Shown here one piece after another: positions 1-64,000 of a stretch of DNA of 64,000 nucleotides. Numbering within the stretch: the stretch's first letter is position 1; each line of letters starts with the position of its first letter. The position numbers were made by a program, and so were the translations under genes. The DNA is from Podarcis vaucheri (taxonomy: Eukaryota). The stretch is from NCBI GenBank assembly GCA_965113315.1, contig OZ220363.1. One strand, 5' to 3'. Below the pieces are notes generated by a model that was not told the origin of the DNA, ran no database searches, and was given only the letters and a program-made list of their open reading frames with translations.

Positions 1-58
1 CCATCACTGAGATGCACAAGCTACACGCTGGGGCTCAGCATGATCCTTGAGTTCAAGC

Positions 59-410
59 TAGGGACCGGCAAATCATTCAGTTTCAATTCCTCTGCATTTC
101 TCATATCTCTCACCTTAAGTTTGTTTCAAAAGCATTTTTTAAAAGTCCCCGTGAAAATTCATCAGCATTTTAGTGCAAATTTCTCCCAACAAGCACATTT
201 TCCATGCACTCTTGCTTAATATGTACAATTTTGCAAAGTGGCTTCTCCACATATGAAGCATTTTAGTATATTATGTTCGTGAATACATGTTCCTTGGCTG
301 GACAAGTTCAAAGGATGGCTATGTTTAGGTTCGTGCATTGTTTCAGATCAGAAAGTGGAAACTAGGTAGGTCACCTGTAAATGTGGACAGAATCCACCCC
401 CCCCTAGTTC
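59..410. mobile_element. Old non-autonomous DNA-transposon-like repeat
   Basis: Reverse-complement similar to 37878-38515; TAGGG...CCCTA termini. Confidence 0.5.
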
Positions 411-1499
411 CAACTTTGTGGGCAGGGCACTTAGTGGCAAGATCTCATGCTTTTTGCATGCAGAAGATTCCAGTTTCAATCTCTGGCATCTCTAGGGCCT
501 CTCTGCAGAGGCTTTGCCAGTCAAAGACAAGAGCAGAGTGAAAGGGGGAGAGCGCGAACACCCTCTCTTCCTGCTTTATAGTTTGCAGGCAACTCTTTGA
601 ACAAACACCAGTGCTTATTTGCAGCACCCGGAAAACTCGTTATACTTCAGATCCCCAGGATAATTTTCTGGACATGTTCTTTTGTTTTCAAAGGGTAATC
701 CCGATGCCTTTCTACTGAAATTTTGTTCAGCAAACACCAACAATCCTAATGAATTATGGTGTGGCTGAGCAGTGCCCAATTCAAAGCCAGGACAAGGCAG
801 CTAGGCCAACATTCATTTGCAAGTGGCCACGCTGGAACCTGAGCAGGCACCAATTTCCCTGATAAAAGCCTCTTTGAGAGGAAGCCTTGATGAGTTCCAG
901 ATGCCAATCACCAGCCCTCCTCCTCAGTTCCATTGTTTTGGAGCCAGCTGTACTGAGCAGTCCAAGACTGTCCAGTCCTTAACTCATTGGTTGACCAAGC
1001 AAAAGAGCATCCAGCTGTGTTTTTAAATGCAATTCACAGGCACAGATTCCTCATAAGGATGACTGTGGAGAGTTTTAGCCTGGAAATATGTGGGATGGAG
1101 AAGGGGAATGATAAAAGTTTTGTTTTTTTCTTGATTGTCCTTCTGAGAAACTCATTAAAACAGGAAGTTACAAAATAATGATTATGTGGAATTTTCATCC
1201 AAGAAAATCATACAATACAGATAGCGGTGGTTGGTAAATGTTTTGACTTGGTATGGCTGCAATTTTTAACTTTGCTGTTTTCATCACAGTAGGATGTGTA
1301 TGTCAGTTATTTAGGAAAGTGTGCCATTACAGATGTGCAGTGTGCCACTGTCTCCTCTCTAATAAAAAAAAATCCCCATCAATTATTTGCTGCACATCTA
1401 TGGACAGAGAAAGAGCTTCCATGTAAGAGGGCCCAAGTATGATTTTCAGATAAGATTGATGCCATCTTGCTTATTTAGAAATGAAGTCATACCACATTA

Positions 1500-1759
1500 C
1501 AGTGGTACCTCTGGTTGTGAATGGGATCCATTCCCAAGGCCCGTTCGCAATGTGAAAAGCCTGCGACCTGAAGCGCCGTATCTACACAGGCGCATGGTGA
1601 AATTTGGTGCTTGTGCACATGTGCGAAGTGTGATTTAGCGCTACTGTGCATGCGCGAGTGGCGAAACCCAGAAGTAACCCTTTCCGGTACTTCCGGGTCG
1701 CCGCAGGACGCAACCTGAAAAAAGGTAACATGAAGCAGATGTAACATGAGGTATGACTG
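1500..1759. mobile_element. Tc1/mariner (Tigger-like) MITE
   Basis: TA|CAGTGGTACCTC...GAGGTATGACTG|TA termini with TA target duplication. Confidence 0.8.
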
Positions 1760-1999
1760 TACACATTTCCAGGGCTAGCCCACCCATGAGACAAGATGGG
1801 GCAATTGCCTCGGGTAGCAGGGTCTACCGGGGCAGCAGATCCTGATGTTGATCTTTCTCCCCACCCCCACCCCACCAAGTAGTTCCTGAAGCAGATCTTC
1901 TCTGGCCCCTTCTTCCCTGGAATAGAGGAGGAAAGGATGGGGTCATTTTGGAATCCTCCTCAGGTACCAAAATGTCTTGGGTAGGCCCTACATGTTACT

Positions 2000-2875
2000 A
2001 TCACATGGCATGTGCTATATGCACCCTCTTGCCACCCTCTAGACTTCCTGCAGTGCAGTTGGGGCAGGAATGGTGTTATATGCTCAAACTCTCTTGCCCC
2101 AGTGAGCAACCTGGCCTCTGAATTCTACACCAGCTAAAGTTTCCAAACCATCTTCAGAGGCAGCCTCATGTATAACACAATGCAGTAACCAAACCTAGAG
2201 GTTACCAGAACATAGATGACAGAAGTTATCTCTGTCCAGATAGGGGCACAGCAGGGCTATCAACCAAAGCTGATGGAAGCCACTCTGTGCCACTGAGACC
2301 ACCTGAGCTTCAAGTGACAACAGCAGATCCAGAAGTACCCGCAAGCTACATACCTGTTCCTTGAGAGGGAGTGTAACCCCATCAAGAACAGGTAATCTCC
2401 CATCCATCTGGTCTAGGGACCCACCCGCTAACAGTGCCCCAGTTTTATCTGGATTGAGCTTCAGTTTGTTAGGTCTCATCTAGCCTTTAAACAAGGCAAG
2501 ACAATGCATCCATCATATCCACTGCTATACCTGCAGGTGTAAAGAATTAGAGCTGTGTGTCATTGGGCATGTTGCTGATAATATTTTGCAAAACTCCGGA
2601 GAACCCCACTCAGCAGTTTCACGTAGAAGTTAAACAGCATGGGAGATGAAATTGAACCTGGGGGAACCAACATGGAAGGCTCCACAGGGCCGAAGAGCAC
2701 TCCCCAAGCACCACCCTCTGGAAACAAGCATCCAAGTAGGACTGGAAGCACAGCAAAGTGGGGCCACCCACCTCTAACTTGGACAGCTGCTCCAGAAGGA
2801 TACCATGGCTGATGGTACTGAAAGCCACTGAGAGATCAAGGAAAATTAACAGGGTCCATTTCCCCTGCCTCTCTC
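2000..2875 (-). mobile_element. Degenerate L2 LINE ORF2 (reverse transcriptase) fragment
   Basis: Broken frames contain AFSTISHGILL and MRPNKLKLNPDKT...LKEQVCSLRVLLD, typical of CR1/L2-clade RT. Confidence 0.8.
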
Positions 2876-3126
2876 CCGAAAGAGGTCATCACACATGCTT
2901 TCTAGGCATGAGGCAAGCACAAGTCTGGATGAGCCTTTACTTGAGCTCTCCAGCAAGTGTGACTTGTGGTTCTTCTGCTTAGAGGCATCTTCTTCTCTGG
3001 AATACAGTGGCAGTGCCTGCACTTCCTGCACACTCTGATCTGAAATCTATGGGCTAGTCCTGTTCAGACGGAAGAATTCTATTTTGAGGCTCCTGCATAA
3101 CCAGATATAGGATCACAATTCATATA

Positions 3127-3336
3127 CAGTGGTACCTCAGGTTAAGTACTTAATTTGTTCCGGAGGTCCGTTCTTAACCTGAAGCACCACTTTAGCTAAT
3201 GGGGCCTCCTGCTGCCGCCATACTGCCAGAGCACGATTTCTTTTTCTCATCCTGAAGCAAAGTTCTTAACCCGAGGTAATATTTTTGGGTTAGCGGAGTC
3301 TGTAACCTGAAGCGTATGTAACCCGAGGTACCACTG
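3127..3336. mobile_element. Tc1/mariner MITE
   Basis: CAGTGGTACCTC...GAGGTACCACTG TIRs with TA TSD. Near-identical to 11334-11559, 28237-28467 and (inverted) 45237-45438. Confidence 0.85.
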
Positions 3337-3668
3337 TATGTCAGTAGGGTACTCAAAGAATTTTATACCATCAAGTTGAAAGCTGTTGCTGCTGGTGGTA
3401 AGAATTTAAACCTCACTTTAAGCTTGGGGCAACTGCTCTAGGAAATAGTGAAAGATGAACCTACTGCCTAGCTTCTCTGCTCTGTAATATATTAAATTGC
3501 AACAACTTCCAGCTACTGAAACATGGTCTTCGTGACCCTATGGGTAGAGGTTAGTCATCCTAGCTTGCCATTCTAAATAGACTTTAACTCCTTTTGTACA
3601 GGTGGAAGGGCAGGCATGCTGGTGGAAATCCAGCTCTCTTTGCATATTTGATCAGTGCAATATCTATA

Positions 3669-3898
3669 CAGTCATACATTGGTTTTCAAATGCCATGGGA
3701 GTCGAATGTTTTAGCTCCCTAAAGATTGAAAACTGGAGGTGATTGTTCCAGTTTTCAAACATTCTTTGGAATTCGAACGCCCGACGTGACTTCCGCGGCT
3801 TCCTGCAGCCAATTGGAAGCCGCGTCTTGGTTCCCAAACGTTTTGGAAGTCGAACGGACTTCTGGAACGGATTCCGTTTGACTTCCAAGGTACCACTG
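3669..3898. mobile_element. Tc1/mariner MITE (different subfamily)
   Basis: TA|CAGTCATAC...GGTACCACTG|TA. Confidence 0.8.
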
Positions 3899-3989
3899 TA
3901 GTAATAATTTTACTGCCAACATCTTTTAGTCTAGATTAACAAATCTAAATGCTAACAGCAATTACAAAGAGAGGCTCATTTCAGATATG

Positions 3990-4433
3990 TGGTAAAATAA
4001 AGTGAACATATCACATCATTTATTTGGAATGGCTACATTAATGCAAAAAGCAACATTAAGACAGCTATTTGCTTAAAAAGCATTCATCAAAATAAATACA
4101 AAATATTGATACTACAAATAATTTAAACTATGTCTTTCCTCCCCACCAGGTGGTGTAGGATAGTCTTTGCATCTTATAAATATAAAACAAAATAGCAGTT
4201 TGCAAAGTGGGCCTCCTCTTCAGTTGGCCAGACTTTGTGTTTGTCAAAAGTTTCTTTGGTTTGCAAAAGCCTTTCAGCAAAGATTTGGCTCTCCTGCTCA
4301 GCAGCCTCATCAGATCCGAAGAGATCTAGCAGTTGCTGGCATCCTTCTTTGCTTTCCTTCATTGGTACCTTGCTCCGGTGCACTTGAATCACAGTCAAAG
4401 ACACTTGGTCCTGTTGTCATCCAGAATAATGTT
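3990..4433 (-). other. PHLDA2: Non-coding exon 2 (3'UTR) of PHLDA2 copy B; intron 4434-6893
   Basis: On the minus strand: donor AAG|GTGAAG at 6894/6893; branch-like GCTGAC, a pyrimidine tract and CTATAG| acceptor at 4435-4434; AATAAA at 4024-4019. Aligns to 44363-44820. The 3' end is approximate. Confidence 0.8.
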
Positions 4434-6928
4434 CTATAGATGGGGAGGGAGAGAAAGGTAAGAGGAAGTCAGCAAAATGACGAAGACCAAGTAGAAATCT
4501 CAAACTGGTTTTTAAAAAATAATAAGAGCCTTGTGGCATCTAAAAGCAGAGGTGGCCAACTTACAGGCTATGTAAGAGGTCATCTGTGGTCTCCATAACC
4601 ACACTATATATTTTTTGAAATTATATTGCTGGTTTGTTTGTTTTTTAAATGATTCTTTCTATAGGTCCTCTGTTGTAATACCATGATGACAAAAAGTCCC
4701 TACAACTCCCTCCCCTCATTTTTATAATAAACAAATGTTTTTTACTGACTATTCCCATGGATCCTGATGTGATTTTTGGCTGCAGCCATTTTGACTCATG
4801 GGCAACACTTTGGGAGTCAGTGAGGTCCTTGGCCTCAAAGTAACTAGTTATCATTGCCTGAAGAATTAACAAGTTGATTTACAGCAAAGGTTTTTATGGA
4901 CCAAAATTTGCAAATGCTTTTGCCATGATAAACCTATTAATTTTTAATTAATAATTTTTCTAAGCGTCATAAAGCTATTTTTGATGCAGCAGACTAAAAT
5001 GACTGCTCCTCTGATAAATGCTTGAATACAAAATGAAGCAGCAGCTAATGTTGCATTTCTTAAGTTTCAGTGTAGGTTGCAGACGAGTCTTTCTGCCATA
5101 TAATTAGTGGGATTAGGGTGAGAGGAGAACAATTGCTAGTGAATGTTTTAGGCAGAGTCCTCCAATTTGCAGAAACTAGAGTCAATGGAAATAGGAGCAG
5201 TACACTGGGGGGGGGGGAATCCCCTCTTTTCAAATGGCATAGCAGGCAGCATTCAAAGTTGTCCAAAGGCACATTCACAATAAATCCCCAAGTTGACATT
5301 AGAGCACTAGGCAGTGGCTCTGAAACATTTACTGCCACAGACCACATGAAACCTGTTGAGGGTGTTGGCAGACCACTTAATGATTTTTCTGCCTGTCGTA
5401 GGAATTATAGGGTGCTGTGTGCTAGATGCTGTATGATTTAAATGCATTTTTATTGCTTCTTTTATTTCTTATATTGTACTGTATTACATATACAATGTTG
5501 AATATAAGAAATAAAAGAAGCATCAAAAGTACATTTAAAAATCAGTATATTTAAAGTGATCAGTGTGCCGGCTCCTGCCTTCTGCCACACACCCTGTGGA
5601 CCACCTGAATGAAGCTCATGGACCACAGTTTGGGGACAGAGCATCTCAGCAATGCAATCCTAAACATATCTCCTAAGTCACTAACAGTTCAGTTTGTAGG
5701 AATTGTGATCAGGTCTGCAAAAAACTTGCTCTGGCATAATAAGCACTAAGAGCTTACAAGGCCATCAACCTTCATACTTTGAAGTATCCTTGCTGAAGCC
5801 CAACATGTTTTGCAGCTTCAAGAGCAACTGAATACACCTCCATTATAGTTTAATTACATTTTTACATGAAAGATTTCTGGTCAGTCAGAAGAGAAGCACA
5901 CACTACACAGTCTATGTGGGCCAGCCCTATGTGGCACCAACAGGGTGCATAGAATTCTGTGCAGGAAAGACCCTTTGCCACTTTCCAAGAATCATGGTCT
6001 AGTTTCTCTGGAGATCATGGACTTTGGCCTGAAACACACACTCAAGACTTCTTGCTTACTTTTTTCCTGTCAAAAATCGCTCTCCCTGCAAAGCCAGTCC
6101 TCCCCCACCTCTAGCCTCCTCTTTTGGTTTGCAGCATACATGGCTGCAGTTTTGCAATCATGGACCACCACATGTTCTGTAATTGTTCTGCCCTTAAAAG
6201 TCCCAGGGGTGGCTGCTTGCAGGGAGCATCACCCTCATCTCGCTCCAGCTGAGTTAGTGCAAACTTCAGCTTTGCCTGCATGTTGCACAAACACATTTTG
6301 TGCATTCCCATAGCAATGGCTCTAAAAGGAAGCTGCCTTATACAGAATCACCCATCTCAGGGTTGTCAGCAGCCCCCTCGGTTTCCAGAGGGGTTTTTCT
6401 CCCACTCCTATCTGGAGATGCCAGGGAGTGAACAAAGCAGATGCTCTACCCCGGAGTGACTGCACTTCTCCTCCTCCCAAGTGCACTGGGCACTTGGGCT
6501 GACGCTGGTCCGCCAACAAGCGGCAAGAGGGGCTTGGGAGGAAGAAGAGAAGAGGCAGTTCAGCAACGGGGCGCCCTAAGGCCTGTCCCCACTTGGCGGC
6601 TGCTGGTTCTTTGTCTCCGCAGCCCAGGAAGCTAGAAGTTTTTCCGAACACCGCACCTCCGGTGGAGTTTGCGGAGTCGACTTCGATCCAATTCCTTGTC
6701 CCTTCAAATCTCGCCCACCTCCGCCTTTGTTACTAAGTTTATTCCAACCGCAGCCTATATATGCAAAAGGCTCCTCGATCGGGACTAACCTCCAGCCCAC
6801 TTTAGTGCACAAAACGAAGAAGCCACCGGCTCACGATGGGCGAGCCCCCAGCCTCCCCTCATCCCGCCGCGCATCTCCTGCTCCCTCCTTCACCTTTGGT
6901 CTCTCGCTCGGGGGCGCGCGTGTCGGGC

Positions 6929-7357
6929 TCAGGGCGCGCGCGCGAGGCGCCTGTCCCGGGTGGCGGCGGCCGCGTGCTCGGCGGCCTCCTGGCGGCTCTT
7001 GAAGTCCTCGATGGCGCGCTTGTTCTGGAAGTCGATGAGCGCCATGGTGATGGAGGCGTTCCAGCAGCTCTCGCCCGGGCACCGAAAGTCGATCTCCTTG
7101 CGGTCCGTCGTGACGATGGTGAAGTACACGTACTTGCCCGTCCGCTCCACGCAGTCCACCTTCTGGATGGAGCCGAAGCGCAGCTCCTTCCCGCCGCCGC
7201 CCCGGGCCTTGCCGGCCTCGGGCGAGAAGAGGCTCAGGCTGTCCTTGCTCAGCACCACCGCCTTCTTCTTCCACAGCTGGAAGAGGCTGTCGCTGCGCTT
7301 CTCCAGCTCGCCCTCGCGGATCACCTCCGACGGCGACGCGGAGCCCGGGCCCTTCAT
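6929..7357 (-). CDS. PHLDA2: Pleckstrin homology-like domain family A member 2, duplicate copy (copy B), 142 aa, CDS entirely in exon 1
   Basis: [32 protein letters not shown]...[49 protein letters not shown] has the PHLDA2 PH-domain signature ([18 protein letters not shown]; [22 protein letters not shown]). ATG at 7357-7355 in context AGCATGA, TGA at 6931-6929. Lies in a CpG island. Confidence 0.95.
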
Positions 7358-7529
7358 GCTGCTGCTGCCGCTGCTGCTGCTCCCCGCGCTCGCCAACAGA
7401 GCCGCCGCACCGAGATCGCCTCGAGGGACCAGCGCCAAGGCCACGCTCGCCCACCTGCCTGTCTTGCCTGCCTGTCTCCCGCCGGCTCCGCGACGCTGCT
7501 GGGATTCGCTGTGCGCTTTGCGAGAGAAG

Positions 7530-7620
7530 AGAACCATTTATGGCCTTGGAGAGACGTCCCAGACCCCGCCCTGCGAGCCCCGCCCCGCCTGCCGGCTCCG
7601 TCGCCCCGCCCACGCCAGAC
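7530..7620 (-). promoter_or_regulatory. Core promoter of PHLDA2 copy B (CATAAA TATA-like box, several GC boxes)
   Basis: Minus-strand CATAAA at 7542-7537, preceded by GGGCGGGG motifs. The same order and similar flanks occur at 41488-41530. Confidence 0.65.
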
Positions 7621-7843
7621 TGCCCCCCCCCCCGCGTTCTCTCTCTCAATTCCCCACGGTCTAACCCATCGTCGTTCAACTCTGCACTGACAATCTTCTT
7701 TTAGCCATCATCACCACTGCAGGTGTTGCCCTGCAATGGTCATTGCAAAAGTGGTGTGCAGGACCTGACAATGACTTTCCCATCCCCACCCCCTTCCCAG
7801 CTAGGAGTGCTGGCTTTCACTAGATTCTCGATTATTATTGCAC

Positions 7844-8176
7844 CCTCTGTGGGTTAAACCACAGAGCCTAGGGCTTGCCGATCAAAAGGTCAGTGGTTCA
7901 AATCCCCGCGTCGGGGTGAGCTCCCATTGCTCGGTCCCTGCTCCTGCCAACCTAGCAGTTCGAAAGCACGTCAAAGTGCAAGTAGATAAATAGGTACCGC
8001 TCCGGTGGGAAGGTAAACGGCGTTTCCATGCGCTGCTCTGGTTCGCCAGAAGCGGTTTAGTCATGCTGGCCACATGCTGTACGCCAGCTCCCTTGGCCAA
8101 TAAAGTGAGATGAGCGCCGCAACCCCAGAGTCGGTCACGACTGGACCTAATGGTCAGGGGTCCCTTTATCTTTTTT
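7844..8176 (+). mobile_element. Sauria SINE (Squam1-type), about 200 bp upstream of the copy B promoter
   Basis: tRNA-like head (GGTTCAAATCC B-box), body CCTGCCAACCTAGCAGTTCGAAAGCA...GTAGATAAATAGGTACC, 3' end GGTCAGGGGTCCCTTTA. Confidence 0.85.
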
Positions 8177-9838
8177 ATGGCTGGTAGCCGAACATGTGAC
8201 CTGATAACACTGAAAAACGTTGCATATACAGTATTTGTGATGGGCCATTCAGAGGCACAAACCCTTACTTCAGCCCCATTCAGGTGCATGCAGAGCTGGG
8301 TGGAAAGTGAATTGCCTTGGCAGACTTTGTTAGGTCCAGTAGATCCTGGTGGTATCACTGAAGGTGCATAAGCCTATAAGCCTGTGGACTGAGAGTCCTG
8401 CTTTTGGGAGAGGGGTTGGGGGGATTGACCCTGTCTCAGCCATCATGAATTCATGGAGTGCTGGATCTTGTCTGCAAAGGACTTTGATGTTGTAGTCAAC
8501 ACATGTGGAACATGCATGTCTGAGCCAGCCCCAAAGGGATGCTTCACAGTTGACATCTTAAGGAGTAAACCTTAAACGTTTTGTGAGTTATATGCAAAAA
8601 AGCGAGAACCACAAAGCTGCGTTTGCAAACGTGTATTATACACTTACTAAGTGCACTCAACAAAGCACTGGAATGAAGTGTGGCTCCATAAAATGAAAAA
8701 GAAAAGAAAAGAGGAAAATGAGACTGGCCTGTGGCAGACAAAAATAGAAAAGCAAAACAGAGAAATCCAACTGAAAATGTAGAAAAAGGAATATGTGATT
8801 GAAATAGCCCACAAATAATGGGAAAGATTATTGGCACTATGTTGCTGCAGATTGATACCGTGCACAATAAAACATAACATAAACACATCAACTGATACAC
8901 AGAATAATTATGAATTCACAAGGTGATTTTACAGGCACAAGTGCTGGACTTGTGGGTATACATGTAAACAGAGCTCTTCCCACTTCCCACTAATTCCAAA
9001 TGAGCTCAAGAGCTGCATAGCTGAATGTTTAAAAACTGCAACTGCATGCCCAAGTGTTTTGATAGGGATTAAGTGTCCCAGTCTCCTGAAGCCTTATTGT
9101 ACACAGACAAAAAGTTGTCGATTCCATGCCTTGGAAATGACGATAGGGACAAAGAAAATGACGCAGAGTACTACAGCAAGGGAGAAGATTAACAGCCAGT
9201 TCTTTAGTCTGCTGTTTCTTCAGCTTGTGTGGATGTTTTTTTTGGGATTGATTGTTCTCTGTGTTAAGAGAGTGAGCCACGAACCTGCAAGTCCCTGGTT
9301 TGACTTAGGTGAAAGCCACCTGCACCTCTCTCTGCCTCACAGCTTCAGTCCCTGCCACATCTGCAACATGGCAGATAATGGCCAGTTCCACTGGCAGAAG
9401 CCCACACAAGGGCTTCTGCTAGCGTAATGGGGCTTCCCCCCTCTTCCCCCGCCCCCCTCAAATTGGCTCTCAGTGGGTTGGGAGAAGCGCAGAGCAGTGC
9501 ACAGGAGAGCAGGGGGCATCGTTCCATCTGGCAAGCCAAAATGCTTGCACTGAAGAAAGGATTGCCATCATGCTATGCTGAATTTCACCCTCCAGTTTCT
9601 GACTCACAGTAGCAGTGGATAACCCATCTCCTGCCAGAAGTTGGACTCTAAACTCCCATAAGCCACAGCCAGTGGCGCTCCAATGTGGAATGCCCTGCCT
9701 AGCTACAGTATGTTCACCCACTTCCCCAACAGCAAAGTTTTTCTATGTTTTGGGGAGGAGTTTCCAGATGCCAGCCCTTTACGCTACAAGCTGATCCTTG
9801 TTGAGACTGAGCAGCTGAGTATTCGTCATTGGCACCCC

Positions 9839-9839
<1 letters not shown>

Positions 9840-9885
<46 letters not shown>

Positions 9886-10250
9886 AAAACATTTTTATTA
9901 AGTTTCCATTTTATATAAATATAACACACTCAAATTTTTCACCTTATATTCCACTCTCGCTAGCACTTGACTCCCCTCTCTCCCAGCCCATGATTGCCTT
10001 AAATTATATCTTTTAAAATTGCATTTCATATTTCCCTTCTTTACTTTCTATTCAATTCTGATAATCACAAAATTATATTAATTATAAATCAGTGCTTTCT
10101 ATAAACTATCAAGCTATAAATCAGTCCTGTCAGTGTTGTTAAATGTTTACAATTATATTTCAAATACTCTGTAAACTTATTCCAGTCTTTATGAAACGTT
10201 TGATCCATCTGCTTTCTTTTAGATGTCTGGCAAATACGTTTTTATTCAAC
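9840..10250 (-). mobile_element. L1-type LINE 3' end with (GAAA)n tail
   Basis: (TTTC)n at 9840-9883 next to a minus-strand AATAAA; AT-rich 3'UTR similar in style to 32580-32970. Confidence 0.5.
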
Positions 10251-10944
10251 TGGGCCCTTCAAACACCTTGGTCATTTTAAATTCTGATTTTTTATTTGCT
10301 GCTTTTCTGCAATCCTATCCATCAGCAGTGGGTTGGTTGGTTTCATTTTCTTTGTTCCCCTCAGAAATAAAGGCTCTGTGCAGCACACATGTAAAGCATA
10401 TTACCCCCCCCCCAATGAAACCTGTGGACTATAGTTTGTTAAGGGTTCTGGGAACTGTAGCTCTATAAGTGGTAAAATACAATTTCCAGGATTATTTGAA
10501 GGGTGTGTGTGCACTTTGAATGTATGGTGTGGATGCAGACAATCTCGCAAGTACACCAAATGGCTCTCTACGCCTTCAGCTCACCTTCCTTTATAATGCG
10601 ACAGTCTCTCTCCCTTCTGCTCCCCTCCTTCATTTTTCCTGCCAACATACTGCATTGCCCACCTCTTCCCCCTCATAGCCTTGACTTCAAGGCTGACCCA
10701 AGGCAATTTGTAGCCTGAGGCAAAAAACAAGATGACACCTTCCACTTTCCCTTTCCATATTCAGAAACTGCCTAGAATGGCATTTGACGCTTCTTACTTC
10801 AATACTGGCGAACAGCCACAAGGCTGCCCCACCCCACCCCCAGCATTCACGTCTAAGGCAGCCACCTCACTCTGCCTAACGGCAGGCCAGGCCTTGCTCT
10901 CCTTGCCTCCCTTCTCTTCAGACATTTTCTTCCCGCTCCTTCTT

Positions 10945-11070
10945 TGGCTCACTTGTACCTCGCAGCATGACTCGCCTCAGGAATGCAGCTGTTGCCTCGC
11001 CCACTATCTATGAGTCAGCGGCAGCCTTGGAATTCTCTCTGCAGGTTTCATTCAGCTGTTGGGCTGGGCC
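10945..11070. promoter_or_regulatory. Putative enhancer upstream of PHLDA2 copy B (paralog of 39913-40040)
   Basis: AGGAATG (TEAD-type) joined to CAGCTG (E-box), TGAGTCA (AP-1) at 11011-11017, and a second CAGCTG. Closely alignable to 39913-40040. Confidence 0.55.
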
Positions 11071-11333
11071 CCGGATAGTGGGAGAAGAAGAGGTAGGCCT
11101 TTCGAATGCAAATGCCACGGGAAAGCCGTTCTTTTGCTGCAGGAAACGTGGAAGACGACTTCACTTTTAGGTTCGCTAAGCTTAGCCGATCAACTCAGTC
11201 ATGCTTTTCTTGTGAGGATGCTTTCAGAGGAGGACATGGTCACCTCAATGTTTGCCCATTTGGGCTGGCTCCCTCACTGGTGTGTTCCCTTCCAAAAAAC
11301 CCAATTTCTTCATGGTCTAGGTTCATAGAGGTA

Positions 11334-11559
11334 CAGTGGTACCTCGGGTTAAGAATTTAATTCATTCTGGAGGTCTGTTCTTAACCTGAAACTGTTCTTA
11401 ACCTGAAGCACCACTTTAGCTAATGGGGCCTCCTGCTGCCACTATGCTGCCAGAGCACAATTTCTGTTCTCACCCTGAAGCAAAGTTCTTCACCCGAGGT
11501 ACTATTTCTGGGTTAGCGGAGTCTGTAACCTGAAGCGTATGTAACCTGAGGTACCACTG
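11334..11559. mobile_element. Tc1/mariner MITE
   Basis: CAGTGGTACCTC...GAGGTACCACTG with TA TSD. Confidence 0.85.
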
Positions 11560-11784
11560 TACATACATGTGCAAGCCAGTCACTTGTTTCCACAAGCCTC
11601 GCCAATCTCAGGAGGAGATTGGTGTGGTAGCATGTAAGCATTCAGAAATACGTTTTGGGTGCCTATCTCAATGCACAAATGGGTGGTGCCAATGCTTTGA
11701 TATGGAGAATGTATTTCATACATTCATTAATTAATTTGAAACATACACATCCTTCTATTCTTCAGAATGGTGCCAAATGTAGGC

Positions 11785-11985
11785 GAGGAGCTTGGTGTAG
11801 TTGTTGTACTGGGAGACCGGGGTTCAAATCCCCTCTTAGCCATGAATTTCACTGGGTGACCTTGAGCCAGGCACCGTCTCTCAGTCAAACGTACCTCACA
11901 GAGTTGTTGTGAGGATAACATGGAACAGAGAGAAAACCATGTATGCCACCTTGAGCGCCTGAGAGATGGGCGCTAAATGCCACAA
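11785..11985 (+). mobile_element. Old tRNA-derived SINE
   Basis: TGGTGTAGTTG A-box, GGTTCAAATCC B-box, and GGGTGACCTTG...ACCTCACAG..TTGTTGTGAGGATAA core. Confidence 0.7.
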
Positions 11986-12703
11986 CATCAGTAATAATAT
12001 GTTAGTGCTTTGGAACAATTTTTGTATTTGGACTATGTCTGTCCGAAGTTGTGTTCCCACCCTGTCCTGCTTTTGAGAGCTAGGAAGGTGACCAACAGCA
12101 GCCTTGGCCTCAAAGCAGTTAAAAGCTCAGCTACTTTCGGTACTGGAATTACAAGAGCACAGCAGTATCACTTGCAGCCACTACTTTAGCTGACAGGGCT
12201 GTGATGGCAGGAGGCTGAGGATTCATAAAATGGGAGAAGGGAAGGGTTCCCTTCCTTTGAAAGGAGAACCTGACTGCTCCAGGCATAGGAAAGGAGCAAG
12301 AAAGGCAGCGGGGGAAATGCCAAGAGTGAGAGCATTCAGAAATGAGACGAAACAAATTGAGGGCTGCAGGAATGCACGTCTACACATGCCCTGCCGTAGC
12401 TTGGAGGGTTAAATTATTAGATGTGCTTTTTCTAGGTGAGACACACACTTGCTATTTCATTTGTGCATTCAAGAGTTTGGTTTCCAAAACCCTCACCTCA
12501 TTGGTACTTTTTTATAGCTCCTGTCACGCATATGGCCATGTTTCTGGGGCTTTGAAAATAGCATAAACAAAATATCGTTTCAGTACTTTGGTTTTGGATT
12601 TTTATTGTAATGCTGACAGTATGTGTTTGTTCTGAACACTCATCCACCCAGATAGATCTATACACACTGATTAAGATTAATTTATCTACCGACTGCTTAA
12701 TAT

Positions 12704-13239
12704 TGTTATGAGTCTTTTTGTGGGGAAAGTAGGCTGTATGCTGAGACCCTTCTAATTCCTGGATCCAGCATGGATTCAATTGCTGGAATAGCCAGGCGAG
12801 CCTGGTAATGGCCTGCTAAGTGCAGGTTGTTAAGAGAAGAAAGGGAGTGGCTCTGTTCCAGAGGGCAAGTGGGTAGGTTTCCCTCCCTGAACTGTCTGTT
12901 AGTTAGAAAGACAAAAGACCAGAGTGGAGAGTAGAGTTGTGCGAGCCAGAAGCTGAAAGAAAAGCTACAGGCTGGAAAGGCAGAGAGAGAGGTATGCTTG
13001 ATTTCTGTTTGAATTAAAGGCTGCGGCTATGGGAGAAACAAGACCCTCTTTTAAGTGTTATTGCTGCAAACCCCTCCATCACAGGCTCAGGTTGTATATG
13101 TGTGTAAATAAACCATATCTCATAAAGACACCACCGTCTCTGCTGTGCCTCATTCCAAAAGGAGTCACAAATCCTGGGTAAGTGCCTGGAACCCCTGGGA
13201 TCTCACACTGCTCAGAGATTGGGGTCTAAGCAGTTTACA
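12704..13239 (+). mobile_element. Old solo LTR-like element
   Basis: Starts TGTTATGAG; contains AATAAACCATAT.TCATAAAGAC. Alignable to the reverse complements of 37303-37857 and 40505-41045. Confidence 0.65.
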
Positions 13240-13749
13240 AATTAAGAACCGTAAATTCACAAAGCTAAAACACCAGCCAGGGTAATGAACGGTGTAAATG
13301 TTTCTGACATTCTACAGAGGGTGTTACTACCTATTGCTATCAAAGGTGTTACCTACACAACCGTGTGTATAATTTTGGGGTACCAACATGCCAACAGTAA
13401 TCCAACACTGCAATACTATGCTTCTCAACTCAGATGTCAATCCTGTTGTGTTCAAGGAGGCTTATTTCCCAGGTAAGTGTGCATAGAATCGCCAGCCTAA
13501 ATTCCTAAGTCTTTGTTGGACAGCTTGCCAGCGAAATTCAATTCAGCGAAATATGAAAAGCTACATAAAAATTAATGTAACAGCTAGGATGGATGGAAGT
13601 GAAAAGGGACTTTGATTGAAGCAACATGTCATGCCTACTTTGTAGCAATGAAGTAATATTGGAAAGTGTGCTTGCAACAGTAGATACTGGGAAATAATTT
13701 CCATGACATCATTTTGATTCTTACTCTTACTTTCAATGACTTGCATCTA

Positions 13750-14280
13750 CTATAATGCACCCTGTGGGGGGCTGCCTTTGGAGAGTTTTCGGAAACTCCA
13801 GCTGGTTCAGAATGCTGCAGCCAGAATTGCTATCGGGGCCAGTTATAGAAAGGATGTGATCCTCATGTTTCAACAACCCCAACAACCAGTCTGTTTCTGA
13901 GCACCATTCATAGTGTGGGATATGCCATAGAAGACTCGGGTCCCAGATTATCTAAAAGACTGCATTCTCCATATAAGTCTCCCTGGGTTTAAAGATCCTT
14001 TCCGTCTGTCCCACCAATGACTATAGCTTGGTTTTTAATGTTTTTGTCCTTGTGTTTTACTACATTTTATTGTATTTCTTTTATTGTATTGTATTTTTAC
14101 TACATTTTATTGTATTTGTGGGAGGCAGTGGAAGACAGAGCAATGGCGTGCTCTGGTCCGTGGGTTCACGAAGAGTCGGACACGACTAAATGACTAAACA
14201 ACAACAACAACAACATTGTATTTCTGCTGTTGTTGTGAGCCACCTTGAACATCATTTGACAGAAAGGCAGGATGCAACGT
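13750..14280 (+). mobile_element. Degenerate L2 3' fragment, interrupted by a BovB tail
   Basis: CGGAAACTCCAGCTGGTTCAGAATGCTGCAGCCAG (RKLQLVQNAAAR), typical of the L2 ORF2 C-terminus. Confidence 0.7.
14118..14214 (+). mobile_element. Severely 5'-truncated RTE-BovB insertion
   Basis: Matches the 3' end of 26409-27378 (AAGAGTCGGACACGACT..(CAA)n); TSD ATTGTATTT on both sides. Confidence 0.85.
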
Positions 14281-17200
14281 TTAAAAAAATGCACACATAA
14301 ATTGGAAACCATTTCACAGTATCTTATTATGGCACCAACATTTAATGCTTTATAGGCAGACAAATGGGCTTCATAGTCTATGGGAAATCTATCCTTAATG
14401 CATGTTAATGAATGGATGGCAAAACCCTGCCATCATTTCCCAAGACCTTCTCCAGTTCAAATGATTTGTATTCATGTGTGTATTCAAAGCAGAATACCAC
14501 ATGGACTATCAACTGTGTCTGTTTGTTTGGTGGACCCAGTAAACTGAATACCTCCAGGATGAGTCCTTGGGTATTTTATACATGGGAAGAGTTGCATTTT
14601 TGAAAGACTTAAACAAAGGAAATGGTGGCGTTTATTTGCCTGGACTGTGAGAACTTTCCTCTGCCTGAAGCCATCAACATTAAATAACCTAATCAGCCAG
14701 TATACTAATATTTATCTGATATGCATACTTCCCCCTAAGCAACCTTTAAGTCTTTCTCAATTACTGTTACCTAACACTGCACTGTACAAATCTTTTAGTG
14801 AGAGGAAACTTGCCATTTCCCATAAAAAAGGGATCATCTGCATGCTATGTATTCATGAGTTTGTTAATTGTGAAAATGAACATAGAGGTTCTTTCACAGA
14901 GTGTCCACTCAGAATCTCCAAAGACGAAAGAAAAGCCCTCATCACGTATTAAGTTTATTACTGGATTATGTCTGTGCGTCAAGGGCAGCTTCAAACATAA
15001 TGCATTTCCTGCGAGGGAGCATGAGCTCTATATGCAGAACGCACACACGGTGATTTCACAGCGTGTAGATGCACTGAAATAAATGAGTCTGCAGTGTATC
15101 GGATGTTGATGTCAACACAGACACCTGACCAATACCAGTGGTTATTCATACACACAGCATTTCCAGGGATATATATATGGTTGTTCATCTTGCATGTATC
15201 ATGGATATAATGTGTGTATCACTTCTTGAGACGTGACACAGAACCGGCCAACAAATATGTCTGGGGATCTTTGCTTTAAAATGCATGACCAGGACGTGTC
15301 TTTGTCTTAACTTCCACTGGGGTTTGTTGTATGCTCACATAAACCATGAAGAGTTGTAGAGGTCTTTTATTCAGCAACAGTTTTGAATTTTTGTCACACC
15401 TGACAAGTGCATTTTAATAAATTCTGTGCCAAAATTTTCTCCCACCTTTTTTTTTTATCACCACACTCCATTAATCAGTGGGAAAAATAACTGCATTTGA
15501 AAATTATCAAATGAAATGGTTGATGAAAATCTTATGGGTGGGGTATAGTTTCTTTTTGTTTGTGTGGCACTTGCCTTATTTATGAGGTGGCCAAGGGTGT
15601 CACAGAATTCTGGATAAAGGTTTACTGGAAAGAAAAACACACAGTACCATTGTTACCTTGTGAGAATAAATTCAAAACCCCTGCACTCATTGAAATTCTA
15701 AAAAAATATCAAGTGGTTTGAGGCTGAGGCAGAAAATTTGAAGGCTCTTTCTCAGAGGAAGAAATTTCAATCAGAAATGTTGCCACCACACTAGTTCGAA
15801 TACTGTAGCAAATATTTTATCTTTTGTTTACATTTTTATTTTATTATCTATCTTTCTATCTATCCTCGTATTCCAATGAAACTGATTACTGCTATGATGT
15901 CTTCCAAACATCCCAGTAAGATTTATGAGTTTAAGAGAATATTTATCACTTACCCCCCAACATTTTTCAAACTCCCCAAAATAACTTAAAATAATGACAT
16001 TTCCAAAATATGCAGAGAATCAGCTGTAAAAGCCCCGCACAACCAATAATTAACAGTATCTAATTTATACGTTCATTTCAACTGATACTGTCAAGTACTA
16101 TTGGTACTGGATTTCCATTCTCCCTCCAACCCTCAGTCTGCTAAATGAGATAAGTCTTGATATTTCATCCTGCTATTCCAAACCAGAGGTAGGGAACCCC
16201 TCAGCCATGGACCAAGATGGCCCATTGAGGTGTCCAATTTGGCTTGTGAAGCCATTTACCCCAAAGAAGGTCCACCCACCAATCAGTTGACATCACTGAT
16301 GGGCAGGAGAACAGGGTTTAACCCTGCATTGGCTGTGCACCCCGCTCCTTATAGAGGGATTCCCAGAAGAATCTGTCCCACTCCTACTCACTCCACTAGA
16401 GTTGCTTGTCCACTCACTTGAAGTAGAAGCATGTCCTGCTTTACACAGTGCTTTTAAGGCAGGCTCCATGCTCCCATTTCAGCCTTTGCAAATCTCCACA
16501 CTCCCCTTTTTAAACACCCCAGGCTTAAAAGGGGAGTGTGTTGAGGCTTGCAAAGCCCTAAAGGGGGAGTGGGGTTAGGGATGCTCACCCCGTTTGGCTC
16601 ATATGTCCAATCCCAATAGGGTTACTTACTACTGCTGTAAACGCATTGAATGTCTAAAACCAGAGATGCCCAGGTCTTTGCACCATCTTTTAATGCTAAA
16701 TGGGGCCATCTGATAGCAGGGGCAGGAGGGCAGGTGCTGGCTCCCTCCCCAGTATAATTCAAGTTCACACACCCTACCTTGCAACTCTCTCCAACCTGTC
16801 TCCTTCCAATTAAAGGGTGTGGCTTAATTTTTCCTACTGACCCTGTGCTGTAATTATAGAGATCTCTGAACCAGTGCAGCGCGGAAAAATGTTCAGGAGG
16901 AAAAGTAAACGCCTAAGTTGTCCTCATAGTAGGGATGTTCAAATGGGACCCCCCCCCCAAAAAAAACAGGTGAATTGGGTGGTGGGATTGAACCTACTGT
17001 TTTTGATGTTGTGTTTACACCAGTTGCACCTCCTTGCAGCAGTGCATCCAACATGAACAGGAAGGAGCGCTATGAGCACGTCTATGCATGTGTGTAGGGT
17101 TCTTATGTGCAAAGAGGAACCTTGGTCAACTGGGGTTCCCTTCTGCACACCTTAGGCATCACCCTGATACACAACCTGCAGCTCAGTCAAAGGCAGGGCC

Positions 17201-19659
17201 AGTGGGATATGCAACAATGTGGAGTGGGTGGGATTTGCAGTCCTGAATGTGTAGTGGGTGGGATTTGCAGACTGAAGGTACACATGAAGGAGGCTCCAGT
17301 GTCTGGCCATAGTAGCAAACACCCCAAGTGTCCAGAAGTCAAAATACCTCAAGTTGATTGTATGTACTGAGGGGAGGAAGGGGTCCCATTGGATTTGACA
17401 TGGCACTAAACAAGTCTCCACTGAAACTAACATGGTTCTTTGTGTTCCTTGTTACTGATTTACTACCAGAGACGAGGCCTTCTTGGTGGTGGTGCCTCAG
17501 TTGTGGAACACCTACCAGAAAGGCTTGCCTGGTGCCTACCTTACTGTCATGTTGTCAGAAGGCAAAGTCTTTTATTTTTCTGAGCTGTTTAGATTCAACA
17601 TTAATCCTACTGACTGTTTCATGCTGCTTTTTACGTAGCTTTTAGTATAATATGTTAACTGTTTTTCTTTTCTTTTTGCAAACCACCCTGGGGATATGGC
17701 TGAAGCTTGATCTAAAATACCTATAACAAAACAGACTGATTCTAATAAACTAATGTTTTAAAATATTTGACCAATGAATGAAATTTGTCGTTCATTTCTG
17801 TTTGCCATAATCAAAAAGCCCACCCTAATTTACATGTTCATATTTTGCATGCATGTAATGTACTTAGCATATTTAAGATTAAGCATATTTCAGATTGATT
17901 TAAATTATTTCAAATGGGTTAACCTTTATTAAGTTATTACCTGACTTCTTTTGTAATAATGGATTATAAATGGAAATGAATAAATATATGGTGATACCTA
18001 TGGAACTGCCATTCAGTTAATATTTTTCCTTCAATAATGTATTAAATTTCAGCCTCTCTTTAATATATTGGAAACCACATTTGTTACCCTGTAGGTAGAC
18101 CGCCCATAGGAGGAATACTGATTCTCCCCAACTACTCTAGCAACAAAGTTAGTGCACCCCAATTTTTAAGAGGCAAAGGTAGTAAAGTGTGGGTGGTTTT
18201 AATATAGGGTGGATAATTACATCAGACAGACACTATTAAAATTAATACATAATATTCAGCACTTATGCCGTGCCTTTCATTTGCAGTGTGTGAACTCCAA
18301 ATGCTGCTTATAATCCTTAAAGCAGCCAGAATGCAGTCTAAAATTTTGGCCAAAAACCCTTGACAAATCACCCTCACCACACTCCTGGCTCCAGCCAGAC
18401 CTCAAAACATACTGCAAAGTGCACTGCTTTCTTTGTATAGACTGTAAGGCTTGCACTGAAAAGGTGCCACCCATTGCAAGCATCACCACTAATGGGACAA
18501 ATTAGCCTCAAATAAAGTCGTATTGCTTTCAGTTGGATGTACAGTGGAATCCTATGCATTTTTAGTCAGAGGTCCCATTGCAAGAAAACACTTCCAAACA
18601 GGCCAGCCATCTTTTGGCTGGGTGTTGTCATGCAGGAAGGATTTTTGTTTTTTAAGAAAAAATAAGAAAGAAACCAGTGTCTTTTTCTAGATTGGAAGGC
18701 CTGCTCTGAGGAGCTTACATGCTCTGGGGAAAAGGAAGGGAAAAAGAGCATTAAGCAGTGTCTTAAATGTGTAAATGTAGTCTGAGACCAAATCTTCAGA
18801 AACGTGTCCTCCTCACGTGAGTAATTAAACAAGAAAAGAAACAGATTGCTTTGGCTGATGACTAGAGTGGGACACACAGGTCTGACCTGAAAAACACAAA
18901 AGCAGTTGGGAAGCTCAGCCACAGTAATTGTGGCCTGACCACTGACTACCTTTCTGGCTTCCCAACATCCATCACTTGAGTAGTGTTGCTGCCAGCAGCA
19001 AGGGTGTGGGTGTGTGGCAATGTGGTGGCCAGGTTAATGAATGGAGTGACAGCTGAGCCCAGGGTTGCCCAAGTCGGGGAGAGCAGACAGCCTCGCCCAT
19101 CATTTCCCACAGTTAGTGGAAGAGCTTGCCTTTGCCATTAGGGTGGAGAGAAAGCGAGAAAGAGAGTCACCCGTCTCCTCCTTAACTTCAACCCAGCTCA
19201 ACCAGTAGGTTGTGTTCTTCCTTCAACCCGTTCCAAGGTGCTTTTAAACTGGGTGTCCAATTTCAGAAGCCAGCATTCATTGAGGAGTTGGATTAAGGGC
19301 AAAGGTATGCAGACACCTTTAATTGCTAGGAGCTCTTCTCTCATGTGCTGTTGCTGCTGCCCTCTCTTGTCGGACCCGTGCCAATTTCTCTTTGTGAAGA
19401 TGCAATTGCACAATTTCAGGATTTATTTATTTTTTAATAAAAGATAAAGAAGAATCTATGTGTGCAACTTGGACAAGGGGAAGGGATGGTAGCCAAAAGC
19501 AGCTGTGCATTCCTTCAAATTCAGGGATAGGGAAGCTGTGGCCATCAAGATGTTCTTGGACTCCAGCTTCCACCAATGGGCAGCGATGTTGTGAGTTATA
19601 GCCCAGTAATATCTGCAGGGCCACAGAGTGCCTATTCCTGCTCCAGTTTCTACTGTAAG

Positions 19660-19850
19660 AAGGACCATAGTTCAGTGGTAGAGAACTATGCAGAAGGCAT
19701 GCAGAAGGTCACAGTTTTAATCCTCAGCATCTCCAGGTAGGGCTGGGAGACATTCCTGCCTGCAACCCTGGAAAGCTGCTACCAGTCAATGTAGACGATA
19801 CTGAACTAGACGGACCATTTGACTGACTTCGGTATCAGGAAACTTGCCAT
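19660..19850 (+). mobile_element. Old tRNA-derived SINE
   Basis: CCATAGTTCAGTGGTAGAG head and CCCTGGAAAGCTGCTACCAGTC body. Related copies near 430, 31125, 43870, 55070 and 61530. Confidence 0.65.
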
Positions 19851-21508
19851 TTTCTCAATATATTCCCCAAGGTGCTTCCTGTGGATTAGAGTGTTCAGTG
19901 CTGCTGCTGTAGAAAGGGTGAAATGCTTGAGCCCCAAGGGAGCTGGCTAATGCGCCAAGACTTATGCTCCCACACTCTCCAGTTGCATACCAGCAAAACT
20001 CTTTGGCCTTCTCATCTCAAGCATTACCACTGCTCCTACTCTCCCTGCTCTGAGCTGTGGGCAGAAGGTTCCTCTGCCCCCTCCGGAACTGATTCCACAT
20101 GGGCTCCTCCAGATACCCTGTTCATTGAGCATTCATTCTGAGTTGCTCGTAGAAAGTTTATTTGGAGGGCATACGATGCCTGGTCTTTACTGAACATTTA
20201 TCCTGCTTTGGTCACAGGGAGGTTATATGCCTATGAACATTTGTCCTGGTGTGCTTGCATGGTGGTTATGCAACTTTCTGTTACTTATTCGTTCATCTTG
20301 CACTTTTCAGGATCTTTCCCTGTCCCTTTCCAAAAAGTAACTAAACACACAAACACAAGCACAATTTCCAGCATGTGCTTGAATCCCTCCTGAAAAATAG
20401 TGAGAGTCTGGAGAGGGGTCTCCCTGTACTGAACTGTGCAAACTCATGCTCCTGCCTTCTTAGATGTGTCACACACACACAGTTTAGAAGAAGGGACATT
20501 TTCAACATTATGTCATATGAATCTAAGTAATCTTATGTAACTGATACTCTCTGCAATAATCAAACACGGTTTGCCTTATGTAACTTGTACTGTCAGCAGC
20601 ACTCATTTCACAATGACAAACTAATGCTCCCTTTCCCTCCTGTGAATACAAAGGCGCTGCCCCTTTCCATCGCTTCCCTTCTTGCATGTGCAACCATGCT
20701 CTCCACCCTTGAGGAAGAGGAATGATGAGAAATTCCCCTTTTTAAACCAGTCAGGTGCATCTCTTGATACTTGCATCCCCACAACGCCATTGGCTGAAGG
20801 GAATTCTGGAAACTCTTTTGCGCCTCGTGTGCTGCTCAGTGGTCTTTTTCTCCAGCTACGTTGGTAAAGAAAAAACGCTTTATATGTGTTATAACACTGT
20901 GACACCAGATGGCACTGTGGAGTCCCACCTTTCACCAACTGGATTTCCCTTGATGAAGTTTACAACATGTTTAACTGAATCGCGTTTTTGGTGTGTCTAG
21001 ATCCAGCCCAGATCTGCTGTTGGTGATTTATTATTCCATTTCTACCCTGCCTTTCCCTCCAAGGAGTTCAAGGTGGCATACATGATTCTCCTCCTCCAAT
21101 GTTTTTATCCTCACAACGACCCTCTGAGGTAGGTTGAGAGGCAGTGACTGGCCCAAGATCACCCAGTGAGCTTCATGGCTGAGTAGGGATTTGAACCCTG
21201 GTCTGCTTCATCCAAGGAAAGTGTTGGGCTTCTTACTGCAGATCAAGTCACCATTAAAAGCAAAGCCACAGAGGCCAGTTCAAAAGTTGGCAGTATTGTT
21301 TTGACATACATTGTGTATTGTGCCAGCTTTTCTTTTCTTCTTCTTTTCTTTTGTCCTCTTCTTATGCCTGGCACCCTGGAAGGGAGATGTGGGTTAGCAA
21401 AAGTTTAGCCAGCTAAATGTGCCAAACCGCTTTTAAGGGCAGCGCAGAAAGCCTTGCTGGAAAGAAAAGAAAACAACACTAGCTGCAAATAAAGACTGGA
21501 AGGCTCAT

Positions 21509-22087
21509 TGTCATGGACTGGCTGGATGCAGAGGAGTGGGGCCAGGGGAAGAAGGCTCAGAGCCAGGGGATTGGTGGTATGATGACAATGAGTGGTCAGA
21601 GGGAGAAGAGGGAGCAGACTGGGAGGAGGTGTCGGAAGCCAAAGAGCTAACAGGGTTTAGTGTGCAGGAAGAGGCTGTGACAGAGGGCAGTCCAGAATCA
21701 GAGGCAGAAGCGGAGGTTGGAGAGGAGGTGGGCCGAGAGGTAGGAGGCAGGCTGCTGAAGAAGCCAGGGAATCTCCCCCTCCTGCTAAGACAAGCTCCCC
21801 TTTTCCCTAGTCTCCCAGAACATGCAGAGAAATGAAAAGGGTGGAGCAATGAGAGACAAGATGACGGAGCCTTAGGCTGTTGGGGAAGGAACCACGGGAG
21901 AAAGAGACTTAGAGAGTGGGGACCTTCAATCCTCACAACTGCTTCACTGGGGCATGACCTACTGGGAAAGGTTGCTGTGACCACTAGGACTGAGCTGTTT
22001 TGTTTCTTTGACTAAAGAGTTAACTTCACTGACACTGTGTCCTTTATTGTTTTATTGCTGCCCTCTGCCTAACTCCTGGTCCTGACA
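21509..22087 (+). mobile_element. Solo LTR
   Basis: TGTCA...TGACA inverted termini with a perfect 5-bp TSD CTCAT (21504-21508, 22088-22092). Confidence 0.8.
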
Positions 22088-23146
22088 CTCATGCACATTT
22101 AAATATGGCTTCTTCAATGTGGAGCTAACACCAGCTGTTCTCAGGCTGACAGACACCTGGACAATGGGATTACCAATTGGCCAGAGTAAAAAAGGAAAGG
22201 AAAACACAGCCAAGCCTCCTTTGCCCTTAAAATCAGCCTGATATACAAGAATTAGAAGGTGAAGATTTCACAGCGCGACCATCTGTGCATAGTTGTAATT
22301 CAAATGGCTCTTCAAAGGCCCGTCTACGGGGGCCAGTTGAAAAGCTGGCAACTGCACACAATAAGCCTGCCAGGAAAGGGCCTTGTCTCTATTGGCAGTC
22401 CTTTCCCAAGAAAATTAAGGATTTTGACATTGCCAAGGATTTGGGCACCGATAAGGAAAGGCACCCTAATGACATGGAAAAGGCTGATGGGGATGGCATG
22501 GAATTGTATGACTAACCAGTCCCAGGGAGAGTATTGCGGCAAACTACTGTACAAATTATGTGATTCATTAAGCATACTCTGTTGTGGGTGTGGTATGTCT
22601 CCACGGCAACACAATAGTATTCCTTTCTGGGCTTCCCTGTACTCCACCCAAGTCTTCATGCTTTCCCTTTGTGAGTGGGACATGCATATGTTTGTACAGA
22701 GGACTCTGTGTGAGAAAGAGAATGGGAAGATCAGCACTTGTCTTGTCATAGCATGGTCCTGAGGGGGAACTTCACTGCTGCAATGTTGGTCCTCTCCTTT
22801 GCACACTGAGGCGTTACACCTCAGCAGTGTTTTAGCAGCAATGGAACTGCTTTCTGCTGCCGCTGCTGCAGAAGCAGGGCCACAATGCAGAAATCAACAT
22901 TGTATCCATAAAGATAGAAGGGATCTAGTCCAGGTGTAGGGCACTGTTGGCCCTCCAGATGTTGCCCCAGGAAGCATGGGTGATAGCCAGGGATGGTAAG
23001 AGTTGTAATTCAGAAACATCTTGGGGTGGGAGCAATGTTTCCCCACAGCTGAACTAGTCTAAAAGAGGTAAAGACAACATATTTGCATCTTTTCCTAAAA
23101 GCCCGTCAAGGAACACAGCAATAAAGAACTTTGCCATGTAGGGGCC

Positions 23147-23147
<1 letters not shown>

Positions 23148-23195
<48 letters not shown>
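23148..23195. repeat. (ATT)n microsatellite
   Basis: Direct observation. Confidence 0.95.
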
Positions 23196-23196
<1 letters not shown>

Positions 23197-23294
23197 TAGA
23201 GGGCTTGCAATGTTACCAGTGTGTTGCAGAAAAAACAACAGTGTCTTTTAACACTATAAAGCTGCTACAAGACTCTTTGCTCCCTCCTTACTTA

Positions 23295-23545
23295 CCGTAT
23301 TTTTTGCTCAATTTTTCCCTCCTAAAAAGTAAGCGGAAATGTGTGTGCATCTTATGGAGCGAAAGCAAGCTGCGCTGCTATCCCAGAAGCCAGAACAGCA
23401 AGAGTGATTGCTGCTTTCACTGTGCAGCGATCCCTCTTGCTGTTCTGCCTTCTGAGATTCAGAATATATATTTTTTCTTGTTTTCCTCCTCCAAAAAGTA
23501 GGTGCGTCTTGTGGTCTGGTGCGTCTTATAGAGCGAAAAATACGG
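23295..23545. mobile_element. Tc1/mariner-type MITE
   Basis: TIRs CCGTATTTTTTGCTC / GAGCGAAAAATACGG, with TA on the left flank. Confidence 0.75.
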
Positions 23546-23842
23546 TCTGTTTCTCAGGATCCACGGCTCTCTCTGTAACAATAGCTAAAGACTGGAGGAG
23601 GATCTCTCCATTACAAGATGCAATGGCTAGAAATTTGGATATGAAACCCATAATTAAATCTCCATTTAGCCCTGAAACTCACTCGATGTTCTTTGGCAAG
23701 CCGCCATCTTTCAGACAAACCCAATTTAGAGGGTAGTTCTGGTGACCTACTGGGTGGCCAGGCTCCTCGGAGGGAGGCCACGCTCCCATTTTTTCAGGAT
23801 GGACATCTGACTTATTCTACCGAACAGCACTTGACTTCCACC

Positions 23843-24578
23843 TAGAATCATAGAATCATAGAGTTGGAAGAGACCACAAGGGCCATCAAGTCCAACCCCC
23901 TGCCAAGCAGGAAACACCATCAGAGCACTCCTGACATATGGTTGTCAAGCCTCTGCTTAAAGACCTCCAAAGTAGGAGACTCCACCACACTCCTTGGCAG
24001 CAAATTCCACTGTCGAACAGCTCTTACTGTCAGGAAGTTCTTCCTAATGTTTAGGTGGAATCTTCTTTCTTGTAGTTTGGATCCATTGCTCTGTGTCCGC
24101 TTCTCTGGAGCAGCAGAAAACAACCTTTCTCCCTCCTCTATGTGACATCCTTTTATATATTTGAACATGGCTATCATATCACCCCTTAACCTCCTCTTCT
24201 TCAGGCTAAACATGCCCAGCTCCCTTAGCCGTTCCTCATAAGGCATCGTTTCCAGGCCTTTGACCATTTTGGTTGCCCTCCTCTGGACACGTTCCAGTTT
24301 GTCAGTGTCCTTCTTGAACTGTGGTGCCCAGAACTGGACACAGTACTCCAGGTGAGGTCTGACCAGAGCAGAATACAGTGGCACTATTACTTCCCTTGAT
24401 CTAGATGCTATACTCCTATTGATGCAGCACAGAATTGCATTGGCTTTTTTAGCTGCCGCGTCACACTGTTGGCTCATGTCAAGTTTGTGGTCAACCAAGA
24501 CTCCTAGATCCTTTTCACATGTACTGCTCTCAAGCCAGGTGTCCCCCATCTTGTATTTGTGCCTCTCATTTTTTTTGC
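23843..24578 (-). mobile_element. Young 5'-truncated CR1 LINE (ORF2 C-terminus still open, 23920-24549)
   Basis: [25 protein letters not shown]...[25 protein letters not shown]...[11 protein letters not shown] is canonical CR1; (ATTCTATG)n tail at about 23843-23861. Confidence 0.95.
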
Positions 24579-25703
24579 CCTACTCTGATCATGTCCCTGC
24601 TGGAGGGAGAAATGCTCTTGCCTCAGCTGCTCCTGTACCAAGCAGGAACGAGTTGTGAGGGGTTGCATCCACACAGCCTAAGATGTTGTGATTTCTTTTT
24701 TCTTCCGCTCAACACTTGGAGATCTTGCATGGGCTCCCATCCATCTTAAAGCTCTTTCTAATCTCTGAATAAACTTTCATTCTCTTCCTTCCGAGCTTCC
24801 CTGCACTTGGGTAAATCAGTTGGTGTAAAGTCAGACAGGGACTTTTAGCACTTCCAAGTCTTTGTCCATTGAAGGTGAATTGTTGAGGCACCTGCCATGG
24901 GCAATAAGAATAGGTAGCTGAGATTAAAGTACAATCGAAGCAGAGGAAACAATGACTCATAAGAGATAAGACTAGCATACTGGCTTCTTATCTGATTGAC
25001 TGCAGGTAGATAAGGTGGGAAGTCCCTTCGGCATTCCAAGCCAATTTGCTCAGTCTGACATCACCTGCTTCTTTTAAATGCCTACCTTCCCTCTCACCCA
25101 TTTTAATTCTCAGTCTTGGTGGCTGAATGGAGCTCGGCAGCCCCCCTTCCCTCCCTCGAATATCTAATCATACTGCAAATTGATTCATAAAAGGACTTTG
25201 GAGTTAAATAAACTACTCTGCGGCCACATGAAGGCAATTTGGGCGTTGACAGATGATAGCTCTCTTGAAGTAGGGAAACCACATCCAGGAAGGGCAAGAC
25301 TGGCCGTTCAAAGAAACTTATCTTAACTTTCCAAAGGTCTCAGAGTGTACTCAGGCGGCACACTAAAGCCCGTTGTGTGCACAGGCAGAGCGCCACACCT
25401 GTGCAAGGACCATCTGCTGGCAAGTCTTGCCTTTCACCCATTCTGCCTGTTTCATTTCAGTGATTTATTGGTGGTTTTACATCACCAACGTAGCAGTAAC
25501 TTTAAAAAACACAAAACCATATGGTGACTCTATGCACATGCAATCATCTGTAATCTCTGGCACTGAACCTATGGCTAATCCCCCTTCTACACCCACCATC
25601 TCAGAAATCCAGGAAAATAGCAGGAGACTTTTCTTGTGGCTGAGGACTGTAGACACCCACATCTCCACACACTGAGAGCCATTACAAGACTATTGGTCTA
25701 GAC

Positions 25704-25955
25704 CATGGGAAGGCAAACTAAGGCCCGGGGGCTGGATCCAGCCCAATCGCCTTCTCAATCCAACCCATGGACGGTCCGGGACTCAGTGTGTTTTTACATG
25801 AGTAGAATGTGTGCTTTTACTTAAAGTTCATCTCTAGGTTATTTGTGGGGCATAGGAATTCGTTCATTTCCCCCCCTTCAGAATATACTTCGGCCCCCAA
25901 CAATGTCTGAGGGACAGTGGACTGGCCCCCTGCTGAAAAAGTTTGCTGACCTCTG
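25704..25955. mobile_element. hAT-type MITE
   Basis: CATGGGAAGGCAAACT / AGTTTGCTGACCTCTG termini; 8-bp TSD GTCTAGAC/GTCTAGTC. Confidence 0.75.
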
Positions 25956-26408
25956 GTCTAGTCTTTGGACCCGCCAGTTATGATCTGCACACAGATTTTT
26001 AAAAATCCACTCAGAATGTTGAAGAACTGATTGTGCACATATCACAGTGCAAACCATTTACAGATAGTTTCTTAACTGTGGATTCCTATCTTCCCAGTCC
26101 CACATTTCTGAAATGAATTGACACGTTCAGGGCCGAAATGTGACATGAAGCCACACCCTCCCTTCTGAGATCTCTGGTTCCAGGTGTCTGGGTGGGGACT
26201 CACTGCGGATCATACTAAGCAACATCCAGCACTGGGTTCACACAGCAGACACCCAGATGTCTCTGGACAGGCTACAAGCAGGGCATGGGGGAAATAGCCC
26301 TCTCCCACTGTTGTTCCACAGCAACAGCATATTCAAAAGCCTGCTGCCTTTGATCCTGAAGATCTCATACAGCTCATCCTCCATGAATTTGTCTAACATA
26401 GTACATTG

Positions 26409-27378
26409 GAGGAATTAAAGAAACTTTTAATGAGGGTGAAGGAGGAGAGCACAAAATATGGTCTGAAGCTCAACATAAAAAAACCCTAAGATCATGGCCA
26501 CTGGAGAGCCAGTGGTTAAGAGCGGTGGCCTCATAATCTGGTGAACCGGGTTCGCGTCTCCGCTCCTCCACATGCAGCTGCTGGGTGACCTTGGGCTGTT
26601 CACACTTCTCTGAAGTCTCTCAGCCCCACTCACCTCACAGAGTGTTTGTTGTGGGGGAGGAAGGGAAAGGAGAATATGTTAGCCGCTTTGAGACTCCTTA
26701 GGGTAGTGATAAAGTGGGATATCAAATCCAAACTACTCCAGGCAAATAGAAGGGGAAGAAATGGAGGCAGTGAGAGATTTTACTTTCTTGGGCTCCATGA
26801 TCACTGCAGATGGTGACAGCAGTCACAAATTAAAAGACTCCTGCTTCTTGGGAGAAAAGCAATGACAAACCTAGACAGCATCTTAAAAAGCAGAGACATC
26901 AACTTGCCAACAAAGGTCCGTATAGTTAAAGCCATGGTTTCCCCAGTAGTGATGTATAGAAGTGAGAGTTGGACCATAAAGAAGGCTTATCGCTGAAGAA
27001 TTGATGCTTTGAATTATGGTGCTGGAGGAGACTCTTGAGAGTCCCATGGACTGCAAGAAGATCAAACCTATCCATTCTGAAGGAAATCAGCCCTAAGTGC
27101 TCACTAGAAGGACAGATCCTGAAGCTGAGGTGCCAATACTTTGGCCACCTCATGAGAAGAGAAGACTACCTGGAAAAGACCCTGATGTTGGGAAATATTG
27201 AGGGCACAAGGAGAAGGGGATGACAGAGGATGAGATGGTTGGACAGTGTTCTTGAAGCTACCAACATGAGTTTGACCAAACTGCGGGAGGCAGTGGAAGA
27301 CAGGAGTGCCTGGCGTGCTCTGGTCCATGGGTTCATGAAGAGTCGGACACGACTAAACAACTAAACAACAACAACAAA
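26409..27378 (+). mobile_element. 5'-truncated RTE-BovB LINE
   Basis: RVPWTARRSNLSILKEISPKCSLEGQILKL..YFGHLMRRED.LEKTLMLG is BovB RT C-terminal sequence; (CAA)n tail; TSD AGTACATTG (26400-26408, 27379-27387). Confidence 0.95.
26503..26739 (+). mobile_element. tRNA-derived SINE (Squam3-like) nested in BovB
   Basis: GAGAGCCAGTGGTTAAGAGCGG...CCGGGTTCG...CACATGCAGCTGCTGGGTGACCTTGGGC interrupts contiguous BovB sequence (ATCATGGCCACT|...|GGCAAATAGAAGGGG). Confidence 0.8.
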
Positions 27379-27994
27379 AGTACATTGAACCTAGCTGGAA
27401 CCTTCTGTATGCTCCACCATTGAGCTATGATCTCTCTACAAAGGAGCAGAAAGCAGCAAAGACACATTATGGCACATGATAATTATGAAGCTACAGTTTT
27501 ATGGTAAGTTGCTGTCAAGGTGGGAGCATCCTTATACTGTATAAGTGATATTGATCACAGGCTATGTATTGTGTTGGGCATAACTTTAGTCTGGAAAGGT
27601 GCCCCTTAAGCCACATTTGATTATATATTTATAGAGACAATTATATATAACACTGATAACTATTCAATAGTTTGCAATCTCTGAAATCACAACGCAATCA
27701 AGGCGAAGTCCCAGAATTGCATCATGTGATAGCTCAGTTCCACTAATCTACTCTTTCATTTTCTTAATAACTCATTGCTGATGAGCAATATTTTTCCTAT
27801 GAAAGCAACTTTTCCGATCAGCTAAAATATGAGTCAAGTTTTCAGTAAGTTGAGTTTCAGCATGCCTCAGGCAACAATTTGTTGAAGTTTTGTCTATAAG
27901 AAAAATACTTGATGATAGCCACCATAGAGTGTGCAATCGTCTTCATTTTTTCTTGGGAGTAAGCCCCACTGAACATAGTGGGACTCCCTTCTAA

Positions 27995-28183
27995 GGCTGT
28001 GCACACACCATACCTTTAAAGCAGATTTGAAACACATTCTGCCCCCGCAAATCCTGGGCTCTGTAGTTTACCCCTCGCAGAACAACAATTGCCAGAAACC
28101 CTTAACAAACTACCGTGCCCAAAATTATCTGAGGGGAAGAGTATTTTTTGAATGTGCTTCAAAGGTGTAGGGCATACACAGCC
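27995..28183. mobile_element. Palindromic MITE, PIF/Harbinger-like
   Basis: GGCTGTG...CACAGCC termini with TAA TSD. Related copies near 10375-10540, 38289-38487 and 53540-53680. Confidence 0.7.
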
Positions 28184-28236
28184 TAAGTAAACATACACAG
28201 GAGTGGATGGAATGACTGCTCATATGAACCTAAGTA

Positions 28237-28467
28237 CAGTGGTACCTCAGGTTGAGTACTTAAATCATTCCGGAGGTCTGTTCTTAACCTGAAACTGTTC
28301 TTAACCTGAAGCACCACTTTAGCTAATGGGGCCTCCTGTTGCCGCCACGCAATTTATGTTCTCATCCTGAAGCAAAGTTCTTAACCCGAGGTACTATTTC
28401 TGGGTTAGCGGAGTCTGTAACCTGAAGCGTATGTAACCTGAAGCGTATGTAACCCGAGGTACTACTG
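28237..28467. mobile_element. Tc1/mariner MITE
   Basis: CAGTGGTACCTC...GAGGTACTACTG with TA TSD. Confidence 0.85.
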
Positions 28468-31400
28468 TACATTAGCTGCCGCAGGAGGCATGCTTCACTT
28501 CTGTACTTTTCACCCACAAGGTTTGAAAAATAAGCTATAGGGTTTGGCCTGTCCTCCTGTCCTCCATTTCCAGAGCATCACATTTACTGAAGTCACATGA
28601 TGATATCCCAGAATTCCTCTGGTTTTGTAGCACCCTGCTTGTGGTTAACGCTTAGCTGGAATGAAATATTCAACGCAGCAATAGAGAAATTAAAATAATA
28701 ATTTATTTGTCAGACAAATAAATGAGAGGCACAGTGGTATATGGTTACCAAGCTCTGGCCTGCCCTCCTGCCATTATGGCCAGCACTTATATTCCCTCAG
28801 CCCAGGCCCCTTGCTCCTCCTTTGGCTGCCTCTGTCCAATCAGCCTGGTTGAATTTCCTATTGGCTGATTGCTATAACCAATCCTAAAAGATACACCCAT
28901 ATCCTCCTGTCCTTATATGGAACACAAAGAGCTATATATTGTTACATCTATAAATGACAAATAAGTAGTAATATATCTTACATGTGTCTCAACAAGGAAT
29001 CTTAATTACCAGCTCACCTCTTGCCCTCCTTGCCCTATTGCCTTCTAAAACAAATGGTTAATCTTAAATTTTTATCTTAAACATATGTCAAGGATCTTGA
29101 GTTTCACATCAACATTGAAAGATCTCCTTCATTTGAAGGTTTCCAAACAAATGCCTGACCACTATATATCAGGACTGCTTGGATGGCGTCTTCCTGTCTG
29201 GCAGGGGGGCTAGGCTGGTGGCTGACTTAATTTCAGGATAAATACAACTCTTACAACTATATGAAATAAGAATCTAGCATTTCTTAAATCCTTTGCATAA
29301 TTACATTTAAGCCAATATATTTAATACACAACACAGGTAGCCTCTTAAAAGGAATAAGGCCTTTGTAAAGTAGAAAAAGGAACTCAGTTTAAAACAGTTT
29401 CAAAAGAAGCCTCTTCAGTTTACACCCCCCCTTCAGCCAGCTGCTTTTCCCATTAGCTCTTCCCAACATTTATTGCCCTCTAACTCTCTCAGTTTAAGAA
29501 AGAAACAGCTTTAAAAAGACTTCCCAAAAATGCTCTCCCAAAAATGCTCTCTCTCTGCCAGCTAGATGCTTCTCCATTTGGTCTTGGCCTTTTAACCTTA
29601 GAAAGAAGATCTGGCTCATTTTACTGGGAGGCACATTGGTATTATTTTACTATTTACTCATTCCTAATTATGTTTATCTCTGCCTTTTTTATCTTCTGTA
29701 ACATGTAGGGTCAGTGTCCTCGTTCTCAGCCTGTAATTCCCCCTTTTTACGACTTTGAGAATTGTTTTCTGCTATCAATCAAGGGGCCCCTTGTCTAGGA
29801 GGAAAACATTGCCAGTGTTCTCTAAACAGCTAGTCTTCTTGCCTGGCATGAAACATTTGAAAATCTAAGCCCATTTAATTTAGGAACCTGATCAAGATAT
29901 AAGCCAACATAAGCCTTGATTAAAATGCAGTCTTATGATTAGATGCCTCAGTTTCTTTTCAACCAAAGAACACAAGAGGAGCCCATCTTGTGCAGCATTT
30001 TCCTCTCACAGTGGCCAACCAGATGCCTACGGGAAGTTGATGAGCAGAGCATGAGTGAAATAGCTCTCTCCCACTCCTTATTCTCAGTAACTGGAATTCA
30101 GAGGCATGCTGGAGGAAGTAGACAGCCATTGTCAGCCTTCTCGTCCACGAATTTGTCTACTCAAAATATACTATTGCTGATTCTATATAAAGCATCTGCT
30201 TACAGAAGTCACCACCTGCCACTTTTACATTTGAATTTCGTGTCCTTTTTAACAGACACACCCTCTGCCTTTTTACAGCTCTTTTTTCTTCGTCATTAAA
30301 ACTTTGCTGCGGCCCACATGCATAGCAGAGTGTTGATGAGGCGCATCCCATGCGCACCATTGGGAAAGCGCATAATCTCCTGCTCAGGTGATTGCTAATG
30401 CCTTTCCGTTTCTTAAATTACTGAGGAGGCATTACATCAGGGCATTTCAAAACCCTCAACGGAAGGAAGCAAAGTCTGTGACATGCCCCAGAGAAGCTGG
30501 TTAGCAAGGCGTGTTCAGAGGATCTGAATACCCGATGGAGGAGGAAGATGAAAAGTGCAACTTGACGACATTGCTCCACCCACCAATATTGAATTAGCAA
30601 ACACCAAGGGGCCAAACCTGCTGTGCCATGCTTATCTCATCAACTTAAAAGGAAAAGCAGAGGTTCCAACATGGAGCACTTGGGACCTGTAAATGCCTTG
30701 TGCTGTCAAGCTATTCTACTTGTTCTGTTCTGGTTTCTTTGGTGAAAATAATAAATTACCCAACCATATGCTTACTGGGGCATCTTTCAGGCAGGAGTGA
30801 ATCCATAAATCATTAGGCACACCAAGTGGATCAGTCGATGCCTGCATTAGAACAATTTATCATATGCAAGAGGGTGTGTGCAATTTTCAGTCGCAAGCAT
30901 GCATGCTAATGTATTTACACTATGCGATACACGCAAGCAGATTTTCAGTCTAGAGAAGGCAAGAGAGAAGGAAGGAAAGGATTCCTTCCACTGAGAAATC
31001 CCATAGGAACAATTTCTCCCTTGAGCTACCTCCCACCCACCCCTCTTCTTGTATACATACTGCTATAGTGTTGAGGCTGCAGCCTTACACACAGTTATTT
31101 CTAAGGAGCACCTAAATCTCTGGTCATAGCTCAGTGTCGCCAAGCATAGGCTTTGCATGAAAATAGTCCCAGGGTCAAACCTTGCCATCTCTAGCTAAGA
31201 GAACCAAAAAGCAGTTGGAGGGAAAGACATATTCCCGAGACATGCCCCCCACCCCAAGAGCTGCTGCCAGAGTAGAGTATATAACAGTAACAGCAGGTGG
31301 AGCAGGGAAGAGACACCTTTCTGACATGGGCATTGCTGTGGCTCACCTACCCCAGCCCTATCATGAAAGGGGGTCTGGAGGGAGGGAGCCTTAGTATAAA

Positions 31401-32116
31401 GCAGTTTCCCATCTTCCTCTTCTGAGTGTCTATTGTAAAATAAATAAGTGAACGGCCTGTGCACTAGGCATACAAACCAAAGGCAGAAATAGATTAGCTT
31501 TGGGTTGTTGTTTTTTTAAAAAAGATGACTTGTTGATCTGCATTGATAGAATAACAAAATAATCACCTCAAATGGTCTTAGAATACACTAGCTCCCTCCC
31601 TCCCTCCCTCCCTCCCTCCCTTCTACAGTTTAAATGTTGAATGTATTCGGCAGCAGGTCTTTTTCAACCATTTGCTCGCTGACATCTGAAATGGTGCCCC
31701 TGCTCACATGTTGAAGTGCCTTTCAAAAACTGACCATTGAGAGGCTGCCAGCAAGAGATTAACAGCTTCTGACACAGAGTGGGAGTTAAATCAACGATTG
31801 CAATGGAATCTTAGTGGCTTCCCTTGTGGCCACAGCACAACTGAAATCTCTACCCTTAATGTTCCACAAACAACAGATATCTTCCCTTGTTGAAATCTGG
31901 AAGGAAAGGAAAGTTCCATTCCATGGACATCATCATCATCATCATTATTAGTTTCTGCTTGGGAATTTTGCAACATCAAGTTGTACCTTCAGTTGCACTG
32001 ACCTCATTTGTCTATTCAAGTGAATACACAAATCTGGGGCTGAGGTCCAGCCCTCTCCCACTGACAATCACCCAGCTCCAAGGTAGTATGAAGTAAACAC
32101 AATATACTATATCTAT

Positions 32117-32970
32117 TGGTACATGACACCAGTCAAGTTTGCAAAAATCTATCATTTGCCCGATAATAAATGTTGGAAATGTAAGGAAACTGAAGGTACA
32201 TTCTTTCACCTTTGGTGGACGTGCCCCAGGATTAAGGCTTTCTGGGAAATGATATATAATGAATTGAAAAAGGTATTTAAATATACCTTCCTGAAGAAAC
32301 CAGAGGCCTTTCTCCTGGGCATTGTTGGCCAATTGGTGCCGAAGAAGGACAGAACTTTTTTCATGTATGCAGCAACAGCAGCAAGAATACTCATCGCAAA
32401 GTATTGGAAGACACAAGATTTACCCACTCTGGAAGAATGGCAAATGAAGGTGATGGACTACATGGAACTGGCAGAAATGACTGGCAGAATCCGTGACCAG
32501 GGAGAAGAGTCGGTGGAAGAGGATTGGAAGAAATTTAAAGACTACTTGCAGAAATACTGTAAAATTAATGAATGTTAAAATGATGTTGGAATGGAAAATA
32601 AGTGGTATTGGCAAAAAGATTATTAAGAATATGCAAATATGGATTGACAATGGTTGAAAATACATAGTTATAATAGGCTAAAATACTGAGTAAAGATAAA
32701 TGATAGAGGGTAAGGATTTGCTGAAAGGAATTTTAAACGGGAATACAAAAGGGGAGGTGTGAGGAAGCCAGGAAACAAGTAAATGAACTATAAGACATGA
32801 AATACTGATTTTTCTTTTTTCTTAACTCTTTTTTTTTACTTTTTGTGTGATTTGTCTTTGGTATTTTTGTATCCTTTTTTTCTTTTTTCTACTCTATTTT
32901 TTATGTTTAAATTTTGTAACCTTTTTATTGTTTCTAAAATTCTAATAAATATTATCTTAAAACAACAACA
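32117..32970 (+). mobile_element. Young 5'-truncated L1-clade LINE (ORF2 CCHC C-terminus, 3'UTR, tail)
   Basis: CWKCKETEGTFFHLWWTC zinc knuckle, ARILIAKYWK; AATAAA plus (CAA)n tail; 18-bp TSD ACAATATACTRTATCTAT (32099-32116, 32971-32988). Confidence 0.9.
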
Positions 32971-34681
32971 ACAATATACTGTATCTATACTGCCAAAATA
33001 ACACATCTCTAAGGCCATGATCTTTCACAGCCATGATACTGTAGTGGTTTGCAGCTTGAGTGAATGTGATCCTGAACTTGGTAAACTGAAAGTGGTTTGG
33101 CTCATTGAATTTTTCCTTCAGTGGGCTTTGCATCAAACACCTTGCAAATTTCCTTGCAGGCAATTTGCTCCCAGTATGTGGTGCAGGAGGGTTTCACCAG
33201 GGAAAACAGTGTCATGTTTAAAATAAGGAGTCATATCACTCTTTGGAAAAGTGAACTGTGTGGAATTGTGCCAAGTGCCAATCATCCAAAGCAGTTTGCA
33301 GGAAATGCTGCGAGCTGGTCATGCCATCATAATCAGGAGAGTCCACAGAACAGGAATTGCAGGCCAGCTTGCCAGGAATTTGAAGTCAATGCTAAGAATG
33401 TACGTAGTGTGAGAGTGTGTCAAGGATACAGCAGAGCTGAAGTTACAAATGTGCAGTGATCTTCATGCACCTAACTATCCTATAGTCTTGGAATATAAAC
33501 ACAGTAGGGTAGGAACTTTATGTTGTTGGTTTTTGGGGGGCGGGGTAGAGAAATGGTTGTAGTTAAAGTATTTGTCCCCCCCCCCCCCAGTCTGGCCTGT
33601 GACAGCTGCTATTATTATGTAGATCCGAATGTATTTTTTCTTAGACTTGGAATGTGCTGGTTGCCTGCATTTGTAAGTAATCCAGTTCCCAAAGCACCAA
33701 CCCAGGCAAGCTACATGGAAAGTAATGGAAGTTTTTAATTGCAGTGTCAGGTGGTGACAGTAATTGTCACAATCCCTGGACTCTGGCTCCTCCCTTAATT
33801 AGGCGGAAGCAGCTCTGCAAATCCACTCTCCCAACGAGCAAAGTATCATATAAATAGCACAGCCTTCCTGAACATGGTGTCCTCCAAATGCTGTTGAACT
33901 ACAATTCCCATCATGCCACCATTACCAGAGGAGTCGGCAGAGCAGGATTTTCCTGCGGCTGACACTCTGGTTTCTATTTAGCCTACTGTATGAAGATAAG
34001 AATCACATTTGTTACTCCGCCCACATTTGTCTCTAGTCCCATGCACTAAATACCTCCGACCCTATTCTTCACTACCGTAGAACATTTCCTGTCGGCAAAA
34101 GTGACCCACAGGTCAAAAAAAGTCCCCTACCCCTGATCTATAGTGTAAACATTTTAGTACAGCCGCCATTATTTTTATTTTTATTAAATTTATTGGCTGC
34201 TTTTTTGCCACAGGCAACTTAAAAGAACTTACACACAGAAATCCACCGAAAGAGCTGCAAATCCCAGAATGCACAGGCCCAATCCAGCTCCAGGCTGCAA
34301 CCTTATGCCCACTTCCCTGGGAGTAAGCCCTACTGATTCTCTGAGGAGACGTGTATAAGACTGCACTGTAGTTGTGCACAGTGGATGAATGGTCACAGAT
34401 GGGAATAGATATCCCCACCCACAGCAAAAGACACAGGCAGCCACCCCAGGGATGCTTAGATGCATGGGCTGCATACTTGGAAGGCAGCTTTTACAGCTGC
34501 CTTTTCTTTGTCGCTTTTCTTTATCTTTCTTAATGACCAGCATGCCTGAGTCTAGGAGGCACATAGTCTTCTGCTCTGTTAACGGAGAAATCTGAGGGCT
34601 CCCTTGGACAAAAAAACAAGAACACCAGCTAGGAATACCAGAGCAAAACAGCAGCCAGTAGGCTTGGTCTTTATTGAAGAC

Positions 34682-35225
34682 TGTCGTGACAGGACTCCCA
34701 CCTGCCACCAGGTGAAACAAGAAGGAAGCCCCCCCCCCCCCCGAACAAAAGAGAACCCAAAATTTTATTAGCTGCTAATCCCCATATTACACCCCCCCCA
34801 AACTACATCACTAATACATCATGGTTACATCATGAAAGGGTGGCAGTAATCTGAGCATCCTGGACCCTGCCCAATGGTTCCCCTTGCCCTCCACCAAACA
34901 CCCATAAGTGTAACAAAAGAGACATTTACATTTTCCTGTTTCCCAGCCACATTAACCACACCATTTTCTCTTCATCTGGGTTTGTTATTTCTGGAATGGC
35001 TACCTGTCTGGCACTCAGGTATCAGGATGCCAGGAATAATCACTCAGGCAGAGGGGCTGCTGAGTAGCTGAGCTCACATATCTATATGAATTTCTGAAAG
35101 TTTCCCAGTGAGCCAGTACATAGACACATTTATCAGTGAATTCTAACATTTGGTATTGTGCAGCAGAGGCCCTTTGAAAAGATAGGAAGAAACTGTGATG
35201 AAGTGTTTTGTGGGGACAAGTCACA
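34682..35225 (-). mobile_element. Possible solo LTR
   Basis: TG...CA termini and a minus-strand AATAAA near the left end; no clean TSD. Confidence 0.4.
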
Positions 35226-37302
35226 AAAGTCACATAAGTGATTGTGCTTATTTTGGTGGTGGGCTGCATGTGCATGATATCTGCTGGAGGGGCACTCCCC
35301 CCCACACCTATACATAAATTCCTGCAACAGCTCTCTGTATGAACATGGGTCACAGACACACATGCCGTCCTGTTTGCTTTTCTGTATTATACCGGCTTGT
35401 TTTTTCCAAAAGCCACAGTCCCAGTTTCTGCTCCCTCCCCCTCCCCTGTCTTCTCCATGATCTGTGTTGCCAGCTATAAAACAATCTCTTTCTCATGTCT
35501 GTGTGCACATCTCTCTCGATGCCACATTCCTGGCCTGGTGAACTGGGCAATAAATACCTCTCTTTCCGCAGTAATGAAAAACCTGCCATTCAGGATTTGC
35601 ACTTGCACTTTGGACCTTTATTCCTTTGGCTCAGCAGATAATTCTGAATGGTCGGTCCTTTTAGCGTTTCTTTGCTACTGCCATTAAAACGTTTAGATTA
35701 AATCTACACTTTGAGAGCGAAAGCGAAACAATCCTCAAGTGCCAATTCGCTTTGCACGGTCTATGAACACCTACAGGGAGCCATCAAAATGTCACAAAAC
35801 AGTGGGCAAGATTAAGGCTGGATTCTTTCTCCAAGAAGGCAGGACTGACCCCTGACACTGGATGTAAAGGAAGGAGCTTTGACCAGGGCAGTCATAGGGG
35901 GAAACTATTATGAAACTATGAAAGGGACACCTTTCATCTGCTCATCCTACCAACCAGGGAAGAAGCCTGCGTAACTCGGACTCTCTCATACTGCACTTTT
36001 GAATCCTGCTTGGCCTTAGCAAAAGGGCAAGGTGGTTAATGATAGGATATGTTGGTTTCTACTGTCCTAACGAAAACTTAAGTAAATTCATTGACGGGGC
36101 TGTGGCAAGACAAGGCGATCCCATGAGCTGACCCCCTCCCACAGAACTTGCAAAGCACCTGCCGCACCCAAGAACTCCCTGCTGCTGTGAAAACAGTGCT
36201 TTTGTACATGCCTTCGACTCTTTCACTGCTGCAGTGCAGAAGCCACATTGGCTCTGTCGAATACAATTGGCCTAGTTACCACTTTCCAGCTGTCTAGCCA
36301 GCAGGCAATCGTAGGGTAAGGTCAACGAGAAGGCCACCCTTTAAGAACCAGCCTTTACCTTCCATCCAGGGGTGGGTTGGGCAGCAGGCAGATTATCCTG
36401 CAGTCAACACACCCCTCTGTGATGGGCAGGGGTAGGGTTCCTCCTTTAAGCTCCTTACTTGTTCTGCACTTCACTCATCTATTTGACTCCAAAGGACCAA
36501 AATTTATTAAAAGGTGGGTTGACGGCCATTGTGTGTTCTCACCAGAATCGCTTATGGAAACCATATTTTTTAAAAAACCCAGAAACCTAAATAACATCTG
36601 GCTCTGTAATTGCCAGCTACACTTGCACCAGAGCAGCCAAGTGCAAGCATGATTTGGAAAAAAAATATTGCTGCTTTAAATGTAAAAATGAATTTTTTAT
36701 AATAGAAACCTGTATTTTCAATGCATTTAAGAAGCAGGAAAAGGCAAGATTCCTTCAGCTAAAAGCCTTTCACCCTGTCCTGCATGACATTTGCTCATGC
36801 AGGACCTCCCTGCCCCCGCCCCCAAACACACCCCAAAAATGAATACAGCTCCAAGATTCATTTGTTTCAATGTGTTCAAAAATGCTGCCTGGATTCTAAT
36901 CTTCTTAATTCCCTTTCCTGTTTTTGAAAAACTTACTTTTATCAGAATTGATGGGCTCCTTTGTCAACTGGGCATGGATTGAGAAACCAGCCAACTGTTA
37001 AAATGTAGGCAAATCCGGCTGTCAAAGCTCATGCAGGTGTACAGGATGGAAGCAACTTCTGCTTCTCTGCATGATAGAATGCCCTTGTGTGAGATATGCT
37101 TTCAACACAGGAGATTCGACATACTCATATACCAACTCATATACCAGCAGAAAGGTTGTTCATAATGGAGCTTTGGAGCTTTTGATTATGGAGCTGGTTT
37201 CAGGTTAAGTAGCCCAAACTTTAGAAACTAGACAATTTCTGGCACACCAATTATTGCATTTCCCATTCTCAAGACTCCTCCATTTCTCAATAAGCATGAT
37301 GT

Positions 37303-37857
37303 TGTTGTACACCATCCCAATCTCCAAGTGATACAAAACTCGAGGGATTCCAGGTAGCGCTTATCCAGGGTTCATGTTTCCTTTGGAATGAGATATAGTG
37401 GAAATGGTTGCGTCTTTATGATATATGGTTTAATAACACATATATACCACCTGAGCCTATGATAGAGGGGTTCACAGTGTTAACATTCCAAGAGAGTTTT
37501 GCTTCACCCCTAGCCACAGCCTTGGATGTGAGCAGAAATCAGGCATCTCTCCTTCACAGGCTTCAGCCTGCTTCTTCCTCCAGCTTCTAGCTCTCTCACA
37601 CACAACTCAACTCTGGTCTTTGTCTTTTCTAACTACCTACCAATCAGTTGTGAGAGGGTGGGCACCCATTTGTTATCTGGCACATAGCCACTTCCTTTGT
37701 TACCTTAATGACCCATATTTAGAAGACCATTATCACACCAGAAAGCTAGCCTGGCTATTTCAGGAATTTGAACCATTGCTTAGATTTTAACACTTGCTGT
37801 ACCCAAGCATTAGAAGAGTCTTGGCATACAGCCTTCCCCACCACCAAACTCATAACA
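37303..37857 (-). mobile_element. Old solo LTR-like element (same family as 12704-13239)
   Basis: TG...CA termini, 4-bp flanks ATGT/ATAT, similarity to the two other copies. Confidence 0.65.
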
Positions 37858-37877
37858 ATATCCTCAATGCGATGAAT

Positions 37878-38515
37878 AGGGATGGAGAAGACATTTGATT
37901 TTGTTTGCATTTAAATGAGAACCTACCTAATTTGCACTTCTCAATCCAATATGTGAACTGAAACACAGGTATTCTTCAAAATCCACACTTGTCTGAATTT
38001 TGAAGTACAGTTCTCCAACCAAAGAGTACGTGCAAAATGCATATTGGGGTAAATGTGCATAAAACGTGTGTATTAGTGAAAATAACATACAGAATGCAAG
38101 ATATTAGGAGAACTAGCTTGCAATAATTTGTCTATTAGTCAAAACTGCCTACAAATATATGCTTATTACTATAGTTTTGCACTAAAAAGCTGACAAACCT
38201 TGATGAGGATTTATGTTTAATTTTAAAACGCTGATTGCTGCAGAAATGTGGAGAACTGAATTTAAGACTCGAAAAATGAGAAACTTAAGCTGTGTACACA
38301 CCATACCTTTAAAGCACATCTCAAACATGTTCATCCCCACCGCAAGGATCCTGGGAACTGTAGTTTGTTAAGGGTGCTGGGAATTGTAGCTATGTGAGGG
38401 GTAAACTACAGTTTCAGGGTACTTTTTGTGAGTTTTTTGTGTGCATGTGCATGCACATGCTTTAAGTGTATAATGTGTACACAGCCCTAGAGAACCAAAA
38501 TGACAGATTTGTCCA
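37878..38515. mobile_element. Old DNA-transposon-like repeat with a nested palindromic MITE (38289-38487)
   Basis: Reverse-complement similar to 59-410; the insert has GCTGTGTACAC...GTGTACACAGC termini. Confidence 0.55.
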
Positions 38516-39912
38516 GTGAGATACTATCAGTTCATCACCCCAGAAATGCTGCTGCCTCTTGCTTCACAGCTGTGGATCCCCAAACAATTCCCCAAACCCC
38601 TTATGCAGTCTGCTTTGTTCAGGACCACCCAACAACAAAAAACACGAGCAAGTGTAGGTAGAGGTGTAGGCTGACTGGAGGAACAGCACTGGCATCATCT
38701 GAATGACCAGTATGTGCTAGTATGAATTGGGTGCGGCCTTGGAAAGCAGCACAATACCGAAAGTCAAGAATCCCATAGCAAACGTCTGGTTCCCAGGAAA
38801 GAAAACCCATTATTTCAAACAGGACATCTGGAGCAGGGCGTGTGCAAACATGTGCCTGCCTGCACACCTGACCTTTGCTCAGCCTTGATCTGGGTTTCAT
38901 TCATGCCTTCTTTCTGTTGCCTTTCCAAGTGCACAAAGTCAATTCAAAGCCTGTCCAAGGGCTCTGACTGCAACGCAGCCCGTTTGTACTGAAGGTAGCT
39001 GGATAAAAATATAAAAAGGGTAGGGAGGGAAGTGGAAACGTTGATTTAAAAAATAGTGAGACATTGAGGGACTCTCCTGCGGGTGTGGGCACCATTTAGC
39101 AAAAGTTGGTTGCAATTAAATCCTATGGACAACAATGGAAAGGGAATGCACTTAGCTGTGTGGCTAATTTTTGTAAGATTGTGTACCTTCCTTCCCCGTT
39201 CCTCATTTAGGGAGCCAAGGCTCATGGGTGGCTGCTGATGACTAAAAGCTGTGCAAGAGGGGCACTGTGTTCTGCTCTCAGGTCAGAAGGCGATGGACAC
39301 AAGAGTGGGGAACTGGGCCTGGCCAGCAAGCCAGATGCTTATCTTGACCACCACCTCCAGGTCAGGTATGACACGTGGGTGGAGCCACCCACTTTGTTAG
39401 TCACCTGACATCACTATGACACCAGCTGACTCAACTTTACCCACATGTGGGCAATGGCATGGTGCTTTGCGCTAAGAGTCCGTTAAACCAGTAGGAGAAC
39501 TGGGTGGCTGCCTAGGGTGGCAAACTTCCAGGGTAGCCAACCTGATGCCAAGTTTCTGTGTTCAGGTTTTTATTAAAGTTTTTTCATGACACAATATAAA
39601 GATAGAAAACTAATGTAAATTAGAAAATGAAAACAAAAACTGCTACAAAAAGTAAAAATAAGGTATGATGTCCTCTCTTAAAGGTAGTTCTTAACTTTCA
39701 TAGAAGGTAGTAGCCCCTCCCAGCTCTTATCTGGGATCTTTCCTTTCTCCTTCCAGCCTCTCACCCTGGGAACCTGACAGAAGTTTCTGGACTACAACTC
39801 ACATCATCCCTGACCATTGGTTGTGCTGGCAGGGGCTCTTGGGAGTTGTAGTCCACCATTTTCTGGAGGGCACCATGTTGGTTACCTCTGCTCTCGCCCT
39901 CACCCTCGCTCC

Positions 39913-40040
39913 CTGGCATGCCTGCACTTCACAGGATGACTGGCCCCAGGAATGCAGCTGTTGCCTAGCCCACTATCTACGTCTGAGTCAGCTGCAGCCT
40001 TGGAACGCCTCCCAGATTTCATTCAGCTGCTGGGCTGTCT
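39913..40040. promoter_or_regulatory. Putative enhancer upstream of PHLDA2 copy A (paralog of 10945-11070)
   Basis: AGGAATGCAGCTG at 39948-39960 and TGAGTCA at 39984-39990, in the same motif order as the 10945-11070 element. Confidence 0.55.
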
Positions 40041-40504
40041 GGCTCATGGAGGAGGGCTAGGCCTCTTTATCTTAAGTGTCGTTCCTTCAGTTTCCTTTGC
40101 TTCAGGAAACCTCAAGCCTGCGATAGGCCGCCTCATATGTTCACACGCATAGAGCACAAATTATTTAATTCTTTTCCACTCTCTATGAGGAATGTTAATT
40201 CCTCAAAAGTAGGGTTCACATATGTCCTCTTTTTCCAGGACAGGTCCTTTTTATGGGTAGAGTTGTCATAGCGATCCATAGTTAAAAGCAGAAATCGGCA
40301 AATGTGTCCTCTCTTTTGCTCTTCAAAATATGATAACTCTACAAAAGTGGCTCTTGCATTTTACAACTGAGCCCTACCATTAGGCTAGAAAGCATAGCTG
40401 GCTGCTGATGGGGGAAAAAGGGGGTCAGAGCTGTCCCAGCCCTTAGAAAGTGTAAGGTTCCTACCTGGTCTGCTCCCTCTGCCAGTGGCAGAGAAGCAAA
40501 AGCC

Positions 40505-41045
40505 GCAATCGGCACCAATTTTGGGCAAGATACTCCAGGGATTCCATGCGCTTACCTAAGGTTCTGCTTCCTTGGAAAGAGGGACAGCAGAGACTGTGGA
40601 GTCTTTATGATATATGGGTTACTTATACATATATCATATAACCTGATGCTACAACGGACGGGCTCATAGCATTAATGTCACACAGAAGGTCCTGCATCTC
40701 CCATAGTCATAGCCTTGGATTCAAGCAGAAATCAAGCATGGTTCTCATTCACTAGCTTCTGCCTGCTTCCAGCCCAGCTCACACCGCTCTGCATTTTTGT
40801 CTTCTTCACTACCAGTCAGGTGAGGGTGGGTGGGAGCCCACCAACCATTTCCCCTCTGGCACAGAACAACCTCCTTTGTTATACTATGGACCCATACTTT
40901 GGTGGTGATAAGGACCATAGTTCAGCAATGGAGTCCTCCATTAGATTTTAACCCTTGCTGAATCCAGGACCCCAGCGATTACAAGAGACTCAGGCATCCT
41001 GCAGGCTAACACAAGCTTTCCCCCCAAAAGTCCTTAAACTCAGCA
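40505..41045 (-). mobile_element. Old solo LTR-like element just upstream of the copy A CpG island
   Basis: GTCTTTATGATATATGG...AGCCTTGGAT..AGCAGAAATCA shared with 37303-37857. Ends are approximate. Confidence 0.6.
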
Positions 41046-41379
41046 GCCTAATTTAGTGTGTGTGTGTGTTTGTGTGTAGATCTCCTTGCTGATCTACTGC
41101 AAGCCACGCAAGAGACCTCTCAGCAGATCCTGACCCACTGCCAACGGATGGAACAGGAAACCCCCTCGAGAACTTTAATGGGGGGGGGGGGATAAGAACA
41201 CAAGGCAAGTCCAACACGTCAGCAGATAGGAAACGAGCTGCTCTCTAAGGCTACGGGAAAGCGACCTGGAGGAGGGAAAGGCAGGGAGGATCTGCTTTGA
41301 CAGCCGCCGGTGTCAGGCGCCTCCCGGCCCCGAGGGTGGGCTGAGGATCAATCCGCTTCCGCCGGGAGGCCGCGGGAAG

Positions 41380-41530
41380 GGGGGGCGGCGGCGGCGGAGG
41401 GTTGGGCGAAGGGCTGAGCGAGCGAGTGGGCGGCAGGAAGAAGCGCCCAAGTCATCCCGGGTCTCCTCGCGAGGGCGGAGGTGCGCCGGCAGGGCGGGGC
41501 CTGGGGCGGCCCCAAAGCCATAAAGGGCTC
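41380..41530 (+). promoter_or_regulatory. Core promoter of PHLDA2 copy A (GC boxes, CATAAA box at 41519-41524)
   Basis: GCAGGGCGGGGCCTGGG...CCAAAGCCATAAAGG matches copy B GCAGGGCGGGGTCTGGG...CCAAGGCCATAAATGG. Confidence 0.65.
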
Positions 41531-41745
41531 AGCCGGCTCTTCGCCCGCAAGAACGCGCAGCAGCCCGAGCAGGAGCAGCAGCAGCGGCGTCGCGGAGCCG
41601 GCTGGAGAGGCCAGCGTCCCCGTCGGAAGACAGGCAGGCAAGCAAGACAGGCAGGTGGGCGAGCGTGGCCTTGGCGCTGGTCCCTCGAGGCGATCTCGGT
41701 GCGGCGGCTCTGTTGGCGAGCGCGGGGAGCAGCGGCAGCAGCAGC

Positions 41746-42177
41746 ATGAAGGGCCCGGGCGCCGCGTCGCCGTCGGAGGTGATCCGCGAGGGCGAGCTGG
41801 AGAAGCGCAGCGACAGCCTCTTCCAGCTGTGGAAGAAGAAGGCGGTGGTGCTGAGCAAGGACAGCCTGAGCCTCTTCTCGCCCGAGGCCGGCAAGGCCCG
41901 GGGCGGCGGCGGCGGGAAGGAGCTGCGCTTCGGCTCCATCCAGAAGGTGGACTGCGTGGAGCGGACGGGCAAGTACGTGTACTTCACCATCGTCACGACG
42001 GACCGCAAGGAGATCGACTTTCGGTGCCCGGGCGAGAGCTGCTGGAACGCCTCCATCACCATGGCGCTCATCGACTTCCAGAACAAGCGCGCCATCGAGG
42101 ACTTCAAGAGCCGCCAGGAGGCCGCCGAGCACGCGGCCGCCGCCACCCGGGACAGGCGCCTCGCGCGCGCCCCCTGA
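41746..42177 (+). CDS. PHLDA2: Pleckstrin homology-like domain family A member 2, syntenic copy (copy A), 143 aa, CDS entirely in exon 1
   Basis: Same PH-domain signature as copy B. ATG at 41746, TGA at 42175-42177. Tail-to-tail with SLC22A18, as in mammals. Confidence 0.96.
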
Positions 42178-42577
42178 GCCCGACACGCGCGCCCCCGAGC
42201 GAGAGAGTGACCTGAGGTGAGCGAGTGCTGCCGTCTTGGTCTCGTTTGCCCCCTGACTTCGCCCCCTCCCCGCCTCCCCATCTTCACTCATTGATCCTCT
42301 GAGTCGATTAATCTGAATCAAAACCCCAAGACCTGTTCTGCTTCATAGGGCCTGCTGGATCACAACCACTCCGTCTATAACCAGCGCAACTTTGGGAAAC
42401 TTGTATGCAATTCAGTGGCCTTCCCCTTCTTACCCCATACAGGATTTATCGTGGGTTGAGAAAGCTTATTTGGTGGAATCTGTTGCGCATAACCTCCCTG
42501 TGGGCAGCAGAGCTTGGTTCTAGATGATGATTTTGCAGATCATTGACTAACCGTAGATTAGCGTCAGTAACACACTA

Positions 42578-42813
42578 CAGTGGTACCTTGGTTTAAGAAC
42601 GGTTTAGATTATGAAAAACTTGGATTAAGAACGCTGCAAACCCAGAAGTAGGTGTTTTGGTTTGTGAACTTTTCCTTGGAAGCAGACCATGTTTCGCTTC
42701 CTGTTGAGTGTGTTCCATTTGTAAATTGAGTCCCCCACTGCTATGGGAAAGCACGCTTTGGTTTAAGAATAGACTTCCAGAATGGATTAAGTTCGTAAAC
42801 CAAGGTACCACTG
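42578..42813. mobile_element. Tc1/mariner MITE in the PHLDA2 copy A intron
   Basis: CAGTGGTACCTTGGTTTA / TAAACCAAGGTACCACTG TIRs. Confidence 0.85.
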
Positions 42814-44362
42814 AAGTTAACAGGAGCATTTGTCTTAAACCGCCTAAATTCCATCAGCTTAAACTGCGGATGAACTAATCATTTTAAATGAGAATACTTG
42901 GATGTGCCTTGGTTTCCTCCCAGATTTAGAATTGGCATAATGTGTGCATCTGCCAAGGAAGCAGAACTCTGAAACTGCAGTGGGGCCAGGCTGTCTGCAA
43001 AAAATAAAAAATTAAGCTGCATTTTGACTTTTCGTGTAATTCAGCTGGTCCCATTTAAGGAATTGTAAGAGGCTAGGTGGCTCTGGAAGCCTCCCTGGGC
43101 TATGCCCTCCTCAAATAATGGCTCTTTCTGGCTTTGTTAAAGGTAATCCAGAATAAATGGCTAAAGTGAGGGTGACACCTGCGTGCATCTGGGGCTCTTC
43201 TTAACGAACTCCCAGGCAATGGCTTTTTCTGTGTGACCAATGTGCTGCTTCAGCACACACCCATATTCCAGGCAGGAATTGCCATTTATTTTTAAGTGGC
43301 GACTTTCATCTGCCTCCAAGTAAAAGGAGAAAAAAGTTAGGATCAGGATGTTGGGAGAGAGGAGCTGTTCAAACTTTTAGGAGTTCCTGGGATGAGAAAC
43401 ACTGTACCCCTCTAGGAGTTGTTAGACTCCAACTCCTATCAAATGCAGCCTGCATGGCTAGTGATCAAGGATGAGGGGATTTTTAGTCCAACATAACTTG
43501 GAGGATACCATGTTCCTTGTCCCTGGTTTCGATAGTTTGGTTATTACAAGTCATCTGGATGAGAATGGATATTGGCAGGAAGGTTGGGATGTTGTGAGTT
43601 TTGCACTAAGAACTCATTGCAGAGAGTCTCTGCAGTAGAGTTTGGGGGTGTCTATTTGTGATATTACTCAAATTATTATTTGACCCAAATAACTAAACAG
43701 GAGGCAATAATTTGCATAGGAGTAGCTATGTTAGTCTGTTGCAGGAAAACCAAGCAGAGAGTCTTGTGGCAGCTTAGAGACTAACATGTTTATTATAGCA
43801 AAGCTAATATGCCATAATAACTTTTGCCAGCCTGGTGTTGAACTACAACTCCTTTTGGCCCCAGCTAGTACAGCTTTCCATGCAAAAGATCCCAGATTCA
43901 GTTCCCAGCATTTCCCATTGGAATGGGGGAAAAAACTCTCTGCCTGAATCCTGGAGAGCTGTTGCCACGCAGATTTAGTGGTCTGACTCTTGTCTAAGGC
44001 AGCTTCTTATTTTCTCTGTATATTTGGTAGTAGGATGAATTGACCTCAGTGGGTTCCTGAGGCTGTAATCCTAACTCCATTTCCTTGGGAATAAGCCCCA
44101 TGGAATTCAGTAGGATTGCCTTCTGAGGAGACCGTGTTTAGGACTGTGCTGTAAGTAAACGTTCAGAACTACTAAAGTCTAGCCTATGGTGGCTAAGCCT
44201 CAGAAAAGGATGACACTATTAGATGCTTCTTTATAGGATCTTTCTGTATCCCCGAGGTTTTAAAAAGGCAGTCTTGCTATTAGTTTAGCATCATTATTAT
44301 TTTTGCTACTAGCTTGCTTGTCCCGCTGCATCACTAATAATTTGCTTTTCTCTTGTTTTCAG

Positions 44363-44820
44363 CAGACTGTACCTCTGGATGGCAAAGAAAATCAGTTGTT
44401 TTAGACTGAACCGGGACACTAGGACACCAATGAAGGAAAGCAAAGGAGAATGCTAGGAGTGCCCAGCTTCTTCCCAGGTCTGATGAGGCGGCTGAGCAAA
44501 GAGGCCAGGCTCTTCTACGAGAGGCATTTGCAGACCAAAGACTTTTTAATTTTTTTAAAAAAAGACTCATAGGGCAAAGCATGGCTGTGTGAGCAGGATG
44601 CCTAGCTTTGCAAAAAATGCTATTGTTTTTCTATTTATGAAATGCAAAGAATATTCAGCACCTGCTGATGCAAAACCAGTTTAAATTATTTGTAATATCT
44701 ATATTTGTATTTATTTTGATAAAATATCCTTAAGCACATGTTTGTCTTAAAATTGCTTCTGGCATTTGAATATGTCCATTCCAAATTAAATGCTTTTTTA
44801 TTACTGTATATCTGAGGTGA
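44363..44820 (+). other. PHLDA2: Non-coding exon 2 (3'UTR) of PHLDA2 copy A; intron 42217-44362
   Basis: Donor GAG|GTGAGC at 42216/42217. Branch-like CACTAAT, pyrimidine tract and tandem acceptor TTTCAG|CAG| (44362 or 44365). ATTAAA at 44785-44790. Homologous to 3990-4433 (minus). The 3' end is approximate. Confidence 0.8.
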
Positions 44821-45236
44821 AGTGTTTTATTTATCAGCAGATGTGGAAATACGGTTCTCTGCTTGCAACCTGACAGTGGGGTACTACTAAGGAAAGCCCT
44901 TGTATTAGCAGAATTGCAAATGTGTCTTTAGGAGCCTGCAGATATGAAGAGTGGGGGCTCAGCCTTGCCGGGGATAGGATAGAAATGCACGTAGAGTAGC
45001 CCCATTGGCCTGTCTTAAAAGCGCAGCAGCCCAACTGAGTCAGACCAGTGGTCAGTTCACTGAATGCTTTCTCAGGATCATAAAAAGAAATCAAAAGGTT
45101 ATCCAGACCAAGGCTTTACTGCAAGAAAAACCCGTCAGCCTACCTGGTTCACACTAGCATGCAGAGAACCAGTGTGGTGCCTTAAGGTGGCTGAAGTTCA
45201 AGATCTTCTGGTGACATAGCTCAGCGAAGCAACATA

Positions 45237-45438
45237 CAGTGGTACCTTGGGTTACATACGGTTCAGGTTACAGACTCCGCTAACCCAGAAATAGCACTTC
45301 AGGTTAAGAACTTTGCTTCAGGATGAGTACAGAAATCGTGCTCCGGTGGCATGGCAGCAGTGGGAAGCCCCATTAGCTAAAGTGGTGCTTCAAGTTAAGA
45401 ACAGTTTCAGGTTAAGTACTTAACCCGAGGTACCACTG
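45237..45438. mobile_element. Tc1/mariner MITE
   Basis: Reverse-orientation copy of the 3127-3336 family. Confidence 0.85.
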
Positions 45439-47111
45439 TGCTGTGGTGGAAGGCAGTGCCTCTTCACTGCTATGGAGAACTCGCTTTCTCAGCTCCATCT
45501 GAGCAAGTTCCCTTTTGAGCCAGCCATCAAGTTCCACACCAAGAGCATAGACAAGGGTAGAGCACAGCACTGGAGGGGCACCTTGAGCTTGGAGGGCAGA
45601 GGCTATTTTCCTGTGTGATTTGCTAACCACTAGGATAGAGCAGAATGCTCACTGAGCATTTTCAGTGGGGCCCCGATACCTTCTTAAAAGGTGACTCCCC
45701 TCCCCACCCTCATAGCAGCCCTGGTTGGCTGCCGCAATGTGTTTCAGACCAGTCTCCTGCATGACACCAGCACTGTTGCTGAGGAAGAATTTGAAGCTTA
45801 AGACATCAGAACAGCAACAGATCAGGGCTGTGGGGAGCAGGTGTTGAAGGAAGTACTACATGTTTATTTAGCCATGCCAAAAGCCACACTTTTTGTCCCA
45901 CTGTTTCAGCTCACCACGAAACTACACTGACACTCACTGCCTTAGTGTCATGCTAAAAGGATTGCTGAAGTTACGGTATGCAAAGATCTTCGAACACTTA
46001 CTTACCAGAAGTTTGAAACCTGCCTTCCCCAACCCGGTGCCCTCTTGATGTTTTGGATTATAAGCCCAACGCCTGCACACACAGGCTGAGCCCAAAACAT
46101 GGCTTTGAAAGCACTTTCGGCTATGCAGAGCAGTTTAACCACTTTACAGCTGTGTAGCTTGCCAGTTTGGTAAGTGTGAGGTTAACTGAGGCAGTTGCAT
46201 GACACCTCTGCTGACTTGAGGGAAGTCACGCTCTGTTTGAGAGGATATAGCTTTTCAAGTATTGCTGTCTGCTTGTCAGATCTGTAGGCTCAGAAAGGGG
46301 TGACTGCCAACTGGAATAGGTCTCTGCTCAGAAGCAGACTCTTCCATCTCTGACACTCCTCCTGTCTACTTGTTCCAAATGATACAGCCACGCACTCTGG
46401 TAAGGAGTGACAATGCCACCGGGCAGAATCAAGGCAACTAATAGAACCTAGCATTTATATAGATCATGTGAGTGTTCAAAGTGCCATGAATGCACAATTT
46501 TTTAATCCTTAAAGACAATCTCATAAAGTAGCTCAGTATTCTCTTCATATTACAATGGGTGGGGATTAGTCCGAGAGTGGCTGGCTTATTTAGCTACAGG
46601 GGTGCAACAATAAAACTGCTAGCACAGTTGCAAAGCTAGGTAGGGTTTGGTTTAATTTCAAATTGGATGTTGAGATTCCTTCATTACAGGGGGCTGGACC
46701 TGATAATTTTTGGGGGTCCCTTCCAACTCTACAATTCTAGGATTTGGCAGTGAGCTTCTGGCTGGGATGAGATGTGGCTTCATGGATCCTATTCTTAGAG
46801 ACAAAATCGACATGACACGTGTAACTTGAAATTGTTGGTTTTCTTTTTTCTGTTTCCCCCACCGTGTATTCCACACTAGGCCTCTTTTTTACAATAGAAA
46901 TTCTGTTGAGGCTCTGGCAGAAATACATGTTGCTATCTAAAGAAAAAACATTCCATCTGCAGAGCCTTCAGAGATCCCCAGTGTGATTGCAATCAAAGGT
47001 GCGGAATGCTTTGATAGAGCTTTTAGGCTTTGATAACAGTTCCAACATCAACAGTTACCCAACCATATCTATAGTACACTGCAGTGCATTAAGGGAGCTG
47101 GTTTAAATTAG

Positions 47112-47117
47112 TTTATT
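47112..47117 (-). terminator. Candidate polyadenylation signal of SLC22A18
   Basis: AATAAA on the minus strand about 80 nt after the stop codon. Confidence 0.55.
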
Positions 47118-47197
47118 TCCTGTCAGATAGGGCAATTAAAAGTCCTAAAATAGAGTTATAGCACATCTTCTCATCAGCACACCATCTGAAGACTTAA

Positions 47198-47385
47198 TTA
47201 CTGTACTTTCCCTTCATTGTGAGGGATCCTCTTCCTCAAGATGTAGAAAAACAGAGGTATATTAACCAGCAGCTGTAAATAACCAAAGGATGAGACCCCA
47301 AATCGTCTGTATAAAAATCCTCCTATAGTTGGGCCTATTGTCCTTGTCAATGGTTGAACTGAGGAACTAATTCCCAGCATGGCAC
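47198..47385 (-). CDS. SLC22A18: Solute carrier family 22 member 18 (MFS transporter), last coding exon
   Basis: (G)AMLGISSSVQPLTRTIGPTIGGFLYRRFGVSSFGYLQLLVNIPLFFYILRKRIPHNEGKVQ* resembles the SLC22A18 C-terminus (GTMLGLCASVQPLLRTLGPTVGGLLYRSFG..., from recall). Acceptor CCCTAG| at 47387-47386; phase matches the upstream exon. Confidence 0.92.
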
Positions 47386-50300
47386 CTAGGGAAGAAAACG
47401 TAAAGAAAATTAATTCTGCAGATCAAAATTAATGTCAGTATCTACTCCAACACCAGCGTATTAGACCAATGTGTCTTTAGCATTTCTGCAATCGGGGATT
47501 TCATATGCCAGTCCTAAACACAGTAATGTGGCAGACCATAAATCTGATTTCACACAATTCACACAACTCTACAATTGAAATAAGGAACAAAGAGAAGTCC
47601 ATTTCCAAGCATGGAACTTGGTACCTCACCAGCATTAGAAGGGATGGGTGTGATGAAGCACTAGTAAATCCCACTGGCCCAGTTTGCATGTCACACGAAG
47701 CTAAACCGTGGCCAGGGGCAGAAGGGGCTTTAGCCCCCTCAATATTTTTGGGTAGGAGGCTGAGCCCTTCCAATATTGAGGAGGCCCCCATCCCCTACTG
47801 CCCGCTGATGTCATGCATATGATGTCATACATATGTCATGTGAAACCGCACCCCTTCAATGTGGAGGGGCAAGTCAGTGCCTTTGACCATGGCTTAGCAT
47901 AAATGTGTGAGTGTGCCAGTTCCCAAGGAGATTGTGACCATTTTGCTCCTCCCTGCAGGTTTCACTGGCAGACTCTGCTGAGCTAAGCCATGGTTTGGCT
48001 AAACATGTCATCTGAACTGTGGCTTGTGGTTTAGTTCTCTCCGGGCTAACCATGAGCTGCAACCAAAGTCTGTTCTTGGTTTACAGCTTGAGGTTAATCT
48101 GGAGAGTGCAACACCACCAAATTGGGACAAGGCACTAAGTCAAACCAATGCTTAGGTCAGCACGGTGCAGCAGTAAAATGAGGAGCAAAGTAGCCACTAT
48201 CACCTTCCCAGGAGATCGCGCTAAGCCACAGTTTGGTTTAGCATGATGCGCAAAAGCAGGCCACCAGTATCAAAAGGAAATGTAAGCATATGTTTAATTC
48301 TGTTGCACAGAATTGCATGATGAGCTACACCTGCTGAAATTCCCTTTTCTACACAGCTACTAAAGGAGCCCTGCCCTCTTTTTGGACCTGGTCACCTTAA
48401 CCGTGGGTGCTAACAAGTGACCTTAGCTTGGAACTTTGCCGACCTATCCCCTAACACCCAAACAGCTTGTTCTGGATGCTGAAGGGAAGGGCAGAGTGGC
48501 ATCCAGCCCAAAGAGAAACCCAGAAGACTGTAGACTGATGGAGGCAGCTGGCACTGGGTAGGGCAGGAGAAACAGCAACCCGAGAAGAGTTGACTCCATA
48601 GCTGACACACCGACAGAATCTGACAAGTGGATGGCTGGAGAAGAGGCCGTTCGAGCAAGCATTGAGCTTCACCTGACTGGAGCACACTGCGTGGTGATTG
48701 GCACAGGGGTGGCCAGGTGATAAAAAAGGGCAAGGCTGTTGCACCTTGACCTGTTGTGTAGAAGAAGGGATTTCAGCAGCTGCAGTTTGCATGGCAACCA
48801 AAGGTGCAGAAATTCTATCTTTTCCCCCACACTGTCCACCCAAGGCATGCATGCTCCTCCTGAAAAAGGACCTTGATTTTTGTTCCTTAAGGTGTCTAGC
48901 AATTCTCCTCACCGGAAAACCTCAGTTTGTTTGACAAGAAAAGCCATGAATGAAATAATTGCAACTGGTGAAGAAACTGTCAAAAAGGTCGAGGTTTTTT
49001 AAAAAAATTATTTAAAAGCCACAAATGAAAACATTTCAACTGGCAATGCATGATTGTAAAGCAGGGAGGTGTCTTTAAATGAATCGATGGGTGGGTCAGG
49101 TAACGTGCAGTTCCACCCACAGCCAGAAATGGGTGTTGAAGCACTTTTAATAGCTGTGCTGCTTTGGGAGTCACCCACACTGCATTAATTGCCAGAAACG
49201 GCTTTAATAAGAGCAGTCGAAAGACTTTGTGAAATTTTCTCCAGTGATACATGCTGTCCCTAATGTCCCTCTTTGAAACCCAGCCCCTCCGCACCTCACA
49301 GCACTAGCAACCTATTTTCCTCAGCTGAAAACATATGCAAGCTCATATCATATCTTAAGCTCATGATTGCTACACGCTTCAGTACAGACCCAAAACATCC
49401 CTTGTTAAATATAACACAGATTCTAGACATGTCTCTGCCGGTAACCCAGCCCTGATCTACTGCGTGCTCCTATTATTCTAGTACACACATCTACTTGAAT
49501 GGAAATACAAAACCACCACCCCTTATATGCAGCTCCCTCCCCCCCTTCTCTCTCTCATATTCTCTGGGTCCCAGGACACTGTTCCCCCTACATTTTGCTC
49601 CTAGGCTATATTACCAGTATTTTGCTGCTCCCAAGCAGACACTGGCAAATTCTTCTGAACTGTGACCTAATAATCTATGCAAATCAGGTTTGGGATTAGG
49701 CCACTGAGGGAGCATTCATATGTGACTGCGGCTACCCCTCTGGGCTCAGGAAGCAAGCAGAGCAGGCTCCATTTCCCTTATAACAGCTCTTTTGAGAAGA
49801 TGCCTGAACCCGTGCCAGCTGCTGCCTTTCAACCTTCCCTCTCAGCTTCTTCATTTCAGAAGCGTAGGGTTGCTTCCAAGGTTGATAATATCCACAGCTC
49901 ATGCTGATCTAGCAACCACAAACGGCACTTTAGTCATGTTTTAAGGACACAAAGAGCTGGTGTGGCGGGTTCAAATCCCGACTCAGCCACAAAGCTCACT
50001 AGGCGACCTTGGACCAGTCACTGCATCTCAGCCCAACAGGATTGTTGTGAGGATAAGGTGGTGAGGGGGGCAGAACCCCCATGCCACACTGCCCATTTAT
50101 AGGTGGGCTATAAATGCAATAGTAAACAAAGAAATAATAAACTAAACATGATTCACAGGAATTGTTCTCAGAATAATCATGGGAATATCCTGGCATATGC
50201 AGAGTGCATGTGGTATAAGGCTGGAGACATTCCACATTGGCACCAACATTCCACATGGAATAAAATGCCGTTGTATCCTTACTACAATCCTGTGAGGTTA

Positions 50301-50494
50301 GGATGGGCTGAGGGAAATGATTGGCCCAACACCGTCCAGCTAACTTTATGACTAAGTGGGAATTTGAACTTGGCTCTTCCCAATCCGAATCTGAACACAG
50401 GCTGTAAGTGACTTGAGAGGGCCTTTGCTTGCCATTGCACATACATATTCCTTTGATCCTGCTATAATCCGGGATCAAACAGGTCTGACAGGAT

Positions 50495-50648
50495 TTTCAT
50501 AGAATCATAGCACTGTAGAGTTGGAAGCGACCATGAGAGTCATCTGGCACAACTGCCTGCAATGCAGGAATCTTTTGCTCAATGTGGGGCTCGAACGCAC
50601 AACCCTGAGATTAAGAGTCTCACGTTTTACCAACTGAGCTATCCCAGA
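50495..50648 (-). mobile_element. tRNA-Lys(CTT)-derived SINE with CR1-type 3' tail (Squam2-like)
   Basis: Minus strand GGATAGCTCAGTTGGTA...GAGACTCTTAATCTCAGGGTTGTGCGTTCGAGCCCCAC, followed by TTCCAACTCTAC...ATGATTCTATG. Confidence 0.8.
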
Positions 50649-51565
50649 AGTCTGTATAAAAACCTGGAAAACCTTTTCCCCCCAGAGCTGAAAGTTAGGT
50701 GATTGGCAGACCATAAGCAGTAATCCCATTTTCAAACCACCTTCAACTCTCTGGAAAAACAACAACACTATGGCTTGTCTTCTGCTTAGGTAAAGTGATT
50801 GTTCCGAGGAGACACTGTGAAGCACCGGGGTACAGCTTGCATATCACCATCATGGAAGAGTGAAGAATTACGAGGACTCCCATTCCTCACTTGTGGTGGC
50901 CTTGAGAGTGCATGGGCGCCACCACCAGGCTCCATTCTTGCAGAGTGACAGGGCATGAACATGGATGCCTCTCTAAGTGGGGTTGCTGGAATCAGGCATA
51001 CTGCAGTGGTGAACATTCACGTAGCCCCGTTGTGGAGGCCCCAGTTCACAAACATTGCACCTATGCATGAGTGCTGCTAGGCTGCAAGCCAAGAGGTGGT
51101 CCCAAGGTGCTGGTGCGACAGGAGGCCACATGACACCTAGGTCCTACCTCCAAGCAGAGGGACACTGCACAGGTCTTTCCCAAGGACATTAATCCCAGGA
51201 AGCCCTGCAAGATTCTGTCTCTTTCTTCGGCAACCGGCTCATTAAGTCAATATGGGTCACTGGCTTCCTTGCAGGCACCCTTGCAGCTTCCAGCCCTACT
51301 GATCCTAACTAGTCTTTGCCGGCTTGGCAAATAAGCAAATCGCACTGAAGGCTACCCTTTGTTTAAAAAAAATAATACATGTGAGATGTGCAGAGACTTT
51401 GGAACTGGGCATTCTTCCTGCTGGGCTCTCTGGCAGAGCACAAGACACACATTTGGCAGTGCATAGCGTTTTCAGAGAAGTGAACCGGAATCAAGCACTG
51501 CATCCAGCTGGTTTCATCAAGAAAGAGGGAGAAGGAAATCCATCCGGCGGAGGAGCCGGTCTTAC

Positions 51566-51686
51566 CAGTGTCAGAAGCAGGGACGGACTTGGTCAGGATG
51601 ATGTCCGAAATGACGGCTATAGTACCAAAGGAGAATATCATGGGGGGCACAATGAGGCAATAATGGAAAATGTTGGTCATCAGGGC
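51566..51686 (-). CDS. SLC22A18: SLC22A18 penultimate coding exon (121 nt)
   Basis: ALMTNIFHYCLIVPPMIFSFGTIAVISDIILTKSVPASDT(G). Acceptor CCCAG|, donor G|GTAAG, phase 0 to 1. Confidence 0.92.
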
Positions 51687-53377
51687 CTGGGAGATGGGAC
51701 AAAGCAGGAAAGCCTGTTAGAATGCCAGCTTTAGAATACAACAAAGGTAGCAGGGTGTGTGTGTGTCAGTATCAGTATCCAGGAAGACTTGGATAAAGAA
51801 AAAAACATTGCAAGACACGAGTGTAACAAGGCCCACAGAGCCAAAATGTGCCAATACAGAGGAGCAGCTCTGCTCTACACCAGTCATGTTTGGCTGACAA
51901 AAAGTGACAGGTTTTTGTTTTTTAAAGAGCTGAAAGTCAATTGATTGAAGGATGGAACCTTATTAAATAAAAGACAGCCACTAGGTTCCTTAGATCTTAA
52001 ACAGGCAGCTACTGACTTGATTCTGTAGTTTAGTAGCCATTTTTTTTGTAAGGTAGCTTATTGTTAGGTGTTAATAAAAGGAACCTATGTGTTCTGATTA
52101 GTGCCAGTGTCACAACCAAACATCTGAAGGCATTTGGATTTCAGAAAGGAGAGAGGCCACCTGACTTTTAAAAAAGGATTTGTCACAAGTTCACTTAATG
52201 AGCCAGCAAAGAACTTCTTTTATCTCCCATCTTAAGCTGTGGTGGGTCATATGGTGATTTCCTACAGAGAAACCTTCAGCAGACACTGCAATGCAGTTTG
52301 AAAGGAGAGAGGAACTTCCGTCCGTATCTTTAAGTATTGGAGGGCTGTGGGAAAGTGGTGTGCATGTGTGAGCACAGAACAAGTGGCCGGCTTCACACTG
52401 GGTAGTCTCTCTCATGGGTGCAGGCTGCAGATGTCAGAAGGAATGACCATCTACTCAGCAGTGGTATTTTTGCAAAGCAATAGGATCCTGCAACACCCAC
52501 CTGCCAGCTCCTCCATCACCTCCCAGTGCTTAAAGATACTGGCATGAAGTTCTCTCCCTTCTCAATCACTACTTAGTGGCTGCTAAAGGTTTCATCCAGT
52601 GAACCACCTCAAGAGCTACAGCTGTTTTTAAGATTCTTCCATGATGTGATGTGCAGTTGCAGTGCAGTTTCCCCCAATGGTATACACATGCAAAAGCACA
52701 CAAAAAAACACCCTCCAAAAGCGGGTTCCCAAGGCTTCTATTGGTTTTTAAACAATGTTGTGGGGAAGAAATATGCCAGCCATGTGTCACATCTAGCTCA
52801 GCCTTTGCAGGGGCAATTTAAACAGCAGAGAGAGCTGTAATGTGGTCTCATTCAAGTGCTCATTACTAACCCAAGACTGCCTGCACAATATTTACCAGCA
52901 ATGTATTAGCACAGATAATTAAAGCCAAACCGTGCTTGTCAAAACAAACGAGCAGCAGCGCATTACAGAGTGCAGAACTGGTGTGTGTGTGTGCGACCTG
53001 TCTGGCCTGCTCACTTGCTAATGAATCAATTGAACATTTGTCAGCCGGAATGTCTCCCAAGTATAAATGCAAATCAGTGTGCCTAAGATGTGAATGTAAT
53101 TATTTTCTTATTGTGCAGCTGCTCAAAGATCCTTCCAGATCTTTATCACCAAAACAAAAGCACTGAAGACATGCTTAGGCAGAGACTCTGAATTTGGGAA
53201 TGCACTCATAACCCACCTCCAGAACTGCAGGGACCATCACTCTGTATTCTTTACCTATTCTTTGTCTCAGGTCCAATCCCTGGTTATTAGAACTGGGTTG
53301 AAGGCGACTGGATAGACCTCTTATTCCTGAGACACTGGGGAGCTGCTCTGTTCAGGAGATCCATCACTGAACTAGAA

Positions 53378-53513
53378 CAGGCTTCCTCAACCTTGGCCCT
53401 CCAGATATTTTATGCCTACAACTCCCATGATCCCTAGCTAGTAGGACCAGTGGTCAGGGATGATGGGAATTGTAGTCTCAAAACATCTGGAGGGCTGAGG
53501 TTGAGGAAGCCTG
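53378..53513. mobile_element. hAT-type MITE
   Basis: Long TIRs CAGGCTTCCTCAACCT / AGGTTGAGGAAGCCTG; flanks share CTAGAA. Confidence 0.8.
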
Positions 53514-56316
53514 GGCTAGAAGGACAAATTGCCTGACCATACATTTAAAGCAATCCCCTAAATAATAAATAAGATGCTGGGGATTATAACTCTTGTGAAG
53601 AGTAAACTACAGTTCCCAGGATCTTTCAGGCGTGAGTATCCTGTACATGTGCTTTAAATGTATGGTTTGGTAGCCAATTGACCTACCTTATTGGCGGTGT
53701 GTTTGCTAGGGACTGCCCAGCAGGGCCTTTTCAGAGGTGGCACCCTGGTTGTAGAATGGCCTCCCTATTGAAGTGTGCCTGTCTCCATCGTTATTAAGTT
53801 TCAGGAGGATTTTGAAAACATTCACTTTTATCCAGGCACTTCGTGCCTGAAGAGTACTGACCCTGGCAACTCCAAGATAATTGGGTGGAACTGCTTTTAG
53901 AATATTTTTTTACTGTAATTGTTTTTAGAATCTTTTCTTTCAGATTGTGCGTCTGTGTGCTGCCCTGGGGTCCTTGGGGAGGAAGGGCAGGATATAAATT
54001 TGATAAATCAAACCAATAAGTAATAATAAGGCGGCTTCTTACATTCTTTGTTTGGTAGTCAACTTTCGATCTCTCAGGGAGTCTGGAAAGATATAGGTGT
54101 GTTTCCCAACACCCAGCTATTTGGGAACAACCCTTTAAATCTATATCTCCTTTCAAAGTGTAGGTGGGTTAGTAGGAGTTTTTACTGTTAGACACCCTAA
54201 CAGTAAAACACCACCTGCCTTTTCACACCACCTGCCTTTTCACTTTTTAATATCCAGTGGGGGGGAGAGGGGGAGGAGCCCCCAAATATTGCTGTCACTT
54301 CCTGCAGATATTTTGACAAGGTATTGACCATGAATGGGTGGCCACAACAATTCAGAACCATAGCCATGATTAACTGAGAAAAGGGCACAGGTAAAAGATG
54401 TGGTGCCAAAGGCTGGGGAGGACCCTCAAATGGTGGCTCTCAAAGCTCAGGGTACAAGCTTCACCTGCCCACCTGACCTGATCTGCTGCTGCATCTACCA
54501 TTTGCCTGTGGCCAGAAGACTTTGTAAATCAATTATTTTGTAAGCAAAACAAAACTGCTTGCTGCCTTCTTCATTGCAATTGCCCTCACAGCACCTTGAG
54601 ATCTTGGGGGAAATTGCAACAAGTCCCAAACTGCTTCAAACAAGATTTCTGTGTGACACCTGAGGACAAAAGGCATGCATAGTGTATCATATCTGAACAG
54701 CGCATGGTGGCTCCCCACTCCCACTCCTTTAACATCTTGACACGGCAGCGAAAACGTTACTCAGGAGAAATTGATTCTGACTACAAATACTTTAAAGAGA
54801 TAAGCAGCCCATGAAGTTTAAGTATGACACTTGAGGCTTGGATTTCATATCAAAACTTATACTGACTCCCTAAAGAGATCTGAGGGGGACATTCATTAAT
54901 GAGATTTAGGTGCAAGATTAAAACTCAAATATTTTAAATGATTCTTTAGCTCTTTTTATTGGTTTTTATTGCTGCTTTATTGACTATTGCTGAAATATTT
55001 TGGAAGGCTTAATAAAAAGTATTAATAAGAAAAAGCAATTACTGATGGTGAAATTTAAAATTTTCATTGGGCTCTTCATATATTTGGTCAAATATTTGTC
55101 CATCTAGGCCAGCACTGTCTACCCTGACTGGCAGGGTCTCTCCGGGGTCTCAGTCAGAAGTCTTTCCTATTATCTGCAACTCATTCTTTTTACTGGAGAT
55201 TCCAGGCGTTGAACCTCAGAATTTCTGCATGAACTATGTGACTGAGCTATAATGACTCCTTCCCCAAACCATAGTTTCTTCCTAAGGAAGCCATTGGATC
55301 TGGGCTGGTTTGGAAGGCAATGAGGCTGAACTCTGGCTGATTTGGAGTACCCTGTTCATTACTGCTCTCTATTTCCCATTATTTTTTCCTTCATCTGCTA
55401 CCCTAAACCTTTGCTGGGATTCTTTTCAGTGCAGCTGGCCTCTCTGTTAATTTCAGCTCCACATATTTTGGAGGCCACTGAAAGGAAGTGATTAGTTTGG
55501 GTTGGGGTTGTAACTGGAGATCTTTGTTAAATGTCCTCCTCCTAAAAGAGCTGCAGAGCTCATAAAATTGTTTTTATGTCAGCAGATATATAAACTGCAC
55601 ACTTAGTTCAGACAGGGATATTCCTGAAGCTCTGGCCAAGTTGCGTCAAGATCGCTTTTTCCTCCCAGCACATAAACCGCCCCCAGAGATGGGACATTTT
55701 CTTGGCAGGTCCTTGATTATAAAGCTTTTTTCCCTTGCAAACAGCACCGCAGCTGTAGTTTCCTATCAATAGTTTTCATGGGAAGGCATCTCTGGGCCCT
55801 TTAAGGCCTCTGCGGCAGTGAGCAGAGCCTTGTGGAAACAATGATTGTAATCTCTGAACCAAGTTGATAACAGAGATCCTAGGTGCTGCTGGCAGAAACC
55901 GGTTTGGGCTCGGTTTGGGCGCTCCACCATAGAGGTAACATGCTGTGATTAGCATGACCAGTTGAAAAAGAAGAGAGAGGTCCTGCCCCTTTAAAAGTTG
56001 CGTAAAAGGTGGCATTTCAGCAGGTATCACTTGCATGGCAACTGTTAAAAGCGCAGGAGCCCCATCCTCTTTTGCAGCCCAACTCTGTTTCCAAGTTGTG
56101 CAGCATCCAAATAGATTGCTGCAATAGCCAAATCAGGTAAGCAAGGGTTAACATCTACTGCCTACCTGCAGTCATGGAACCAAAGAAAGCATGTTCCTGT
56201 TTCCAGCCACTGACCAGAGCCAGGTGGTGGCCTCATGAGTTTTCAAACACATGGTTAGTGGTAATATTCAAACCATGATTGGAAGCAGAGTTTGCAACCA
56301 TAGTTGCCAGGGTAAC

Positions 56317-56750
56317 CAGGGCCGGATTTAGGTTTGATGAGGCCCTAAGCTACTGAAGGTAATGGGGCCCTTTATATTTCCAGCTGTCCTTTGTCAACAA
56401 CAAATTATTGCTGTTTTTTGTGTTGAATATATGCTATATGGTAATTTATGGACCTAATAGGTATCTAAAGCCAGTTGTACATAACAAAATATGTATTTTA
56501 TCAAAGTAATTGTTGAACTGAAATACAATTAAGGAGAAGTATATTAACAGTGAAATACAATTAAGAAGTATATTAATAGTGAAATAATTATTAAGCTCTA
56601 ACTGTATGTAGGTTTTATTTTATTTGTTTCTTATCTTATATTTTGGAAATGTACATCCAGGTTTTTTTCCCCTTTACATTTTTTAGGGGCCCCCAAGAGA
56701 GTGGGGCCCTAAGCTATAGCTTGTTTAGCTTATACGTAAATCCAGCACTG
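56317..56750. mobile_element. hAT non-autonomous element
   Basis: CAGGGCCGGATTTA / TAAATCCAGCACTG termini; 8-bp TSD AGGGTAAC/AGGGCAAC. Confidence 0.8.
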
Positions 56751-57354
56751 AGGGCAACCATAATTTTCTGCCACTATTGCACCTGGAAATGAAGGGGGAA
56801 TCTGAAAGGGGAACTCTTGAGTCTGCAGTACATTCCCATCTTCCAAATGATGGTTTGGAGGATCAACGATATTGAATTAAAATAGTGTGGTTAGATGTCT
56901 TTTTTGTCCTTCTGGACAATGTAACGCAAACAGCAGAAGTTTGATTATACTTTTTTTAAAAAAAATGTTGGCTTTTATATTTTCTCTGAACCCAGGACAT
57001 TCTGGAAAGATTTGGGAAACTCCATTCCAAGCATCCTTTAACTTGCAAACATTTTAAAAATTCCAGGAGGAAGTAATGGCTTAAATCATCCCCCCCTGGT
57101 TTGTCCTAGTTGGACCATGACAGGAAGCAGACTGTTGATATGGAAGCCTGGTAGAGCTTTTGGTCATAACACAAACACACATGGGGAAAAATTGAAAAAA
57201 GTGTGAATGGACCACCACTAATATAACACAACAGACAAAACTCCCAGATTATGTCAAACACAATACTTTTCATATGTTCACTTGCATAGCATCTAGTGTA
57301 GAGTATTCAAAAGCACAGCCTAATCAGGCAATGTATGCATGTCTGGTACCTTAC

Positions 57355-57456
57355 CATACCAACACCCACTCCGCAGAAGACAAGGACGCACAACATGAGC
57401 AGAGTCCACTCGGAATAACGACTTGTCAATCTCCCAATTACTAGGCCCTGGACGAC
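57355..57456 (-). CDS. SLC22A18: SLC22A18 internal coding exon (102 nt); upstream exons presumed to lie beyond the window end
   Basis: VVQGLVIGRLTSRYSEWTLLMLCVLVFCGVGVGM resembles the MFS loop of SLC22A18 (VTQGLVIGQLSSHFSE..., from recall). Acceptor CCCTAG|, donor ATG|GTAAGG, phase 0/0. Confidence 0.92.
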
Positions 57457-58722
57457 CTAGGGAAAGAGAGGGCAGAGACATAGACAACGTTAAATTCTCA
57501 GATGCTTCTAGCCCAGAGTGAATGTTTGTTTCTGTACACTAAGAAGGCCCAGAAACTCTGTGTTGTATCTGTGAGTGTCATCTGTCAGAACAGACTGCTG
57601 GACTAGCTGGGTCATTGGCTTGAGCAAGCAGGCTTGATTTTCTTAAGTTCATGTGCATGTCTATAGGCACATGAAACAGCTCTACGCTGCAGATCAATGT
57701 GTATGGCCCTGAACACAGCCTGGATAGAGACCACCTGGGATCACTTTGAAGGAAGAGCAAGCTTGCAAACGTAGGAAAAGAGGAAATGAGATGGTGCAAC
57801 CTAATCCTGAAAATAGTTCTTAAATGCACAGATCTCCTGGGAGGTTCTTCCTCTAGGTGTGCCATTTCACTGTATGAATAATTATAGGGTTTGGGGTTTA
57901 ATTATATTTCCCCCACCCTGCCCTAAGGGATGGCTCCCAAGTTCCCTAGACATACTTTCTAATAAACTCAGTTCCACATTGACACTATGCCAATTCAGAG
58001 GGGAGAAGTTCTTGTTCATCAAGCCTTATAGCTGGGGCCATGGGAAACTTTCTGGTTTGTGTGGCCACTTGAGCTTTATTGCAGTTGGTACATGGACCTG
58101 AGTCACATGAGTGTCGCAGGTCCCCGGAACTCTTTAGTAAGTTCATTTGTGACTGGTGGGAGACGCAGCTCCCATCTTGTCTGCCCGCATCATTCCATGA
58201 GTATTCATATTTTTGTCAAATTTCATTAGTTTTGAAATGAAAAATAAATCCTTGCAGGTTGTGCACTCATCTACTACAAAACATCCAGGCTTATCCAATT
58301 ATCCTCTTTTAAAACAACCACCACCACAGCAAAACTACAGGAAAACTGTAGCAAACCACAGCAGGCCTAGCCACATACGTCAATGCCTCGATACTGAATA
58401 ATTCTTTGTTGTTGAAAGTGTAACAGCAGGGATCATTCAATTTGTAACAGAAAGGGTTAATTTTAGTTCCAGTGTCAGTCAACTATCCAAGGGAGTGGTG
58501 ATGGTGTTGCTAAGCAACCATTTAGATTGGCATGATCTTCACTGAGGTAACATGTGTGCTGATTGGCTGCGGAGTTCTGAGGGAGCTTTTCTCTGCATGC
58601 TTTAGATGGATACTTAACTCTGTTCTTATCAAGGCTTAACCTAAAAGACAAAACCTCACTGTTCTTTTCTTTTCAAATTATATATTGTTTTTGTTCAGTT
58701 TGTTCAGAAACTGTTATCAGTA

Positions 58723-58885
58723 CAGTGGTACCTCCGGTTACGAATGGGATCCGTTCTGGAGGCCTGGCCGTATCCTGAAAATTTCGTAACCGGAGGAGCG
58801 CTTCTGCACATGCACGAGCGGCAAACTCACTTCCACAACCCAAAGATTACGTTACCTGAAGGTAACGTAACCCGGGGGTCCACTG
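58723..58885. mobile_element. Tc1/mariner MITE, inserted into a probable old LTR (about 58443-59055)
   Basis: TA|CAGTGGTACCTCC...CCACTG|TA; the host is bounded by TGTAACA...TGTTACA. Confidence 0.7.
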
Positions 58886-61169
58886 TATTTCTCTTCTTTC
58901 TAGCTTCCATCTGTGGTTACCTTTATGCATATATGTGTACATAAATTGTCAGTGGGCTGTGCATTCTTCCTTCTCCCCCTTCCTTTGGTAAACAAAAGGA
59001 AGAACAGGAACAACAACAAAAGAAATGCTCAGTGATGTTCTGTAATTGTGTTACAGTTTTATCATAATTACAGACAAGCTGCACAGCTGTAGCAAATCAA
59101 TTCCTCTCCTTCACCAGTCATAACAAGATACTGCACTGAAAAGGAGGGTGCAGAAGTATCAGTAATAAGAGCTCATGTACAGCTGAACGACTGAGCAGGA
59201 AAGGACAAGAGCAATTCAAACTGCCTGAGGCTGTGCCCCTATGCAAGGAAGAGGAGGAAAGTGGCCCAAATGGTCATGTCATGCACTGAAAATTTTCCAA
59301 CACAGAGGTAATCTGCTCAATACAATTGCAGAAACAGGAACACTTCAAACAACATTCTTTGTCCAGCAAAGATATTATCTCCAAGTCCAAAAAAAAACCC
59401 ACACAAAAAAAGAAATAGTTGATGTGGGAAACAGCCATGGGGCTCTGGTCTGGACAAATGGCTAGCAAATAAGGAAAATGGAGCACTGGGCCATGGACAT
59501 CATTTCCTAATCATTGCCCAGTCAGGGTGGCTGTGGTTATGGGTGGATCAGCTTCAGACAGTGTGATAGGGGAGAAGAGGCTGTGAAGCAGATATGAGAG
59601 CACAGATGATGAAGGGCTGTCCTTTTTTTGCTAGTTCTGATCTCAGATCAGAACTGAAGCTCCTGATGAGAGTTAGCTGTGGCAGGGGGGCTTATGGCAG
59701 AGTCCAGAATATATACATGTCCAGAGTGCATACATGGGTATGTAAAATGAAAGTCGTCATAGCGATCCATAGTTAAAAGTAGATGTCGACAAATATGTCC
59801 TCTTTTGTGCTCCTTAAAATACGGCAACCCTATGTGACCTAACTTATTCCAGAGGAGAATCAAGGTTTCCATTGCTGCATTTCACTTAATTGCATCAGAG
59901 CTATGATGCATATGTGTGACACATTATAACGGGGGTGGGGGAAGAATGACCTATTAATGTGTCAGTGCTTAAGTGTCAGTACCACACATGCCTGCCTGTA
60001 TCACTGTAGCAATGCTCATGGTAAGAGGAAAGTGGGAAAATTCCAAGAAAATTCCAAGAACCTTTTATTTGGGCAGGGTCCTTGTGCCTTTAACAACTGC
60101 CCGACAGGCAAGAGATTCAGCAGGTGAAGACATGTAAACGTCCTAATAAGCTTATAGTTTACTTTGCTACCACATGGTCCTAAAAGCGGTTTACAAAACT
60201 GTAAAATAAATCATAAATACACCCAAACTGAACACATAAAATTCAGTTCCCCATTGGTGTATCTCATACCAGCAATATACTTGATCCATTGAATTCTGCT
60301 TGGTACACCTCTGTTAAAGCCATAGAATCCTGGCCAAAATTAGGTAGCAACACGATCTACCATCGACCACGAACAGTCACAGTCTCCTCTTCAGGAAGAC
60401 AAATGGTGAACTTCCTCGCCCTCCTGTCTAGCCTTCACGTGTGAAAAGGAACTCATTAATCGAAAGGATTGAGCAAACTCCCATTTTCACAACAGCTCAA
60501 AGGGAACTGGGTGTTGAGCTCTCAAACAGATTACAGGTTCTTATTCACATGGCTTGACAGTAGCTGGGAAAAGGAAGGGAAAGAGGTGAGAGTGTGACAG
60601 AGGACTGCAGAATAATTGCCATGTTAACACCCAAGCTTTGGCCTTTGGTCATTTCAGCTTTAATTCTATGGCATTATATAGGGTGATACAGAATAATGGC
60701 CGTTCAAATCAGGCTCTGCATGTTCTCATGCAACCTCAGGCTTCAAGCCATCATTAGCACAACATTACAAGTAATTTGCGGCTCCTTGCCATGGAGGATG
60801 CATGAGCAGCATCACAGCTTCATGCTATCAAACACCTCCTTAAAAGTGAACCTCACTAGAATTTTGCACATTTCCACACCAGAAGGCGAGACCTCAAAGC
60901 GCTGCTGTGAAGGCTAGCTCCCACTGGAATGAATGAACAAGTCACATGAATCATACCTGCTCATCCACCAGGTATTGCATGAAGGGGTGGAGGTTACGCC
61001 AGGCTCCAAGTGTTTTATGAGCTCGGTGTCACTGACTCAGCAATGGTATATTTCACAGACAGAGGATTAGATATTCTGTGTTACCCAGACTTTCCTCTAT
61101 GATCTGTACGAGGAAGACAACAGTGGAGTCTTTTTGGACTTCAGTGAACCTATCTTTGGGTTAAATTCA

Positions 61170-61485
61170 GTACTTTTCTGAGTACAATTCAAAGCGTTGG
61201 TGCTGACCTTTAAAGCCCTAAATGGCCTCAGCCCAGTATACCTGAAGGAGCATCTCCACCCCCATCGTTCAGCCCGGACACTGAGGTCCAGCGCTGAGGG
61301 CCTTCTGGCGATTCCCTTGCTGTGAGAAGCCAAGTTACAGGGAACCAGGCAGAGGGCCTTCTCAGTAGTGGCACCCGCCCTGCGGAACGCCCTTCCATCA
61401 GGTGTCAAGGAAATAAACAACTATTGGACTTTTAGAAGACATGTGAAGGCAGCCCTGTTTAGAGAAGTTTTTAATGACTGATGTC
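61170..61485 (+). mobile_element. L2 LINE 3' fragment
   Basis: QFKALVLTFKALNGLSPVYLKE...TRQRAFSVVAPAL, the L2 ORF2 C-terminus; followed by (CTT)n at 61486-61528. Confidence 0.8.
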
Positions 61486-61627
61486 CTTCTTCTTCTTCTT
61501 CTTCTTCTTCTTCTTCTTCTTCTTCTTCCCTGAGCCATAGCTCAATGGTGCAACATCTGCTTTACATCCAGAAGTTACAAGGTGAAATCCCCAGTGTTAC
61601 TGGACTGCAAACATCTCCTGTCTGAAA

Positions 61628-61969
61628 CAGGGACGCGGACTTATAAAAAATATTGGGGGGCCCCGGGAAAGCTCATGAATAATAAATAAGCTCATGAATA
61701 TGCAAATAAAGTGGCGCCACCTCCTCGTGAGCGAATAGGGGAGAGCGTGCTGCGCCTATTAATCAGCTCCGAAGGAAATTGGGTGGAGCTTTTGCTCGGG
61801 AGGGAGGGCAGGAGGCATGCAGCCCGACCCTGTGCATTTTGGGCTGGGGGAGGGGTGGCTGTGGCGCTCTGCTGGAGGGGTGCCGGAGATTATTGGGGGG
61901 CGGAGCCCCCCCAAATGAATTTTTGAGGGGGCTCGGGCCCCCTCAAGCCCCATGGAGTCGGCGCCTATG
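61628..61969. mobile_element. hAT non-autonomous element nested in a SINE
   Basis: Perfect 8-bp TSD GTCTGAAA (61620-61627, 61970-61977); imperfect TIRs CAGGGACGCGGACT / AGTCGGCGCCTATG. Confidence 0.8.
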
Positions 61970-64000
61970 GTCTGAAACCCTGGAGAGCTGCTGCCAGCAA
62001 GTTTAGATGGACCAATGGTCTGATTCAGTAATAAGGCAGCTTTGGATGTTTCTATGGAAGGCAAGCTCACCCAATGGATCATTCCTTTCCTCTCCAGTCC
62101 CCCTTTACCCTTTGAAAAGTCTCTCCGGAGGATCATAGAAATATAGAGTTGGAAGGGACCCCAAGGGTCAAATCTAAGCCAGGATCTGGGGGACCTACCA
62201 AACATTGTGGGCTGTATCATATGAGGCTGCAGGGGGACACAGGAGGAATTAACCAAACTCAGAAATTTATGCTCTACTGATGCAAGATTCCTCTACCCTG
62301 TTTTGGGTAATTCCTTCCACCCACTGCAGTCTCATATGACAAAGCCCGCAATGTTTGGTAGGGTCCCCAGACTCTCTGGAGAGACTTTTAGGGGGCAGGG
62401 GTACATGGGGCTACAGGGGAAAGGAAAAGAAGGGGAAGATTCATTGTGAGAGCTTGCCTTCTGCTCATACAACCCAAAAGGCTCCTTGGGGACTCAACTG
62501 TTGAGATTTTCTGCTAGTGAGCTTTAGCTATTTCCTGTTGAGAGATGATGTTGGGAGTTTTCTGTTAGTAATCTTTCGATTTCCTGTTTTATATGGCCCC
62601 TTCTTGTTCATTACACTTTGGGGATTAATGTTCTGGAAAAGTAGTATAGAAATGTAACTGGTAAGAATTAACCCCGCAGAAAATAAAAAAATAAAGGCTG
62701 CATTCTGATGCATTGACAGAGGAGTGGGTTCAGGTAATGTGGCTCTCTAGGGTGACTTGTTTCCTCCTGCCTTCCCTACTTAAATACCATGCATGCATCC
62801 TCTGAACTGAATGCTGAATGCCTCTTCCTCTATGCTTCTGATGGCCTGCCTGTCCAATTTGTGAAACCATCATGCATATTTACTTGATCAAACTTTTATT
62901 TAGACCTTAATATAGGGGGAAAGTGTTGTTGTTTTACAGTAGAAAAATTGTTCTAAGAATGGGGAGGCAATTTTATAATTGACACAAGGACCACCAACTC
63001 AGTGGGTTTCCCTCAAGCTCAATACAGGAGAGAGGACTGTACTTCTGCTCCAAACTTGCCGAGTGGTCTTCCATTTGCAGACTTGCTACAAAAATTATGA
63101 AAATCTGGATGCGTCCAAAAAGACCTTGCCAAATTGAAAACAGGATTTCACCGGTTTATTGTAAGAGATATTGGCACCTTATGCAGTAATTCATTTTGTT
63201 TCTAAGTTGTAAATATCAGCAATAATGAGAGAATACACAAAAGATCTCCTGAGTGGGAAGAGGAAAAAAGAAGAAAACTGGGGAATGAAAAATATTGTAC
63301 CACAAGGGGAGGAAGTATGACAATTGTGCAGACTCTGGGTGTTCAGAGGAGACTGCGAGCAGTGCTGTGGGGCAGCTACTGCCTATGGGACACCTTAAGG
63401 ATGGGCAACTTGTGGCCCTCCTAGTGTTGTTGGATTCCAACTCCCAGTAAGCATGCCTAATAGTAAAGGATGATGGGAACTGTAGTCCAAGGCACCTGGA
63501 GAGCATGAGCTTGCAGAAGGCTGGTAAAGATATACATGCTCACTTATTGGGCCCTGTCTTCATTTCTGTCCAAATAAATCTTGCAGAGAAATCTCTGAAG
63601 GAGACATTCATGCAAACATTCTCACACTTGTACTTTGCCACCTAAGTAGTGTGTGAACACTGTATCCCAAACAGTATCTTTTCCCATAGTTCTCAACTTT
63701 TCCAGGCTCTGGCAAGAGCTGCCATTAACCTCACCTCCTACATGGGACCCACTTTTCACTATTTAGAATGGATTGTACCAATGAACTTGTCCTGTCCGCA
63801 CAAGGGCTTCCGCTTACGTGATGGAACATCCCCACCCTCTCTTCTCCCCGTGCCCCTAAATCTGTTTAAGGGTTTTCGCCAATCCTCTGGAGCAAATTTG
63901 GAGAAGGAGTGTGGAGTGTGTGAGTAAAGGAGAGAGAGAAGGCATGTTGCACAAGTAGAAGTTTTTGCAGGAATAGAAAAACTTTGTTGGATACAGCCCA

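Follow-up and report, generated by a model that had tools for sequence, protein, structure and literature searches.

How did two genes that encode almost the same protein come to lie head-to-head on one lizard chromosome, and what has kept them so alike? We addressed this in a window of 64,000 nucleotides (the whole stretch of Podarcis vaucheri DNA analysed, containing no N), in which a preliminary description had placed two PHLDA2 genes in inverted arrangement.

Two complete PHLDA2 genes in inverted orientation

Two intact PHLDA2 reading frames are present as described, one on the minus strand (6929–7357, 142 aa) and one on the plus strand (41746–42177, 143 aa), both translating without internal stops, and self-comparison of the window aligns 6900–7485 with 41620–42206 as inverted arms. 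The products, which differ by S6A (minus versus plus) and one additional Gly in a poly-Gly run, each contain a PH domain (Pfam PF00169, cut-off 25.1 bits; scores 25.6 and 25.1) that spans residues 12–97 and thus almost the whole protein. A homologue search with the protein returned 201 matches, the top ones all named PHLDA2; among the 120 matches listed, every source name that identifies a family is PHLDA2, PHLA2 or a garbled form thereof, the others being “hypothetical protein” or unnamed. Identity ranges from 98% in lizards to 62% in coelacanth, and both copies are closer to PHLDA2 orthologues than to PHLDA1 or PHLDA3. The features of the locus are as follows.

4000–4433, minus strand: non-coding exon 2 of the minus copy; polyA signal AATAAA at 4024–4019
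4434–6893, minus strand: intron of the minus copy, 2460 nt, GT–AG; acceptor AG/4433
6894–7510, minus strand: exon 1 of the minus copy (5′UTR, CDS 6929–7357 and 35 nt of 3′UTR; donor G6894/GT); predicted transcription start near 7510, from the position of the CATAAA box
6895–7485, minus strand: putative conversion tract, 98.8% identical to 41620–42216
7486–7800, minus strand: promoter/CpG island of the minus copy outside the tract; CATAAA at 7542–7537, GGGCGG at 7611, 7585 and 7571
7801–41379, no strand: spacer between the promoters, ~34 kb, upstream of both genes and rich in transposable elements/interspersed repeats
41380–41619, plus strand: promoter/CpG island of the plus copy outside the tract; CATAAA at 41519–41524 and five GGGCGG boxes
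41550–42216, plus strand: exon 1 of the plus copy (5′UTR, CDS 41746–42177 and 39 nt of 3′UTR; donor G42216/GT); predicted transcription start near 41550
41620–42216, plus strand: putative conversion tract, counterpart of 6895–7485
42217–44362, plus strand: intron of the plus copy, 2146 nt, GT–AG; acceptor AG/44363
44363–44815, plus strand: non-coding exon 2 of the plus copy; polyA signal ATTAAA at 44785–44790
47201–47422, minus strand: open segment that contains the last coding exon of an MFS transporter; Pfam MFS_1 at E 6e-5, below the gathering score, with MFS families as the nearest ESM Atlas clusters

Every element previously ascribed to each copy (CpG island, CATAAA/GC-box promoter, intron 35–39 nt past the stop, non-coding second exon, polyA signal) can be read directly from the DNA. 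A pyrimidine tract precedes both acceptors, and CpG observed/expected is 0.93–0.94 across both 1.1-kb islands versus 0.23 in the spacer; the promoter portions beyond the identical tract retain values of 0.78 (GC 0.61) in the minus copy and 0.87 (GC 0.73) in the plus copy. As with a processed retrocopy, the additional gene is small and has its whole CDS in one exon; however, both lizard copies possess their own CpG-island promoter, a second exon and a GT–AG intron in matching position, and neither carries a poly-A tail. Because the intron is kept in both, neither is a retrocopy, and the reading of the extra gene as a DNA-level duplicate holds.

In human and mouse, PHLDA2 is convergent with SLC22A18, and the plus copy had been described as matching that arrangement. 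A terminal exon of MFS type does lie 2.4 kb past the plus copy, convergent with it; the plus copy would sit in the ancestral-type position beside an MFS gene, and the exon itself is consistent with SLC22A18 as a putative assignment. NAP1L4 was not found within the window. None of the 15 spacer ORFs of at least 110 aa matches a Pfam family and the spacer gave no Rfam match, which goes a short way towards the earlier label “gene-free”.

Near-identity between the copies is limited to exon 1

The similarity of the two genes is very unevenly distributed. Pairwise alignment delimits a tract of ~590 bp, essentially exon 1, that is 98.8% identical between minus and plus copies and contains an exact match of 302 nt (6900–7201 with 41905–42206, 100%). 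Within it the CDSs are 99.5% identical, differing by two substitutions (one of them synonymous) and a 3-nt indel in the poly-Gly run, and the 5′UTR and 3′UTR parts of the tract are identical. The CDS holds roughly a hundred synonymous sites, at which divergence of the level seen in exon 2 would predict tens of differences; one is seen in 429 nt. Purifying selection alone is rejected as the source of this identity, since it takes in synonymous and UTR sites and since species-specific changes occur in both copies.

Only a few bases beyond either end of the tract, identity drops to the 44–69% of the flanks. The promoters align at 63% (versus 43% for shuffles), whereas the introns (44%, shuffled sequence 42%) and the upstream 1 kb stand at the level of shuffled sequence. 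Exon 2 occupies an intermediate position at 68.5–69.5% (JC 0.39) versus 42–47% in the adjoining intron and downstream DNA, its conservation beginning at the acceptor and stopping just beyond the polyA signal. Near-identity of the CDSs is therefore not a sign of youth, since beyond exon 1 the copies are either 69% identical or saturated, and the restriction of identity to exon 1, a GC-rich segment (GC3 0.99) with sharp borders, argues for gene conversion.

We consider it likely that the pair represents an old inverted duplication whose members, both probably active, have undergone recurrent gene conversion limited to exon 1. The entire two-exon unit (promoter, exon 1, intron and 3′UTR exon 2) would have been duplicated long ago in inverted, head-to-head orientation, after which introns and distal flanks would have diverged to saturation and the 3′UTR exon would have fallen to ~69%. 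Exon 1 (~590 bp, comprising most of the 5′UTR, the whole CDS and ~30 nt at the start of the 3′UTR) would meanwhile have been homogenised repeatedly by intrachromosomal conversion between the inverted arms, with the result that the protein is the same for the two genes of any one species and that substitutions peculiar to a species are found in both. Each gene would be transcribed from its own CpG-island promoter with a different 3′UTR, and the outcome may be twice the PHLDA2 dose or expression under separate regulation.

Probable activity of the copies and distribution of the pair

The minus copy had been called probably functional, for which its conserved promoter, exon 2, splice and polyA features provide indirect support; on the strength of such sequence features both genes are probably transcribed. 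The exon junctions fall 35 and 39 nt after the stop. Nonsense-mediated decay follows a 50–55-nt rule and, with both junctions at less than 50 nt, neither mRNA should therefore be subject to it.

It is conceivable, though in our estimation unlikely, that one copy is silent or nearly so, and that its reading frame survives only through overwriting from the active copy. Conversion does overwrite exon 1, such that an intact ORF is in itself no proof of selection on that copy. Yet both genes have kept, outside the tract, their CpG-island character, CATAAA and GC boxes, splice sites, polyA signal and 3′UTR blocks. The Podarcis lilfordi model CAI5763276 (P0047), which we compared separately with the end of the exon 1 3′UTR and with exon 2, uses the equivalent of the 6894/4433 junction, and its tail matches minus-copy exon 2 at 82 of 86 residues versus 30% for plus-copy exon 2; that annotation was made from RNA-seq and Iso-Seq via PASA/EVM (PMC10214862). 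Among the sequencing runs listed, 19 (from six studies) contain 50% or more of the words sampled from minus-copy exon 2, and 14 of these are small (77–119 M letters, 81–96% of the words). Runs of this size, which we guess to be RNA, are too small for a single-copy locus to be assembled from whole-genome sequencing and are therefore counted towards activity of the minus copy. For the plus copy, its ancestral-type position beside the MFS gene likewise speaks against silence.

The pair extends well beyond Podarcis. For at least 25 lepidosaur species from every major squamate clade, public annotation lists a pair of distinct PHLDA2 products that share a chromosome or contig, a count that reflects annotation-level linkage, with orientation, spacing and adjacency known here from the P. 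vaucheri window alone. The pairs are found in five other lacertid species, two skinks, the cordylid Hemicordylus, the anguimorphs Varanus and Elgaria, the iguanians Pogona and two Anolis (in A. carolinensis as XP_003214865/6), at least five snakes and at least two geckos; tuatara has two PHLDA2 UniProt entries, which may be haplotigs. The minus copy had been taken for a lineage-specific paralog, and this distribution does not bear that out. Our search of the literature on reptile and squamate PHLDA2 and on gene conversion found no description of a duplicated pair: the duplication is already visible in public annotation and undescribed in the literature searched.

In a protein tree of 49 rows the paralogs group by species and never as two paralog clades, the highly derived sequences of Anolis and Tiliqua being common to both copies of each; in the tree and in the listed pairs, within-species paralogs are closer than between-species orthologues. 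The flanks tell the copies apart across species. The N-terminal extension of a second P. lilfordi model, CAI5763274 (P0128), fits the plus promoter (41407–41505) far better than the minus promoter, and the snakes Ahaetulla, Crotalus and Vipera have in common a 5′ extension (MAPIRL..RKAARAAAA) on one of their paralogs, from which the other Crotalus paralog differs. Such orthology of flanks places the duplication before the species splits within lacertids and within colubroid snakes.

The duplication is thus certainly older than the lacertid radiation, and the pair is probably squamate-wide, with an origin most parsimoniously in the stem of Squamata and possibly in that of Lepidosauria. We infer a single origin on grounds of parsimony and of flank divergence in the P. 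vaucheri window. Several independent duplications among squamates, of which the lacertid one would be old, would produce the same pairing of paralogs by species, and comparison of snake, cordylid and skink N-terminal extensions with the two window promoters (tblastn) gave low-complexity matches only (the best, RLFARK, to the plus copy at E 0.04). This scenario would nevertheless require well over a dozen events with the same outcome, exactly two copies on one chromosome in each major clade sampled, and has further to accommodate flanks diverged to saturation in P. vaucheri and paralog-specific flanks common to lacertids and, separately, to snakes; we regard it as decidedly improbable. Applying an assumed rate of ~1e-9 per site per year to the exon 2 distance yields a rough, order-of-magnitude age of 200 million years (to be read as a lower bound if exon 2 is under constraint), a figure that is only consistent with a squamate-wide origin.

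That the duplication is recent and lacertid-specific, as the preliminary description implied and as 99.5% identical CDSs might suggest, is very improbable and is contradicted by the collapse of identity at the tract ends, by the divergence of exon 2 and of the intron and upstream DNA, and by the annotated pairs far outside Lacertidae. We give almost no credence to a false duplication or mis-joined haplotig, for despite 302 nt of exact identity between the arms a haplotig should keep its orientation and be near-identical along its entire length, whereas only 590 bp match here, inverted and with each arm in unique sequence, the same two-gene state recurs in more than 20 independent assemblies, and the 19 runs above contain words specific to minus-copy exon 2.

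Relation to mammalian PHLDA2 and to gene pairs under conversion

Mammalian PHLDA2 (IPL/TSSC3) lies in the KCNQ1/CDKN1C imprinted domain. The lizard genes resemble it in encoding a small PH-domain-only protein from a small two-exon gene with a CpG-island promoter and, for the plus copy, in what is probably a convergent MFS transporter gene; they differ in being two head-to-head copies, not one. In mammals the gene is maternally expressed and dosage-sensitive and acts to restrain placental growth (PMC11428813); no imprinting is reported to have been found in reptiles (PMC10321285). A bolder proposition, which we consider doubtful, is that all squamates possess a ~200-million-year-old inverted pair with a conversion-locked coding exon and separate promoters and 3′UTRs, whose copies are differently regulated by tissue, stage or even parental origin. 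Live birth and placentas have evolved many times in squamates, live birth with 100-plus independent origins, and an old pair of differently regulated genes, if real, would offer a tunable dose of a restrainer of placental growth relevant to those origins. The pair also bears on whether PHLDA2 dose or regulation differs between egg-laying and live-bearing lineages, for example within Zootoca vivipara. On a practical level, with exon 1 identical in both genes, reads will be mis-assigned by reptile orthology pipelines and expression studies that assume single-copy PHLDA2.

The process itself is a known one, concerted evolution by gene conversion, of which the PHLDA2 pair is probably a fresh example. 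Pairs that evolve in this manner include the Drosophila hsp70 inverted pair at 87A, the primate γ- and α-globin pairs and the arm genes of sex-chromosome palindromes. With these the lizard pair shares closest relationship between within-species paralogs, identity at synonymous and UTR positions, sharp tract borders and a GC-rich converted segment. It differs in that the tract is very short (~590 bp, one exon) and the arms are 34 kb apart and, if the origin was single, in that homogenisation of this type would have lasted for the whole squamate radiation. A pair in which the protein is forced to remain identical as promoters and 3′UTRs diverge would thereby constitute a natural system for studying the lifespan of conversion between short inverted repeats.

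Two complete PHLDA2 genes in divergent orientation

The preliminary description had proposed, from the sequence alone, that the window holds two complete divergent PHLDA2 genes, each with its own CpG island, CATAAA/GC-box promoter, intron, second exon and polyadenylation signal, and direct reading confirmed all of these parts, which are arranged as follows.

6929–7357, minus strand: PHLDA2 coding sequence (minus copy), translating cleanly to 142 aa
7542, minus strand: CATAAA box, read from sequence, with three GGGCGG boxes ahead
6894, minus strand: splice donor (G6894 followed by GT), 35 nt past the stop
4433, minus strand: splice acceptor (AG ahead of 4433), preceded by a pyrimidine tract
4024–4019, minus strand: polyadenylation signal AATAAA
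41746–42177, plus strand: PHLDA2 coding sequence (plus copy), translating cleanly to 143 aa
41519, plus strand: CATAAA box, read from sequence, with five GGGCGG boxes ahead
42216, plus strand: splice donor (G42216 followed by GT), 39 nt past the stop
44363, plus strand: splice acceptor (AG ahead of 44363), preceded by a pyrimidine tract
44785–44790, plus strand: polyadenylation signal ATTAAA

The two products differ by an S6A substitution and one additional glycine in a poly-Gly run, and a domain search finds the PH domain in both. A word search gave 201 matches; among the 120 listed, every source-given name that identifies the protein is PHLDA2 (the remaining names being “hypothetical protein” or absent), and the closest of these listed matches is from Lacerta agilis (98%), which places the window in a lacertid lizard. 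The exact minus and plus proteins are absent from the protein collection queried by cluster look-up. The window contains no N, and CpG observed/expected is 0.93–0.94 in both 1.1-kb islands versus 0.23 in the spacer. The further claim that the extra copy is not a retrocopy also held, since the presence of a promoter, a GT–AG intron and exon 2 in both rules out such an origin for either.

A stop-free segment at 47201–47422 (minus strand), 2.4 kb beyond the plus copy, matches MFS_1 below the gathering score (E 6e-5) and has MFS proteins as its closest Atlas clusters; its sequence would fit a convergent SLC22A18. In mammals, SLC22A18 is convergent with PHLDA2. The 34-kb spacer is full of interspersed repeats, and a search of it found no Rfam family, nor any Pfam family in its 15 open reading frames of at least 110 aa. 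Open segments at 2198–2885 (minus strand), downstream of the minus copy, show a weak RVT_1 match (E 0.018) and represent a LINE fragment. A SINE-like repeat of ~215 bp is present in four copies (3125–3341, 11331–11561, 28234–28441 and 45232–45439; 81–90% identical), one of them lying a short way beyond each PHLDA2 copy, so that the homology between the downstream flanks looks greater than it is. A ~115-bp element occurs only twice in the window, in direct orientation and at 84% identity: at 10954–11066, 3.6 kb upstream of the minus copy, and at 39923–40037, 1.7 kb upstream of the plus copy. Recombination between the inverted PHLDA2 arms leaves the relative orientation of this pair unaffected, so its layout calls for either a local inversion or independent origins. 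Further similarities link both sides of the spacer (12700–13196 with 37343–37861, inverted, 71%; 12994–13198 with 40535–40739, inverted, 74%; 37338–37720 with 40532–40899, direct, 68%), these being either an ancient transposable-element family or vestiges of the duplicated upstream DNA.

Uneven divergence between the copies

Identity between the copies is very uneven along the PHLDA2 unit. A tract of ~590 bp (6895–7485 versus 41620–42216) is 98.8% identical, including 302 nt without a difference; it starts inside the 5′UTR and ends 6–10 nt ahead of the splice donors, and is therefore essentially exon 1. The coding sequences (GC3 0.99) differ by one synonymous and one non-synonymous substitution and by a 3-nt indel. 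Outside the tract, identity drops to 63% over 215 nt of promoter (shuffles 43%) and to 44% in the introns (shuffles 42%), and over the kilobase upstream the copies are no more alike than shuffled sequence. The non-coding exon 2 retains 68.5–69.5% identity (JC 0.39), against 42–47% for the adjoining intron end and downstream DNA, and its conservation extends from the acceptor to ~25 nt beyond the polyadenylation signal, with long common blocks inside (alignment A1). Diverged flanks, combined with an exon 2 conserved between acceptor and polyadenylation signal, imply an old duplication and, for both copies, past constraint on exon 2.

The near-identity of exon 1 appears to be the signature of gene conversion, through which exon 1 would evolve in concert between the copies. 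Protein-level selection is ruled out as its cause because it extends to synonymous and untranslated sites, and a young duplication because the flanks have diverged to shuffle level or to 69%.

Distribution and probable concerted evolution across squamates

We surveyed other species by protein cluster look-ups, scoring a pair where two distinct PHLDA2 products derive from the same chromosome or contig; outside P. vaucheri the pairs are known as annotated products, the head-to-head layout being read in the window alone.

Squamates with a PHLDA2 pair
Lacertids: Lacerta agilis, Podarcis muralis, P. raffonei, P. lilfordi, Zootoca vivipara
Skinks and cordylid: Lerista, Tiliqua, Hemicordylus
Anguimorphs: Varanus, Elgaria
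Iguanians: Anolis carolinensis, A. sagrei, Pogona
Snakes: Thamnophis, Ahaetulla, Notechis, Crotalus, Vipera
Geckos: Heteronotia, Sphaerodactylus

Rhineura, Eublepharis and Pseudonaja have separate accession sets of identical sequence. Consecutive accessions for the pair in five species give a weak hint that the copies are adjacent. Tuatara (Sphenodon punctatus) has two UniProt entries (P0040 and P0159) differing at 6 of 134 residues, which may be a less homogenised pair or else haplotigs; a true pair would place the duplication in the lepidosaur stem.

Private substitutions of each species occur in both of its copies in the pairs listed, even where the proteins are highly derived, as in Anolis and Tiliqua, and the two copies within a species differ almost only in the length of poly-Gly or poly-Glu runs. 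A 49-row maximum-likelihood tree pairs the paralogs by species and does not recover two paralog clades. Paralogs, and likewise species, differ mainly in the (GGC)n poly-Gly stretch of the PH domain (7190–7201 and 41899–41913), which encodes 3 to 6 Gly in lacertids and is extended or broken up in snakes and Pogona; replication slippage probably alters it more quickly than conversion can remove the differences.

The flanks tell the paralogs apart across species. P. lilfordi has three models with consecutive accessions (CAI5763274 to CAI5763276), of which CAI5763276 (P0047) is frameshifted and reads through the end of the exon 1 3′UTR into exon 2. With exons aligned one at a time, its tail matches minus exon 2 at 82/86 residues (E 1e-61) and plus exon 2 at 30%, and the join falls at 6894/4433. 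The upstream extension of CAI5763274 (P0128) matches the plus promoter (41407–41505) much better than the minus promoter. In snakes, one paralog carries an identical translated 5′ extension in Ahaetulla, Crotalus tigris, C. adamanteus and Vipera, from which the other Crotalus paralog departs ~17 codons upstream of the ATG. Such sharing of paralog-specific flanks indicates that the duplication is older than the species divergences among lacertids and among colubroid snakes, with exon 1 apparently homogenised in each species. A tblastn comparison of translated 5′ extensions from snake, cordylid and skink models with the two promoters of the window gave low-complexity matches only, the strongest being RLFARK with the plus copy (E 0.04).

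Many public squamate models bear spurious N-terminal extensions translated from GC-rich 5′UTR (P0128, P0139, P0143, P0146, P0150, P0162 and P0168), and one model, P0047, is frameshifted into the 3′UTR exon; these are annotation errors, yet informative on flanking DNA.

Probable activity and significance of the pair

Core promoter elements, splice sites, polyadenylation signals and 3′UTR blocks are kept in both copies, and CpG-island character is retained beyond the converted tract (observed/expected 0.78 for the minus and 0.87 for the plus promoter). Under the established 50–55-nt rule of nonsense-mediated decay, neither mRNA is expected to be a target, each exon junction lying <50 nt past the stop. 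P0047 supports the minus-copy junction; its tail has no homology to proteins and most likely stems from a genuinely spliced mRNA, and the P. lilfordi annotation was made with PASA and EVM from five-tissue Illumina RNA-seq and PacBio Iso-Seq (PMC10214862). Minus exon 2 is also represented by 81–96% of sampled words in 14 runs from four studies, typed only as “RNA? (a guess)”; each holds only 77–119 million letters, a size hard to reconcile with whole-genome data. On this indirect evidence, both copies are probably functional.

The inverted PHLDA2 pair is real and old, and probably squamate-wide. It is already in the public annotation of many species, and no description of it was found in the literature searched. 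The pair is of some relevance to how placentation evolved, and amounts to a new and fairly neat instance of an already known process rather than a new kind of system.

Follow-up and report, generated by a model that had tools for sequence, protein, structure and literature searches.

The locus described here lies in a window of 64,000 nucleotides from Podarcis vaucheri, the whole stretch of DNA analysed, and it raises the question of how two genes with deeply diverged promoters, introns and 3′UTR exons can share a coding exon that is nearly identical down to its silent sites. Each copy encodes a small protein consisting of essentially one PH-like domain, and both proteins match the PH domain family PF00169 at 25.1-25.6 bits, for a cut-off of 25.1. 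Their best protein matches are PHLDA2 orthologs and are named as such (98% to Lacerta agilis), and the named matches, which range from lizards to fish, are almost all PHLDA2. The head-to-head gene pair is two copies of PHLDA2, a dosage-sensitive growth regulator of which eutherian mammals express one parental allele only.

The CDKN1C/SLC22A18/NAP1L4 neighbourhood serves as the synteny criterion for PHLDA2. In a Pfam scan, the ten longest other ORFs gave zero matches, so that no further gene was recognised in the 64-kb window, and an Rfam search of the spacer and both outer flanks matched no family. Intron B contains a SINE fragment (42755-42813), and self-BLAST turned up no repeat in intron A. 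SINE-like copies also lie 3′ of both second exons (3126-3341 and 45232-45439); the idea that these belong to the old duplication was dropped, since they are 85.6% identical to each other, against 89-93.5% to further members of the family within the window. Both genes possess two exons and one intron, with the entire ORF in exon 1 and an exon 2 that is solely 3′UTR (Table 1). The exon 1-exon 2 junction of copy A is confirmed by the P. lilfordi gene model P0047, which reads through the join, and a two-exon structure has been described for tammar PHLDA2 (PMC3170258).

Table 1. Features of the two PHLDA2 copies and the sequence between them (window coordinates)
Feature	Position	Strand	Remarks
Homogenised tract, copy A	6900..7477	-	last 120 nt of 5′UTR, whole CDS, 29 nt of 3′UTR
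Homogenised tract, copy B	41628..42206	+	near-identical to copy A tract (self-BLAST, MAFFT)
PHLDA2 copy A CDS	6929..7357	-	142 aa + stop; wholly inside exon 1
PHLDA2 copy B CDS	41746..42177	+	143 aa + stop
Copy A proximal promoter and exon 1 start	7478..7573	-	by alignment with copy B
Copy A GC box	7573-7564	-	
Copy A TATA-like CCATAAATGG	7543-7534	-	
Copy A putative TSS	near 7510	-	predicted only
Copy B proximal promoter and exon 1 start	41490..41627	+	orthologous to upstream extension of P. lilfordi CAI5763274
Copy B GC box	41490-41499	+	
Copy B TATA-like CCATAAAGGG	41518-41527	+	
Copy B putative TSS	near 41553	+	predicted only
Copy A intron	4434..6893	-	GT 6893-6892, AG 4435-4434; not alignable with intron B
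Copy B intron	42217..44365	+	donor GT 42217; putative acceptor 44365, via copy A alignment
Copy A exon 2, 3′UTR only	4000..4433	-	AATAAA 4024-4019
Copy B exon 2, 3′UTR only	44366..44810	+	ATTAAA 44785-44790
Spacer, ~34 kb, between divergently transcribed copies	7574..41489	.	contains both upstream regions

In the assembled sequence, MAFFT alignment of 6900-7477 (minus strand) with 41628-42206 (plus strand) reveals 2 substitutions in 572 aligned bases (p = 0.0035). Self-BLAST of the window likewise returns this pair as by far its top repeat, aligning 6900-7477 with 42206-41632 at 97.8% identity when gap columns are included. The first substitution (T/G at 7342/41761) replaces Ser6 (TCC) of copy A with Ala6 (GCC) in copy B, while the second (G/C at 6935/42171) is a synonymous change between the alanine codons GCG and GCC. 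Three indels, all of which sit in short repeats, complete the list: CAAG is found in copy B only (41643-41646), GCAGCA in copy A only (7381-7376), and a GGC of the poly-Gly stretch in copy B only (about 41902-41904). The two substitutions and three short-repeat indels listed in a sequence-only reading of this DNA were thereby reproduced in the alignment. The tract comprises 120 nt of 5′UTR, the complete PHLDA2 coding sequence and 29-30 nt past the stop codon.

The same reading had described the tract as sharply bounded, with identity collapsing a few bases before the splice donors. This holds for the 3′ edge: at 6899/42207, identity drops from 100% to ~44%, no more than a forced alignment would give. 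The drop lies 6 nt (copy A) or 10 nt (copy B) ahead of the GT donors (6893 and 42217). The 5′ edge, however, is softer than claimed: a B-only insert of ~20 nt is followed by a 24-nt block with 2 mismatches (7499-7476 vs 41584-41607), and upstream of that block identity is ~82%, with 50 gap columns, across the TATA-like and GC boxes. Between the second exons, 402 bases align with 69% identity (JC distance 0.40), and the intron start and intron ends show 44-50% identity, the introns being otherwise unalignable. The contrast in divergence is thus one of 2/572 in the tract against 18% in the promoter, 31% in exon 2 and introns that cannot be aligned.

The explanation that we favour, with a probability of roughly 0.85, is that PHLDA2 underwent an ancient inverted duplication, and that exon 1 has since been kept alike by recurrent interlocus gene conversion. 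According to this model, the whole two-exon gene would have been duplicated long ago and inverted head to head, and double-strand breaks in the GC-rich exon 1 would have been repaired repeatedly from the other, non-allelic copy on the same chromosome. Each such event would reset ~0.58 kb to near identity, namely the proximal 5′UTR, the full CDS and 30 nt past the stop codon. The flanks may be too diverged for heteroduplex formation, which would pin the tract to the segment whose similarity purifying selection maintains, with its edges just outside the CDS. If heteroduplex repair is GC-biased, it would also drive third codon positions to become nearly all G or C. Both the repair mechanism and the role of GC-biased conversion in raising GC3 are our inferences from these patterns, and both copies are presumed to be expressed.

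The position of the edges would also fit a repair template derived from RNA, in the form of a transcript of one copy or a partial cDNA. RNA templating would account for the confinement of the tract to exon 1, as both of its edges fall within the transcribed exon, past the inferred TSS at one end and 6-10 nt ahead of the donor at the other. Yet DNA-templated conversion limited by the loss of flanking homology predicts the same edges, and a spliced template would tend to change the intron and exon 2, while in fact the intron is kept in both copies and exon 2 is unhomogenised. As nothing in the data points specifically to reverse transcription, an RNA template is considered quite improbable.

Whether conversion is needed at all depends on the silent sites. 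PHLDA2 is highly conserved across vertebrates, and strong purifying selection on the protein, combined with an extreme GC3 or codon preference, could in principle maintain two similar exons unaided. With GC3 at 98.6%, the third base of twofold codons is effectively fixed, and twofold sites would converge without conversion; the silent-site argument is therefore carried by the fourfold sites and the UTR only. Here, only 1 of 71 fourfold-degenerate codons differs between the copies, although both G and C are permitted, and there is 1 synonymous difference in 99 synonymous sites. Furthermore, ~110 aligned nt of the 5′UTR contain zero substitutions and the 29 nt of 3′UTR are identical, while the adjoining functional promoter boxes have diverged. 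With flank divergence as background, the probability of at most 2 differences in 572 is < 1e-46, that of at most 1 synonymous difference in 99 sites is < 1e-7, and silent and non-coding identity gives values of 4e-8 to 4e-15, which excludes chance as the cause of the tract's identity. Selection without conversion would also fail to account for derived residues that are common to both copies within a species and different between species, and it is accordingly judged very unlikely. These statistics agree with the earlier view that purifying selection alone would not keep silent sites identical, and the identity of silent sites and UTR cannot be put down to such selection alone. Base composition sets the tract apart as well: its GC content is 70% and its CpG o/e 1.02, compared with 44% and 0.28 for the introns and a GC content of 37-38% for exon 2. 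Its GC is thus raised over the diverged parts of the locus, as in concerted-evolution segments.

If conversion is confined to exon 1, then exon 1 should group by species and the flanks by paralog. This prediction of the sequence-only reading was observed in a reduced form, using proteins and two mis-annotated P. lilfordi gene models, with 3-4 informative coding sites within lacertids. The N-terminal extension of CAI5763274 is translated promoter and 5′UTR, and matches only the region upstream of copy B (32/33 codons, 41407-41505). Conversely, CAI5763276 reads through into a tail that agrees only with copy A exon 2 (82/86 codons), its agreement with exon 2 of copy B being about 30%. The B-type promoter and A-type exon 2 of P. 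lilfordi are 95-97% identical to their window counterparts, and the A-B exon 2 distance (JC 0.40) is ~20 times the difference between the window and P. lilfordi exon 2A (at least 4/258 nt). The flanks thus sort by paralog, as this B-type promoter and A-type exon 2 show, whereas the coding residues that vary sort by species: Gly5 is species-specific and common to both window copies, Gly6 occurs in both copies of P. raffonei and of P. lilfordi, Ser6 in both of Lacerta agilis, and Asp12 in both of Zootoca. Grouping of the flanks by paralog, seen in this one related species, would place the duplication before speciation. Together, the fourfold sites, GC3, Gly5 and the P. lilfordi flanks support an old duplication with conversion limited to exon 1. 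More distant upstream extensions, from snake, skink, gecko, turtle and bird models, gave weak matches to the upstream regions of A and B in the window that do not discriminate between them.

The copy-B locus, which is mostly non-coding, also has 0.36-0.57 of its 31-mers in the runs of four other organism labels. For a related organism whose runs are small and probably derive from RNA, the fraction is 0.17-0.23, or about the exonic share of the locus.

An artefact of assembly would leave the exon 1 copies truly more different, having been homogenised by short-read polishing or consensus calling, and GC-rich repeats of ~0.6 kb are known to be difficult for polishing. The two sequences have not been merged into one, however, but retain 2 substitutions and 3 indels, and if the copies differed as much as the flanks do, each read would have a unique place and mixing would be precluded. 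Near-identical protein pairs with species-specific residues recur, moreover, in five other independent lacertid assemblies and in more than 15 other lepidosaur annotations, leaving such an artefact hardly credible. Least credible is birth and death, for while recent, species-specific re-duplications would likewise cluster paralogs by species, promoters, introns and 3′UTR exons are complete in both copies yet deeply diverged, P. lilfordi has both the A-type and the B-type flanks with hardly any change, and the copy-B locus recurs in the four other organism labels.

Ancient duplication with conversion of exon 1 may extend well beyond Podarcis. Nearly every annotated lepidosaur has two PHLDA2 entries, often with consecutive accession numbers, and two proteins, near-identical within each species, are recorded in more than 20 lepidosaurs. 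In some of these species, the two proteins may not come from two genes; the two Sphenodon entries, for instance, are UniRef records without locus information. Across 22 lepidosaur species pairs, the within-species difference is 0-6 aa, compared with 4-22 aa between deep lineages and their nearest other species, so that, at the protein level only, paralogs within species are closer than orthologs between species. The ML protein tree pairs the two proteins of each deeply separated species as sisters, with support of 100/97 in Sphenodon, 100/99 in Gekko, 100/94 in Elgaria, 98/88 in Varanus, 98/89 in Anolis sagrei, 96/84 in Zootoca and 84/82 in the window; the tree lacks resolution within Podarcis and among closely related snakes. 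PHLDA2 thus seems to evolve in concert in nearly all lizards and snakes, and a search of the literature on PHLDA2 in lizards and squamates found no report of duplication or concerted evolution. The gene may have been duplicated only once, before squamates or lepidosaurs radiated; outside the lacertids, independent duplications, lineage by lineage, may have occurred instead. That the pair was born once before the squamates, possibly before the lepidosaurs (tuatara included) and more than 200 My ago, with conversion of exon 1 unbroken in all lineages, is a tentative proposal to which we assign somewhat less than even odds. If true, few two-copy systems in vertebrates would have evolved in concert for so long.

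Apparently, the same PHLDA2 protein is encoded twice in lizards and snakes, under different promoters and with different 3′UTRs. As a compact example, the case lends itself to studying what ties conversion tracts to a GC-rich exon under selection, how GC3 is pushed towards 100% by GC-biased conversion, and for what length of time two copies can be kept from diverging. In practical terms, gene trees of PHLDA2 will place a spurious recent duplication in each squamate species separately, and the second copy will confound short-read variant calls in PHLDA2 exon 1. Since the tracts are inverted and lie between each promoter and its own intron and 3′UTR exon, crossing over inside the tracts would turn the 34-kb spacer around and thereby exchange the promoters between the two 3′UTR contexts; an inversion polymorphism may therefore exist.

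Inverted repeats maintained by conversion are well known from the human FLNA-EMD region and from Y-chromosome palindromes, where arm-to-arm conversion keeps the arms identical; these arms measure many kb and are >99% identical throughout, non-coding sequence included. As in those systems, the PHLDA2 copies are inverted, conversion would be intrachromosomal, and an arm crossover would invert the spacer. Unlike the palindromes, the PHLDA2 copies are near-identical over only 0.58 kb and diverged long ago everywhere else. Multi-kb arms near-identical throughout, by which large palindromes are recognised, were not found at this locus, whose introns and upstream regions are unalignable.

Closer parallels are provided by BMP8A/B, DDX19A/B and TUBG1/2, in which two-copy concerted evolution has been long-lived in mammals, lasting >100 My and raising GC3 in the concerted segment (Carson & Scherer 2009, PMC2720389). 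As with PHLDA2, there are exactly two paralogs in all species examined, and within-species paralog similarity is higher in only part of the gene. The mammalian tracts, however, span several exons and introns (PMC2720389), whereas the PHLDA2 tract is one exon segment of ~0.58 kb that holds the entire CDS and leaves out the intron; the PHLDA2 copies are also inverted, head to head, and belong to a different clade, the Lepidosauria. The mammalian stress-inducible Hsp70 genes HSPA1A and HSPA1B similarly derive from an old duplication and have a CDS held near-identical by gene conversion and purifying selection, with differences concentrated in UTRs and flanks, as for PHLDA2 (PMC5865164). As cited there, Drosophila hsp70 is an inverted pair of this type (Bettencourt & Feder 2002), and conversion has been linked to high GC (Kudla et al. 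2004). The Hsp70 genes differ in being intronless, with a CDS of ~2 kb, while PHLDA2 has a 3′UTR intron just before which its tract ends, and the functions are unrelated. With HSPA1A/B and TUBG1/2 as its counterparts, the PHLDA2 pair is a clean instance of a kind of concerted evolution that is already familiar.

A small two-exon gene is present twice in the window, as copy A on the minus strand and copy B on the plus strand, in a divergent head-to-head arrangement with ~34 kb between the copies. Both encoded proteins carry a PH domain at the Pfam threshold. Nearly all of their best database matches bear the name PHLDA2; they span lizards to fish, with 98% for Lacerta agilis, and the window therefore belongs to a lacertid whose own exact proteins were absent from the database searched. 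The entire open reading frame lies inside exon 1, and exon 2 consists of 3'UTR only; a two-exon PHLDA2 has also been described for the tammar wallaby (PMC3170258). A Podarcis lilfordi gene model reads across the splice junction of copy A and so confirms it; the putative acceptor of copy B was placed by alignment. Beyond these two CpG-island exons, the window (1-64000) yielded no further gene and no hit to Pfam or Rfam, and the usual PHLDA2 neighbour genes were not seen within it.

Features of the PHLDA2 pair and its surroundings (window positions)
Feature	Position	Strand	Remark
PHLDA2 copy A CDS	7357-6929	-	142 aa
PHLDA2 copy B CDS	41746-42177	+	143 aa
Exon 1 tract (self-BLAST)	6900-7477 vs 42206-41632		
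Tract substitution 1	7342 / 41761		T/G, Ser6 or Ala6
Tract substitution 2	6935 / 42171		G/C, GCG/GCC, synonymous
GGC run	~7202 / 41902-41904		inside tract
GCA run	7381-7376		inside tract
3'UTR exons	4000-4433 / 44366-44810		
~110-bp element	10954-11066, 39923-40037		~3.4 kb upstream of A, ~1.6 kb upstream of B
SINE-like family	3126-3341, 11331-11561, 28234-28441, 45232-45439		85-93% alike
SINE-like fragment	42755-42813		inside intron B
Second dispersed repeat	12767-13203, 37338-37780, 40528-40769		spacer, 73-75% identity

The exon 1 tract is by far the strongest repeat of the window. Its two copies differ by only 2 substitutions in 572 aligned positions and by three indels, all in short repeats (CAAG, GCAGCA and GGC), exactly the differences listed in the sequence-only reading. 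That reading had also described the tract as sharply bounded. The 3' edge is abrupt, lying 6 nt ahead of the donor GT in A and 10 nt ahead of it in B, but the 5' edge is softer than described. There, an insert of ~20 nt found only in B is followed by a 24-nt block in which 2 positions mismatch, and upstream of this block identity is ~82%, with many indels, across the TATA-like box and GC box; farther upstream of the promoter region the copies do not align. Exon 2 is 69% identical between copies (JC 0.40), and the intron ends show identity at the level of a forced alignment.

Several smaller features accompany the pair. Despite their overall divergence, the 3'UTR exons contain near-identical islands of 20-40 nt, including ATTTA-containing stretches, possibly conserved elements with a role in mRNA stability or regulation. 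The poly-Gly run behaves like a microsatellite within the converted tract: lacertid paralogs have between 3 and 6 residues, and its length is not tied to paralog type, the A-type having 4 Gly in the window versus 6 in P. lilfordi. The ~110-bp element, whose copies share 84-88% identity and the motifs GGAATG, CAGCTG and TGAGTCA, is more conserved than the promoters. Its copies are direct repeats on the plus strand, unlike the inverted genes, and could represent an enhancer kept since the duplication, or a repeat fragment. One SINE-like copy lies downstream of exon 2 in each PHLDA2 copy, and these look like independent insertions, while the second dispersed repeat is probably an older transposable element.

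Two PHLDA2 genes are present in every annotated lacertid. Gene conversion between the copies, as proposed from the sequence, predicts that exon 1 should group by species and the flanks by paralog, and this is borne out by lacertid protein residues and translated P. lilfordi flanks, the comparison having been run on proteins. The few variable residues sort by species: Gly5 is common to both window copies, Ser6 to both L. agilis copies, Gly6 to both copies in P. raffonei and in P. lilfordi, and Asp12 to both Zootoca copies. The two public P. lilfordi models are both mis-annotated, and their ends are flank translations. CAI5763274 begins upstream of the TATA box, so that promoter and 5'UTR are translated, and its extension matches only the upstream region of copy B (32/33 codons, 41407-41505, then another frame). 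CAI5763276 frameshifts after the PH domain and continues past the splice junction into exon 2; 82 of the 86 codons of its tail match exon 2 of copy A, versus only ~30% for copy B. The distance between exons 2 of A and B is roughly 20 times the difference between the window and P. lilfordi in exon 2A, which places the duplication long before these two species parted.

By default, breaks in exon 1, a CpG island, would be repaired with the inverted copy of that chromosome as template. Heteroduplex would form only where selection has kept the copies sufficiently alike, which would limit the tract to that segment, and GC-biased mismatch repair would then drive GC3 upward; these steps follow established knowledge of interlocus conversion. 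Each tract separates a promoter from the intron and exon 2 of the same copy. Given the inverted orientation of the tracts, a crossover between them would flip the spacer and exchange the promoters. An RNA-templated variant of conversion is improbable; nothing in the data requires it. The composition of the tract (GC 70%, CpG o/e 1.0; introns 44%, 0.28) is as expected where GC-biased conversion acts.

Selection alone does not account for the likeness of the copies: although a GC3 of 98.6% in the coding sequence would leave twofold-degenerate sites identical in any case, only 1/71 fourfold codons differs, and within the tract neither the 5'UTR (~110 aligned nt) nor the 3'UTR (29 nt) has any substitution, beside promoter boxes that have diverged. 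With flank divergence as background, at most one synonymous difference in 99 sites has a probability of 4e-8 to 4e-15, and at most 2 differences in 572 positions one below 1e-46. The earlier argument that purifying selection is insufficient for silent-site identity is supported.

Public records hold two PHLDA2 entries per species, often with consecutive accession numbers, across squamate groups, although in certain species a pair of entries need not mean a pair of genes. They include anguimorphs, skinks and allies (Varanus, Elgaria, Lerista, Tiliqua, Hemicordylus, Rhineura), iguanians (Pogona, Anolis carolinensis, A. sagrei), snakes (Notechis, Pseudonaja, Thamnophis, Ahaetulla, Vipera, Crotalus) and geckos (Heteronotia, Eublepharis, Gekko kuhli, Sphaerodactylus); Sphenodon has two UniRef entries. 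The two proteins of a species are 0-6 residues apart, compared with 4-22 residues to the closest other species in deep lineages. The maximum-likelihood tree joins both proteins as sisters in each of the deeply separated species, in many cases with full support, and lacks resolution for close snake relatives and inside Podarcis. In Crotalus tigris, the translated proximal 5'UTR is common to both models, which diverge farther upstream, and one of their distal extensions (MAPIRL...) also occurs in Vipera and Ahaetulla. Snakes therefore seem to have an old gene pair with the same tract layout. A single ancient duplication, homogenised continuously since, would be the most economical reading.

The duplicates are already visible in public annotation, and their concerted evolution appears to be undescribed, no mention of PHLDA2 duplication or conversion in reptiles having been found in the literature searched. 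The phenomenon is of the same kind as that of BMP8A/B, DDX19A/B and TUBG1/2 (PMC2720389) and of Hsp70 pairs (PMC5865164).

What the first reader, a model, noticed from the sequence alone, without database searches (positions are those of the whole stretch)
10945..40040. Paralogous ~120-bp TEAD/E-box/AP-1 element upstream of each PHLDA2 copy, in direct rather than inverted orientation
Seen: 10945-11070 and 39913-40040 align closely. The 48-nt core CAG(C/G)ATGACT(C/G)GCC(T/C)CAGGAATGCAGCTGTTGCCT(C/A)GCCCACTATCTA has 4 mismatches, followed by TGAGTCAGC.GCAGCCTTGGAA and TTTCATTCAGCTG.TGGGCTG. They sit about 3.4 kb and 1.5 kb upstream of copies B and A, in flanks I could not align, with no TIR, TSD or tail. 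Both read on the + strand although the genes are inverted, so one must have been flipped relative to its gene. Known: GGAATG is the TEAD motif, TGAGTCA is AP-1, and TEAD+AP-1 composites typify YAP/MAPK-responsive enhancers. Inference: a co-duplicated enhancer under selection in both copies, plus a second rearrangement event.
Basis: partly seen in the sequence, partly recalled or inferred. Interest (0 to 1): 0.7.

Follow-up and report, generated by a model that had tools for sequence, protein, structure and literature searches.

The report
Twin PHLDA2 enhancer, one copy flipped
A 115-base stretch that genome searches find only twice in this lizard lies upstream of two back-to-back copies of the growth-control gene PHLDA2; it is likely a control switch kept from an old gene duplication that probably spans lizards and snakes, and one copy of the switch was likely flipped in place afterwards.

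Summary
Window 10954-11066 and 39923-40037 match at 98 of 117 columns, both on the + strand, and four genome searches found no third copy. The two PHLDA2 genes share five blocks: a new outer block Y (62%), the element E (88% core), the core promoter (79%), the coding exon (99.5%) and a 3' exon (71-79%). All five keep their order, and only E is reversed. So E most likely belongs to the original inverted duplication, and one copy was inverted locally; which one is unknown. Databases hold paired, near-identical PHLDA2 records in geckos, skinks, lacertids, anguids, agamids, anoles and snakes. The pairs group by species, which points to an old duplication whose coding exon is kept alike by gene conversion. 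E carries TEAD, AP-1/NF-E2-type and CAGCTG motifs in both copies, a cluster found nowhere else in 264 kb. Human PHLDA2 is a reported TEAD2 and FOSL1 target. Enhancer activity is untested. Conservation across species is weakly suggested for one copy and was not seen for the other. Later conversion of the core, rather than selection, remains possible.

The parts
10954..11066 (+). Element E1, core (upstream of copy B, reversed relative to that gene)
   Evidence: 98 of 117 columns match E2; GGAATG 10980, CAGCTG 10986 and 11053, TGAGTCAGC 11011
10929..11147 (+). E1 with weakly matching shoulders
   Evidence: 155 of 229 columns; shoulders 21 of 35 and 45 of 67; the right shoulder alone is marginal, 4 of 300 shuffles reach it, and the left alone is not significant
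39923..40037 (+). Element E2, core (upstream of copy A, same direction as that gene)
   Evidence: GGAATG 39949, CAGCTG 39955, 39989 and 40024, TGAGTCAGC 39984
39898..40110 (+). E2 with shoulders
12300..12508 (-). Outer block Y1, inverted match to Y2; likely the far end of the duplicated unit of copy B
   Evidence: 124-129 of 215 columns; reached by 0 of 100 shuffles, 0 of 300 and 0 of 542 real genomic tiles; one genome hit; found post hoc
38719..38925 (+). Outer block Y2
   Evidence: one genome hit
7508..7589 (-). Core promoter of copy B (GC box and TATA-like site), homologous to that of A
   Evidence: 63 of 90 columns, 0 of 300 shuffles
41474..41561 (+). Core promoter of copy A
   Evidence: RNA reads in the 41474-41660 bins of run X24
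6929..7357 (-). PHLDA2 copy B, coding sequence with stop (142 aa)
41746..42177 (+). PHLDA2 copy A, coding sequence with stop (143 aa)
   Evidence: (PH domain PF00169)
6900..7475 (-). Homogenised tract of copy B (part of 5' leader, coding exon, up to the splice donor)
   Evidence: 566 of 569 ungapped columns match A; longest exact run 266 nt
41635..42206 (+). Homogenised tract of copy A
4008..4425 (-). Likely 3' untranslated exon of copy B, inverted match to that of A
   Evidence: 309 of 450 columns; two genome hits; GT donor and AG acceptor seen; splicing itself not shown
44374..44801 (+). Likely 3' untranslated exon of copy A
47201..47422 (-). Likely last coding exon of the neighbouring MFS transporter gene (SLC22A18 by position; name recalled)
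   Evidence: MFS_1 E 6e-05, below the curated cut-off; frame ends in a stop

Best explanation
E is present twice, once upstream of each inverted PHLDA2 gene, and is likely a signal-responsive enhancer that was copied with the gene in an old inverted duplication, likely kept by selection in both copies, and likely turned round in one copy by a small local inversion. Steps: (1) shown, a 6-8.5 kb unit Y-E-promoter-coding exon-3' exon exists twice, head to head, with E alone reversed. (2) Inferred, copy B is the added one, since copy A runs in the same direction as NAP1L4 and CDKN1C. (3) Inferred, the duplication predates the squamate radiation, and gene conversion has kept only the 576-nt first exon alike. 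(4) Inferred, the inversion of E lies between Y and the core promoter, so it spans at most about 4.7 kb in B or 2.5 kb in A, and is tolerated because enhancers work in either orientation (established knowledge). (5) Predicted, TEAD/YAP at GGAATG and an AP-1 or NF-E2-type dimer at TGAGTCAGC, 31-35 nt apart, with bHLH factors at CAGCTG, raise PHLDA2 transcription after growth-factor, mechanical or stress signals. My odds: paralogy 0.9, local inversion 0.75, constraint by selection 0.7, TEAD/AP-1 enhancer of PHLDA2 0.55.
For: Copy number: two hits with either copy as query. A 33-nt core pattern with 3 mismatches gives 2 hits and 0 in the control. A 22-nt pattern with 2 mismatches gives 6 hits; the 4 others score 7-15 bits against 145-148. 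The same kind of search on a repeat of similar age gives 4300 candidates. Order and orientation of the blocks. Uneven divergence: core 89 of 101 against shoulders 66 of 102 (Fisher p 1e-4) and Y 124 of 201 (p 1e-6), with bounds set by eye. The shoulders are about as diverged as Y, as expected if they share its age. Motifs: TEAD plus AP-1 plus two CAGCTG within 120 nt occurs only at E1 and E2 in 264 kb, and TEAD plus AP-1 alone at 10 loci. Every one of these sites in E1 is intact in E2. Age and conversion: in 18 same-species pairs, 27 of 36 proteins are strictly nearest their own partner, 7 tie and 2 are nearer another lacertid (tree). Coding sequences A and B differ by 2 substitutions and one codon while the introns share only one 116-column hit. 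Gene order. Papers: TEAD2 ChIP-qPCR at the human PHLDA2 promoter region (PMC10325985, passages); FOSL1 activates PHLDA2 (review PMC13204451, passages); composite TEAD and AP-1 sites at YAP/TAZ enhancers (PMC8561301, passages).
Against: No activity, chromatin or binding data. No contig of E1 itself was laid in any of 4 runs of related organisms; only E2 contigs cross-mapped, though the DNA-like run there covered just 9 of 30 bins. The lower divergence of E2 contigs in organisms C and E (5 of 381, 3 of 259, 3 of 309, against 36 of 1234, 8 of 270, 19 of 937 nearby) is not significant (p 0.09, 0.22, 0.32). Raw RNA reads give about 1-fold depth on E2 and none on E1. The motif cluster was defined after looking at E. 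The spacing of the two main sites differs by 4 nt between copies. Y is weak and was picked post hoc. A high-identity core with decayed shoulders is also what an old conversion tract looks like. No outgroup DNA was reachable, so I could not test whether the human TEAD2 site is orthologous to E.
Confidence: 0.6

Rival explanations
1. The core is alike because of later gene conversion or a separate small copying event between the two upstream regions, not because of selection; E may be functional in one copy only, or in neither.
For: The locus shows conversion (566 of 569 columns in the first exon). The core (88%) is more alike than any other unconverted block (62-79%). Direct orientation is what a separate copy could give. 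E1 was not seen in other organisms' contigs.
Against: E sits in the same slot, between Y and the promoter, in both copies. Its shoulders are as diverged as Y. The 3' exon also keeps 79% in its distal half without sign of recent conversion. The core has a dozen scattered differences and no exact run over 20 nt.
Confidence: 0.2
2. E is a real regulatory element but not a private enhancer of its nearest gene: both copies act on both PHLDA2 promoters from the shared 34-kb spacer, or on NAP1L4, SLC22A18 or CDKN1C.
For: Both elements lie between the two head-to-head promoters. The neighbours lie within about 110 kb.
Against: Each copy stayed within 1.5-3.4 kb of its own promoter, inside the duplicated unit.
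Confidence: 0.1
3. E is the relic of a transposable element or other dispersed repeat that inserted twice independently, which would explain the free orientation.
For: Direct orientation; the window is rich in repeats. The genome search tool warns that no match does not prove rarity, and a profile search of the whole genome was not possible.
Against: Two copies only in four searches, against 4300 candidates for a repeat 65-78% alike. No hit in 200 kb of flank or near PHLDA1 and PHLDA3. No terminal inverted repeat. Two insertions of a two-copy element into matching slots of one gene pair are improbable.
Confidence: 0.05
4. E is an exon or structured part of a non-coding RNA transcribed from the spacer.
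For: Contigs of runs guessed to be RNA cover E2, one as an isolated 266-nt contig (these runs were chosen for holding E2). Raw RNA reads give 0.8-1.1-fold depth of one strand over 39962-40177.
Against: No Rfam match in the window. Folding z-scores are +0.3 to +1.3 on all four strands. No splice joint at E2 and no reads at E1. The low signal fits divergent transcription from promoter A.
Confidence: 0.05

Closest known systems
Composite TEAD and AP-1 enhancers of YAP/TAZ target genes (PMC8561301, passages)
   Same: A TEAD site with an adjoining AP-1 site, near a gene whose human orthologue is reported as a YAP-TEAD2 target (PMC10325985) and a FOSL1 target (PMC13204451, citing a paper I did not read).
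   Different: Those are defined by ChIP and activity, which are lacking here. E adds two or three CAGCTG boxes, and its AP-1 site extends to an NF-E2/MARE-type site (recalled consensus).
Inverted repeats around FLNA and EMD, and primate X palindromes (PMC8327919, passages; the 2007 paper on FLNA-EMD was seen only as cited there)
   Same: Inverted arms kept alike by gene conversion, arms closer within than between species, a spacer that could invert, and great age.
   Different: Here the alike arm is only about 576 nt and equals the first exon of a gene; promoters, upstream elements and 3' exons have diverged. The human orthologue is autosomal (recalled). The FLNA-EMD repeats are not orthologous in all species, whereas here the same gene is paired. 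Spacer inversion is untested here.
Gene pairs with conversion limited to part of the gene, such as HBA1/HBA2 or SIGLEC11/SIGLEC16 (recalled, no call)
   Same: Near-identical coding tract with diverged flanks and separate regulation.
   Different: Those are mammalian or primate cases. A retained upstream module that is reversed in one copy is not part of them as I recall.

Membership tests
TEAD/AP-1 composite enhancer | TEAD consensus site | tested here: met
   GGAATG at 10980 and 39949; the motif is recalled
TEAD/AP-1 composite enhancer | Adjoining AP-1 site | tested here: met
   TGAGTCA at 11011 and 39984, 31 and 35 nt from the TEAD site
TEAD/AP-1 composite enhancer | Sequence constraint across species | tested here: inconclusive
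TEAD/AP-1 composite enhancer | Open chromatin, H3K27ac and binding of TEAD/YAP and AP-1 | not testable with these tools
   No run on record as a chromatin library among the 24 listed (most have no library on record)
TEAD/AP-1 composite enhancer | Orientation-independent activation of a promoter | not testable with these tools
   Needs a reporter assay
Transposable element | Many dispersed copies | tested here: not met
   Two copies; positive control 4300 candidates
Transposable element | Terminal inverted repeats | tested here: not met
   18 and 5 inverted pairs listed in the two upstream regions; none brackets E closely, and the two that span E1 are 17-nt pairs at 76-88%
Transposable element | Target-site duplication or tail | not tested
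   No dedicated test; none evident on reading
Structured non-coding RNA | Rfam match or folding better than shuffles | tested here: not met
   0 Rfam matches; z +0.28 to +1.33
Inverted gene pair under gene conversion | Inverted, near-identical arms with diverged flanks | tested here: met
   566 of 569 columns; promoter 79%, 3' exon 71-79%, introns largely unalignable
Inverted gene pair under gene conversion | Copies closer within than between species | tested here: met
   Protein level only: 27 of 36 strictly, 7 ties, 2 exceptions inside Lacertidae (tree)
Inverted gene pair under gene conversion | Same position and orientation of both copies in other species | not testable with these tools
   Protein records give no coordinates; paired NCBI records show the same longest-contig length
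Inverted gene pair under gene conversion | Spacer found in both orientations | not tested
   No long reads were laid across the arms

The most novel reading that the evidence does not exclude
All squamates, perhaps all lepidosaurs, carry an inverted pair of PHLDA2, a dosage-sensitive placental growth gene in mammals. A 0.6-kb coding arm has been homogenised for some 190 million years or more (date recalled) while each copy kept its own version of a TEAD/AP-1 enhancer. One enhancer survived an in-place inversion, and crossover between the arms toggles the 34-kb spacer, swapping promoters and enhancers between the two 3' exons.
Probability: 0.3. Interest if true: 0.75.

Novelty: new variant of a known kind. 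Interest (0 to 1): 0.55.

Why it matters
If right, the pair marks a working PHLDA2 enhancer without any chromatin data, and gives a natural test of orientation independence: the same module, kept in both orientations beside the same gene. The wider point is the gene pair. Raised Phlda2 restricts fetal growth in mice (PMC4174529, abstract), and squamates evolved live birth many times (recalled). An old duplicate with identical protein but separate regulation would let dosage and expression evolve freely, which can be compared between egg-laying and live-bearing lineages. It would also be an unusually old case of concerted evolution confined to one exon.

Tried and rejected
Exact core pattern in metagenome contigs: 0 matches. 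PHLDA2 relatives in metagenome contigs: 4 loci at 33-44% identity, not PHLDA2, not used. Sequencing-run search: no RNA holder listed. Earlier findings of the scan: nothing in 3 look-ups. The three-copy block at 12700-13223, 37316-37861 and 40515-41029 looked like an outer anchor of the duplication but is a dispersed repeat. An A-rich direct match 8741-8796 / 39617-39671 beat 60 shuffles but not the reversed-tile control (20.3 against a maximum of 21), and was rejected as low complexity. No further anchors were found in 112 interval comparisons between promoter, E and Y. No inversion breakpoints were found. A profile of E finds nothing near PHLDA1 or PHLDA3, 20 kb each. RNA structure was rejected. 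A profile search of the whole genome was not available, so a very diverged third copy is not excluded. Not in print as far as searched: PHLDA2 + lizard + duplicat gave 2 papers and PHLDA2 + squamate gave 1, all on fish; five terms on conversion in squamates gave 3 papers, unrelated by title and not read; PHLDA2 / reptile / two copies, any two, gave 766 papers, and none of the 20 listed holds both PHLDA2 and reptile. The library lacks most subscription journals, and supplements were searched for one paper only.
Full report
1. The observation. The window compared with itself gives a direct match of 10954-11066 with 39923-40037, 98 of 117 columns, E 8.7e-27. The 48-nt core has 4 mismatches as stated. 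The two PHLDA2 genes are head to head: copy B on the - strand (7357-6929) and copy A on the + strand (41746-42177). E2 therefore points the same way as its gene and E1 the opposite way. With a transition-tolerant matrix the match extends to 10929-11147 / 39898-40110, 155 of 229 columns. On their own the shoulders are marginal: 4 of 300 shuffles reach the right one, and 276 of 300 reach the left. The nearest protein relatives are lacertid lizards.

2. It is not a dispersed repeat at the sensitivity available. Either copy as a DNA query finds 2 places in the 1.61-Gb genome, from 2 candidates. A 33-nt core pattern with up to 3 mismatches finds the same 2 and the reversed control finds 0. A 22-nt pattern from the second half, with up to 2 mismatches, finds 6 where about 1 is expected by chance; the 4 others score 7-15 bits with a profile of E, against 145-148 for the two copies. 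As a positive control, a block present three times in the window at 65-70% identity gives 4300 candidates and 43 listed matches. The tool warns that no match does not prove rarity, and a whole-genome profile search was not possible.

3. Anatomy of the duplicated unit. Besides E the two genes share four blocks, all inverted. The first exon tract, 6900-7475 / 41635-42206, matches at 566 of 569 ungapped columns. The core promoter, 7508-7589 / 41474-41561, matches at 63 of 90 columns and beats 300 of 300 shuffles. A likely 3' untranslated exon, 4008-4425 / 44374-44801, matches at 309 of 450 columns and has two genome hits; GT donors and AG acceptors are present. The introns share only one 116-column hit, which may be a repeat fragment; I did not test it. 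The fourth block is new: Y, 12300-12508 / 38719-38925, 124-129 of 215 columns. It was one of 14 comparisons, where 0 of 100 shuffles reached it. It was the best hit after E among 124 tile comparisons (24.9 against a control maximum of 21). It beat 300 of 300 and 542 of 542 real genomic tiles under two scoring schemes, and the direct orientation scored at background. Each copy of Y has one genome hit. Y is weak and post hoc, but it lies 1.0-1.2 kb beyond E on both sides. The order Y-E-promoter-exon 1-exon 2 is thus the same in both copies and only E is reversed. The simplest reading is one inverted duplication followed by a local inversion bounded by Y and the promoter. No breakpoints were found.

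4. Which copy is new, and which element flipped. The order is NAP1L4 (+), PHLDA2-B (-), PHLDA2-A (+), an MFS transporter gene (-), CDKN1C (+) (gene names assigned from Pfam family and recalled synteny). On contig C29 a second NAP-family gene and a PHLDA paralogue also run in the same direction, 8 kb apart. So A has the ancestral direction and B is the added copy (inference). This does not tell which E flipped. Near-identical inverted arms allow the spacer to invert, as in primate X palindromes (PMC8327919, passages), and that would swap upstream regions between the genes. It would not change the orientation of E1 relative to E2, so a local event is still needed.

5. The duplication looks old and converted. 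Two cluster look-ups of 10 proteins each list paired PHLDA2 records for Lacerta, three Podarcis, Zootoca, Lerista, Tiliqua, Hemicordylus, Heteronotia, Sphaerodactylus, Eublepharis, Elgaria, Pogona, Anolis, Rhineura, Thamnophis and Ahaetulla. In 12 of the 14 database pairs aligned the two proteins differ internally. The other two differ only by an N-terminal extension. The Zootoca pair compares two annotation versions and the Sphaerodactylus pair a gene model with a different end, so these count less; for identical records, two loci are inferred from distant accession numbers. Varanus, Pituophis, Pantherophis and Notechis did not show a clear pair in these lists. In 18 same-species pairs (window, tuatara and Varanus included), 27 of 36 proteins are strictly nearest their own partner, 7 tie, and 2 are nearer another lacertid; all exceptions stay inside lacertids or the two snakes. 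The tree of 38 rows shows no split into an A clade and a B clade, though 15 of 31 inner branches are open. In the window the coding sequences differ by 2 substitutions and one codon, and 98.6% of third positions are G or C. Selection on the protein cannot hold synonymous sites and the 5' leader alike while the introns decay, so gene conversion is the likely cause. Tuatara has two records 6 residues apart. Three crocodilians show one RefSeq record each, the two same-species turtle pairs checked differ only in the start codon, and the 15 bird records listed of 86 show no clear pair. Single copy outside lepidosaurs is suggested, not shown. Protein records give no position or orientation.

6. What E likely does. 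Both copies hold GGAATG followed at once by CAGCTG, then TGAGTCAGC 31 or 35 nt after the GGAATG, then another CAGCTG. In 264 kb around the locus, TEAD plus AP-1 within 120 nt occurs at 10 loci, and with two CAGCTG only at E1 and E2; the pattern was chosen after seeing E. The core is 89 of 101 identical against 66 of 102 in the shoulders and 124 of 201 in Y. TEAD with an adjoining AP-1 site is the common grammar of YAP/TAZ enhancers (PMC8561301, passages). In human cells TEAD2 was found by ChIP-qPCR at the PHLDA2 promoter region (PMC10325985, passages and one supplementary primer row; also the review PMC13169595, passages). A review reports that FOSL1 activates PHLDA2 (PMC13204451, passages; primary paper not read). 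The PHLDA2 promoter responds to heregulin more than to EGF in MCF-7 cells (PMC4682858, passages). None of this locates the human site on an orthologue of E. The 4-nt spacing change argues against a rigid composite. TGAGTCAGC also fits the NF-E2/MARE-type consensus (recalled), so a stress-responsive input is an alternative.

7. Reads from related organisms. Twenty of 24 listed runs hold E2 or part of it, from 10 studies and five coded organisms. Four runs were laid on each side. At E2, organisms C and E show differences at 39907, 39918 and a 2-nt insertion after 40036, and none is listed in 39919-40035, but 59 rows were hidden. Counting on 14 well-laid contigs that I picked from the 24 shown, the contigs over E2 are about half as diverged as their neighbours, which is not significant (p 0.09, 0.22, 0.32). 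At E1 no contig of the element itself was laid in any of the 4 runs; the two pieces at 10963-11010 are the E2 contigs by length and depth. The DNA-like run covered only 9 of 30 bins there, and the tool says a hole proves nothing, so loss of E1 in that organism is neither shown nor excluded. Raw RNA reads show copy A's 5' region transcribed (3.3-fold in the A-specific bin), about 1-fold depth of the opposite strand over E2, and none over E1. Expression of copy B was not tested. There is no Rfam match and no folding signal.

8. Verdict. The element is real, two-copy and part of the duplicated unit, and the odd orientation is best explained by a local inversion. That it is a selected TEAD/AP-1 enhancer is plausible and indirectly supported, not shown; an old conversion patch is the main rival. 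A retained paralogous enhancer is a known kind of thing. The less expected result is the squamate-wide PHLDA2 pair homogenised in one exon, which four literature searches did not find described. Raised Phlda2 limits fetal growth in mice (PMC4174529, abstract), which gives the pair biological weight. One passage of PMC4333379 was seen and confirms only that Cdkn1c, Slc22a18 and Phlda2 are neighbours in mouse. I score interest 0.55.

Noticed in passing
window 12700-13223, 37316-37861, 40515-41029: Three copies of an old dispersed repeat of about 520 nt, 65-70% alike, with 4300 candidates in the genome; class not determined.
   Followed up: partly
window 4177-4434 (-): The likely 3' exon of copy B is matched at 95% over 86 residues by the end of a Podarcis lilfordi gene model (P0047), so that exon is kept and attached to PHLDA2 in another lacertid.
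   Followed up: partly
window 6929-7357 and 41746-42177: 98.6% of third codon positions are G or C in both copies, which would fit GC-biased conversion; no single-copy control was measured.
   Followed up: partly
P0040 and P0166: Tuatara has two PHLDA2 records differing at 6 residues; the duplication may be older than squamates.
   Followed up: partly
window 38558-39313: No depth in any of 4 runs of related organisms, including over block Y2; may be a filter hole or a lineage difference.
   Followed up: no
window 39962-40177 and 41042-41365: Low one-strand RNA signal (0.8-1.8-fold) opposite to gene A, as from divergent transcription.
   Followed up: partly
window 39425: Another site of the TGAGTCAGC type, about 560 nt left of the one in E2; 13 such sites in 264 kb.
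   Followed up: no
window 3125-3341, 11331-11561, 28234-28473, 45232-45439: A family of short elements 81-90% alike; the copy at 11324-11569 has 28-nt inverted ends and lies just right of E1.
   Followed up: no
window 23920-24549 (-) and 32123-32578 (+): Open frames of 209 and 151 residues that resemble the ends of LINE reverse transcriptases (resemblance recalled, not searched).
   Followed up: no
window 5437-5539, 23380-23458, 53372-53519, 62185-62371: Self-complementary short elements, likely miniature inverted-repeat elements.
   Followed up: no
G000:C29:32063830-32078333: A PHLDA paralogue and a NAP-family gene in the same direction, mirroring the NAP1L4-PHLDA2 arrangement; no match to E in 20 kb there.
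   Followed up: yes
window 6324-6432 and 43897-44011: A 116-column inverted match between the two introns, 67% alike; repeat fragment or relic of the duplication.
   Followed up: no
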